Assembly: GCF_052425735.1 (NCBI RefSeq)
Contig: NC_135767.1
Location: 4,836,001-4,900,000, forward strand
Origin: Oculina patagonica
Lineage: Eukaryota
Length of the DNA: 64,000 nucleotides
Direction: 5' to 3'
Shown here: positions 1 through 64,000 of the stretch, one piece after another
How the letters are laid out: each line of letters opens with the position of its first letter
Position numbering within the stretch: position 1 is the first letter of the stretch
The notes under the pieces: generated by a model
Databases searched by the model: none
Seen by the model: the letters and a program-made list of their open reading frames with translations, nothing else
What the model was told of the DNA's origin: nothing
Translations under genes and position numbers: made by a program

Positions 1-446
1 AAGAAGTACGTTGTTGTGCTGCGTCGGAGGGCAAGTGAAACGCTTAGTTGATTACCATCCGCCGTAGCGAATTTGGAAAGGCTAACGTTTCAAGCGTTGG
101 CCCGGGTATAGCTATGTCGGACTGGCTATCACCACGCACCCAGCTTCTCTGTGCACCACGCTGCAGACGTTTCCAACTAAGCTGTGTGTAGCCATGAAAC
201 AAAATGAAACCAAGTCTTCAATTTTTACAAACGTGTAAAGTAAATGCTTGTTAAGTGAGTAAATGCCCGGGTATAATGTGGACAAATATCAAAGAAATTA
301 TTAAAACCATTGGAAAATAAGCAACTTCAAGTTGCTTAGCTAAGTTTCGTTTGTACAGGCAGCGCCGTTTCTCAAAAACTGTTCTTTTCCGGCTTTTGAT
401 CGCATTAGTTTAGTCATGGAAGTTCACGATGTTGTCTTTTTCTTAG

Positions 447-3400
447 GCCATCACTCAACCCAGCTCAGGAAGAAAACAGAAAAATGAAGACCGCAGCTCG
501 TCTTCTCCGTTGGGTATCATAGCAGGCGTGACTGTTTCTATCACACTCGTACTGCTGGTTGTTGTTGCTGCTATTTTTATCTATCGACGTCGAAAATCTA
601 GGTAACTATGCATTTTGTACATTTTCCATTAACAGTATATTGTATAAATCCATGTATATTACCATGCAAGAGTCTTTAAACAATCCTAAAATGAAATAAA
701 AATTAAATAGGGAAGGAATAAGTTTTCAAGTGATGTGCAGATTAAAAACGTTTAAGCAGAGTTGCTTTCTCATAATATATCTCTCGAAACGGGTTTTTAA
801 GCCACTTATTTGCTCCCCGGATACAAGCTTTCCCAGTTATAAGTTCACGGAAAAGCCTTTATGAAGTTCTATAAGCCCACACTGAAGTCCAGGGCTTATA
901 ACTGGATTCTACCGTATGCTATGTATTTGGTGCATATCCACGTACATTGAGATTTCGATCAGTTTATCCTTGACTGGAGTTCTTATGTAAGAATATTCCA
1001 GTTTTGTAGAACGATTTTTAATTTTCTTTTTACAAAGTACTAATAACTACATGGATCCATTATTGTTCACAGAAAAGATGCTCATAAAAGTACCTCTGAA
1101 CACACCGACAAGGTAATAAATTATATTTTAAGTGAATACAATTTTATCACGTGGCCAACATCGATGAAAATTTATTGGAACAAAAAGAAGTGTTTACATA
1201 AGAAAAGACTTCAAATCCCACAGGATTGGCTTGGTACATCAACATGGCCACCGTTTGTTGTTTTGGAACACCAATATGGCCACCGTGATGTCACGTGAGC
1301 ATACAATGTATATTTTGAAAACTCTTCGTGGACCAAGAACTGAGAACTGTGTATAATTGCATGAAAAACAAATCTTTAGTTAGTAAACTTGGCTTCGGAC
1401 CGTACTTTGTCTTAGGTTGTCGACTCGAAAGTCCCTAAAATGAAAAAACAACATGCGAGTTTGTTTTAATCCTATGTAATCCTATGTAATCACAAAAAAA
1501 CATAGTTTGTTAAAGGTTTGTCGCTGACTGTGTTTTGATGTTATTTTTTAAGACGTTTCGGCTATTGCTTAAGCCTTCATCAGTTAAAAAATCAAAGCTT
1601 TCACACGCGATTTAAAAATGGCAACACGTTAGCGCGCGCTTTAAAAATAACGGAAAGTTAAAAGGGGTGGGATGATAGCATGGTCGTTCCCAGAGTGCGG
1701 ATCCTTAATGGACAACCAGGCTTCCAAAAAGAGTCGCTTGTGAATCGGTGAGGTAAAATCATATGGTGATTATTTTCATGTACATGACAGGAGATCTTTG
1801 AGTCGTGGTCGAACATGGCAACTACCCTTTTGTGTTCCGCAATCCGGGTCTTTATTGGTCGCTCCGTTTGACCGTAGTATACAAAATTACAGTTGGTGCA
1901 ATTGATTTTGTAAACTACGCCAGATCTTGGGCGGTCAACATCATTTTGAGCCTTTGGGCGCGGAAACAAACATGTTCACAGTTTTTAGCGGTTTGTAGGC
2001 GACTTTGATCTCTTGCTGTCTCAAAATGCGGCCAATCTTTTCATAAATGCCTTGAACATAAGGAAGTACCACGAAGCCATTAGTTGGTAAATCTGCTTGT
2101 GGTTGTGACAGTGATCTCTCACACTTGCTTATAAAGGATGGTGGATAGTTGTTCTCGCGCAACACCGACTTCACTCGTTTTGTTTCTTTTCGTTTTCCTT
2201 CTTGTGTTGAAGGAAAGTTCTTTGCCCTTTGTAGCAGTGTGCAAACTACGGATCTCTTATGACACACAGGGTGATGAGAATTGAAGTCAAGGTATCGGTC
2301 TGTATGTGTTGACTTCCTGTAGACATTCACTTCAATTTGTGTGCCACTCCTTGTTGTGATAGTGTCCAAAAAGGGTAGTCCCTGCTCCGTGGTGTCCTCA
2401 AGTTCAACAGTGAATTGTATGCTGGGATTTATGGAGTTTAGATGTTGATGAAACTCGTTAACATGTTCCTTTTTGAGGCATGCGTGACTATCATCCACGT
2501 AGCGGAACAACCACTTAGGAGGGTGACGAGCTGTGGTGATCGCAATTTCTTTAATCTCCTTCATTACAAGGTCAGCTATAACAGGGCTGATCGGGGAGCC
2601 CATCGCACATCCAAAACAGTAGATGTTATCGTGTTTGAAATAGTTTTGCTTAAGAACAAATTCTAATAGTTTCATGATGTTGCTGATGGACATATTTGTG
2701 CGATCTGCTAGATGTTGATCTTGGTAGAGCCTCTCGTTTGTAATGGTTAGAGCCAGGTTCACAGAAATAGAAGTGAATAAAGACTTGACGTCAAAAGAGA
2801 CCATTATCTCATCACTGGTGACGGACTGTTGGCGGATCTGCAGCGCAAATTCTGAGCTGTTCTTGACTGAAAATCTATTCCTCCGGAGAGGAGATAGAAT
2901 GGAAACCAGGTGCTTGGACACAGCGTATGTCGGGCTACCTATGCTACTGGTGATGGGTCTGAGTGGTCTCTCAGGTTTGTGGATTTTTGGGAGACCATAG
3001 AAAGATGCTGGTGTGGAATTGTTGCAATGTAGCTTTCTGTATAGTTCTGGTCCAATTTGGGATGTTCCGGCATTCTTTTCCTCTCTGATGTTAAGCAAAA
3101 GTTTGTTAAGGTCCCTTTCGACGCTAGTTGTTGGGTGTGACCATGTTTGGTTCGTGTAAAATGTCAAAAATTCTCGCTCCCATCTTCGTGTTTAAAAAAA
3201 TTGCCAAGATCAGCTGTCGATAGCGTCAGATGACCAATTTAGTAATCCAAAAAGCTCCTAAATCCAAGATGAATTTAAAATATAAAAATGGTTTAAACAG
3301 ATCTAAAAATATAAAAGGATACTCTAAATTTTCGATCGCCTTCTGCGGTCTTCTTCAGAGAATGATGGATTTTGCAAGGTTCGCAGAGCCCCCAGGGGGG

Positions 3401-5145
3401 CAACGAACAATAACGTCAATGCAACTTATTAGAATTCTGCGAACCTTGCAAAATCCATCATTCTCTGAAGAAGACCGCAGAAGGCGATCGAAATTTAGAG
3501 TATCCTTTTATATTTTTAGATCTGTTTAAACCATTTTTATATTTTAAGCTATGACCACAGATCGCTCCAGCAGTTTTATTTCAAAGATGAATGTTTTTCA
3601 TCCAGGCGTGAGCAAACACAATTATATCCAATCTCCATGGCAGACCCCTCTCATTTGCTGGGAGGGAAGGATCTGGGAACAAGATCGTGCACATTAGAAT
3701 GAAATGATAGTATGATGATACAAACGTGAAGCTTTGAAGTTGGATTGAGTTACCAGTTTCGAACGTTCTTCCCAATGCCTTCTATGAACTATGTGTTTCA
3801 TTATGCTTGTCAGAAGGTTCTCCATTTTCAGTGCTCTGTAATACAAATTGACTGGTTTCTTTCACTTTGTTTTACTAGAACACAGTGACAAGCAAACCGA
3901 AGAAAAACTCAGCGTTTCAGCTGGAAGAACAGAATGGTTTCGTCAAAAACAACGTCAAGGAACCGTTTGAATGTAGGCATACATAGAATAAACTAGTTTT
4001 AATAACAGCCGTTTGAAACCAATTTCTTATTTAAGTTTGAATATGCATGTGATCCAGTCAAACCGCTTTTTAGGCGACGTTTGGTTAAAAAACAAATGTA
4101 CTTATTGGTAGTTTTACTTTTTCTAGGTAAAATCAATGTCCCATAATATCAAGAAATTTAATTAAGCATGTGCAAGTTCTACGCATCAAAAAGAATCAGA
4201 ACCTAACTCACAGTCTAGTCTTCTTCGTAACTGTTATTAGCGTCGTCATGCAAGACTTATCTTAGCGTTGGGTGGTGACCTAAAAAACGGCTGCGAATAA
4301 GGCGAGGTCTGATCGCTTCATGCAACATGTGCATAAAGTGAACGCACGAAGTAAAGCGCCAACGTGCATCAATCCTTTTACCCGGACGTTACCTTTTTTT
4401 AAAAAGTCTTTGTATCGCTTGATTGTTTTTGTTTTAATTATACCTTAATTTTTCTACAAGGGACATTTTAATTATATTGTGTTATTTGTTTTCAGCAATT
4501 AACACTCCAAACTATGATGCACCTCAGCAGCAGGTTCGACATGGAACATTACGTAACCAGCAGACCACGTCATCGCAGGAAAACTCTCAATCAGGCGGTT
4601 TATACACTGCGCTTAATATTCCGGACGGACACAATATCTATGGGCCCAGAGGAAGTCAGGAGGAAATGTCCCAAAATTATGGCTTTTGTAGTGTAGAACA
4701 ACCTGTGTACAATGTCCTGGAGGACCTATCAGTGAAGGACTCTGGGGAAACTGTCAATAATGGCCACAGTGACCCAGAACCAGTGTACAACGTTTTGGAG
4801 CAACCTTATGCAGAAGGCCCAGAGGGACCAGCATGGTATGGCTCTGTACCTGTGCACGGTCCAGTGTACCGCAACACTCTGGAGGAACCTTATCAATACA
4901 ATGGTTCTCCAAGTACAAGTGAGCCGGTTTATAATGTTCTCGAGCCGCCCGACCGTGGCGGTACAGGAGGGGCTGATAGTTATGGTCCCTCAGGTGGCCA
5001 AGACCCAGTGTATAACGTGCTGGAGGGTCCTGTTACTGATCAATCAAGCGGAGATGGCCTGTATTCAAACAGCTTGGAGGCTCAAGACCCTGAAAGTTGT
5101 TACAACATCCCAGTGTATGCAGTGGTCAACAAAAACAAGAAATGA
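447..5145 (+). CDS. Receptor paralog A (5'-partial): single-pass membrane protein with Tyr-motif-repeat tail
   Basis: Frame-consistent GT-AG exons 447-601 (TM LGIIAGVTVSITLVLLVVVAAIFIY-RRRK), 1073-1112, 3879-3972 and 4496-5145 (PVYNVLE repeats, ends IPVYAVVNKNKK*). Exons and introns align to genes B and C. Ectodomain exons lie upstream of the window. Confidence 0.85.
1473..3167 (-). mobile_element. Penelope-like retroelement, 5'-truncated (RT + GIY-YIG endonuclease, frameshifted)
   Basis: ORF 1941-3167 has the RT motifs SFDVKSLFT, GCAMGSPISP, FRYVDD and LPFLD. ORF 1658-1969 has the GIY-YIG motif GVVYKINC..C..VYYGQT. The paralogous intron of B (~15430-15445) shows the empty site. Confidence 0.92.
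1543..1592 (-). ncRNA. Minimal type I hammerhead ribozyme in the Penelope 3' repeat
   Basis: Minus strand reads ATTTTTTAA-CTGATGA-A-GGCT-TAAGCAAT-AGCC-GAAA-CGTC-TTAAAAAAT: intact core, 9-bp stem I, 4-bp stem II, palindromic ACGT mini-helix III and GUC cleavage triplet. Confidence 0.8.
3275..3583. mobile_element. Fold-back insertion with ~110-bp inverted arms, each carrying a hammerhead-like core (probably Penelope-derived)
   Basis: Near-perfect inverted repeat ~3275-3386 / ~3436-3547; flanking AAGATGAAT duplication; absent from the paralogous sites in B and C; CTGAAGA...GAAA in each arm. Confidence 0.65.
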
Positions 5146-5169
5146 CATTATAAAGAACATCTTAAAAGG

Positions 5170-5544
5170 AAGGTCCCCTGTTTTATGAGTCAAATGAGTC
5201 CATGAGTCATGAGTCATGAGTCAATGAGTCAAGCTGATTTTTACACAAAGTAGGATATTATCTATTGAACCATGGTTTACCTTTATACAAGTAAGCTTAC
5301 AAGCACTTCAGATTGCTTACGGTTAGTTCTACTCTGGTTTGCTTGCGGTCAGTTGCACTCCCGTTTGCTTGCCGAGTTAGTTCCACTCCGGTTTGCTTGT
5401 GGTTAGTTCCACTCTGGTTTGCTTGCAGTTAGCTTTAATTTGTTAGTAAGGGTAGCACTATTTTCAAATTTATAACTCTAATTTAAGATTTGACTCATTG
5501 ACTCATTGACTCATGACTCATTGACTCATAAAAACGTTAGTCTC
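5170..5544. mobile_element. MITE with 9-bp TSD (Mutator-like) and TGAGTCA-repeat arms
   Basis: CTTAAAAGG duplicated at 5161-5169 and 5545-5553; single copy at the equivalent site in C; inverted subterminal TGAGTCA/TGACTCA arrays; internal ~24-bp tandem repeats. Confidence 0.75.
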
Positions 5545-7728
5545 CTTAAAAGGGACATGCTTCCATACGTTTTAAGCAGTAGCAATTAATCTGAGAAGGG
5601 CTATATGTCACAAAACGTTGCGATGTAACGAACGAATTATCTTTAAATCAAAGGAAATCAAGCATAAGATTATAATTCACTAATACCCCATTCGCACCAC
5701 AGATAAAACACATTTGTTTGCATTTTTTATGTTTTTTTAAAATACCTGTTTTCATGAAGTTGCTATTTGATGTTTGTCGACTTTAAATTTAGCATGATTA
5801 AAGTAAAAATTAGAGCTTAGTCTTGAACCCTATGAACAATTCAGTCTCTCAGATTTCAGTTGCTGAATTTCATTTCGTCAAACCTGCAATCATGACCCTA
5901 AAACATACCACTTCAGCACAACTATTTTCGAGATATTAAGACTGGCGGCCCAAGCAAGAATGACCAACTTGACAGCTTAATCGAAAAGAATGCCGAAAGA
6001 TTTAATCACCTCTGTCAATGCAAACGTCTGCGACGTGATTCTTGTCTCAAATGAGTTAAACTCATTTTGAATTCTCCTTTCTTCTCGACAAGTCTCGGTT
6101 ACAAATGAAATTTTATCAAATCATCTCATGCTGCATGTCCAGCACTTAGCAAGTCAAGTGTTTTATCTGGTCGAGTACTTTGTGTCTGAAATCACGCTCT
6201 GTTCTTGGGCAAATTAACTAAGTACCTTTTGTATTCGAGACCTTGTGTACTGACTAACTTTTCTCTTCACGTAAATGTAAATGTAAATCTGCATTTCCTA
6301 TTGAAATGTCATCAACTCTAAGACCCTCAAGCGCGTTTTGATGTTTTCGCGTCATCATTACCTACAAAATACCTATGGGCGTTCAGGGATGAAACGTCAT
6401 CATTACCCAACGACTCCATGCGACCCTGCTCAAGTAAATCGAGATTTTATTTGGAATATGAACTGTATACTCTGACTGTAAGTTCACCTAATGACGGGGA
6501 TGCTAGTAGTCTCGCTTATGGGTGTATATTTCGGATTTTTGGTCTTGCTTTGAGTGTTCCGGGCAAAACGCCAATATTTTTAGTCATAATGGTCTCGTTT
6601 AGGCATACACGCGAAGAAAATATAAAAATATACATTCTATTCTTAGTTTTTTGCTATCTTTTAAGGGGTAAAGAAAAGGTTGAGCCACACCCAGATTAGT
6701 CTCTTTTAGGGGTTCTTTTCAAACTTTCCGACGAGCATCACCGTCCGTTTCATATAGGAGTTCCCCCCCCCCAGCTCTTTGGTCTCTTAGGTCCTCTTAC
6801 CTTCTGGGCAAAAGTGCAGCGGGGGAAATAACGCGTTTTACACAGGGAAAACAGGGAAAACAGCTAAAAAGGAGCTCAAATTCTCTCTGGAAATCGCTTC
6901 TTTTCAGGAAACAGACAGGTGAGCTTATTCAAAACTTATCCAGCAATCTTTAGTGTCGATTTTGGTCGCAAAAAGGCGAGAAAGAAGAGAGTTCAAAGCG
7001 GTTTCATAAAGCGAGTTCAAATCGTTTCGTGAAAGAGTTCGCCACCCTTGTCAATTATTATTAAGAATAGAGAAAATTAGCACATCTGAAATCCGCTCGC
7101 ACACAAGACAGCTCAGCATACGACAACAGTGCTGTCGTGTCTATCGACTACTCATAAAGAAAAACAACACAGAAAACGAACGGAACCACGTGGATAATAT
7201 TCTTTTATTTATTAATTCAATTTTTCGACTGTTGTGGTCTCCCTGTGGTTGCTATGCATAGCCTAAGGCATTTACAAGAGTTATATAGCATGCTTAAGCG
7301 CGGATTTCCCTCGAATGTAGTTTTCATCGCAAACGACTCATCGAAGAGCAATATTACTGATACAATGTGTCTATACTCTCAGAGAAAGTGGAGGAAAAGA
7401 ATTACTTAAGCTAAGCCAAAAATAGTTATCGGTGAATAAATCGCTTCTTTTTATTTATCTTGCGGAAATGAATTGTAATATCGAAAGTTTCGAAAGTATT
7501 TTTTGAACAAAGAATATTACTGAAGCACAACGAATGAATAATAATAGTGATGTTTCGAACTCTGGGTTGTCGGCTGTACTTTTGAGCGATTAGACGTCAG
7601 GCGAGAACTTAAACCGACTCAACTGAAAGCCGAGTGCCCTCCTTCCTTGATAACAGCTTTACTATCTCTGGATTGTAACAACCAGTCTGGAAAGCTCATA
7701 TGATATCAAGCCTCTTTGTATTAGAGAC

Positions 7729-10045
7729 ATGAAGATATCACTTACGAAGGCCTTGATAACGTTTTTACTTTACATCGACGCAACGTTCCCAGAGAGTATT
7801 GAAATTACCAGGTTTATACCAGAAAGGGATCTTAACAAATGGAAAAAAGTTGAAGATTCGTTTGACATACCTCAGTCAGTATGTCATGAGGAGAGCAGTG
7901 GATATGGAGATTATTGCAATACATCTTGCACGATTAAAGAGGTGGCAGGAGGTCAGGGTCCCTACTCGTGCCAATGTTCTGACAACAGCGCTACTACAGT
8001 AGCTTATTTGGAAAACAGATGGAGATGCCTGGGAAATCAAGAGGCGCGAACCCAACTTGGTGAGTTGTTTGTTTTATTTGTAGGTACGTGCACAAACACA
8101 CATCCTCGCAGTGCGTCTGTGTGGAACACAAGGCCTTCACACGCGATTGCGCCAGGCCAAACTGTCTCGCCTTTTTTTCACTTCCAGTGTCATGTTTCTT
8201 CAGCTCACTTTGCATCGTCCTTCTCCTCATACTCTTTGTAGGACAAGAGCGTAGATGATATTAGTCTACTTACATGATCATGAAATGATACTTTAACTGA
8301 TGAAAATCTTGGGGAAACTAATTTGTTTCAGTAATTACTAAGAAATCTTTATTACGTTCAAAGCGAAATTTGCCGTACTGCGGAAGTTCATATGCTTTGC
8401 AACATGCAGCTATATACGTAGCGCCTGATATTGTTAAATATTGCCTTGTATTGACACTTCATTTATTTTGTATTTGTTAAGTCATCACTACTAAGACAGA
8501 CTGAAAGCCAATATGTATTTCCTTAAGCTCCGGTATGTTGGAAACCCCGGAAACTGAAATATTATTAGAAGTTGTGCTAAGATTAGTCTAACATTTTCGT
8601 ACATGGTAATATATAAATATATCTATATCTTTGTCTTTGTCTTTCCACATCGAGGCTAGATTGAAAATGGAATTTGGATTTTACCAGCGACTTAAAAACT
8701 ATTTTGAATAATTATTAGGCTCATAGCTGCTGTGAGTGCACTGATCTTTCTGTTAATGTTGGCCAAACGAAACAATAATAAAGACCCCAAAATAAACAAG
8801 GATGGTTTCAGCTGGTAAAAGACGGATTACTAACTATGGTACGGGAAACTTAAAAAAATAAATTCAAAATGTGTTGTTCGTGTAAGGTGGCAGCACTGTG
8901 TCATTCACTGATCGTCTGATCGATTTGCGTTTTATCTCCGAACGAATGCATGGAAGACAGCTGAAGCTTTTACCGTATCAGCATGGAAGGCTAATGATCC
9001 CAAAAATTACAATGAGGGCCAGTATTTCTTCTAATTTTTCAAGTAGCTCGGTTTCCTTTGTTCTTTTTAGGGGAGTATATTACAAAACCCCTGATTATTA
9101 TTCACTGTCGGAAAAGTTGGTAGCGGCTTTGATTGTAACAGGGGAGTGTGGGGCTAAAACAATAGCTGATTACAATAGCAGACCCCTGCTCTCCCCAACA
9201 TATTTAACCTTCCCAGAAAGTAAAAAAAAAATTACAGACGAAGTGCAAATTGCCAGTAAATACTATACAATTTGTTCAAGTTTCTTACGTCATTCAGCGG
9301 CAAATAGAAACAGCTACTCTTGTCTACGTCTTCCGGGCACTTATTTATATACTTATTATACAAGTGCAGTACACACCATTCTGGATTTGTAATGTTTTCG
9401 TGTTGTTCAAACGCTTTCGCGTTAATTCTGCGATGCTTCTGACCACCGCCAAAGTTCTTTTCTCAAACAATGTGTACCTTGGTCGAATACGCTCCTCCTC
9501 GTCCCCCTCTATAACCTGCAGTTGTGCGAACGTAAAGCTTCTGTGTTCTTCACCACAACGAAGAGCAGAGAACTCTTCTAACTAATTTGACAATAGTACC
9601 TCTAAAGAACTAAATTAAATCTCTTTTGCATTAGGAAACGTCGCCAAGAGAAAAATAAGCATGTTATTTACTTGTCCCTCGGGGGTATGTGATATATTCA
9701 TCTGGTACCAGGTGAATATGTCACATACCTCCTCATTCCAAGTAAATAACCCCCTCATCTATCAAATGCGTCATTGATAGCATACTTCTCTGGAACTATT
9801 ATTTTTGGCAACGGTGTAAAAAACATACACTGAGGTCAGTAATAAACTTAGAGAAATATAATGTCACATAATAGGGATGTACCGGCTGTGTGCGTCGCAA
9901 GATTTGGCCAGTCACTAAGCCCTATATTTGAACCGATTGGCCTCGCAACAAGGAAGAAAGCAATTTGGAGCGTAGAGTTTACAGCATTTGTTCATTTTGT
10001 TTTCAGCCTCTGGGGATAATTATTCCACCATGTTGGGGCGACGTA

Positions 10046-10077
<32 letters not shown>

Positions 10078-13000
10078 GGCGCACGCGCCCGCGAACCATG
10101 CCGCTGGCCATGATGACCATGAAAAACCAAAACATGGTTCTATACATTTTCTATGGGAATGGGGCTCTGTTCTGCGGTCCTTCGGGCCGCTGGGAGTTCC
10201 GCTAAAATATTCCTGTCTGTCTGAAGCCAAGTGCGTACTTAACTTTTGAGCTTATCGAGTCTGCCTGGTTATTATATTTAAGGGCCAAGGTATTTCTTGG
10301 CATTAAGTGATTTTCTTCCTTCTTGTTTAATTATGAGCTGTACCGTATTTATTCGATTAAGCGCCCACGCTCACCTCGAATAAGCGCCCACCCGGTAGGT
10401 AGGAAAAGTTAATAAGCGCCCAGTCTCAAATAAGGGACGTCGACTGTGCAATAATTATCGGGAGGGGAGGGGGGGGGTGCGAAAGATGAGCCTCACAAGG
10501 AGAAATATTACACGATACCCCCTCTTAACAAAGGCAAATTAGCTCTGACCCCCCTCCAAATCTCCCAAAAATTATGACGAACCCCTCCCCGTAACCACCA
10601 CCAACAAATATAATAAATATACCTGAATCCTTTACTTGCTTTGTACTGAAACGCATTCGACATCAGTGTCTGGGCAAAGGGTACCTCGTAACTGTGTTCG
10701 ATAAGGTCGCCCATTTCTGAAGAGTTTGATTGTGTATCGTCTTCTGAGTCACTGGATTGTAGCTCAGAAGCACTAGTTGCGTCATTGTCTTCGGGTCAGT
10801 ATTTGATGAGCAGTCTGAACGTAACGTAAAACACGAACTACTACTTTCCCTCCACTGACCTGTAAATTGTGTTGCTTCAAGTACAATCTTAACTTAATTA
10901 AACTTGTAACGGCAATAAAATATTCCTTAACAGAAGAAATCACAGCAAAACAACGAACTAAGACGATTTAGGAGTATAATAGGCCAAGATTTCCATCAAA
11001 CTGAGATAAATTAAACATTTTCTTTTTCCATATGCATTTGATTATTCCCTTCAATGAATAGGCTGCAAGATGAATACGTTATTTAATAATGAAGACAAGG
11101 AAGACAAACTACGCACGCTTGAAACCACGAGGGAAAGGAAAACAAAACTAAAAAATCGTCAAGCTAATTGCCAAGTTAACGTCAGCTCATCCTGGTTCAT
11201 TGGATGTGATGGGAAAATGGTTCCTCTTGAACGACAAACTAATAGAACAAGGGATATTTTTCGTCTTCGATGGGTTTTACGGAGAGGAGCCTATTATATA
11301 GGGGTAAGAATTAGTTTAGTTTTTGTTAGCCTGCAGAACAGGCGGTTGCGTTTAATTGTGTAATTAGCACTCTGTTAGTTAGAAGGACGAGCAAAATAAA
11401 CTAGGATTTAGGCTGTGAGAATATTGTAAAAGTCCGGGACATTTTAAGATTGCTGCACCGAATTGTCCATATTGCTGTGCCCTCAGCAGCTGTTATTTTC
11501 CAGTGAAGGAACAGCATTTTTGACACTTCTGCAACATTCTCAGCGCCCGAAAATAAACTATTTCGAAACTGAAGACATGAACATGCACACAACGCCGGAG
11601 TCAAAAATTGTTAAGGAGCGAGTGGCATCCGACAATATAACTGCCTTAGAGGGAAATTTATCACTCGACTGATTTCAGGCGTACGAATAAGCAGATTTGG
11701 AATAAGAAAATAATGTGTGGAAAGGCTTTATGGCGTTTTGTTGCAAGCAACACAATCAAATGTCTAGATCTCCAGTACGTACAGAACCTTGATCAACCTT
11801 CTTACAGGTTAGTGCATTTGTGGTCATGTATATGTATCAGTTTCGAAGTTATTCTGCGTATTTGGGTGTTTTTAATGAAATCTGAGTTACATGTAACAGT
11901 CAAACGACATCTTTCTCAGATTTAACTGTGATTTTGTGTGATTTTAATTGAATGTAGTTTTACGTTCTTTTTAACAAGAAATACATTTCCGTTTACTGTA
12001 ACAGGTCGTTGAGCCAGTTGACATTTTCCGAGGACGAGTTATCAATCTAGGTATCAGCTGCTCCCATCCCCTATCTAACACCGAAGAAGGTTGTCTGCTA
12101 TTTAAACTGGAAGGAAGCTTTAGTTGTAAGTTGATGTGTTGTTATTTTTAAACAGCTTTAATTTTCCCTTCAGTTTTCTTAGAATGGATAGACTGCTCCA
12201 GTATTAACAACTTGTCTTCAATGACAGGTCCTGTAGAAAGATCAACTGGTCCCATCTTTTCCTCGACGTTAAATCCCACAACGTCCACTTTGGAAGTAAA
12301 GTCGAAGTCTACTGTAAGTGCAGCATTAACTCAACACCTATTTCTAACCAGGAACTGGGGTGTCCAGGTGGTTAGTGCATGTATGAATCGATTAGGTTGG
12401 GTTCGCGCCCCAGCCGGGGTCATTGTGTTCTTTTACTCAAGGTACTGGTAACACGGCAGGGGATGGGAGTGGGGGGGGGGGGGGGGGTGGTGGCAGAAAT
12501 ACTCCTAATCATTTTCTGCTAGAATATCGGAGTAAAGGTCATTCCTCTGAAATAGAACCTGCACTGAGATTGTCGACAAAATTTGCCTATTAGTTATTGT
12601 TATTTTCACTGTCACGCAACAAAAATACCAATTGAATCAAGTCAAGACGATAAGCTTGTGTTTGAATATGTTTTTATCAGTCGTCACTTCCTATTTCGGA
12701 CTCTTTACTGTCTTAAGGTTGTTGGAAACAAGGCAAATATGCCCAAACTACGTGTATTAAATTCTTAGTGGCCGCTCGGGACGTCCGAAAGGCGGCCGCG
12801 GCCGCTTAATAGAGGTGGCCGTTAAATAAGGGTTTTATTTACAGTATTTTACTCTGGCAATACTATAACTCATTTAACTTTTTCTTTACAGACACTTTTA
12901 GGGACAGCTACTAGAGTATCAATTAGCCCAACTCAGGTACGAGTTTAAATCTAACTGAGAACATAATCATGTAAATTGCCTACAAGTACTTAGGTGACAA

Positions 13001-16000
13001 TCAAAGTGCAGGTTCGGTTTAATTTGTTCTTAAAATTCCTCTTGGGTAATAGACTTTATACTGAGATAATCCAAGGAGTGGTACAGTAGATGATCAGTAT
13101 TAGGGGTTAGATACACGGTATATTGCCTAAAAGTAGAAGAAATAAACTCCTGAAAATAAAACAGCGAAAAAAAGACAAACTATAAAACGATCGTTCTCTT
13201 TGCAGGCGTATTCCGAGAAGGCCACTGTATCAACAACGATCGGTCCAACTCAGGTACGAGCTTCAAAGCCTATGTATATATTTGAGCATTCAGTGACGTG
13301 CCTTTCTGCTCCATGGCGAAACACAAGCTTGGGTTTTTCGTTCCTCGCCGACAATAGCTTGGTTTGCTCGCCGACTTCGCCGCTCTTGCCAGTGTGACCC
13401 AAAGTGAGCCTGCTCGCAAGCTTAAGGTGATTCCACTGAAATAGAAGGAGTATTAAAAATTTTCTGAAACTTGGTCCAGGTTACAATTATGTTATGCGAA
13501 TTAAAAAATTAAAATAAAAAATGGGGGTCACTGCGCTAGTTTTTGTGTAAAATGGATGGGCATTATAGTAAATATACGACCCGCGAGGTAGATATTAGGA
13601 ACCCTAGTAACTCGAATGGGAAACTATTGTTTCAAGAAAAAAATCATTTTTGCATTAAAGCATTAGTCTATTTCAACAAAATAGACTTTGATCTTATATT
13701 AAAAACTATTCTTATTGTACAGGAATTAAGATAACGAAAGAAATTAAAGATTTTGCTTTGTGCGCACGCTAACAGCACTACCTAAAAACGTGTTTTTTAC
13801 GTCATTAAAATTAAAATATCTCAATGTAGAATTTTAAACTTTTCTTTAAATCGCGTTATATTGTAGACAACCGTATGACATTTAAATTAATGCATCAAAA
13901 ATGGGGGTCACCGTGCTCGTTTAAGAGAAAACGATCATTTATTTCTCTACCGAGCGTAGGCTGAAAGGAATCTCGTAGTGTTCTGTGTGCGCGCGCGCTC
14001 GTGCGCGCGCTAAATGACGCGAAAACGTATGCGCAGCAAGGATGCGCAATGCAATTCCGTGGAATCACCTTAAGCTACACCGAGAATAGAAGATATTTTA
14101 CCAAACGCTGTACGAGTGATTGTCTCATAGTAAAAGGAGCAATGTACTTTAAAAATGGAGCTACAACTTTTTAACTTTAAGAAAAAAGTTCTTATGAATA
14201 TTTCGTTTGTTGTCGGCTGCAGTCGTCGCAGTTCGTGCATACTCTTTAAATAAATACATAATTAATAATTGCAAGGGTTCTGAGCGACCTTAAGTGAGTA
14301 AAACTGTAAAAGTTTCGTTTGCACAGGCATCGCCGTTCTTCGAAACTGCTCTTTTTACGGTCTCTTGATCATACTACTAGTTTAGTGATGGACGTTCATG
14401 ATGTTTTTTGTTCTCAGGCCATCACTCAACCCAGCTCAGGAAGAAGACAGAAGAATGAAGACGACAGCTCATCCTCGCCGCTGGGTATCATAGCAGGCGT
14501 GACTGTTTCTATCACACTCGTACTGGTGGTAATTGCTGCTCTTTTCATCTATCGACGTCGGAAATCCAGGTACCATGCATTTGGATAAATGTGAATACTG
14601 TACATTGTCCATAAACAGCATATTGTATAACTACATATTTATTACCGGACCATATGCATGCAGAAGACTTTAATCAAACCTAATGCTCCGCACACTCAGT
14701 ACTTAACATACTTAAAAATGAAATAGGCAAGGTGTAAGTTTTCAAGTGATGTGCAGATCAAAAACGTTTTAACAGAGTTGCTTTCTTATAGTATATCTCT
14801 CAAAACAGGCTTTTATGCCTTTTATAAGATACCCGGATTCAAGCTCTCCCAGTTAGTTCACCAAAGTACTAGTTCTAGAAGCCCATACTGAAGACCAGGG
14901 CTTATAACTGGATTTTACAGTATGCGATTATTTGGTGTATGTCCACGCACCCTTCGATTTCGATCAGTTTTTTTTTTTAATTTTCTTTTTACAAAGTACT
15001 TAAATCGATTTGTTACTGTTCACAGAAAAGATGGTCATAAGAGTACCTCTGGCCACACCAACAAGGTAATAAATAATATTTTAAGCGAATACAATTATCT
15101 CTTCTATAAATCATGACGGATTTTCACTCACATGTCCAACATCCATGCAAATTTATTGGAAGAAAAAGAAGCGGTTACATAAGAAAAGACTTCAAATCCC
15201 ACAGGATTGGCTTAGTGCACCAACATGGCCGCTGTGAAGTCACGTGAAAACCCTCCATAACAGTCTACGCTTTATTGAGCATGCAATGTATATTTTTAGA
15301 ACTCTTCGTGGATCAAGCAAATGTGTATAATTGCGTGAAAAAAAGTCTTAGTAAACATGGCTTTGAACCGTACTTTGTCTTAGGTTGCGACTCGCAAGTC
15401 CCTAAAATAAAAATACAACATGCGAGCTCGTTTTAATCCAATCAGCTGTCGATAGCGTCAGGTGACCAAAATAGTAAACCAAAAAGCTCTTAAGAGTGAC
15501 TTTTACGAACGGCCGAGCAAGAATTTGATTTCCTGGCAGAAATTGGATAATCGATTTTTCTTCGTTTTTTGCTCATTATTAGCTTTAAGGTAAATAAGAA
15601 ACCTGATGTAGTTTGTTTCCCCTAGAGATCTTCTAATTTTGAGAAAACAAAGAAAATCGATTTCGGTGGTCGAAGTCACAAATTTCCTAACTTTTAAACC
15701 CGAAATTAGCTATTATGAACACTCCTCGCGTTCGCTTACAAAACCGCGCAGAGAAATTTGGTCACTTCCTATCTACATAAAAACTCTTTTTCTTTCGCTA
15801 GAATATAATTTCAGGGCTTTATCGCAACTCTTCCAACTGAAAAAAATGAACTGACGAGGAATGCTTTTTACGATAACAAAAATTTGAATGAAATAGTAAT
15901 TTTCAACGGCAGTATTTAGCATGTGGTATAACATTAAATTTTTTCAATTCTCGCTCAAACATGCATACAGATATTCTTAGTAAACATACCTGAGAATTGG

Positions 16001-19000
16001 CTCGGGTTATTGGAAAGATTCTCACTTAGAGGGCATCAAACTTCGGCAAATTTTCACAGCATGACCGTAAACTGTGTAAACACTTCTAATTGCCAAACGC
16101 CACGATAATGAATGTTTTAACCCCAAATGCTCGTCTTTCCTTCTTCTTGCCGAATGTTCCATTGCAAAATTCCCTTTTCAACGAAAGAGTGAGATAAAAA
16201 AGCCAACCTGGGTCAATTAAGGTCCATTTTGATCGCAAAACCTCTTCGCCATTTTGCCACAAGATTAGAAGTTTGTGACTTACGTGACATAATACACGTG
16301 ACATGAAACACGATATTGTGACGTAAGTGAGTCTGCGCAGTAAGAGCTCTGGGGTCGAGAATGTCACGGAGTTAAAATAACGCAAAACAATTCTCCAGCA
16401 CCGACAACGCAGTTTGAGGAAGCAAATTGATCGTTCTGGCGTTCTGTACACACTTTCGTCAAGAAAAAAGAACCACGATAAAGGAAAATTGCTAAGGATG
16501 AAGATGCAAAAGGAATTTCGTGCTTAACAGTTGCTTTGTTGCATTTTGGAGCCAAGAAATGTTTAGCTGTAAGTTAGGCTATTTTGATCGATATCACAAC
16601 ATTTTGTGGGACTTCGATGCATTGATAAATATGCTGCCTTCAACAACCCAAGCCAATTCTCAGGTATGTCTTAGATAAACATTTACATGTGTGTTTAAAC
16701 GACAATTGAGAAAATTTGGAGTTATACCACATAATAAATAATTCCGTTGAAAACTGCCGTTTAATTCGACTTTCTAGTATCGTGAAAAGTATTCCCCACC
16801 TTTTTAATTATTTCAGTTCGAAGAGTTTTGCTTAAGCCCTGAAATTATATTTTAGCGAATGGAAAAGAGTTTCTCTGTTGATAGAAAGCATCCAAAGTTT
16901 TCAATGTGGCTTTGTTTGTGAACGCGACGAGAGTTAACAATAGCGAATTTCGGGTTGAAAATTGTGTCACTTTGAGGCTCCGATCACGAAAACTGACTTT
17001 GGTTTTTTTCTCGAAATTAGAAGACTTCTGGGGGGAACAAAATACATCAGGTTTCTTATCTACCTAAAAGCTATTAATGAGCAAAATAATGAAGGAATTT
17101 GATATTTCAATTTTCTGCCAGTGCAAGCGCGGTTTTTATTTGAAGTCCTTCTTAAGTCCAAGATGATTTTTTTCATCCAATTAAGAGCAACCACAACTAA
17201 ATGTCATGGCAGACCCCTCTCATTTGCTGGGAGGGAAGGCTCTTGCAACAAGATCGCGCGCATTGAAAAGAAAGGATAGCATGATGGTACAGGTAAAGCT
17301 TTAAAGTTGGACTCTTACCAGTTATGTCCGTTTTTCCCAAACTGCCGAGTTAGTAAGAAAACCAAAATACTTTTTTTAGACCTGTATGTTTCAGTTCACT
17401 ATGTTTATTAAAAGTTCTCCGTGTTTGCTCTGTTGCAAAAATGACTAATTCTTTTTTACATTGTGTAACTAGAATACAGTGACAAGCAAACCGAAGACAA
17501 ACTCAGCGTTTAAGCTGGAAGAACAGAATGGATTCGTCAAAAACAACGGCATGGAACCGTTTGAATGTAGGCATACATAAATAAACTTGTTTTTATAACA
17601 GCTTTTAAAACCAATTTCTTATTTAAGTTTAAATATGTGATCCAGTCAAACCGCTTTTTAGGCGATCTTTGATTGCGCTGTGTAGGCATAATAATGCAAA
17701 AACAAATAAATGTATTTATTGGTAACTTCACTACTTTTTAGGAAAATGAGTGCCATAATATCGATATCAGGAGCTTTAATTAAGCATGTGCAATCTCGTT
17801 AAGTTATCCGATCCAATCAAACCGCCTTCTTTTTTTGATCGCGCCGCGCAGGCGCGCACATTTATGTAAAAACAAAAGTACTTATTGACTGACTTCCCTT
17901 TTTCTTAGAAAAATCAATGTCTCATTATATAAAGAAATTTAATTAAGCATGTGCAGTTTCGACAAGTTTTTCGATTCGCATCAAAAAGAATCATACTCTA
18001 TGTCATATTCAAAGTCTAGTCTCCCTCGTAACTGTTATTAGCGTGATGACCCCCAAAACGGCTGCGAATAAGACTAGGCTTAGTCGCTTCATACAACATG
18101 TGCATAAACTGAACGCGCGAAGTAAAGCGCCAACGTGCACGTACATCAATCCTTAGCCCGGATATTACCTTTTTTTAAAGGAAAAAGTCTTTCTATCGCT
18201 TGATAGTCTTTGCTTTAATTATATACCTCAATAATTCTACAAGAGGTATTTTAATTTATACCCTGTTATTTTTTCAGCAATTTATGCTCCAAACTATGAT
18301 GCACCTCAGCAGCAGGTTCGACATGGAACATTACGTAACCAGCATACCACGTCATCGGAGGAAAACTCTCAATCAGGCGGTTTATACGCTGTGCACAATA
18401 TTCCGGACGGACACACTATCTTTGGGCCCAGAGACAGTCAGGAGGAAATGTCCCAGAATAAAGGCCTTAGTGGTATAGACCAACCTGTGTACAATATCCT
18501 GGAGGACCTATCAGTAAAGAACTCCAAGGAAACTGTCAATAATGGCTCCAATGCACCAGAACCAGTGTACAACGTTTTGGAGGAACCTTATGAAGAAGGC
18601 TCAGAGGGACCAGCATGGTATGGTTCTGTACCTGTGGAGGGCCCAGTTTACAACACTTCGGAGGAACCTTATGCAGAAGGCTCAGAAGGACCAGCATGGT
18701 ATGGCTCTGTACCTGTGGACGGCCCAGTGTACAACACTTTGGAAGAGCCTAATCAATACACTGATTATCCAAGTACAAATGAGCCGGTTTATAATGTTCT
18801 CGAGGTAACCGACCATGGCGGTGCAGGAGAGGCTGATAGTTGTGGTCCCTCGGGTGTCCAAGACCCAGTGTATAACGTTCTGGAGGGTCCTGATCCTGAT
18901 AAATCAAGTGGAGATGGCCTGTATTTAAACAGGTTAGAGGCACGAGACCCTGGAAGTTGTAACAACATCCCAGTGTACGCAGTGGTCAATAAGAAAAAGA

Positions 19001-19005
19001 AGTGA
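7729..19005 (+). CDS. Receptor paralog B, complete, 10 exons, about 628 aa
   Basis: Exons 7729-8059, 11062-11303, 12005-12125, 12228-12313, 12892-12936, 13206-13253, 14418-14569 (TM), 15026-15065, 17473-17566 and 18278-19005. All junctions are GT-AG and splice into one open 1887-nt frame. Hydrophobic N-terminus, Cys-rich ectodomain, S/T stalk, six PVYN motifs and terminal IPVYAVVNKKKK. Confidence 0.88.
13426..14069. mobile_element. TTAA-flanked MITE (Kolobok-like)
   Basis: TIR GGTGATTCCAC...GTGGAATCACC with TTAA on both sides; absent from the equivalent intron of C. Confidence 0.75.
15494..17151. mobile_element. Non-autonomous TTAA-flanked DNA transposon (Kolobok-like) with long degenerate inverted arms
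   Basis: TTAA duplication; empty site AAGCTCTTAAGTCCAAGATG in gene C (~31276-31295); ~15530-16030 is an imperfect inverted copy of ~16640-17120. Confidence 0.75.
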
Positions 19006-19723
19006 AACGCAAAGTACATCTTGAAAGGAACATGCTTCCATCTATATTAAGCGGGAACAGCTTTATGTCACAAATGTACCGAATTAACTTAAATCAAAGG
19101 AAACCAAGCATAAGATAATAGTTCACTAATACCCCATTCACACCAAAGCTAAAACACATTAGTATATACCACACAAGTGAATAGTGCTTTTCGCGCGCGT
19201 TGATTGGTTAACTCGGAGGTGATTAGACAAGTACTATTCACGTCCGAGCAGCTAAAGAGAAACAAACTGCCTTCGCGCGTCGCTTTGTTTACCAAAATTG
19301 ATGTTTCGGTCTGCTAGTTATTCAACTTGTGTGGTATATACTAAAACAATTATTCACGTCAGTGTCGGTGAATTACCTCGCCGCTCGGTAAATATCCACC
19401 ACTATTCACCTCCACTTCGGTGAACAATTTTTATTTAAAAACTGTTTCATTGAGGTTGCTAATTGATGTTTGTCAACTTTAAATTTAGCACAATGAAAGT
19501 AGAAGTTAGATCTATGAAAAAATCAGTCTCTCAGTTTTCTCTCAAACCTGAAATCATGACCTTAAAACTACCACTTCAGCGCAACTTTTTTCAAGATATT
19601 TGGACTGGGAGCCCAAGCAAGAACTACCAGCTTTACAGCTTAATCGAAAAGGATGCCGACAGATTTTATCACCTCTGTCAATGCAAAGGCCTACGACGTG
19701 ATTCTTGTCTCAAAAACTCCTTT

Positions 19724-20136
19724 GGCCATCCCAATAAAATGTTTCGTTTCCCATCGCCCCGTCTCTTGTGATGGTGGGTCGGTCGGTCGGGGAAAAAATA
19801 AAAAAATAAAAAAGAATAAACACTTCAAGGGTTCTGGGTTCTAGAGAAGCCCGGGCTGTTTAGTAAGGAAGCCTGATTACAAAGTCAACTCAAAAACGTG
19901 GTCTTTTCGTTCGTTATTCCTTAATAGTCTATAAATAACGTAGTGTCAATAAATAACGATGTTTATTAAAGACAAAGACATCACATCATACCAACTGTTG
20001 TTAATAAAACAAGATCATGTGTTTGTAAATTGAAGTTCTTGCTTCTTTGACGAGTGAATCTAGCATTTTCTTTTTGACTTTTCGAAAAAATGGGTCGGTC
20101 GGGCGATGGGAAACGAAACATTTTATTGGGATGGCC
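19724..20136. mobile_element. MITE with ~36-bp perfect TIR
   Basis: GGCCATCCCAATAAAATGTTTCGTTTCCCATCGCCC and its reverse complement at the ends; absent from the paralogous flank at ~6060. Confidence 0.75.
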
Positions 20137-21384
20137 TTTTGAATTCTCCTTTCTTCTTGACAAAAATGAAAATGAAATTTTATCAAATCATCTCATGCTT
20201 CATGTCCAGCACGTAGGCAAGTCTCAGTCGGAAGTGGACTGATCGAGTGTTTTATGTCTTTTATCTGGTCGAGTACAGTGTGTCTGAAATCACGCTTTGT
20301 CCTTGGACATATGAACTCAGTATCTTTTGCAGTTTTTGTCTTCGAGACCTTGTGAAATGAAGAGAGCACAAATTAAATGTTAAATTTTCTTTGGAGACTG
20401 AAGATAAATTCTGCCTAATTATTCTCTTCACGTGTTAATGTAAATCTACAATTACTGTTGAAATGTCATTAACTCCAAGAACAGCAAGCGCGTTTTCATG
20501 TTTTTGTGTCATCTTTACTCACAAAATACTTGCGGGCGTTCAGGGATGAAACGTCATCATTTCCCAACGATTCCATGCGGTTCTGCACAAGCAAATCGAG
20601 ATTTTATTTGGTATATTAGAACTTATATTCTGACTGTAAGTACTTTTTTTATATACGCGCAACCTTCAATGATTGCCTCCTTGGGCTTTCACCTTTTGGG
20701 CAAAAGCCCTGCGGGGACAAAAAGACGTTTTACACAGGTCACGAAAAAAGTATAATTCAACTTTTCTTCTTACAAAAAGCTTTAATGTATAAATATTGTG
20801 ATTGAAAATTTAAAGCTGTTAAGTATGGAACCACTATTGTTATTGAATGCCCGAATGCTAATTGCTGTGCATTTATAGACCTTTATAGCCTTAGGCATGT
20901 CCAAGAGTTATATATCATGCTTGCGGCTTTCTGTAGAATGTACTTTACATCACAAACAACTCTCCGAAGAGCGATATTGCTAATAAAATATCCTTGTACC
21001 CTCTGAGAAATGTGCAAGAAACGAATTACTCGAGCTCATTTGAGTAAATCTATGCCAAAAATAGTTATCGGTAAATAAATCACTACTTGTCATTTATCTT
21101 GCGGAAATTAATCGTAATATTGAATGTTTCGAAAATATTATTGGAACAAAGAATATTACTCAAGCACAATAAGTGAACAAAAACAGTGACGTTTCGAACT
21201 CTGAGTTGTCGGCTGTAATTTTAAGCGATAAGATGTCAGTTTGAATAGTTAGGCGACAAGGTGAACCGACTCAATTGAAAGCCGAGTGCCCTCCTTCCTT
21301 GATAACAGCTTTACCAGCTCTGGATACTAACGGCCAGCCCGGAAAGCTCATATGATATCAAGCCTCCGTCTTTGTATTGGAGAC

Positions 21385-24300
21385 ATGAAGATATCACTCA
21401 CGAAGGTCTTGATAACGCTCTTACTTTACATCGACGTAACGTTCCCAGAAAGAATTAAAATTACCAGGTCTATACCAGAAAGGGATCCTGAATACTGGGA
21501 AGACGTTGTAGATTCGTTTCACTTACCTCAGTCAGTATGTCATGACGAAAGCAGAGGAGATGGAAATTCCTGCGATAGATCTTGCGAAATTAAACAAGGC
21601 GCAGTGGCAGGAAGTGAAGTTCCTTACTCGTGCCGCTGTTCTGAGAAAAGCGCCACAGTAACGTATTTGAACAACAAATGGAGATGCCTGGAAAATAAAG
21701 TGGCGCGGACCCAACTTGGTGAGATTTTTGTTTTATTTGTAGGTACATGCACAAACACACATCCTCATAGTACTAGTGCCTCTGTTGAACACAAAGCCTT
21801 CGCGAGACTGCGCCAGGCCAAACTGACTCGCGTTTACTTACTTCCAATGTCATGTTCATTCAGCTCACTTAGGATCATTGTCCTTTCATTCTCGGAAGGA
21901 TAAGAGCGTAGATGGATGATATTCCATTACTGACATGATCGTGAAATGATACTGATAACGAAAGTCTTGGGGAACTTGTTTGCTTTAGTAATTACTTAAA
22001 AATCTTTATTACGCTGAAAGCGAAATTTATCGCACTGCCGTGCGGAAGTTCATATGTTCTGTAACATGCAGCTGAATGTATGCCTCGTATTGACACTTCA
22101 TTTATTTTGTATTTGTTAAGTCATCACAACCAAGACTGACTGAAAGCCATTATACATGAATATGTCCTTCGGTATGTTGAAAACCCCGGAAACTGAAATT
22201 AGAAGTTATGTTAAAAGTAGTCTGACAGTTTCGTACGTGGTAAAATCAGGATCTTTGCTTATGTCTCTCCACTGATACCGATGCTAGGTTGAAAATATAG
22301 TTCAGAATTTACCAGCGATTTTTCTAGCCATGTCAACGACTTAAAAACTATTTTGAAAACTTATTAAGCTCATAGTTGCTGAACTAATCTTTCTGCGGAT
22401 AACGTTGGCCAATCTTTCACTTACTGACCAGGTCCTGGACAAATTCAAGGTTCAAACGAATTTTCTTAAGCTTAAAGTGGCAGCACCGTATTTCGTAAGA
22501 TCGTCCGATCGACTTGTGAAATATTTCCGAAGGAATTGAAGACAGCTAAAGCCTTTATTGTATTCAAAACGTAGAAGGGTAATGATCCGTATAATCACAG
22601 TAGGGGGCAATATCTGTTCTATCAAATGCGTCATTGATAGCATAGTTATCTCTGGAAGTAATATTAAGGCAACGGTATGAAAAACATACACTGGGGTCAG
22701 CTATAAACTAAGAGGAATATATAATGACATATGATCGGGATGTACAGGCTGTGCGTCAGAAGATTTGGCCAATCTAGCTCTATGTAAACAATAGCCCTTA
22801 CGACAAAAAATAGATGATTTTGGGATGGGATGATTTTGGGATGATTTTAGTTTAAGAAAATTCGAACATAATTATTGGCTGCGGTCACATCTACGTAACT
22901 AAAGTTTAACTATAGTTAGAGCTTTCGGTCGACTTTTCGGTCACACCAATGCAGTTAACTACGGTTTACGGTCGTTTCGAGACAAAGTCGTTTCGAGACA
23001 AGTCGAGGTCGATTCGAAACACATGTAAAGTCGATTTGAGACAAACTGAAATTGTTTCGATTCAGAGGAAAACTCGAGAAAAGTTCAGTATGACTGTTAT
23101 AGTTTGGTAATTTTTGTTATCTCTGTAAAATAAACTAAAAATCGCGGAAGCGACTTCATCGATCGACGTAAATAAAATCTGCGCGGAGGCCATTGTGATA
23201 AGTTGTAATAACTTGTAACTCGGTAACTCTTGTTAACAGTCGTGATGTGATTTGTGTTTCTTGATCGTTGGCATAATTCTAAAGTTATAGAGGAAGTCTC
23301 AAAAATATATTGAGACAAACCCTTTTGTAAATAAACATGACCAAAACTCGGTCTCGTTTGTGTGTTTGTTTGGTTTTTTTACAACGGAGGTTTATGTTCG
23401 CTCGAGCAAGTGTCTTCGAAGGTTTGTTTGGTCATTGATATAGGTTTACCTTAATATATAGTAAAGTATTTTGTATATTTAAAGGACTTCAAGCAATGGA
23501 GCTTGTCTTGAATCGACTTTACAATATGTGTCTTGAATCGACCTCGACTTGTCTTGAAACGACTTTGTCTCGAAACGACCAGATACCTTAACTACAGTTA
23601 GTTAACTACAGTTAGTTCTGATTAGCCTTTGGATAATTTCGAATTAAAATTAGTTCATGACAGCCCTTGTTGTTGATCCTAGTTTTGTACGGCAACTCGG
23701 CGTCGTAGAAAAAAAAACTACATAAGGGAAAACTTCTAACGGATGTTAGACGCCAAAGAATTCAAGCTTTATTTTTGCTCACGTTGGTTATATGTAATTT
23801 CTTGACATGCTGTTTTCCTTTTTTCCTTCGCTTCATGCTTTATTTTGAGAATTTGTGTTCATCTCGCACATGCGGAAAGAATTGTCACATTTTGATTGGT
23901 TGTTCATTTGTAAACTTAACTTTAGTTAGTCTGCATTGTTTTGGATCACCGAGGCGTAAATTTTCTAACTATAGTCAGGGTGAACAGAGAAGCGGTCACA
24001 TTATCAAAATAGCTAACTATCACGGTTATCCCTGTCTTGACTATAGTAAGTAGCCTTGATGTGACCGCAGCCATTGTATGTCAGTGGGACCACTCAAACC
24101 TTTCGCGGTCTAGCTGGCTGACAAGCTGACTTTATTCAAAATTAACGTGGTTCCCCTGTATTTAAATGTTGCACAGAGTGCTCTCACCGTTGATCGTTGT
24201 GTATCAGTGGCGTATTATTTTGTTGCTATATATCAGTGGCTATATTTTCTAATAGCCAATTGTAAGTAGTGTAGGTTTCGTTTTTAATTTTCTAAAGATT

Positions 24301-24387
24301 GTAATATGTTCTTATTTTTGTATCTATTGTAATGTTTGTAATGCGCATTTGATTATTTTATAGAAAATGCGCAATATAAATATTAAA

Positions 24388-24452
<65 letters not shown>

Positions 24453-27400
24453 GTGGTGAAACGTTCCTATCCGGTCCTCAAGCCAACTGAACCCAAATCT
24501 GTCTGGTTATTATATCTAAGGGTTATTATATCAGGGTTACCCTTCGGAATTATTTTCGTTTATGTTGCTTAATTCTAAGAATATATACCTTATAGCGAAC
24601 TAAGACGATTAAGGATGGTGATATACCAAGTTTTCATTCAAATTGAGCATACCTTAACCTTTTTTTGTAAATAACTTTTTCCAATTCCATAAGTTTGATT
24701 GTTTCCTTCAAACAATAGGCTGTGAGACTAATATCTTTTTTGATGGTGAGAAGAGGAATGATGGTTTACGCACGCTAAATACTGCTGAGGAGAGAGAAAC
24801 AAAGCTAGAATCCCAGGCTAACTGCAAAGTAAACATCAGTTCTTCCTGGTACATTGGATGTGATGGGGAAAAGGTTCCTCTTGGTTCTTCCACTAATAAA
24901 ACAATGAAAATTTTTCTTTTTGAATGGGATTCAGACGAGGAAGCATACTTTATAAAGGTGAGAATATAATTGTTTTGGTTTTGTTGGAATTTCAACTATT
25001 ACTATTAACCTGTTAACATTTAATCAAGTTGTTTACATTTTTTATTCTAGAAGAACGAGCAAAATGCAGAATTTACAGCGCGCGGGTATTTTAAAAACAA
25101 ATTAGAGTCGTAGTATGATTGCGTGGCGCTACTCATAATGAATTTAACATGTACAAAGAATAGATAACGATTATGGTGATGATGATGATTATTTTTAAAA
25201 ATAAGATATATTTTTTTGGTAGAGGGGGGGGGGGGGGGTTGACGTCCGTAAGCTTCCGTAAGCGTCCGTTAAAGTTTCTTTGTAGACTGCGGGCAGTCTC
25301 GACCCGCGAGACTCAGCAGCGATGCAGGTTGCTGAGTCTCGCGCAAGATTTGATAAATACAACTACCGTGATTCCCTGCAGGCGCGCGCTATAGAGGGAA
25401 TCGGGTATTAGATGAATTTATTAGATATATCAGTTTAGACGTTTTTCTGCGTATTTTCATGTTTTATATCGAATATGAGTTAACAGTCTTTCTCAGATTA
25501 AAAGAGTGATTTTTGTGATTTTAAATAAAGTTGATTTTCGTTCTTTTTGGCAAGAAAAATATTTCCTTTTACCTTTTAGGTCGTTGAGCCAATTAACATT
25601 TTCGTTGGACGAGTTATCAATCTAGGTATCAGCTGCTCCGAGCCAGGACCCAAAATCAAAGAAAGCTGTTTGCTATTCAAACTGGAAGGAAGCTTTACTT
25701 GTGAGTTAACGTGTGATTAAACTACGTAACGACATTTACTGACCAAAGTTAAAGATAGGGACAAACCTAATAACAGTCCGGCAGGGAGCGATTTAAAAGA
25801 TCAAATGCTCCGACTGCCAAGCCCCTTACATCGGAGAGACGGTCGAAACTTCAACATCAGACTAACTGGACACAAATCACTTGCATACAGAAATCTATAT
25901 ATTGTTTTGGCAAATTGTCCCCTGCACTTACAACATTGGAACTTTTTAGTGCTTTTTATGAACGTGTTTTGGTTTTTAGTACGCTTAGAATTTTGGGTAA
26001 ATGTATTAATCGCCATCTTCTTCCAGTATTAACAACTTTCTTCAATGGCAGGTCCTGTAAAAAGATCAACTAGTCCTATCTTTTCTTCAACTATTAATCC
26101 TACGACGTCCTCTTTGATAGTAACGTCGCTGTCTACGGTGAGTGCGGCTTATATGGATCGAGGGGTCCAGGTTAGCTCACCGGTTAGCTCAGTTGGTAGA
26201 GCGCCGGACTGCTGTACGGGAGGTCTCGGGTTTGAGTCCCAGACCGGACCAACCGTTCCTCAGGGTCTCAAAATAACTGAGTAGAATATGCTGCCTTTGC
26301 AATGACATCTGCAAATGGTTAGATATTCTAGTCTTCTCGGATAAGGACGATAAACTGTAGGCCCCGTCTCCTGCATCTACAGTGTTATGATCAACAGGGG
26401 ACGTTAAAAAAAACCCACACACTTATCGAAAAGAGTAGGGCACGGAGTTCCCGGTGTTGTGGTCTATCTTTACGCATTGTGTTGTATACTGTGAAATGCT
26501 CGGTTTCATTAGCATATACTTGTTTGAGCCCTTACACGGCTCATAATACCGAGGGTAAATAAAGTTTCAGTTTCAGTTTCAGGTTCGAGTCCCAGCGGGG
26601 TCACTGTGTTCTTTGACAAGACGAGCTCTACTTGGGTTACTAGGGCCGGATTAGTAGGGTATTCTAGCAAAATGCTGGTGGGTAACCTGCGATGGACTAG
26701 TACCAGAAACCCATAAGGGTTGAAACGTGTAACTCCCTATGATTCGCATTGTACAAAGCGTTTGCACATTCGTCTACACTAAGTACCATATTTGGAAAAT
26801 CACGAGAAACATTTAACCAATCAAAATTACTATATTTGGATTAAATTCACAGCCCGCGCTAGCTCGCGCTCGATGGCGTAATCTTGTTTTTGAACAAGCT
26901 TGGTTGAATAAAGTTAAATTTGGTTAAATTCTCCTGTTTCATCTTCATAAGGTAGTCTGGAGAACTGCGCTTCGATACACTTAATGAGTTTCTTTAGTTT
27001 CTGTAAGAAATTTACGGCGTTTAGGTCGAAATTCAAGCAACTTACCGCAAAACCAAAAATTATGTTGCGTGTGTCATTACGTGTATACAGCATTCGCGTA
27101 CAAATTCTTCGTGTTTCCAAATATGGTACTTAGCAAAATGAATATTCAAACGCTGTGCGCGCGCGTTACACGTTTCAACCCTTATGGGTTTCTGCTAGTA
27201 CCCCATCCAGGGGGAGTAGCTAGTTACTTTGCGCTACAAAAATGGGAGTTAAGGTCATTCCTCGAAAATAGAACATGAATTGAGACTATTCTCAAAGTTT
27301 AGCAGCTGATGTGTATTTAGGGTTGCATATACGGTTACGGTATGTACGTCTAAAAGTATAAGAAATAAACTCCTGAAAATAAAATAGCAAACAAAAAAGA

Positions 27401-30400
27401 AAAATTATTAGAAATCGATCCTTTTATTCGCAGGCGTATTCAGAGAAAGCTACTGTACCGGCAACGACTGGTCCAACTCAGCATACTCAGGTACGAGCTT
27501 GAAAGCCTGTACATATATTTGAGTATTCAGTGACGTGCGTTCCTGCTGCCGCCGGGCAAACTACAAGCTCGGGTTGAGCATGTGATAATAGCCTGTAGCC
27601 AGCGAGCAGGCTCGAGCTCCCCACCAGCTTGCTTCGCTCGCCGACTCCGGGGAGGGGGGGGGGGTACTCATAAAAGTTTTATACGGGGAGGCTCCGCCCC
27701 AAGTTCTAACCCCTTACCCTTTTATATACCATTTTGACAGAAATTGAACCCCTTTCGTATACCTTTAACTGAAAAAAAAGTACCCCTTTCATATACTTAA
27801 GAGACATGGCGCGGACTTAAAATAGGAAGTTTTCTTTTCATTTTTATGTAGCGCTTAATAATTAAAATAATACAGCCATAAATTGCGTCTGTTTGAAATA
27901 TTTAATTTAAAGGCCATTAATTTTTAAATAGCCAATTGACAGATTTTTATACCCTTCCATATACTTAAACTCGTGAAATCCCTACCCTTTTATATACCTG
28001 AAGCCTGAAAAAGGTACCCCTTTCGGGCGGAGCCTCCCCGTATAGGCCATTTAATCACAGCTCTTGCGTAAGACTCAAAGTGAGCCTGCCCGCATGGTAC
28101 ACCAAGAATAGAAGTAATTTTACCAGGCGCTGTACGAGTGATTGCCCCAAGGAAAAAAGCGCAATGTACTAAAATTAGCTATAGGCCTTACCTCGTTTTA
28201 CCATTTTCATGAAACAATAAGCAGGCGATGGATGTTATTTTAAACTGCAGGTTCTCCGCTCGGGGGAATACGTAAAGAAGAGAAGCAAGGATAAAATTCC
28301 CTTAAGTCATTGACCCCACAAGCATCCTGCTAACAAGATATCCTATAGCGGGAAGCCGCCGCTCACATACAAACTAATGGAATTTTGACTAGCCTATTTC
28401 GGCTAGTATCAACTTGAAGTGTTTAGTTTTTAAAGAAACTGTTGAACTGCGTCGGAGGGCAAGTGAAGTATTAGTAGATCATCACTGCACTGGAAGTTGA
28501 TAAAGGTGAATAAACTGCCGCAGCGAAGTTTGGAAAACTGACGTTTCGAGCGTCAATCCGGCTTCGTCAGAGCTATCATCACGTGCGCGCATTGGAGTTT
28601 ACAACTTACCTGTGTGAAGCAATTTAAAAAAGAAGCCAAGTATTCAATTTTTGCAAACGTGTTAAGTCATAAGTGGCGGAGCAAAAGGGGGCAGGGGGGA
28701 GAAGAAGAAGCCCCCCCCCCCCCAAAGGAAATTTTGAGAGGCTCAGCCCCCACGTTTTGGTGCCAAAATTACTACGAGCGCAAAAATAGTTTGTCAAGAT
28801 ATTCCGTCTCGTGTGTGAGTTTAAGCATCTTTAAAAGTCTTCGGGGAAACTTTGTTTATCTTTGGAAAAGTTCTTAAAAAAAAATCAGAAAACGTTCGTA
28901 TGGCCTTCGAGCAGCAATTGGAGAATCCTCGGAAAACGTCGGTCTGAAAATTAAACTGTTCAGAAAACAAAAGGTTGCTTGGACGGAAAAATGTTGCTCC
29001 AGATATCGAAACCTGCCGAATATTTTTGGGGCAGTCTTATAGCCCCCTCCCCCACCACGTTCCAAAACGCTCCGCCGCCTCTGAAAGTAAAATGTCCGGG
29101 TAAAATGTGGACAAATATCAAAGAAATTCTTAAAACCATTGGAAAATAAGGAACTTTTTAGCTAAGTTTCGTTTGCACACGCAAAGCCGTTCTTCAAAAC
29201 TGTCCTTATTACGGTCTTTTGGTCAAACTAGTCTAGTGATGGAAGTTTACGGTGTTTCTTGTTCTCAGGCCATCACTCAACCCAACTCAGGAAGAAGACA
29301 GAAGAATGAAGACGACAGCTCGTCCTCTTCGCTGGGTATTATCGCGGGCGTGACTGTCTCCATCTCACTCGTACTGGTGGTTATTGCTGCTCTTTTTATC
29401 TATCGATGTCGAATATCTAGGTAACCATTTTTGAATACTATCCACTGTTCATTAACAGTATTTAACTCCTTACCATGCAAAACACTTGCAGATCAAAAGC
29501 GTTTTATTAGAGTGGCTTTCTTATGATAAACCACTTTTCTGATATAACCGGCTCAAAACGGGTTTCTATGCTACTTATAAGTCTCCCCGGATATAAGCCC
29601 ATCGAAAACCCCTTGATTACAAAGTTGTATAAGTCTTGGCCATGGGCTTATAACCGCATTTAACAGTATCGGATTATTAAGGTTTCGATCAATCTTCCCT
29701 TGAGTTATAATGTAAAGAATGTTCTAGTTTTGTGAGAACTTTTTGTAAATTTCGTTTTACATCAATCCATTGTTGTCCACAGAAAAGATGCCAATACAAG
29801 TACCTCTGGCCAAATAAATAAGGTAATAAATTAACTTTAAAGTGAATGAAACCAGGATGGACAAACAGTATACGCTTTACTGATCTTCGTATCAGTAGGC
29901 CTTTTGTTCAGCATACAATTTATATCAAAAACAAGATCAGCCGTCGGAGTAATGTAATGTGTTGTATTGTAAATAGCGCCCTTGTGTAAGTACTGCAGGG
30001 TTTTCGTTTGAGGCCGGAGGCCGGACGTATCGTCTGGTCGTTTCCCGTTCCAGGTCCGGTACTTTGATATCAATATTTAAGGTTTTTTTTACTTAAGCAT
30101 CTCATGAACTTACTGACTAGAGGATAACAGAAACAATTTCGCAATGATTAACAACTGAAAATTCTGTTGTTGCCATTCTCCCTCGATCAACTGTCCATTT
30201 TCATTCAATATTTTACTTTTTAAAGAACACTTGAGTGAAAGCCGGCCCTGCCTGGGAAACTGATTTCTGGGTTCCAGAAACGCTGGAAACGGCGTTTCTG
30301 AGTGTTCTATCTTAAAAATTTCCTGCGGGGGGCACACCCCCAGACCCCTCTAGGTGCTTGCGCGGTGCTTTCACAACTATGTTCGCTACCATACAAAACT

Positions 30401-32608
30401 GTTGAAAACCCTGAAGTAGTGTAATGTAATGCAATGTCATGTAACTTCTTGTTTTTTTGTGTCTTGCAATAAAAAAAAAGATCAGCCATCGGTAGAGTCA
30501 GGTGACCAGTTTTAAAGCAGTGAACTCTTTCAAGACGGACATCTGTATAAGAAGGACACACTCCTATCAGCTGGAAAGAATTTATTCTTCCAACTTGGTT
30601 GAGCTCACGTTTATATGTAGCTAAACTCTTGTTAAGACGGACACCTCTACGACAGACAGCTAGAGCTGGTCCCGAGGGTGTCTGTCTTCGACAGAGTTCA
30701 CTGTACAGTCAACTCTCTCAAGACGAATTGTATAAGACGGACTCTTCTATTAGCTGGAAAGTATTTATTGCCCCAACCTGGCCGAATTTTATATGTTTGT
30801 TTGTATACCTATACTCTCGTTATATTTAAGACGGGCATCCCTATAAGAGGGACAGCAAGAGAGAGCTGGTCCCAGTGTCCATCTAAGAGAGAGTTCACTG
30901 CCCAGGGGGGAGGGGGGTACTCCGGGATCCAAGTTACGGGGATGTGCGAAGGATTTTTTTGGGGTCGAAATTTTCGATTCCGGGATTTTTTTTGGGTAGG
31001 AGAATTTGGCAGGTATTTTTTTGGGTGACTTGATTTAAATAGGGGATTTTTTTGGGTATTAATTCAAACTAAAGTGCCTTGGCGCGGCCTTGGCAATTTA
31101 GGGGTAATTTGACTAGGGATTTTTTTGGGCGTTTTTTTGGTCCAGGGATTTTTTTGGGTAATGTCGGGAGACTTAGGGATTTTTTTGGGTCCTGAGTTTT
31201 GCCTCCATTCGATCATCCCCGTCACTTTAATCCCCGAGTACCCCCCCCCCCCCCTGGGGTTCACTGTAATCCAAAAGCTCTTAAGTCCAAGATGGATGTT
31301 ACGATAGGAGGGAACGCCCTGGCAACAAGATCGCACTGGGATAAAATGATAGTATGATGGTACAAACGTGAAGCTTTGAAGTTGGATTGTTGCCAGTTTC
31401 GAACGTTCTTCCCAATGTCTTATTTGAACTATGTATTTCAGATCACTGTGCTGGCCAAAAGATTCTCCATGTTTGCTGTGGTAGACAATTTGATTGATTT
31501 CTTTTTCTTTGTTTCACTAGAATACAGTGACAAGCAAACCGAAGACAAAGTCAGCGTTTCAGCCGCAAGAACAGAATGGTTTTGTCACCAACAACGGCAA
31601 GGAACCGTTTGCATGTAGGCATCCATAAAATAAACTAGTTTTCATAGCAGCGCTTGAAACAACTTTCCTATTTAAGTTAATATTTGATCCAGGTAAACCG
31701 CTTTTAAGGCGATCTTTGATCGCACTGTGTAGGCATATTAAGGAAAAAACAATTGTATTCATAAAAAGTGTTTGCCTTCCCTCAAGTTATCCGCATTTAA
31801 AAGAATAATTTCCTATTAATAACATACTTATAGTCTAGCCTATTTTGTCACCGGTCCTAGCGCAAGCCAGGCGATACGTGATGACCCAATTAGAGGTTTC
31901 GAAGGAGAATTGGCCTACTGAGTATCCGCTTTATGCTAAATAAAAGTGCGGAGTTAAGCACCTGATTTTGTATTGATGAGATATCTGGCTGCTCGATCCG
32001 ATCCTTAGCCTGGAACGGACGTTTCCTTTAAAAAAAGTCTTTTTATTGCTGGAGAGTTTTTGCTTTAATTATATCTCAATTATTCTACTGGAGGCATTTT
32101 AATTTGTGATGTGTACTTGTTTTTTTTTTCAGCAATTTATGCTCCAAACTATGATGTACCTCAGTCAAACTCTCAATCAGGCGGTTTATACGCCGTGCAC
32201 AATATTTCCGACGGACACAATATCTTTGGGCCCAGAGACAGTCAGGAGGAAATGTCCCAGAATAATGGCCTTAGTGGTATAGACCAACCTGTGTACAATA
32301 TCCTGGAGGACCTATCAGTAAAGGACTCCGAGGAAACTGTCAATAATGGCCTTTATGAACCAGAAACAGTGTACAACGTTCTGGAGGAACCTTATACAGA
32401 AGGCTCAGAGGGACCAGAATGGTATGGTTCTGTACCTATGGAGGGCCCAGTTTACAACACTTTGGAGGAACCTTATGCAGAAGGCTCAGAGGGACCAGCA
32501 TGGTATGGCTCTGTACCTGTGGACGGTCCAGTGTACAACACTTTGGAGGAACCTAATCAATATGCTGATTCTCCAAGTACAAATGAGCCAGTTTATAATG
32601 TTCCATGA
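21385..32608 (+). CDS. Receptor paralog C, 9 exons, about 532 aa, tail truncated by a frameshift
   Basis: Exons 21385-21718 (in-frame upstream ATG at 21352), 24719-24957, 25580-25700, 26052-26137, 27434-27490, 29269-29420 (TM), 29783-29822, 31521-31614 and 32133-32608. A 14-nt deletion relative to B near 32603 creates TGA at 32606-32608. The ancestral tail frame continues to 32789. Confidence 0.82.
22877..24072. mobile_element. Harbinger-like MITE containing a nested MITE
   Basis: TIR GGCTGCGGTCACATC with 3-bp ATT duplication. Confidence 0.7.
22963..23587. mobile_element. Nested MITE with ~75-bp TIRs
   Basis: GGTCGTTTCGAGACAAAGTCG... inverted at both ends; TTAACTAC duplicated at 22955-22962 and 23588-23595. 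Confidence 0.75.
24389..24452. repeat. (TAT)n microsatellite
   Basis: About 21 perfect trinucleotide units. Confidence 0.95.
26174..26579 (+). mobile_element. tRNA-derived SINE
   Basis: A box TAGCTCAGTTGG, B-box-like GGTTTGAGTCC, ~300-bp non-tRNA body, (GTTTCA)n tail and flanking CAGGTT duplication. Confidence 0.75.
26704..27194. mobile_element. MITE with 30-bp TIR and 7-bp TSD inserted in a SINE remnant
   Basis: TIR CAGAAACCCATAAGGGTTGAAACGTGTAAC; CTAGTAC duplicated; the flanks rejoin to the SINE sequence GATGGACTAGTACCCCATCCAG. Confidence 0.8.
28536..28574 (-). ncRNA. Minimal hammerhead-like motif (Penelope-repeat relic)
   Basis: Minus strand AGCT-CTGACGA-AGCCGGATTGACGCTC-GAAACGTC-AGTT; a decayed counterpart lies at ~75-105 in the paralogous intron of A. 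Confidence 0.5.
30901..31258. mobile_element. MITE with 8-bp TSD (hAT-like)
   Basis: CCCAGGGGGG...GGGGGTACTC / GAGTACCCCC...CCCCTGGG ends; GTTCACTG duplicated. Confidence 0.7.
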
Positions 32609-35600
32609 CGATGCAGGACAAGCTGACAGTTATGGTCCCTCAGGTGTCCAAGACCCAGTGTATAACGTGCTGGAGGGTCCTGATTTTGATAAATCAAGCG
32701 AAGACGGCCTGTATTCGAACAGCTTGGAGGCTCAAGACCATGGAAGTAACATCCCAGTGTACGCAGTAGTCAATAAGAAAAAGAAATGACACCATAATGT
32801 ACATCTTAAAAGGGACATACTTTCATTCATTACAAGCAGTAACAATTAATTTAGGAAGGGCTATGTCACAAAAAGTTGCAATGTACCATGTAAGGATGTT
32901 TTGTTTTTTAACTTTCAACAACATAGCATACGCAATGATGCTTTGTCACTCACTCGAGAAATTACTTACTTATATTGAAGGTTTATAAACCGGAATTGTA
33001 GTTTTTTTTTGTGCATGTAAAAAGGCAACCTTAACAAACAGGAATATAACCCAGAAACCTCAATTAATTAGAACTAATTTTCTTTAAAAACAGCTTGTTC
33101 AAATTAGTTTTAAAAAAGGCCTAAAGGATTATACTTGCTAATTAATTGCAGCTCTTTCCCTCATGACCTATAAGAATTTTTTAACATAATCAAATACAAC
33201 AAGGTAATTTGTCGTTAATCATATTTATATCGCTATTTTTGCAGCTGTAATTGGACCTCCGCGGTGTTTGCCTATTTTTTAACTCTAATCATTCAAGTTA
33301 TAACATAACTATAATACGTTTTTGAGCATTTCTTGATTAAGGTCCTGTAATTGTGTGAGTAATTAAATTTCATTTTAGTGCCAGAGGCGTGGGAAACTAA
33401 CGTTTAGCTACTTATAATAAGTGATATGATAAGTTTCTTTAAGGATACGTACTTAGGAACCAAACCCTTTCCTAGCTAGTCATAATGGCTTGGCCTTTTC
33501 AAGCTACAAAAATTTTTTAGAGACGCTCATTGAGTCAAAGAAGAATACAATTATTTTAAAGTAATAATGACTTTTTCCTTGTCACTTATTTTATGTGTTC
33601 CCTGAAGGTTAAAAAAAGATAACTGGTGAATTCAAAGCATTTCATGCATTCAAAACAACATTAAGTTAGGGGAGGAAGAAATATTGGGCATAACTTTTTA
33701 ATTTAAAGTAAGTGAATATAAGAAAAAGTGTCTCAACAATTTTGATTGTAGGTTTTACATTTGCAACAATTTAATCTTGAAACACAAAGTAGGATTATTT
33801 AGAAAGCTGAATTTTTCTTAGCGTGCGAGGCAGGAGTCTGTCGAGGGTCAAGGTTGTGAGGTTGTGGGGCAAACACGAAAGGATCGACGTTCAGTCATTG
33901 ATTCCGGCCTCGTGGTCAGTCTTAATTAAGCTTCACACACTTGTGGGAGAGGGAGTGACAGAGGGTAGTACTCCTTTGTATTAGCCGCAGGGTCTAGTCT
34001 ATATGCAGCTAAATGGATTTTGTGACCTTCTTGATTATAAGTGGACTCACGGTAGCTTTTTAAAGTGGCAACCGTCGGGTCAGAGGTAAAACAAAGAGTT
34101 GAGGTACACCAGGAAAATAAACGTTCCTGCAGATCGAAAGACAACATACTAAACACCCCAGTTAAACAGTTTTTCCTTTCCTCTACAAGGGTAGCCAACG
34201 GACCGTTTCTTATTCATTTGACGTCAGTCATGCTTCTCTCGAGCACTCTCTTGCTGTGCTTTTAGTCAAATATAAATAAAGGAAATAAACAAATCATAAA
34301 ACAAACTAAATAAAGCAAATGATTTCACTTGACGGTTTTTCATAACATATATAATTGCTTCATGATTTGATTTCTGTACGTCATTCCTTTGGTTACTGTA
34401 GTTTTATTTGTTAGCAGTTTGCTAGTTTCTCTTTTACAACTATGTACGCTCTGCGGACCGTCGACTGAAATAAGGAAGTTTACAGCAACAAACCAAAGAG
34501 CAGTTAAATCCACATGCGCACCAATATACTTTATTTTTCTGAACAGCTTGTATAATTTAGAGGCTACATGAACTGTAGCTATAGCAGCTTTAATTTTGGT
34601 TGTATACTAAGAGATTACCACCTCAGTTCGAAGTTGTTTATAATTACTATTAGATACTTCAGAAAAACACCAAATATTGTAGATTCCACCAAAAGGCCAC
34701 TTATCAGTATTGTAAGAGCAGCGCCGCTTTATTAGTCATGTTTTCGACTTTCAAATCTAAGAAAACCGAAAGACAATAGCAAACTTAGGTAGACAAAAGA
34801 TCAAAGAAGTAATAATAACCACAAAGGAAAAAGGATGGTTAAAATTGGAAAAGATTGAGACGAATTTTGAACGTCGAAAATTCTGTTTAAAATTTTTTCA
34901 TGATGCGCCATATTCGTGAGGTAGCTCTTTTATTTAATGTCGATGACGTGAGAGATAAATAATAGTGAACTGAACGTTTAAGGTATTGGTGTAAAGAAAT
35001 ATTGGCTGTGATGTTGCGTCGAAAGAAAAGCTTTTCTTCCTGTGTGGTTTGTTGATGCGGTAAACTATTGTTTAGGGGACGTTTCCGAGTGCTAGATTGT
35101 CGGATCGCTTTTAAAACACCAGTGAAAAACGCCACATAATGGTGAATAGCATATCTTGTTGATGCTTTGCTCGCAACGTGACTAAGCTTTCAAGATATTG
35201 GATTGCTGGTCTATGTAAGAACTCTCAGAAACGAAAACGAACTCATTCCAGCAGAGCGTGAATTTTGCTGAATTAACCTGTTTCTATTATTCGCACATAA
35301 CGCGTCTTTTGAACTAATAAAATAAGGGTTCTTTTTTTAAAAAAAACCCTGATACGTTTGTTACTGCTGTTATTATTGTGTTTGGAAACTTCAAAGTTCA
35401 GTGAATAGTGAGTAATAAAAATAAAATTATTTAGACACTTAAATCACGAGTACTGCGTAAAAGCATTTTGTCTGGGCGAGCTAATTATTCATCGTCCTGA
35501 CATAATACAAGTTGCTGAGTTGCTTGTTATAAAGGGGGAAAACGGATGGAGTCGCAGTAAAAGACAATATTAAAAAAACCGGTTTGAAGAGAGCATATCT

Positions 35601-35751
35601 TTCGTGAGCAATATTTGTTTAAGAGTGCTACTTCTGCCCGCCACAAAGTCTGCATGCTAAATAAATTCTGCTACTGCTTGGAAACGCTGAATTTGCTGAG
35701 TTGCTGAAAAAAAAAATATTCCCTAAAAAAGTCACCCAAGTCTTGAATGAG

Positions 35752-38700
35752 ATGGTTTATACAGTGAAGTCAGAAACCTTGTTATCAACATTACTGATAT
35801 TTCAAATTAGCCCTGGCTTTGCTTTAGCAGCGATCTTCCAGATTGAAAGAGCAAGACCACAAGGATATTCAGGATGGCAAAATAGCATAGACTACTTCGG
35901 GATTACGTCCTCGCCATGCCAAGAAATTTCAGAGTACGAATGTATTGACTACAATGCCTTGAGTGTCGCTCAAATTTGCAACTGTTCGTGTCCTGTGGAA
36001 GAATCTACCTTCACGAATTTTGAAAACCTGTGGTCATGTATCAAAAATACCGAAGTGCGGACAAGCCTACAATCTATAGAATACGTCAGTGAACCTGGCG
36101 AGAAAGGTACCATTTTTAACTAAATGTTAACTGTATCGCATGGATTAGTAAGCAAGTTTTAATTTGTTGTGTAATTGTTATTTCTTAGGATTTAATTATA
36201 TTTTTTCATGCTTACAATATAATGACCCAGTGTTTTCTTTGTTGTCAAGCTTCATGTTAAGATAAATGTAGGAGAACTGAATAGAAACAGATTGGAAGCA
36301 ATATCGGTAAAAAATCTTATCATTCAATTTTTTTTTCTTTGATTTAAAACAAAAAGAAATTAAGCACTGTACAAAGATAGTTTTTCCCGCGGCAGCTCCC
36401 ACAAGAAAGTTCCGTGACAACTTAATTATTTTCGCGATTTTACATGGCGGGGTGATATATTTGACGACATTAAATCTTCGTAATTATGCAAAGTTTTCGA
36501 AACCAAGCAAGCCACTTAATTTTCGGATTCTCATTGTACACAACGAAGATTCCAAGCGGGTAAACGAAGTGACATAAACAAATACATCCCCCTACAAGTT
36601 TTGTTTTGTTTTGTTTGAGCCACGCGCGCGTGTAAGATTATAATTTAAAGGTTTTTCTGAGTTGGACAGACTGTACTTAAAAGATGTATTGTACAAGAAT
36701 TCTTGCTGAGAATAATGTCGCGTCTGAAGAAAATAGATTCGGTGTTAGAGTTTAACATGGTTTACGCGATTTCACTCGAACTGCATTATTGGCACTTGCA
36801 GTACGAAGTCAGTGATCAACAACATAGCCTTTGAACGACAAATGAAAGGACAAATACATTCTCCAAGGTGGGAGGTGGTTTTTCTTGCAGTTAACACTTT
36901 TCTTCCAGTTAACACTGTCAAACTTAAAAAGTCGAGCCGACTGTTTTAGGTTTGAGGCGCTAACTATCTTATCGGTCCGTAGACAAAGTACTTTTTAACG
37001 ACTTTTTTACAGTTTTGTTCACTAGTACAGTACGTTTAAAGATGATTTCCAGTCCGTACTGCGCAGACTCAGGGTTTGGTTTCATTTTTGTTTTGAATTC
37101 GTTGAAACGTTACACTTCGGTGATAGCGTACATGAAGTTGTTTAGTTCGCCATTACGGATCGTTTCGTTCAAGAATTCACGATGAGCTAAAACGTCCGTT
37201 TGAAATACCATCGAGCTTCTTTTACTCGTTATTATTGTTTTGCAAGGATATCTGGCGTTAATAATGAAGAAAAAGGTAAGTTTTGTCCCGGAATTTTTAT
37301 TTTTGCTAGTAAACATTTTTGCTGTTTGTGAGACTCACAAACATTGCAGGCGGAGATTGCGCAGTACGGACTGGAAATCATCTTTAAGCAAGGCTAGTTT
37401 ACTATTCATGAACACCTTTATTGCATTTTCAAGATACACTTAATCACGATGGGACTGCCCCTTTAATTTTAATCTGAAATCCACTTTGTGTTTGTTTATT
37501 TCTAGGCTGTCAACCAGACATGGGAACCCTGTTTGTCAACGAATATTTAAATAGCAGTTTACGCGTATTAAACGTTGGTGACGAGAAAGCGATTTCTTTA
37601 CGTAACGACTGGAGCAGTTGCGAACTTGATCGTAATTATTCTTGGTATTTTGGATGCAGTGCTTCGCGACTTTCGTCCGGCCGGGCTCTTGATACCATGA
37701 TCAACTTGTTTAGCTTGATAAAAGGAGACCAGTACTACCATCTGAAGGTAAGATATCGTGATAACTCGATTTGCATCCCAGGTGCTTATTTTATTTTCGT
37801 AGCTTAAGAAGTACGCTTAGGTTGCGGGCTCTTATTTATTAGGGGGGGGGGGGAGCTTATTTCTATTTTTGAGGCTTATTTCTTTTTTTTGACCTAAACA
37901 TCCGAATATAATGTATAAAAGACAAAGATATCTTTGTTTGAAGGAATTGTGGCCTCATATGGAAATAATAGTCAGAAGAAGAACAGTTCTTTTGTAATGT
38001 CGGAATAATATAAGTAAGGCAGATGAACAACGGATGATCTAAATTAAAATACATTAAAATACATTAATAAATTAAATAAATTAATAAATTAAAATACATT
38101 AATGGTGCTGTAATAGGCCATTTCCGATATATTAAAATCCTAACTTGGCTCCGAGGCTTGGGGGAATAAAACAAAAGATATCACTTCGAGGTTCAGGAAT
38201 AAATAAATCATTTCTTTTGTTTTATTCCCCCAAGCCTCGGAGCCAAGTTAGAATATTAATATATCGGAATTGGCCTATTATCACAGAATAGGGGTGTTTA
38301 CGTAACAGAAACACTTAATGATATAGGCACGCTTGATAAAATAGCGGCTCTTACAATAGTCTGCGAGGAGACTCTCTTTTCGGGCGCAATGTGAGGCTCT
38401 CTAAGAGAGCGATGGCGCGAGTTTTGGCGAGCGGGATCGCGCCTTTGGCGCTCAAAGAAAGATTCGCAGAAAGATTCACATTGCCCCCGAACAGAGAGCC
38501 TCGCAGGCTACTCTCACCGAATAGAACACGTCAAAGGGGAATGGGGGGGGGGGGGGGGGGGGTTATTGGACTGTATGTATGTCAGGCATCTGCCATTTTG
38601 TTGCAGAATCGGTTGCTCCAGTCATAAAACAAAACGAAACAGTTCTTTCTCCAGGAAAAGTGTAAGAATTATTACAACAGATAAGAAACTTACAATCAAG

Positions 38701-41700
38701 CTTGCGGGAAATGAAAAAAAAAAAAGATAAAGTGCCTTTCAGAAGTGGTAGAAAAGTGTACCATTTAGTAATACGTGAGTTTATTTTGCTCCCTAAGAGA
38801 AAATAACTCGTTTCTTAACAGAGCATTTGTCACAGTCGTACAACATATTATAAAAAAACGCTAATTACAATAACAATTGTAAAAATTTTAAGGATCAACT
38901 AAAATTTTGTCACAAAGAACTATTTACATTGAATGGCCCTGTCATTCGTTTTTGTCCAATTGCTCTTAGCATTCAATTTAAGTTTTCCAAAAAAAAAAAA
39001 TGAAGTAGACATAAATAAATTGTGATTTCCTGAGAGTGGACTTCCTTATATAAAGCATTACAGATTTTAAGCTCAGGCATAAAAAAAGTCGCTCCTTTTG
39101 GGCGATATTTGCTATATCAGTGTTGAAATAAAAATATTTAATCTACCAAATAAACTGCGAGCCATTTTTTTCAATACAATAATTTTGTTTCGTTCATTTT
39201 AACAATGACTCGATCGGATTTGATCGCGCTTAGATTTTATAACAAACCATTTGCTTTAAACAATTTTTGTCCACCGTTACATGCTTACTCGAATTATAAT
39301 TCGACCACAAAAAAATGTACGGAAAATATCATGTTTTACAGGCCACTATGAGTTCAAATTGCTCATTCCACTGCTCAGACAGAATTGAGTAAAAGTCCAG
39401 AGGTTTAAGAATATCTTTGTACAGCAGCACAAACTCTTCATTGCTCAGTTTTTTCGCTGCTTCAGTGAGTCGAGGATCGTCTTTAAGTTTGTTGCGATCA
39501 ATAACAGGACACGGCGCGCTGCGAATACGGTCGCGAGGCTGTGGGACACTGAGCCTGTTGCTGGATGGGTCACTTGCTCGACGTCCGGGGTCACTGCGTT
39601 TGGTTAACTCTGGCTGCATTACTGTAAAGGATCTTGGTTTTCTTTCTTGGTTGTGGATTTCGGTTGTAGTAGCTTCCATGGCGGTAGCTGCCTTTGGCCG
39701 GTTTTGCCTGTTTCGCCTTTCGATTTCCTCAAATATCGAGGCAAAGTTCGGGAAATTGTCGATATCAATTACGACATTCATTACTGTTGCTCGATCCTAG
39801 TTTTTTCTTTGAAATTTTTTCGACAATTCTTCAATTGCACAGCGAGTAAAAAACACTTAAGTAAATTGGCACACTCTTTTTAAAAGTGAGTAACGCGAGA
39901 GAACGTTAGGTATTAAATCGAAATAAATAGTTTGAATAGAACAGTACGTAAACGAAAGATAAATTGCGTTTATAATTACGTTTGAACTACGCACGAAAAT
40001 CGAACACAAAGGCAAATTACGCAAATGAAAAAGAAAAAAAATGAAAATTGCGCCAATGAAAGATAACTTACGTATAAACAGGAAAACTGCTTACGAAAAT
40101 CAGTCCTAATAAATTCCATGAAAAGCAGCTGCGATTGAAAGAGTCGGATTTCCAATGCAAGCGTACTTCTGCCATATGACGTAACAGCCAGATAACAAGT
40201 ATTTTTTTTAGAAATGAATAGTTATAACAAAGTGTGAAGAGCAAATTTCGCGAATAAGAGATCAAATGCGTATAAACTACGAACGTAAATCAGTCCAAAT
40301 AAATTCCATAAAAAGCAGCGATTGAAAGACTCTGATTTCGAATGCAAGCGTATGACGTCAGAGCCAATGCCGTCATATGACGTCAGAGTCAGATTAATGA
40401 CGTAAGCTACGCGTGAAAAATTGTCCAAATAAATTCATAAAAAAATACAGCATCGATTGAAGGACACTGATTTCCAATGCAAGCATATTTTCATTTTGCT
40501 GTTTATCAAGGTAGCACCCTTTACAAAAGAAATATACCTTAATTTTCAAAGCAGAACCATGCAAACAAATAAATGTATCAAGCGGTAACATTCAAGTTAA
40601 GTGGGGTGGAGTTAGGCGGAAAGGAGATGAATGTTAGAAAGGCATCCTTTTCCCGACATTGTTTAAACATCTAGACATAGTTCTAATTACATTTGGTGCA
40701 TTCTGAAAGACTTGATACAGCTTTGAAACCATTTTCACGATAAACATTTACCCCGAAACACATCTGAGAACAAACAAACAACACAGAAAACTCCTCAACA
40801 TGAGAGACCATCAAGGTTAACACACGCCAACAGCGCAACCAACAACTACAAAAGCTCTGTAAAGCGGGGGAAAGTTGCCATTTCTCTTTTGGGACATTCT
40901 TATGCAGTGACGTAAAAAAAATCTTCATTCCAACCTTTAGAACCCTAGGTTGTGTTTTTTTTTTTTTTTTTTTTTTTTCTTGAAGTTAAAATGCTAAAGC
41001 AACTCTTATCATTCCAAATCTCTGGTCGGTCTTTTAGCTAGCGTTCAAAACAGGCTTTGTTTTTGGACTAACAGATTCAATATTTCTTTACAGGTTGGTA
41101 GTAATGTACTTAATACACATTTGCTAACGGGACGAATCATCAACCTGGGAATTTACTGCCGCGGCCGAAACGCAAATGCATCGCAAACTCGACGTGGCTG
41201 TTTGTTGTTTAAATTGGCAGGAAGCATCAAATGTAAGTAAAAAGGTCACGAGAGTTTTTATTGTTAATATAACAACAACCTAAAACAGTATTTCTGATAA
41301 GAAAAGACCTACTTTTGCATTTTAATAAAGCATTAACAGAGTCGAATGTTTCTCATTCATGGGCATTGATCGATCAAACTCCTCAAATGCAAGAGAAAAA
41401 ATAGGTTATTGTATATTCCATCTGTCAAGCACTAATCTTATACTTATCTTGTAAAGGAGGAAAAATTCTCCGGCATTGCGTTATTTCCAGTTGCAGAAGA
41501 CAGGTATTTTAGTCTGGAAGCAGCATTGACTCGAACAGATAAAAAAAAATGGAATACGCCATGTTGAGACAACGAAGATCAAACTAGACCCAGATTGTCT
41601 CCCTTTCATGTAAGATGCAATGACGTAATCTCTCACCGGAAGCTGGGAGACGATTGTGTCACAAGCTACATAAAACCATTTATTTTTCCCGCGTGAAACA

Positions 41701-44700
41701 AATCTCAATAGCTATGGACTTTTCTCTTAATTAGTACTGCATTGTTTAGTTTCCCAAATATACGGGACTTTTTTCGAGAAAAATTGCCAATGTCGGACCA
41801 GAGGTTCTGGAAAGAGGGTATCTGGGGCGAAGTAAAGAAAGATGGATGAAATGTAGTGTGTATGTGTTTTCAAAAAAGCATTTAAAAAGAAAAAAAAAGA
41901 TGGCCCTTATCTTGCTTACAAGTGAAGGAAGGGTTTTTTTCAGTGAAGGTGGGCTTTTTTTTGCTTAGATAGGGGAGCTGGGGAAGGGGAGATTTTCGGT
42001 CAGGTTATGTTCCGGTTGGACGCCTGGTCGAGAGAAAAATTCGTAGAATAATTTAAGCTAAAGATTTAGCTACGTAAAAAACAAAAGTTTTAAAGTCAAA
42101 CTGAAAGACGTCATACTAAAAAACAACAATCTTGCTTGAGTAGAGAAGTGAAACTGCTCAACCTTGTTACGTGTACATTGTTTCAGGTTCCATAACAAAG
42201 ATGGGATTGCCGGGGCCTACTCTCAGAAAACCAGATGTATTTTCTAAAGCAAAGGAAACAGCTTCATCGACACCAACAACATCCCCACCTTGGAATACGA
42301 AAATTAGCGTGAAACCCATTCAACCAAAAACCTCAGTCACTGTCGATCCATCAGCGACCTTCGGTAGTCCCACACCCATCGCCACAGTTACACAGCGGAA
42401 CGTCTTATCCCATGTAAGAAAGTAAACAGTGACATCATGAAAAGTCTACACAGCATGAAAATTGGGATTTATGTGAAATTAAGTTATGTTTTTATGCTGT
42501 GTATAAGTCAAGCTGCCGCATTTATGCCATAATTCTCTTACATATCAGATTATAATTATATATTAAATTACAATCAGTAAAAGTTGATGTTACGCGGAAA
42601 AAAGTAACAAAATTTGTGCCGCATGAATAAAACAGAGAACATGATTTTAAAGGAAGTAGACTAAACATAATTCATGTTAGATCTAGAAGCAATGATTTGG
42701 TTTCAATAAGGTTTTTAGAGCTAACGGCTTTCTTGAAAACCCGGGGGGGGAGACTTGCATATGAAAATGACAGGGATGCTCGTCGTCTCGCTTAGGGATG
42801 TAAATTTCGGATTTTTGGTCTCGCTTAAGGTGGATTTCCACTGTCGCGTTTTTGTTTACGCACGTTAACGCGCGTAAAAATTATAAACGTACGTAAAATG
42901 AAATTTTACGCGCGCGATTTACCCAATCATACTTTTGGATTTCGTCACATGACACCACTTACCATGTGGAAAACCATTTTGTTTTAAATCGCCCATCGAT
43001 TTACTTGGAAAAACATTCAGATGTAGAAACACTTCTCATCGAGAAAGTCTTAACATTTCAAGAAAGTAATCTATAGAACTGACTACAGAACCAAATTACA
43101 CGAACGCAGTAGTGAATGAAAACGCCTGGCGTCAGGTCACGTAGGCTTTGAACCGGGAATCCGGGAAGGTCGCCTCAAATCTTCTTTTACTTGATGGTGT
43201 CTTTCGGAAGTATTTATAAAATGCCTCTTGGTCATATTCACGCATTTCTTTTTCTAGCGTGTGGTACAAAGTGTTTTCATGGCAGCCATGTTGGAAGAGT
43301 CAAACAACAAGATATTTGCATAAAAATGTTAATGATTTTTTCCCAAAGGAAAAACAATTTATTGTTTCACTCCTCCAATATGGCCGACAATCACGCACTC
43401 TATTCACCAACTTGATAATTCAGTATGGCGGGCATTTACGCACGTTCAACGCGCGTAAAAAGGAAACGCTTTTTATTACTTTTTACGCGACAGTGGAAAT
43501 TTGCCTACGTATCTTTTTTTACGCACGTTTTACGTACGTAAATATTTACGCGTCAGTGGAAATCCACCTTTAGGTGTTCCAGGCAAAACGCCAATACTTT
43601 TAGCCATAATGGTCTCGTTAAGGGTTACACACGAAGAAATTTACAAATATAAATTCTATTCTTAGTTTTTTTGGTATCTTTTAGGGGTTCTTTTCAAAAT
43701 TTCCGAAAAAAAAAGAGCATCCCCGTCCGTTTCATATAGGTGTCCCCCCGGGCTTGAAAACCATAACTTGTGACTGATTTTTTCCAATTTAAAATAGCGT
43801 GGCATGCGCAAGTTGTAACTCTCATTCAAGAAAGAATAATGGGCGCGGCGGAAACTGGCCACTCCACGTTTCAGATCTTAATTTTGCGTCTCATGCGCTT
43901 TGGGGCTATTATGCATCAAAATAATACAACTTTAAATTTAAAGTGAACATCACAATTAAACCTGTTCACTGAAGAGAAAAAAAACTGAATTGACCGAAGG
44001 GGCTACTAAAAAGCTGCTAACACCCTTTTGATTTGTGCAATGTGTATCGTGCACGCGCGAAACAAAGCGTCGACTACTCGTGCGTGACAATAAGCATCAA
44101 ATTATTCTTGTCTTATTTCCAGGCCCCTAGTTCCCGCCCCAGGACGGATGACAGTGAGCGAAGTACTGATGACGCCACTCCTGTTTCTCTGTGGCTCGTG
44201 GCGGCCGTGACAGTTTCTACGCTGATCATTGTGCTCATTATAGTTGTTTTCGTCATTTCCCGACGCAGTAGTCAAAGGTGAATATGCTAGGATTTCATAG
44301 TCGGAGATTACACTGCGGTCTCTTACTTTCACATGTGTCTAATTGGCTCTATCGTTTATGTATCGGCTATTTGCTGATATTTGGAAGACGCGGTGGCCTA
44401 ATGGTTAGCGCGCTGGACTCCGGATTGAGCAGTCCGGGTTCGTGGCCTGGCCGGGGTCATCGTGTTGCGTTCTTGGGCAAGGCACTTTACTCCCATAGTG
44501 TCCCTCTCCACCCAGGTGTATAAATGGGCCCGGTTAATTCAATGCTGGTGGGTAACCCTGCGATCGACTAGCATCCCATCCAGCGGGGAGTAGAAATACT
44601 CCTAGGCGCTTAATGCTATCGAAACCAGGATAAGCTCCAGTTGTATCAGCCACTTGGCTCAACGCAGACTTTACCACTTACGTACCATTCGCTGATATAG

Positions 44701-47654
44701 GCCACGATCGCGCGCACTTTGTTCTTTGATGAAAAAATTATACTTTCTTTTTGGCTTAAAAAATAACGAAAATTATGGATTTAAATTGCTATCTTTATAG
44801 TGTGTTCTAAATTTATTTTAATGACCGTCCTCTCTTTGTATAAGCAATAGTGAACTACACGGTCACTATTTTTCTTTCGTCCAATTAAAATAGCCAGTTC
44901 TCCGATCCCTTAGTCTTTAAGTTCGTCTTACGCAGGTTCATTGTTGCCCTGGTGCGCTAAACATTGGCTTAACCAACAAAACTTACCTTAGAAATTGAAA
45001 ACTAACAGTAAATTAGGTATTTTGCTGTTGGCTATTAAGTATGTCAAATGGTTTAATAAACAAGGGATTTTTAAAAATGTATTGTTTTCAGAAAGAACGT
45101 TCAAGCAGTTATGGTTACCAGAAGCCAAGAAAGACAGGTAATGCAATTACTGTCATTAAAGGGGCTAGGTCAAGGTATTTTAGGTAATTCTATTTATTTT
45201 CGTTAATTTAAAGCTCTTAACTTTAAATCGGCAGAACAAAAATCTTTTTTTTTTTTGGCAAAATCACGGCCACAACAAACAAGGATGATTTTCGTGCATT
45301 GTAAATGACACTTGATAAAAATTGAGATAAACTTGAAAAAAGCCGGACCGACGTTTTTAAGTTTACCCGAACGCAATCCGTTTTAATTTCCTCTAATTTT
45401 GCCTATCCACGCCTCTTTTTGGCCTTTCTTTTTTTAAGTACTTCTACAGTTTTAAGCCGTTATTGTGATATTTTTTGTTAATTCTTTGACCTGGTCAGTT
45501 CCGAAATTGCCTTAAATGGCGTGACATTTGACCCCTATATTCAAGACGTTATTGTATGCAAAATAATACAGTTTTTGTGAACAGCATGGCGGATGATAGC
45601 ACCAAATTTTCTTTTGCTCGAGAATCCAACAGGAAAATATTTTTTACAATTCTTATAACAATTTCCCGAAAAAGTTGCAGTTCAAAACACGCACGCATTA
45701 CAGACCTATGTCCAGTTCTGATCTTGTTTAAATTTGTTTTGCTCTATGTATACCTTTTACACCTTAGGATATTTAACACTAACTACGTACTCTTGCTACG
45801 TAGGAATCCGAAGGAAACGTAGCCCATAGTATTTCTATAAAAATAATAACGTTGAAATTTTGTCCCTGCCCTATCTTTGCGAGGTATAATAATAAGCGTG
45901 GATAATAAAATGTATTACATATATCTTTTTTAACCCTAGCTATTCATCCATCTGTCTTTCAGGGTCCATCTGTACTGATGAATCCACAGATAAACTCAGG
46001 ATTCCAGTCAGATGAAGAGAATGGTTACTTTGCTCTCAATTTCAGAGAACCAGGTAAATATTCATGATATATCATATTTTTCTAATTCTACGCTAAGCCA
46101 CTCAATCTTTACTGGATATTGGCTCTTAGGGCGCTTTTAAATTAAGTGTCGAAAGTACTGATCGGAAATTAAACTGGTTTTGCTTTACTGTGTTTTGTGA
46201 TTGGCTTAAAAACATTGCGTCACTTCCTCAACCTATCAGAAGTAGACGCTTCGCGTCAGCTTCATGCCGTTCACTTCGAATTTTGATTGGTTCCGTGAAT
46301 TGTCTTAGTCCTTTTTTGATTGGCCAGAGTGGTCATTAGTAGCTGAAGTATGCCCCTTACAGCCTTGTGGAAAAAGGAGGAAAGAGAGAAGAGCTGGGGA
46401 TTAAGAACTGATCTAGAGCAAACAATCTTGAAGTGAAAGATTCTTAGTCACTACAACTTTATTAACGTTTGTTCTCCTACTTCCAGCTTCTTCCTTTAAA
46501 CCTCCCACAGAGATAAATTGTTTGACTAAAAATAACACGCATATCTCAAGCTACGATGGCCAAAGAAAAAGAGTATTTACAATTAATTGCTTGATTTTTT
46601 CGTCTTTATAGCTGTTTATGCATCAATGTATCAATTACCAACGGTCGACAGGAGAACATCATTCAACGAGATGAGCAATCCCTTGGGACAAGATGACGCT
46701 ATCAATGAAATCCCTCAGGGACATAGCACGTTTGGCGTCAAAAAAACTTCCGCGCTACCCCCTGTCCCAAAGAAAATGGCACAGCTTCCTGATAACGCAA
46801 CGAGGTTCCAAAATTATGACACTATTAGTATTGAACAACTTGTGTACAATATCGTTGAGGAGATATTATCTGGGGGCTATGAACGACCTGTCAATGTCAA
46901 TAACGCTCCAAAGGAAACTGAGCCAGAGTACAATGTTTTAGAGGAACCTTATCGTGAGACATCAGAGGAGCCTCATCAACATGATCTCCCCGCTGATGAC
47001 CTCACACCTGACGGGCCAGAGTACAATGTTTTAGAGGAACCTTATCGTGAGACATCAGAGGAGCCTCATCAACATGATCTCCCCGCTGATGACCTCACAC
47101 CTGACGGGCCAGAGTACAATGTTTTAGAGGAACCTTATCGTCAGACATCAGAGGAGCCTCATCAACATGATCTCCCCGCTGATGACCTCACACCTGACGG
47201 GCCAGAGTACAATGTTTTAGAGGAACCTTATCGTGAGACATCAGAGGAGCCTCATCAACATGATCTCCCCGCTGTTGACCTCACACCTGACGGGCCAGAG
47301 TACAATGTTTTAGAGGAACCTTATCGTGAGACATCAGAGAAGCCCGATCAACATGATGACGACCCCGCTGATGACGTCACACCTGACGGGCCAGAGTATA
47401 ATGTTTTAGAGGAACCTTATCGGGAGACATCAGAGGAGCCCCATCAATATGATGACGTCCCCGCTGATGACGTCACACCTGACGGGCCAGAGTACAATGT
47501 TTTAGAGGAACCTTATCGTGAGACATCAGAGGAGCCCCATCAATATTATGACGTCCCCGCTGATGACGTCACTTCTGATGGACCAAGTTACAGCACACTG
47601 GAAGAGCTTTTAGATAGTTTCATATCACCGATTGTTAAAGACTTCGATGGATAA
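35752..47654 (+). CDS. Receptor paralog D (divergent), 8 exons, about 765 aa, with seven 31-32 aa Tyr repeats
   Basis: Exons 35752-36106, 37506-37747, 41094-41232 (GRIINLGIYC...CLLFKLAGS, versus GRVINLGISC...CLLFKLEGS in B/C), 42187-42413 (T/P stalk), 44123-44277 (TM), 45092-45137, 45963-46053 and 46612-47654. Same intron phases as B; open 2298-nt frame. Confidence 0.85.
37040..37383. mobile_element. TTAA-flanked MITE (Kolobok-like)
   Basis: TIR AGATGATTTCCAGTCCGTACTGCGCA with TTAA on both sides. Confidence 0.78.
38111..38280. mobile_element. Short palindromic MITE
   Basis: ~65-bp inverted arms TAATAGGCCA...CAAAAGA / TCTTTTG...TGGCCTATTA. Confidence 0.7.
39329..39781 (-). CDS. Intronless 150-aa protein of unknown function, nested antisense in intron 2 of gene D
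   Basis: ATG-to-stop ORF with higher GC than the surrounding intron and protein-like composition (RRAS, RIRS basophilic kinase-type sites). On the same strand: TATAAA at 39969-39974, ATTTATTTAT at 39011-39020 and AATAAA at 38780-38785. Confidence 0.65.
   Translation of the reverse strand: MNVVIDIDNFPNFASIFEEIERRNRQNRPKAATAMEATTTEIHNQERKPRSFTVMQPELTKRSDPGRRASDPSSNRLSVPQPRDRIRSAPCPVIDRNKLKDDPRLTEAAKKLSNEEFVLLYKDILKPLDFYSILSEQWNEQFELIVACKT
39969..40490 (-). promoter_or_regulatory. Putative promoter of the nested gene with a CRE/ATF cluster
   Basis: TGACGTCA at 40353-40360 and 40378-40385; TGACGTAA at 40177-40184 and 40398-40405; C/EBP-like TTACGCAA at 40017-40024; TATA box at 39969-39974; a ~70-bp module present three times. 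Confidence 0.55.
42740..43752. mobile_element. hAT-like MITE with a nested Harbinger-like MITE (42828-43569)
   Basis: Outer element: CCCGGGGGG ends, CTTGAAAA duplicated. Inner element: TIR AGGTGGATTTCCACTG, TTA duplication. A partial copy of the outer family lies at ~6490-6772. Confidence 0.72.
44384..44676 (+). mobile_element. tRNA-derived SINE (second family)
   Basis: tRNA-like head GGTGGCCTAATGGTTAGCGCGCTGGACTC...GGTTCG, conserved TTGGGCAAG...CCACCCAGGTGTATAAATGGG body; aligns with 53474-53770. Confidence 0.8.
46920..47580 (+). repeat. Coding minisatellite, seven 93-96 bp units
   Basis: Unit GPEYNVLEEPYRETSEEPHQHDLPADDLTPD; four near-identical 93-bp units followed by three 96-bp units. 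Confidence 0.95.
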
Positions 47655-48119
47655 AGAAACTTTTTTATGGAGCGTTTGAAGGATCTGTTGCGATATGGTC
47701 CTAAGTATAAATATTGCTTACATGCAGTGGAACCCCGTTTATACTGACACTAAGGGGACATGCCAAAGTGTGGGGGGGTCGTATTAACGGGGTGTCCGTA
47801 TTAAGCGGGCTCTCAGACAAAGAGTCACAGACACATGCTTTATGGACACGAATACTGGGCCAGACATTTTTACGGCAACAAAACGTTATTTAATTGTACT
47901 GTAAATGTTACTAGTTTAAACCATGGAAACCTTATGGTCTTTAATCATAATCTCTGAATAAAACTAATTTTATAGTACTGCTCTTGAAATCTATAAACCT
48001 GGCGTTTAATCGAGGAAATAAGGTAACTGGGCTTTTTTGCACTGATTGGGCTTACATGAATCTTATACATTGTCTAAATTTCAGCGCAATCTTTTTAATA
48101 ATGCCTTCCCTATATTTTG

Positions 48120-51100
48120 ACCATACAAAGATCTGCTTGCCCAATGTCACCAAGAGAACACGAGGACTATCATAAGAAGGAGACGTTGGAGCTGGGTAGG
48201 ACATGTGCTTAGGATGGAAGGGAAAGCTATTCCAAAAACAGCAGTTCATTGGACTTACTTACTTACTTACTGCCCATCATGCCTGTGTGGCACATAGGGC
48301 AGCAACGAAGTTTCTCCAACCCTGCCTATCTTTAGCCAGTTTTTCAATGGTGCTCCAGCTGTAATTGAGCTCCCTTAACTCCGTTTCTACCGTTCTGCGC
48401 CATGTTGTTTTTGGGCGCCCTCTTTTGCGTTTGCCTTCAGGTGTCCAGCGCATTGCAGTCTTGGCTATGTTGTTGTTGTCCTTTCGAAGCACATGTCCAA
48501 TCCATCTCCATCTTCTCCTGGTGACAATCGTGCGAATATCCTCCTGCTTGGTTTGCTTCAGGAGCTGGTCGTTGGAGATTTTCTGTGGCCAGAAAATTCT
48601 CCAGGATCTTCCGGAGGCTAGTTGTGTGGAAGGACGCTAGTTTCGACAGGTCATGTTCAGTCATTCGCCAGCATTCGCAGCCGTAAAGAAGGGTTGACAA
48701 CACACAGCTCTGGTAGATCCTAAGCTTTGTCTTTGTGCTATAACTTGCCGATCTCCACACTGGTCGTAAGCTCATAAAGGCGCCCCTTGCTTTGTTTAGC
48801 CTGTTTTGTATGTCCACACCAGTACCGCCGTCCTGGCAAAGCATACTTCCAAGGTATGTGAACTTGTCGGTGTAAGAAATATCCTGTCCTGCTACCCTGA
48901 TCTTTGATGGGGAGGAGACATTCACACACATAGCTTCGGTCTTCTTCAAGCTTATCTTCAGGCCAACCTGGGCACTGAACATGCTGAGCCGGTCGGTCTT
49001 TTCTTGAATGTGCTGACGAGTGTGTGACAACAAGGCTATATCGTCCGCAAAGTCAAGGTCCTCGAGTGTAAAGAAAGGGGTCCATCGTATGCCTCTACGC
49101 TGATCTTCCATAGTGCGACGAAGGACCCAGTCGATAGCAATGTTGAATAGCACGGATGACATGACACAACCCTGGCGTACACCGGTTTTGATTTCGAAGC
49201 TCAAATCCCCCTGACCAACACAGCATGTGAAGCTCGAGTAGAAGCATTTGATGATATTAACAATGCGTTGAGGAATGCCATACGCTCTCAATATTCGCCA
49301 AAGACTGTCCCTGTGAATGCTGTCAAACGCTTTCTCATAATCGATGAAATTCACATACAGCTGCCTGTTCCATTCAGAACATTGCTCAAGTATATTCCTT
49401 AGGGTAAAAATTTGATCCGCACATCTGCGCCCCTTGCGAAATCCAGCTTGTTCATTTCGCAGGACATCATCAACAGCTTTGGTAATACGCTGGATAATGA
49501 CTTTGCAGAAGATTTTACTTGGCACAGACAAAAGGGTAACTCCACGCCAGTTGTTGCAGTCACTTAGAGACCCTTTCTTTGGTATCTTAATTATTACTCC
49601 TGTACTCCAATCCAATGGTGTTTCTTCCTGTTCCCAGATCTTTGTAAATAAGGGGGTTAGGATGGTTGCAGCAAGCTCAGGGTCTGCTTTGAACAGTTCA
49701 GCATTTAAGTTGTCATTGCCGGGAGCAATGGAACATCAGTGTTAACATCAAGGTCGATTGTCGCTTCCTGGATATTTGGTACCACAGTTGGTGGTGGTCT
49801 GTTCAAAACCTCTTTAAAGTGCTCCATCCAGCGCAGTTCTTGCTCTCGCTCTGATGTCAACAAGGTGCCGTTCTTGTCCTTTACAAGTATGTTGGTTGTA
49901 TGACATTTGCCTCTGATGATCTTGGTAATCTTATACACTGTTCCTTGTTCGTTGCGTGCGGCTGCTTCCTCTGCCTGGGATGCAAGGTTTTCCATGTACC
50001 TCCGTTTATCTGCTCTTGCTCGACCCTTACCTTCCTTATTCGCTGCCCGGTACATCTCTTGATGCCTTTCTTTACGCCGTTGGGATTTTGAATCCATGAC
50101 TTTCCTTTTCAATCTCCGTCTGTTTTCTATTGCTTTCCAGGTGTCAGGTGACATCCATTCCTTCGGCTTTCGCTGTCTGTAGCCCAAACATGCCTTGCTG
50201 CTTTCGCTGTAAGCAGTCACAATGTTCTTCCAGTTCCTGTTCACCCCATCATCAATATTATCTTCCTTTTCGTCCATTCCCACAAGAGCCTCAAACCTGT
50301 TTCGCACCTCTAAGTTAAAGGATTTTCTTACATTCGGTTGTTTCAATCGTCCCACATCGAAACGGCTGCGCCCTTTGGCTGGGCGCCCTGCACTCTTTAA
50401 CTTCAGTTTGAGGCAGGCTGTCACAAGATGGTGGTCGCTACCAACGTCAGCCCCTCTCCTCACCTTGACATCCCGAAGGGATCTCCGCCATTTTCCATTG
50501 ATCAACAGATGATCAATTTGATTTCTATCCCTGCCATTTGGGGAGCACCACGTGATTTCATGGATTTCCCGGTGCGGGAAAAGGGTGCCTCCTATCACCA
50601 GGTCATTTGTTGTGCAAAACTCGACAAGCCTTTCTCCATTTTCATTGATGGTGCCACATCCATGCCTTCCCATCACCCTATCACTGCCTGAGTTATCAGC
50701 ACCAACTTTGGTATTCAGGTCTCCCATGATGATGATAAGATCTTGCATTGGTACTTGCTCAATTTCTGCCTGGAGCCTGAGATAGAAATTGTCCTTCAGA
50801 TCGTCTTCACTATCATTGGTCGGAGCGTAACATTGAATCAGGGTTATGTTGTTGTGTCTCCCTTTCAGTCTGGCCTTTATGATGCGACTATCAATAGGCT
50901 TCCATTCCATGAGCGATCTTTCTGCTCCTTTCCTCAGGATAATTGCCACACCCTCACGATGTTGTCTATCGTCTCGCCAAGAGTACAGGACCGTTTCACC
51001 CGACACTGTCTTCATTCTCCCTGTCCCCGTCCATCTACTTTCACTAACACCCAACACATGTAATCTACAACTTCTCATTTCTGCTGTGACCTGAGCAAGT

Positions 51101-51690
51101 TTTCCGGTTTCGTACATAGTACGTACGTTCCAAAAACCAAGCCTGGTCTTGGTTTTTGCACTCAGCACTTCCAACTTCATGCCAGTAGTTTCCTTCTGGC
51201 TTTCACCACTGGCAGTCATACCGTTTGGAGACCTTGGAAGGTCTGTGTGCAGGTTGGTGGTTATCTTCGTTGCTGTTTCCATGACAAGGAGTTTTTACGA
51301 GATGAGGTTGTTAACCTCAAGCTTAACCCCCATACCTGGAGGGCCGTGGGACTGACTTTAGTCTGGACCCTACTCCTTGACCTTTCCGGCTTGGGAGGCC
51401 CTACCAGGGGTGTAAACACCCCCGCCGGCATAGCTCTTGGAGTCATTGGGACGCACAAGCCACTCAGCCACGTCAAGGCAACAGTCCCAGTGAGTAGAGT
51501 TCATTGGACACCAGAAGGGAAAAGACAGAGAGGACGACCAAGAACAACTTGGAGGCGGACGATAGAAAGCGAACTTAAAACCCTTAACTACACCTGGGGA
51601 GACATCAAAAAGAAAGCTCGTGACAGGCATGTGTGGAGAAGCTTTGTCGCTGCCCTTAGCGCCAATGGCGTATAGGGCAGTAAGTAGTAT
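48120..51690 (+). mobile_element. Older RTE 3' fragment (~48120-48254 plus 51510-51690) split by the LINE insertion
   Basis: Rejoined flanks translate ...RRRRWSWVGHVLRMEGKAIPKTAVHW/TPEGKRQRGRPRTTWRRTIESELK...ALSANGV*, followed by a GTAAGTA tail. Confidence 0.85.
48255..51497 (-). mobile_element. RTE-clade LINE, near full length, frameshifted (APE endonuclease + RT)
   Basis: ORF 49705-51282 (WNVRT, QCYAPT, MGDLN, IDHLL, SDH), ORF 48437-49615 (NWRGVTLL, GVRQG, FADD) and C-terminal RGRPKTTW; (TAAG)n tail; 12-bp TSD AGTTCATTGGAC at 48243-48254 and 51498-51509. Confidence 0.95.
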
Positions 51691-53062
51691 GTACCTCTAC
51701 TCCACTTCTAGGTAATGCCTTCCGTTTCAAACTATTTTTCCTCGTTTTTTTAAAGATTGATCCCATTTTTAGCTCTATCGTTATTGATGTCGGTGCGGAA
51801 CCATTACATTAAATAGAAAGGAGAACGTCATGCTACGCATATGGAAGGTCAGTAGCGCAATTTTCACTTCCGTGAAGAAACACTATAGTGCAGTCTGTTC
51901 TAGACTTTCAGATTAAGCGAACGATGGGACAGCAATTACGAACGGCGAAATTTACGGGCTAGGAAGAGTTCAAGTGCTGATCTTCCTTTGTGGGTTTATT
52001 TTTCTTTGACGCGTTAATGCATCAGCTATAGGTTAAAAGTTCCAACCCTTAATCCACCACAAACTGACAACCTGGAACCCTTATTGCCTCTTGCTAAAAC
52101 ATATTTTAGGACTGAAGCCAGGTAAAACAATATTCACGCAATTTAAGAATTAAACAATAGAAAACAAGCATCGAGACGTAATCACCTTTTGTTAATGTTT
52201 AAGTGTATTTCAATGATGAATATAAAACGATTCAAGCCGTTTCTATATAAAAAAACATCTAATAAATACTGTAATTTCTTTATTCGCAAGTAACTTGTAT
52301 AATCTATTTTTAATTTATATATATTTACAATAAACTTCTTGTCCCCATTTTGGCATAAATTAACTTTATATTAGAAATGAACAACAATAAAATCCAAAAC
52401 TCGTTAAGATTTTTTCCGCTTATATTATTTTATTCTTTTATGTCAGCATTAAGTGAACCTTATTAGAATCTTAGTGTTGATGGTTTTAGGCAACGCCTTG
52501 TAAATCCGATCAAGTGTGTTGAAGACTCATCATGTCTCATCATAAGGTCGAACAGCCATCTTGTAAAGTTTCCTCTTTCTTTTATCTGTCGCATAGCTGT
52601 CGCTATGTACTTTATATCTTGTAGAGCAAAACAAAATTGATAAACAAACGGAAAAGATTTGTTGCCACGTTCTGTGAGCCTCGCGTGATCGCGTGATGCG
52701 GACAATAAAATGAAACTTTGTATCGAAACTTGTCTTGGTCATTACGGGGAAACAGAAAGTCCATGAAAAGGAAGTCTTACCACAGAGGCACGATATCAAA
52801 TTGCTTTTAAAAATATCTTCCGTTAATTAGCGCGTGCTGTAAATTTCCTTATAAAGATGTTTTCCTTCTTTCTTATAGCACTTCGAGTGTGTCGCGTGAC
52901 CAATGCTCTGGGTAATATCAAGTAATAGGCACGAATTATGATCAGTTTACGCGCTGAAATAAGGGGATTATAAACTACTGTAGGCACGCACGTTAGTTAG
53001 ATCACGTCATAGCTCAGGCTGAAGAATAAGGATTGTTGACGGCGAAAGAAACAAATTTGAGA

Positions 53063-56000
53063 ATGTCTTTGTTGATGTTTTTATTGTTACATCAAATAGT
53101 TTTGGCGCACGGTGAATCGACGGATTCTGTGGAAATTAGACGAGTCGAAACTTTTGGCAAACAAGAAGATAGTTTTGAGTTACAGCAGAAATCGTACCAG
53201 TCGTGCATCAGTCAGAATGAGTGCAATCGTTTTAACGCAAATTTATCCCCGAAGGCTTCTGTTACACTTACAGCTGCACTTAGTTGTTTGTGCTCTTGTT
53301 CGCGAGTGATGGCCGCAACATTTGCTGTAAAGAATGGGTCTTGGCAGTGCATTGGTAACAAGGAAATTCGCGAGAGAGAATTAGATGGTAACTTGCATTG
53401 GTTTATTAATTGTCAGTTTATATTTTTGTATACCTTTTCAATCTCAGACACTGGGAAATTTTAATTAACTAGTGAGAGGCGCGGTGGCCTAATGGTTAGC
53501 GCGCTCGACTCCGAGTCGAACGGCCCGGGTTCGAGGCCTGGCCGGGGCGCTGCGTTGTGTTCTTGGGCAAGACACTTTACTCTCACAGTGCCTCTCTCCA
53601 CCCAGGTGTATAAATGGGTACCGGCGAATTTACTGCTGGGGGGTAACCCTGCGATGGACTAGCATCCCATCCAGGGGGGAGTAGCAATACTCCTAGTCGC
53701 TTAATGCTACAGAAACCGGGATAAGCTCCGGCTGTATGAGCCTCATGGCTCGGACACAGACTTTACCTTACAGGGAATACCTTCTGTTGAAAGCTACTCG
53801 ATTGTTAAGATACTTGGAAACCAAAATTATATCTTAATTGACCGCATTTTCTCTGACGCACCATAACAAAACACTGAGAATCGCACAAAGTATAAGTGGA
53901 AACCCATTGTAATTTTTTATCCCACAAAATAACATTAGATTAAAACAGATTTGCTAACCTATAAACACGCAAATGTGGCGTAAAAAAACGGTATTGTAAA
54001 AAAACTGTTTTTTTACAATAATGTATTTTGTAAAAAAGCTGCATTTTTACACTTATATATTTGTAAAAAAAATGATTCGAAGGCTGTAGCTTTCTTTCAA
54101 TTCTTTCAACTGCAAGTGTTCTGAATCTTTATGTACGCTTTAAAGGCTCTCACTAGAACTATTTGGCAGTGTAATTCTGTATTTTAATGTTTAAAAATGT
54201 GTATGGCCGGTTTCCTTACAAAATAAGGTTTGTAAGAAAAAGGTCTGTCTGCTGTACATGCAGCTCAGCAAAGACTAATTAAAACTGCGTTTTTTTCGTT
54301 TGTTTCAAATAAATTTAAATGGATAAACACTGGAGCAAGTTCTTCGTATAATATTCTAACTCTTAGCCTAAACTGAAGCAGACGTTTCTTGTTGTAAACA
54401 AATTAAAATTTCAACTCGCCGACGGAAGGCCGCCGGATCGGAACGATTACTGTTTAGTTTTGATGAAGCAGCTGGCCTCAAATAATAAACCGCTTCCGTT
54501 CTTAATTTTCGCATCACCGAAGCACGAGATTCGTATGAATGTATTTTAAATAGAATTGATTTTAAGAAGTGAATATCCTTTAATCACCAAATGATTCTGA
54601 ATGATTTAATTTTCGTGACCTCTGCCTGACCCTTGCGTAAACATTCACACGTCGAAACAGATAAGCCTGTTTCAGTCCCTCGTTATTTTTTCGAGCAGAA
54701 ATCAATATCTTGTCAATCGAAATGAAACAGGCTTGATGATATGTACCGGGCACACAAGATCGTTCATTATCACGCACACTTCAAAAAGTGTAGCAACAAG
54801 GCAACTGAACAGATCTAGAAATGCTACACGTTGCGCATAATATTAATGTTGTGACTCGGTCGACTAAGGCTTTAAGACAGTTGCGCTTTGGTATAAAATT
54901 ATGGGCTTTTGCATACCCTAATTCTCCACTCAAATTCTCTAGAGGTACTCTATGCAGCATCTTGCTGTTTTTCTGTAAAAAGCAGCTTTTTTACAAAGAT
55001 ATTTCTTGTAAAAAAGCAGCTTTTTTACAACTATAACAGTAAAAAAGCTGCTTTTTCACGTAAGAAAGCGGCTTTTTACAAATATATATTCTTGTAAAAA
55101 AGCAGCATTTTTACAATGATATATTTGTAAAAAAGCTGCTTTTTTACATAAAAAAGCTGCTTTTTTACAATTATATAATTGTAATAAAGCTGTTTTTTTA
55201 CATAAAAAAGCAGCCTTTTTACAAATATATATTCTTGTAAAAAAGCTGCTTTTTTACAACTTTATTTTTGTAAAAGAGCTGCTTTTTTATGTAAAAAAGC
55301 AGCTTTTTTTACAAAAGCCGTTTTTTTACACAACACAAATATATATATATATGTAAAATCTGACTTTACTGAGTATAGATAATGGCGTATTGAAGATGCC
55401 GAAACGTCGACTTTTTACAAAATAACATTAAAATAAATAACATAAAATCTTCACTTAGTCATAGACACGAATTGTACGGATGGCAATATTTGTCAGCCGA
55501 AAATTTATTCAACCATGATCGTATCAACTGTATTATTTTTCTGATGATTCTCGTTTCTCTATAAACATAGTAATTAAATTTTGATCTCTAATATTGCCTA
55601 TTCCATTCTTGTCTAGATTGCGACACAATCCGCCATTTTGCTAATGAAAAAGAGACAGACCCTCTAAGAATGTTTAAAGTACATCAAAGCATGGATTTGG
55701 ATATCGGCCTTGACATTCAGTGCTCCGAAAAAACTGCTAGTTTCAGCTATCAAGCATGCGATGGCGTGTGGAAACCGCTGGGCAACAGTTCTTCTGTTTG
55801 GGGGCTACAAGTAACAAAACACACGTCAAATTCAGAGAAGAATTATATGCTTGAGGTAAGATTGAACTTTGTTCAGGGAAGAAATTAGCACTGAAAAGGA
55901 ACTCATTTCCCTGGCTTGTTAAAAGACGCCATGTCATGCTGTCTACCCAGTATCCTATTCGGTCTTATCCTTCATGGTTTGTGCTTTTCACAGGATCAAC

Positions 56001-59000
56001 GTTTCTTCAATTTGGTGTATGTGGTGACGTGTTTGTTTCTAGTTTTTTACTCCTTATGTGCACAGAGCCTGAGGCAAACAAATTCTGTAACATCAATTAA
56101 TCATATACCAATGTTGCTCTTATTTTTAGATATATAACGCCAACCGATCCAAAGATTTGCAAGGAAAAGTTATGAAACTATCCATTCCATGTGGCTCAGC
56201 GAACTTGCCACTTTGCTGGCTTTTTAAGATTTCTGGCTATGTGACATGTAGGTGACACGTTTATATTAACATTTATTATATAAACTGTGGTTGTTTATTG
56301 GGATTTTGACCACCGAGAAACAGTATCTCAACGTGTATACTCAACGTGTGCTTAATGAGCCAAAGTTTATCGATGTTCGCTCTAAACATTTTCGGATCTG
56401 CCACGGCAATCTTCGGTAATCTTCGGCTATTTTCGGAAAAGTTCGGAAAATGTCCGGAAACATTCGTATGACCTTCCGACAACATTTAAAAAATCTTCGG
56501 AAATCTTCTGAAAATGGTCGGAAATCTTCGGAAAAATCGTCAAACACCTCGTATTAAGTAGGTTTATAAAATAAACAAAATAATACATGGTTGCTTGGAG
56601 ACATGAAATTTATCTTCTCGTGTTCAAATCTATATGGAATTTCTCTTCGAGTGTTCAACTCGATATCTCACGAGAGAGCGCAGCAAACGAGTGAGATATC
56701 GAGTTGAACATTCGAAGAGAAATTCCATATGTACGCGCGCCCATGTATTATTCTCTATTTAACTTTATATGAGTCATAAAATGTCTCCACAGAGAAGGAA
56801 CTCTTCTATAACTACTATTTCTTTTCATGTTCACAGGTCCTCTCAAGCATATTTTAGCAACAAGTATACCTTCAAAAACAAGGACAACAACAACAACAGA
56901 AGCAGCAACAGCAGCAACAACAACAACAACAACAACAAAAGCAGTATTTTCCACAAAGCATGCGGTACTGACCGCAACTAAAGTTCCGATAAGTTTTATA
57001 TCAACTTACAAGGTTCGATATCTTCACTGAGGTCATTATTTTAAAATGATTAATTGCCATATGTTTCGGCGGCCAAATTAGTGCGCTAGAATCTGGATAA
57101 GGCAGCTGACCGGGTTCGTACCCTGGCCAGGGTCATTGCGTTGTGTTCTTAGGCAAGACACCTAACTCTCACAGTGCCTTTCTCCATCCAGGCGTTTAAA
57201 TAGATACCAGTGATTTAAGTGCTGGGCGGTGTAATCCTGCAAGAGACTAACACCCCATCATGGGGGAATAGAAATAATCCTAATTGCTTCATGAAACTAG
57301 AGATAAGCGCGGTTCTAATTGACCGCTAGGCTTGAATGCAGACTTCGTCTTTGTTAAAGAGACTGATATTAATCATTACTAATGGGTTGAGGATTTTCTT
57401 TTATTATTACACAGGCGACGAACCCCCGACCAACAGATAGTGACATTGAGACCATTAATGAGGCCTCTCATGAAGTATCAATTCCTTTGATCACTGGAGT
57501 GGCGGGCTCTGCTGTGATTGTGTTACTGGTCGCTCTGATCATTGGTTTGTTAGTGTGTCGAAAACGAAGGGAAAGGTGAGTTATCGAATAGGTGTTCCTA
57601 ATAATTTCGGTCAGCGTGCACTATAGTACTCTAATGGGCTACAGCACTGTAAATCCTTGATGGAAAAGGCACGTTATGCCATGTTCCTCTTGCTTGAATT
57701 CCTACACTATTAAATGCTGTTCCTATTTTTCCCCAACAAATTTCTGGATTACTTTGCCCGTTTTGGATCCGAGGAGCTCTAAATCTCATCAGCGCCGGCG
57801 CTTCACTCCGGTTTCCGTGACAGAATGCGTGTAGGCGTATTGCTGCTCCTCCTCAGGATGTAATCCTAATCCGCCATTATATACATCTGGGTTGAAAGAA
57901 GTACGAGAGTTATGGTCTATCTCAAGAACGCTGACCATTAACCAGTACAAAAAGGTCACAATAGGCCTTAGTTGTTGGTCTTGAACGTACTTTCTTTTTT
58001 AGACCAACCGCGTCTCGCACATTTGTGGAATAACTTAAGCCCAGATGTCTAATCTGGTAGCCAAATATTATCTTTAGCAGAGTGAGAGGGCCATAAAGCG
58101 TTTTTGTAGCAAGTTCTTTTAGCAAGTTCCTGAAGACAACGCCTATAAAATTATGTAATTTTTACTTCCGAGCCAAAATATGCCAAACAACAAGTATTTA
58201 GCCTGCGTTGCAGACGAACAAAACCTCGCGGGGTTTTGTTCGTCTGCAACGCAGGCTACAAGTACAGTCAACTCTCTCTAAGACGGACACCTTCGGGACC
58301 GGCCGCAGCTGTCCGTCTTAGAGAGGTGTCCGCTCTGTAGAGAGTCGAGGTAACATGACACTGGTAATTCTGAGATAATAAAGCTAAACCTTTGCACAAT
58401 GCAACAAACCTTTGCTAACTACAACAAGAATAAAATAATGAAAGGACCGTATTTGCTTTTTAAAGCAAAAATTGAGAGTTTCTACAAACTGTAATACTGT
58501 AAGTAAATAACGACATCTTAGGTGTCCATACACGTCAGCAGAGAAGTAATCCGTTAAAGCGTCAATGTTTGTGGTTAGTAAGCTTGGTATACACGTATCC
58601 TCAGAGAACTGACTAACTATGCGAAGTTTAAAAGTATTTTCACTGATAAAACATGATAAAAAAAATTTCTCAAGTGTCCGTTAATGATTTCAAGGTGTCC
58701 GTTGTCCGTCTTAGAGAGGTGTCCGTCTTATAGGGAGTTTGGTTACAGTAAAATGACTGAAAAACGGCAGGAACCATCACCAAGTGTCCGTCTTATGGAG
58801 GTGTCCGTCTTATAGAGGTGTCCGTTAAGAGAGAGTTGACTGTATTAGGATAGGGAGTCGTTAAATATCGAGTTGAACTTCGAGTTCGAGTTTGAGTTGG
58901 AGTTCGAGTTAGACTTCTAGTAACAGGATAACGCAAAAGGATTTCAATGACTTTAAAACACGTTTTTATATTCGCAGGCATTCGCGGAAGCGTTCGACAT

Positions 59001-61123
59001 GTCTGGAGCTGAAAACAACAAAAACAGACGATTGTATTGACCAGTACTCGCTAGTTGAAGAGAAAGCACGTTATCAAAGTCTTTCCCCTTCACCAGATGG
59101 TGCCATGGAAAGAGGTCTGTATAAACGGCGTTTGTTTATATTCATTCATCATTATTGCCAAAGCCCTAAGTGGGCATAGGGCCGGACATTTTCCCCCCCC
59201 ATGCTGCCCGGGCGCGGGCAGCCCCCCCCCCCTCCCCCCACCCGCCAAACCCAAACCCCCCTTTTTCTCCCCCCCCTTTCCCCCCCTTATATTAGTTATT
59301 ATTAAATGACGGAACAAAGAAAAATGGATTGGTGATTTACCTTTAAAGGGACTATGTCACGGATTTTACCAGATTTTTGAACAGCCAAAATTTATATTTG
59401 TGTCGCAGGAAACGTAAAAATAATAATCCATTTTTATTAAAATTGTGATATTAGATCACTGAAACTGTTACAAGCATCTTTGGCTGCGGATGGCTCGGAC
59501 GGAAACGGATTGCAACTTGAAAAAGTAAGGCTTACGTTTTCAAGTTGTTTCCGCGCTTCTTAAAAAAAAATCGATATTTATAGCCGTAGCTTGATTTCTA
59601 TCCGCAAATTAAGGTTATATATTCCTTAAGATGTTCAAAGATAATGTTTTTTATGGGTTATTTTGCCCACCACTAATTTCAGAACAGTTTAGACCAAAAA
59701 TCTGCGAAATCCCTGTGACATAGCTCCTTTGAGGTACCTATCTATACTGTTAGTCTGCAGAACACATAGCTTAAATTTGTCGGAATTATTTAAGTATTTA
59801 GACACAAACATGGAGGAGCTTAATTTCAATACCCAGTCAGTCAGTCGCTCCCCAGACATTACCATGACTTTAAATGTTACTAATTGTTATGTAATTGTTT
59901 ATTTTTATAGTAGTTACGATCCAATGTAGTATATTTAACAATAGCAGTAATTATTATCAGTATCATTATTTAGAAATATATTAGTATCAGTATTTAGTAT
60001 AAATATTTAGTTTAATACACGACCCCACAAGCATTGTGCTTAAAACCCTTATCGTGTTTAAATAAAGGATATCATGATGATAAAAAACAAGCTTTTTTAC
60101 CGAAATAAGTTTGTGGATTCGACCAGTACTAGTACTAGTGTCATAAGTTAGCTGCAAAACGGGGCTCGTTCGGTGGCCGTATCAGTACCCCTCCCTAGAG
60201 AGTCGTGCGGGAAAATAATGCCATAGAAGAATCAGTATTTAAGAAGAAAATGGAGAAAGTAATTGTTTTATATTATAGTAATGGACAAAAATAACGAAAC
60301 CCAAGATCTACTAAAATAAACAGATAGTACCAAACACACTTAGTTAACTCCTGCATGTGTTCCAAATGGTACATGTAACAAAACCATTCTGTCTTGGTAG
60401 CGTAGGCCCAGAAAGCTGAAAATAGTCGTTATTGATACGATTGCATTAAAACATGTTGCAGGGGTGTACGTGTCGCGATACAAGGTACCTGAAACTACTT
60501 TGGAAACCAACAATTGCTATACTCTTCCCGAGGGACAAGACCCGTGCAGGCCCGTTGATGGGCCAAAAGTGAAGCCAGACTGTGATGAGTACGATTATGC
60601 ACAGTCCAGTCTAGTGGTGCGCAAAAATGTGCTCAAGTTCAGTTTCGCTGCGTCAAACGAGAAGGACCCTAACACACCAGAAGATAATGTTCCTTTTTAC
60701 CATGTACTTGATGGGGAAGACAGAGGCCTTCAAATTAAGGAGTCTAGCGAAGACGATTGTGGAAAACCCGATGAAGGAGCCCCTTATTATCGAGTACTCG
60801 AGGGACCCAATTCTTTGGACCCCCCAGATAACACCCATGAACAAGACCATGAAGGGGCTCATAATGAAACTAAGGAACAAGACCCTTAGTACCATATTCT
60901 CGAGGGATCGAGAGATGACGAGCAAAACAGTCCCAACGAAGTAGCTCACGAGGAAAAAGCTTATTATTATGCGGTAAACGGACCTACTAGTTCTTCAGGA
61001 AATCAAGATAACAGTGGTTACAAAGATCTTCAATCAGATGGACGCGTATCCACAGGTTACCAAACGCTTCACAAATATGCTTATGTAACTTGCGGAGATT
61101 CTGAAGTCAGTCGTAACAAGTAA
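53063..61123 (+). CDS. Receptor paralog E (most divergent), 7 exons, internal in-frame TAG at 60887-60889
   Basis: Exons 53063-53387, 55617-55855, 56130-56247, 56837-57012 (poly-Thr stalk), 57415-57575 (TM), 58978-59114 (donor less certain) and 60462-60889/61123. Cys pattern and intron phases match B-D. About 527 aa to the TAG; the frame stays open a further 77 codons. Confidence 0.78.
53474..53770 (+). mobile_element. tRNA-derived SINE (second family)
   Basis: Same head and body as 44384-44676; decayed copies at ~57068-57350 and ~12355-12540. Confidence 0.82.
53974..55335. mobile_element. Non-autonomous DNA transposon with TGT...ACA termini and 4-bp TSD (Ginger-like)
   Basis: Imperfect TIR TGT(G/T)G(C/T)GTAAAAAAACGG; CAAA duplicated at 53970-53973 and 55336-55339; subterminal arrays of the palindrome GTAAAAAAGCWGCTTTTTTAC. 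Confidence 0.65.
58199..58258. mobile_element. 60-bp hairpin mini-MITE (TAG...CTA)
   Basis: 27-bp perfect inverted arms; CAAGTATT target duplication, the right copy split by the next element. Confidence 0.7.
58265..58842. mobile_element. Tc1/mariner-type MITE
   Basis: TA-CAGTCAACTCTCT...AGAGAGTTGACTG-TA with subterminal GTGTCCGTCTTA repeats; related decayed copies at ~30518-30900. Confidence 0.8.
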
Positions 61124-62067
61124 AATGACCTTAGTGTACAAAATATGTACCAGGCTTCCGGAGCAAACAGTAGAGTAGCAGCTCTTGTAAGCTTGTAATT
61201 CAGTCTACCTGTGTAGCAGTTGCTATTGTTTTAGGGGCCTTGGAGCATTGTTCCTGTTGTTTGTCTTATTATTCTCCCGAAGGGTAGCGAGCTATTTTTC
61301 TTAGACCTCGCAAGAGCTGCTACCTGACCCGAAGCGAAGTGAGAAGACCTTTTGGATATAAAATGTGTATAAATATTACAAAAAAGCATGCGCGCTCAAG
61401 AAAAGCTAATAAGAATCTAAGTAAATACAAAAGTTAATTTTTTATTCCATTGGGTAATAATGGTTAATGACGTGAAACGATTCTCGTCTGAGCCAATAAA
61501 ACAGCGAGGGAGTTCGTAGGGAAAAACGCGGCTTCCGAAAAGGATCTGGGACGAGCGAGGAAATTACATTTGAGACTAGCCTGCGTTGCAGAAGAACTAA
61601 ACCCCGGAATAGTTCAGGCTAAGTAGAGACGCGTCACGTCTCTTAATTCACCTGTCGTCGGCATTAACATTTTTAGTGCATCACATTTTGGTACTTTGCC
61701 TCTTGCGTTTACTCCGCTCCTTCATGTCTATACTGAAAAGTGCCGCAGATATGTAGAGCACCCTGTGTTTTCTCGTTTTCGTCAAGTAACATATATTTTG
61801 CAGAGCTTTGTATCTCTGTAAGCTCTCGATTGAATCGCTTTTTTAACCCAGCGGCCATACATGTAAATCGCTTGTGATATGCAAAAGCTAGTTCTATGCT
61901 TGACTTGAAATGATCGATAACAGAAATTGTTATTTTAAAGGAATCTTGAAGACAAATATAAAATAAACAGTTTCATATCCTTTCTTACTTTAGCCATATA
62001 TGTACATTGTCAAAAATATGAAATAATGAATAAAATATTAAAATTATTAATTATTGTATTATTGCAT

Positions 62068-62445
62068 TTTGAGCCTGTGGATAAAACCTTAGCTTGTGTG
62101 TGACGACCCAGAACAAAGCTATTGAGCATTACTTCCATGTGGTACTGTTTATTATGTTGTACAAGGAGATCTTAACTTTAAGTCTGTGGATAAAACCCTA
62201 GTGTTTCCTTCTATTTTTTATTTTTTTTGGCTTTTTAGGTAACTATTAAGTCTGTGGATGAAACTCTAGTGTGTGACCATTCAAATGAAAGCTACTGAGC
62301 AGTACTTTGACGACTGCGAGGGAGGTACTTTCATGTGGTACTCTTTACTACAAGGTAGTTCTAACTTCTAAGTCTGTGGATAAAACCCTACTGTGTGAGT
62401 ATTCAAGTGAAAGCCACTGAACAGTGCATTCACGTGGCGCTGTGT
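62068..62445. repeat. Degenerate ~100-bp satellite-like tandem repeat
   Basis: Recurrent AAGTCTGTGGATAAAACCCTAGTGTGTGACCATTCAAATGAAAGCTACTGAGCAGTACTTT...CATGTGGTACT units, 3-4 copies. Confidence 0.7.
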
Positions 62446-64000
62446 GTATTTTTAACTTGAGCGCTCTTGGAATGTAAGGGTTAACCAATTATGGTACTTA
62501 AGCAGCAATATTTATTTCTATAGAAAGGGTGGCCAAACTTTTTTTAGCCTAAAAATAGGCTGCCTAGTATTGCGATATGGCATGTTTGATGATGTCAACC
62601 ACAACGCCCTTCCTTTTTTAGTTGATAAGATAACTATCAGGCTCTTCATGATCAAGGCAAACAACATTCTCTATTTTTACACATTCTCCGTATTCTTCGA
62701 ACAAGATTATTCGGTGGAATGTTTAAGTCACTATTTAAAGGGAACCTCCACTCTTACGACAAGTTTACGTTGAATTGTTTAAATTAATGCCTCAATTCCA
62801 AATTTTACAGGGCAAGGGAGAAATAACATTTAATAGCAAAAAAAAGAGGAAAAAAAAAAGGGAAACCAAACCATTACACGTCATAAAATCCAAAATGGCG
62901 GCACGCGGGAAATTTTAAAGCCAAAATCTTTTCCATTTTTTGTTGCTAATAAATGTTTTTTCTCCCTTGTCCTGTAAAATTTGGAATTTAGGAATTTTTT
63001 TAAACAATTCAACGTCAACTTGTCAAGAGTAGAGATTCCATTTAAAGACTTGAAAATGTAAAACGTGTGCCGTTTTCTGTGATAATAAATCTCAGTTGTA
63101 AAATAATTACAAGTTAGTTTGTACCACTGTAAAAGAGCGGCAAAACGCAACGGAACGAGGCTCATGGACTTAATTTTCGTGTTTGAAAAATAAAGAAAAA
63201 AAAACGAAAAAGTAAGTTAAGCGAAATTTAATACCCTGCTAATAAAACCCGTTTTATTAACTTGAAAGTCAGTTTACATGATTGTAATGTGTCCTTTGTC
63301 CTCATTTTCTCTTTCATAAGAAGAAAAGACAGAGAGACACGAATACCGTAAATGCGGACGAGTGCAGTATAAAGTTGTGTTTTATTTCAAAGGAACACGT
63401 ACACCAACCTGTTTTAAGTTTAGTTTTGTTATGTCATATCATTTTACTACATTAAACATTGCTATATTGTAGAATCAAGCTCAGTATACACCTGATTGAA
63501 GAATCGTTGACCCATGAAAAGTATAAACCTTGAACGATGCGACCAAAATGTTCACTGGGAAATCGGAAAAATAATCGTCGTCTGTGTCAGCATAAACATG
63601 ATAATAAAACAGGTTGCATAAATCACGCTCTTGAGGCTCTCATGAAAGAAAGAAAATATCTTGATTATCAATAAAAGGATTATTACTAAGCTTACTATTA
63701 AGGTTGTCTACCCAGAATACCATTGGGTCATATCGTTCATGGCTTATGCTTTTCACATGGTCAACGTTTCTTCAATTAGGTGTAAACGGTTTTCTATATA
63801 CCTACCTTATGTTACTTATTTTCGCGGAAACTTATTTTCGCCAACAAAATGGAAGAGGCAAATTTCGAATTGGCGCTACAAATTGTAATATAACAGAGAC
63901 GGACTGATCTCGCAAACTTACTTAAAGAAATTTTCTTTATTTCTTTTACAAATTTTGGCGAGTAATGTTTCGCCGGCTTATAACCGTGATCATGAAACTG

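Follow-up and report, generated by a model that had tools for sequence, protein, structure and literature searches.

Organization of the gene array

The window, a 64,000-nucleotide stretch of the Oculina patagonica genome, carries five paralogs between positions 447 and 61123, all on the forward strand and here called genes A to E (Table 1). They form part of a tandem array, and their gene family is restricted to Anthozoa. The repeated exon series was recovered by an all-against-all comparison of the open frames of this strand, and complete open models, with AG/GT sites at each internal junction, were obtained for B, C, D, E, and the 3' half of A. This bears out the five tandem paralogs proposed in an earlier note made from the sequence. 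Gene A is incomplete, B is intact, the tail of C is frameshifted and that of D expanded, and an in-frame TAG interrupts E. Since C and E are truncated in the assembly, the array may be in partial decay. The same 23.46-Mb contig has at least three further named paralogs (G032956, G032959, and LOC144628844); LOC144628679, also named there, could represent one of these in a second gene model.

Each gene comprises 7 to 10 coding exons. Their intron phases are 1,0,1,0,(0,)0,2,0,1 in B and C, 1,0,1,0,2,0,1 in D, and 1,0,1,0,2,1 in E, a common pattern, as the earlier note had claimed. The cysteine codon that it described as split at the exon 3/4 junction was found in all four of genes B to E: T is the last base of exon 3, and GT opens exon 4, which starts at 12228, 26052, 42187, and 56837, respectively. 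In B, this junction (12125 to 12228) was also seen in RNA contigs.

Table 1. Positions of the genes, exons, and tail features in the window
Feature	Position	Strand	Basis or remark
Gene A, 3' half	447-5145	+	Model with AG/GT sites and open frame
A exons	447-601 (juxtamembrane and transmembrane), 1073-1112, 3879-3972, 4496-5145 (tail, stop)	+	
Gene B, intact, 628 aa, 10 coding exons	7729-19005	+	RNA contigs and open translation
B exons 1-5	7729-8059, 11062-11303, 12005-12125, 12228-12313 (small), 12892-12936 (small)	+	
B exons 6-10	13206-13253, 14418-14569 (transmembrane), 15026-15065 (small), 17473-17566, 18278-19005	+	
81-nt repeat, 2.3 copies, B tail	18562-18750	+	Tandem Repeats Finder
Gene C, 532 aa from conserved ATG	21385-32608	+	Model agrees exon for exon with P0001 (ACROYT_G032966)
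C exons 1-5	21385-21718, 24719-24957, 25580-25700, 26052-26137, 27434-27490	+	
C exons 6-9	29269-29420 (transmembrane), 29783-29822, 31521-31614, 32133-32608	+	
C tail remnant	32603-32789	+	B/C tail DNA alignment; out-of-frame segment 32322-32786
Gene D, predicted 765 aa	35752-47654	+	Homology- and phase-guided model, all AG/GT sites, open frame
D exons 1-4	35752-36106, 37506-37747, 41094-41232, 42187-42413	+	
D exons 5-8	44123-44277 (transmembrane), 45092-45137, 45963-46053, 46612-47654	+	
93-nt tandem repeat, 6.9 copies, 96% matches, D tail	46922-47572	+	Tandem Repeats Finder
Gene E, predicted, frame broken at codon 528	53063-61123	+	Model with AG/GT sites
E exons 1-4	53063-53387, 55617-55855, 56130-56247, 56837-57012	+	
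E exons 5-7	57415-57575 (transmembrane), 58978-59114, 60462-61123	+	
In-frame TAG, E tail (..EQDP(stop)YHILEG..)	60887-60889	+	

The exons of A are 87 to 92% identical to those of B. Its ectodomain exons lie upstream of the window and are present in P0151; the public annotation breaks the gene in two, ACROYT_G032963 (P0151, ectodomain and transmembrane segment) and G032964 (P0173, tail). The RNA check covered gene B alone of the five and revealed that it is transcribed and spliced. Six GT..AG joints, for the introns that follow 12125, 12313, 12936, 13253, 14569, and 15065, were present in RNA contigs, each in up to 3 of the 4 runs examined, with contigs placed at 90% likeness, at which alleles and paralogs are not separable. 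At the seventh junction, an RNA contig has a loose end at 17566 and runs on into the last exon. The public models P0156 and P0157 each span part of this gene.

The sole difference between our model of C and P0001 is that the latter starts 11 codons further upstream. Relative to B, gene C has a 14-nt deletion (18799-18812 in B) that shifts the frame and leads to a TGA at 32606-32608; its last three tyrosine motifs, IPVYAVVNKKKK among them, are still legible out of frame to 32789. The product of D aligns with Desmophyllum P0026 and Stylophora P0207. Gene E can be aligned along its length, also past the stop, to Stylophora P0208 (LOC111344658), which has a tyrosine where E has the TAG (..DTYYHILEP..). 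The 77 codons 3' of this TAG contain YHIL, YYYAV, and an ITAM-like YKDL-x9-YQTL. The TAG may be allelic, mark a pseudogene, or stem from an error of the assembly.

Distribution and relatives of the family

The profile of exon 1 matched 160 representative sequence clusters (E<=1e-3). The named members, all "uncharacterized," come from Oculina, Desmophyllum, Pocillopora, Stylophora, Acropora, Montipora, Orbicella, Porites, Actinia, and Exaiptasia, so that the family spans stony corals and sea anemones; judged from these sequence matches, it is real and old. In other species, full-length proteins were found on Logan contigs of 1.7 to 2.9 kb, too short for genes that span 8 to 12 kb here, which suggests that these contigs are processed transcripts. 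In Actinia tenebrosa, four tandem copies on one strand lie within 24 kb and share the three-exon structure of the ectodomain, and in Desmophyllum a B-like gene precedes a D-like one. One Stylophora gene groups with the D type and another with the E type; both of these counterparts sit on a single contig and are numbered consecutively. None of genes A, B, and C has a single gene of another species as its sister.

The earlier note had taken the locus for an immune or allorecognition cluster, in which variable heads would detect non-self or conspecific alleles and tails would activate or inhibit, as in KIR/LILR/SIRP and Hydractinia Alr. Such a cluster would be expected to show the same-strand tandem layout, the lineage-specific duplicates (A, B, and C), the additional paralogs on the contig, and the look of birth and death given by two truncated genes out of five. 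Yet the D and E types have stable counterparts in Stylophora, which is not the fast turnover expected at a histocompatibility locus, and the order of B and D is kept in Desmophyllum.

Sequence and predicted fold of the ectodomain

Each protein has a signal peptide, a cysteine-rich ectodomain of about 210 aa, a Ser/Thr stalk, one transmembrane helix, and an acidic, tyrosine-rich tail (the window holds the 3' half of A). The stalk (Ser/Thr/Pro, mucin-like), the single helix followed by basic residues, and the tail were all found in the models as the earlier note had described them, and all members have conserved basic residues, G[RK]KQK, immediately outside the membrane. The ectodomain signature it had noticed recurs in a 25-sequence alignment that includes members from other species, as I.R..D.F..P.S.C...C.C..T...W.C..N..R..L.C..F..E..L..L...C...SWY..C.G...Y..V...GR.I.L.I.C...CLLFKL.G..C.

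Neither the exon pieces, nor the full-length members, nor the 25 alignment members matched any Pfam family at its cutoff, in agreement with the absence of an enzyme domain, and none of them had an Ig-family Pfam match at E<=1. No sequence relative of the ectodomain was found in the PDB at E<0.01. The N-terminal domain of Shavenoid isoform B (PF23328) gave sub-threshold matches in 6 of the 25 ectodomain sequences and exon pieces scanned. Its matches to full-length P0101 and P0125 and to the exon-1 piece of D concern the same part of exon 1 (E 0.0024-0.04), with scores of 14.6 to 18.5 bits (best P0101, E 0.0024) that lie below the gathering cutoff of 24.4 bits. Shavenoid is a large insect protein of hair morphogenesis, and its overall layout differs from that of the coral family. 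The first 200 residues of an arthropod protein, A0A7R8HDC6, align to the ectodomain model (TM score 0.41).

The AlphaFold2 model of the ectodomain, built on a shallow alignment (22-25 sequences), contains two beta-rich domains (pLDDT 80.7, pTM 0.80), both predicted to be disulfide-rich and mostly beta. The N-terminal domain had no structural match, no Ig-like match, and no recognizable relative. For the membrane-proximal domain (pLDDT 88), the best Foldseek matches were mostly of the Ig V/I-set (PD-1, MyBP-C, nanobodies, TCR V), with E values of at least 1.2e-3 and TM scores of 0.31 to 0.49, where we required 0.5 or more, or a Z score well over background, for an Ig assignment. The best VIA match, to cadherin and SusE-like domains, had a Z score of 6.5, below the background of 7 to 8 stated for the tool. 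We predict that this domain is a divergent Ig-like or cadherin-like beta sandwich, though it did not reach threshold in any family-level test. The earlier statement that no Ig-like domain is present stands for sequence profiles and should be softened for the predicted fold. In Hydractinia, the domains of Alr are likewise difficult to recognize from sequence (10.1101/2022.03.04.482883). Both are cnidarian tandem clusters of single-pass proteins with tyrosine-motif tails and, by prediction here, beta-sandwich ectodomains. They differ in that we found no sequence or family-level fold link (TM scores of 0.3-0.5 between the membrane-proximal domain and the Ig V/I-set, VIA Z <= 6.5) and in that the coral family is anthozoan, with D and E types that have stable counterparts across coral species.

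Between B and C, dN/dS was 0.67 in the ectodomain (0.92 in exon 1) and 0.27 to 0.30 in the stalk, transmembrane, and juxtamembrane parts. The higher ectodomain value would suit an immune cluster, but dN/dS nowhere exceeds 1, the tail has diverged as much as the ectodomain, which is not clearly the more variable of the two, and no Ig or other recognition-family domain reached threshold.

By predicted fold and layout, the closest named protein is USOMP-3 of Acropora millepora (B8RJM0), a skeletal-matrix transmembrane protein. It was the best named structural match (E 2.5e-3, probability 1.00), covering residues 25 to 230, with both predicted domains of the approximately 200-residue ectodomain, with a similarity that is structural and weak (TM score 0.42, 15% identity). 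The layout of USOMP-3 is also the same: a signal peptide (1-28), a transmembrane helix (275-297, near residue 275 as in the coral family), and a cytoplasmic remainder (PMC4043741). Its homologs have been reported throughout Anthozoa (10.1101/594242), the range of the family described here, and cleaned skeleton yielded only the extracellular parts of transmembrane skeletal-matrix proteins, USOMP-3 included (PMC3748352). The family could consist of receptors for cell-matrix or cell-skeleton contact, with heads that bind matrix or the mineralizing front of the coral and may be shed, and tails that link to tyrosine-kinase signaling and the cytoskeleton. The mucin-like stalk and G[RK]KQK stretch of all members would fit such a role. 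Nevertheless, the link consists of a weak fold match and a layout, USOMP-3 was absent among the matches of the family sequence searches, and the family is expanded in non-calcifying anemones too. We regard this explanation as rather unlikely.

Tyrosine motifs of the tails

The tails have 7 (A), 8 (B), 6 (C), 14 (D), and 10 (E) Yxx[LIVM] motifs. Tyrosine makes up 4 to 8% of their residues and phenylalanine plus tryptophan 1 to 3% in nearly all members (the exception is one anemone member, with 3.9% versus 4%), and aspartate plus glutamate make up 12 to 24%. When eight tails were aligned, tyrosine proved to be the best-conserved class of residue, with a mean identity of 0.80 and 7 of 15 columns near-invariant, followed by leucine. 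A motif near the membrane, I-Y-x-x-x-Y-[DSQK]-[VAL]-P, is followed by 3 to 8 modules [DE]-x-P-[VE]-Y-N-[VIT]-L-E-E, and the motifs are spaced by 27 to 31 residues. The window genes and those of other species share the consensus [ED][ED]x-P-V-Y-N-V-L-E-E, whose core P-V-Y-N-V-L-E is kept from Exaiptasia (EPVYNVLEGP) to stony corals (DPVYNVLEGP in Orbicella). The repeat of the B tail encodes the module PVYNxLEEPY(A/E)EGSEGPAWYGSVPV(D/E)G; that of the D tail encodes G-PEYNVLEEPYRETSEEPHQHD..DLTPD, and D has seven PEYNVL motifs. Tails of the A/B/C type terminate in IPVYAVVNKKKK, a sequence that additional Oculina paralogs and P0155 of another species also retain. This end resembles, as a short motif in sequence, the Csk/SHP2-binding EPIYA-K-V-N-K-K-K of CagA and mammalian Pragmin; it is lost from C by the frameshift and absent from D and E.

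We searched the tails for canonical ITIM ([SIVL]xYxx[ILV]) and ITAM (Yxx[LI]x6-12Yxx[LI]) motifs and found none in A, B, and C. D has one ITIM-like site (LVYNIV); E also has one, together with a single ITAM-like pair, and in E both lie 3' of the TAG. The main motif was rejected as an ITIM (Pro at -2) and as a Grb2 site (Asn at +1, not +2), and the array was rejected as an ITAM (spacing of 27-31 residues); therefore, no particular reader domain can be named. An immune cluster would fit the ITAM-like YxxL-x9-YxxL kept in the E type, also in Stylophora, but not the tails of A to C. Overall, we consider an immune or allorecognition role a speculation, and quite improbable.

Yxx-hydrophobic motifs can also act as endocytic signals. 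If they were AP-2-type sorting signals instead of phosphorylation sites, the proteins would be endocytic or phagocytic cargo receptors, and 6 to 14 Yxx[LIVM] per tail and a single-pass layout with a mucin stalk, as in some scavenger and endocytic receptors, would be consistent with this. However, known receptors need just one or two such signals, and here the residues at -2 (Pro), -1 (Val), +1 (Asn), and +4/+5 (Glu) are conserved beyond the minimal YxxPhi rule, suggesting a more specific reader. The acidic context, YxxP, and YAVV also fit the logic of kinases and SH2 domains better. We consider a cargo receptor very unlikely.

Proposed mode of action

The layout, the absence of a Pfam enzyme, and the RNA of gene B support the part of the earlier note that saw here an uncharacterized cnidarian (anthozoan), tandem-clustered family of non-catalytic, single-pass, receptor-like proteins. 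By their inferred topology and glycosylation, they would be type I single-pass receptor-like glycoproteins, with a stalk that is probably O-glycosylated and an acidic tail of 200 to 400 residues that is probably disordered. A single transmembrane pass, no catalytic domain, and conserved tyrosine motifs in a predicted cytoplasmic tail place them by layout in the same class as SIRP-alpha, PECAM-1, PZR, DCBLD1/2 (with YxxP arrays), and PEAR1/MEGF10/Draper, which are also type I, lack an enzyme, and have disordered tails with several conserved tyrosine motifs in an acidic context. Unlike those of the vertebrate receptors, the coral ectodomain has no Ig, EGF, CUB, or discoidin Pfam match, and the main motif, P-V-Y-N-V-L-E, is not an ITIM, ITAM, YxN, or YxxP. 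By analogy, the presumed shared logic would be clustering, Src-type phosphorylation, and multivalent SH2 docking.

An aliphatic residue at -1 and acidic residues upstream suit Src/Abl-class kinases, and SH2 ligand classes include YxxP and Yxx[LV]. Src, Csk, and many SH2 proteins are present in cnidarians. To judge from their motifs, the tails look made for phosphotyrosine docking of the SH2 type. We consider it probable that the family consists of non-catalytic tyrosine-phosphorylated receptors or transmembrane scaffolds, with ligand-driven phosphorylation of the tail and SH2/PTB docking. The head would bind a ligand or cluster, a cytoplasmic Src-type kinase would then phosphorylate the tail tyrosines, and the phosphorylated array would recruit several SH2/PTB proteins simultaneously.

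Five paralogs in tandem

The window carries a tandem array of an expressed family, specific to Anthozoa, whose receptor-like proteins cross the membrane once, have no catalytic domain and bear a new ectodomain; we regard these structural facts as secure. An all-against-all comparison of the open frames of the + strand revealed five copies of a single exon series on that strand (genes A to E, see table). The G+C content ranges from 34 to 47%, reaching 46-47% at the LINE-like element between D and E, and runs of N are absent. Genes A, B and C are mutually close (71-92% exon DNA identity), with introns that can also be aligned, while D and E are old relatives of B, with 25-34% protein identity to it. 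An ATG-started open reading frame of 150 aa lies antisense in the intron between exons 2 and 3 of D (39329-39781, - strand); it has no Pfam match at an E value of ≤1e-3.

Genes and transposon remains in the window
Feature	Position	Strand	Basis
Gene A, 3' half only	447-5145	+	open-frame comparison, model
Gene B	7729-19005	+	open-frame comparison, model
Gene C	21385-32608	+	open-frame comparison, model
Gene D	35752-47654	+	open-frame comparison, model
Gene E	53063-61123	+	open-frame comparison, model
Retrotransposon remnant, reverse-transcriptase fragment in the intron of A	1658-3167	-	
LINE-like element between D and E, endonuclease and reverse transcriptase, two long ORFs	48437-51282	-	

The exon models were checked against RNA on gene B, where splice joints were found over positions 12000-17999. 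Contigs from four public runs, aligned to this segment with a likeness of ≥90%, showed GT..AG joints at 12125>12228, 12313>12892, 12933/6>13203/6, 13248/53>14413/8, 14566/9>15023/6 and 15063/5>17471/3; the runs are labelled as three organisms, and at this likeness alleles, paralogs and sister species are not separable. A loose contig end at 17566 runs directly into the last exon. Three small exons (12228-12313, 12892-12936 and 15026-15065) were recognized because the RNA joints showed them. A spliced form of B is thus transcribed, and its open frame comprises 10 exons encoding 628 aa. Two intronic stretches of B (12400-12600 and 13400-14400) had a very high contig depth of 300 to 900 in each of the four runs, and many contigs ended loosely there; they are probably transcribed repeats outside the gene proper.

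Open models for C, D and E and for the 3' part of A that lies in the window were obtained by the same logic, with AG/GT at all internal junctions. Their intron phases (1,0,1,0,...,2,0,1) are common to the series, as the earlier note had claimed from the sequence, and the cysteine codon that it described as split between exons 3 and 4 is indeed so divided, exon 3 always ending in T and exon 4 starting with GT. Our models also correct the public ones. The model of C agrees exon for exon with the public protein ACROYT_G032966 (P0001 in our protein set), but A is wrongly split into two genes, ACROYT_G032963 (head and transmembrane [TM] helix plus a false last exon) and G032964 (tail), and both public models of B are incomplete: G032965 skips exons 2 and 3, and RefSeq LOC144628300 X2 begins in exon 2 and keeps intron sequence after it.

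An unnamed family across Anthozoa

The B protein starts with a signal peptide (residues 1 to about 20) and a Cys-rich head (about 21-232), followed by a Ser/Thr/Pro stalk (233 to about 310), a TM helix (about 313-335), the basic sequence RRRKSR and a tail of 293 residues. In A/B/C-type proteins, the stretch P-S-S-G-[RK]-[RK]-Q-K-N-[ED]-D-x-S-S-S (B 14430-14480), just extracellular to the membrane, is among the parts best conserved across species; it could be a candidate sheddase or glycosaminoglycan site.

Searching 1.84 billion proteins with a profile of exon 1 of B to E gave 160 representative clusters at an E value of ≤1e-3, most of them exon-sized fragments. Two of the matching proteins (P0055 and P0146) were repetitive and unrelated and were discarded. 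All full-length members showed a signal peptide, the Cys pattern up to CLLFK[LIVM]xGxxxC, a stalk, a TM helix and a Tyr-rich tail. Named members come from Oculina, Desmophyllum, Pocillopora, Stylophora, Acropora, Montipora, Orbicella, Porites, Actinia and Exaiptasia, and at least three further Oculina paralogs are named on the 23.46-Mb contig of the window. The earlier proposal of an uncharacterized cnidarian family therefore held, with anthozoan members all annotated as "hypothetical" or "uncharacterized"; the structural neighbors of the ectodomain in AlphaFold DB were unnamed proteins as well.

No Pfam family passed the cutoff with single exons, full-length members or all alignment members. 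The only recurrent weak signal was the Shavenoid isoform B N-terminal domain (PF23328), in 6 of 25 sequences and always below the cutoff. Matches to IL2, Clusterin, KIAA1549, Syndecan, Stevor and similar Pfam families were rejected as TM or low-complexity noise. NCBIfam returned noise only, a sequence profile search of the PDB found no relative, and our literature search found no paper on the motif strings, on the LOC identifiers of the family or on shavenoid together with KIAA1549.

The maximum-likelihood tree of ectodomains revealed several subfamilies. That of A, B and C, which look like lineage-specific duplicates, also holds genes of Desmophyllum, Pocillopora and Stylophora and, further out, of Acropora and Montipora. 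D and E each pair with one Stylophora gene, and these two partners, which are numbered consecutively, share a contig. Desmophyllum has a D-like gene 4.4 kb downstream of a B-like one, and Actinia tenebrosa (WAHB01001408.1, 750-24041) has four copies on one strand within 24 kb, whose three ectodomain exons match those of Oculina and have their boundaries at identical residues. These arrays and their shared exons indicate that the tandem arrangement and the exon structure predate the split of anemones and corals.

Tyrosine-rich tails with a conserved motif

Across 26 tails, Tyr accounted for 4-8% of residues and Asp plus Glu for 12-24%, and Phe plus Trp made up 1-3% in nearly all of them; the exception was one anemone member (3.9% Tyr versus 4% Phe plus Trp). 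The Tyr sites follow the consensus [ED][ED]x-P-V-Y-N-V-L-E-E both in the genes of the window (89 sites) and in other species (291 sites), for instance EPVYNVLEGP in Exaiptasia and DPVYNVLEGP in Orbicella. When eight A/B/C-type tails from at least four species were aligned, Tyr was the best-conserved residue class, followed by Leu, while Ser, Thr, Ala and Asp drifted. The last exon of all types opens with a membrane-proximal IYxxxY[DSQK][VAL]P (a YxxP motif), and the A/B/C-type C terminus is IPVYAVVNKKKK.

The motif scan found canonical ITIM, ITAM, YxN, NPxY and PPxY motifs to be absent or rare in the tails. The lone ITAM-like pair sits behind the stop codon of E, and Stylophora retains an equivalent pair. 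For the YNVL core, a Grb2 (YxN) reading was rejected because Asn is at +1 and an ITIM reading because Pro is at -2.

The most likely mechanism is that of a tyrosine-phosphorylated receptor or scaffold, in which phosphorylated tail tyrosines would dock SH2 proteins. We infer it because Tyr is selectively enriched and conserved in a specific sequence context, and because the preferences of kinases and SH2 domains and the phosphotyrosine toolkit of cnidarians are well established. YxxPhi motifs could also be read as endocytic signals; we find this less plausible than the contact with matrix or skeleton considered below.

Uneven divergence and a possible recognition role

Some copies are damaged. 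C lacks 14 nt relative to B, which leads to a stop at 32606-32608 and the loss of the last three Tyr motifs. The reading frame of E contains a TAG (60887-60889) at a position occupied by Tyr in the Stylophora protein, and the alignment of E to that protein runs on for 77 codons past the TAG. Repeats are also present: a 93-nt unit in 6.9 copies (96% identity) in the tail of D and an 81-nt unit in 2.3 copies in B. Exon 5 of B (12892-12936) duplicates the 3' part of exon 6 (13206-13253), with the same ..PTQ|GTACGA end; it is used in RNA but C lacks it, showing that stalk length varies by exon duplication.

Between B and C, dN/dS was 0.67 in the ectodomain (0.92, 0.50 and 0.70 in exons 1, 2 and 3), 0.30 in the stalk, 0.27 in the TM and juxtamembrane part and 0.55 in the tail. 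The dS reached 0.71 in exon 2 (11062-11303 versus 24719-24957) but stayed at 0.35-0.37 in the stalk and TM part and at 0.11-0.24 in exons 1 and 3 and the tail. This unevenness points to a mosaic history, perhaps because paralogs exchanged exon 2 or because the other exons underwent gene conversion. The excess of replacement changes between B and C is real, and it extends beyond the ectodomain. A pattern of variable head and constant tail was not clear in percent identity by region.

The earlier note had proposed an immune or allorecognition receptor cluster. Clustering, lineage-specific copies, truncated members and a dN/dS that is raised yet below neutrality are consistent with this role, but they are circumstantial, and the stable counterparts in other coral species, the conserved gene order and the missing ITIM/ITAM logic in A to C argue against it.

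A predicted two-domain ectodomain and its weak fold match to USOMP-3

AlphaFold2, run on a 25-row alignment, predicted an ectodomain of two mostly beta domains (pLDDT 80.7, pTM 0.80). Against solved structures, the whole ectodomain had no match at an E value of 1e-3 with Foldseek and none above a Z score of 5 with VIA. Matches to 6-Cys (Pf12p) and PD-1 structures were rejected (E ≥ 5e-3, TM score below 0.3 by query). For the membrane-proximal domain 2 alone (pLDDT 88), the top Foldseek matches were mostly Ig V/I-set domains (E ≥ 1.2e-3, TM score 0.31-0.49), and VIA returned cadherin, SusE and S-layer sandwiches with Z scores of ≤6.5, under the stated background of the tool. On these results we call the predicted domain 2 an Ig-like or cadherin-like beta sandwich whose family is not assignable; domain 1 could be assigned to no family either. 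The ESM Atlas, queried by shape and by features, yielded no more than weak Ig-like or bacterial Ig rows, with EGF and fibulin at chance level.

The best named match among Swiss-Prot models was USOMP-3 of Acropora millepora (E value 2.5e-3, probability 1.00, TM score 0.42), with both domains aligned. This protein begins with a signal peptide (1-28) and crosses the membrane by a helix at 275-297 (PMC4043741). It is a TM protein of the skeletal matrix, and of such proteins only the extracellular parts are found in cleaned skeleton (PMC3748352). Its homologs occur across Anthozoa (10.1101/594242). Layout and anthozoan range agree with those of the family described here, a likeness by predicted fold and layout; searching for USOMP-3 by sequence with an Actinia member gave only the self match. 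Given this likeness, a role in contact with matrix or skeleton is at least as plausible as immunity or allorecognition.

Implications for anthozoan signaling

The family is widespread in Anthozoa, expressed and locally expanded, and it has no name in any public record that we examined. To our knowledge, very few cell-surface receptors are known upstream of tyrosine-kinase/SH2 signaling in corals and sea anemones, and the mediators of tissue contact, symbiont handling and skeleton contact in Anthozoa are largely unknown. Its short and strongly conserved motif can be tested directly on anthozoan SH2 domains, and the ectodomain can be expressed for ligand searches.

A broader proposal, which we consider unlikely, is that these anthozoan-wide receptors represent an independent, pre-bilaterian invention of multi-SH2 docking. 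They would combine an undescribed two-domain ectodomain with an undescribed P-V-pY-N-V-L-E ladder, the conserved YxxP and a Csk-type C-terminal YAVV. Some paralogs would recognize conspecific tissue, microbes or symbionts at the cell surface, and others would make contact with the mineralizing skeleton, with USOMP-3 as a member. On this proposal, recognition repertoires specific to a lineage would draw on the local tandem arrays as their raw material.

If the link to USOMP-3 is real, a skeletal-matrix protein would be joined to an intracellular signaling tail, which would bear on the idea of calicoblastic cells that sense and steer the mineral front through membrane proteins.
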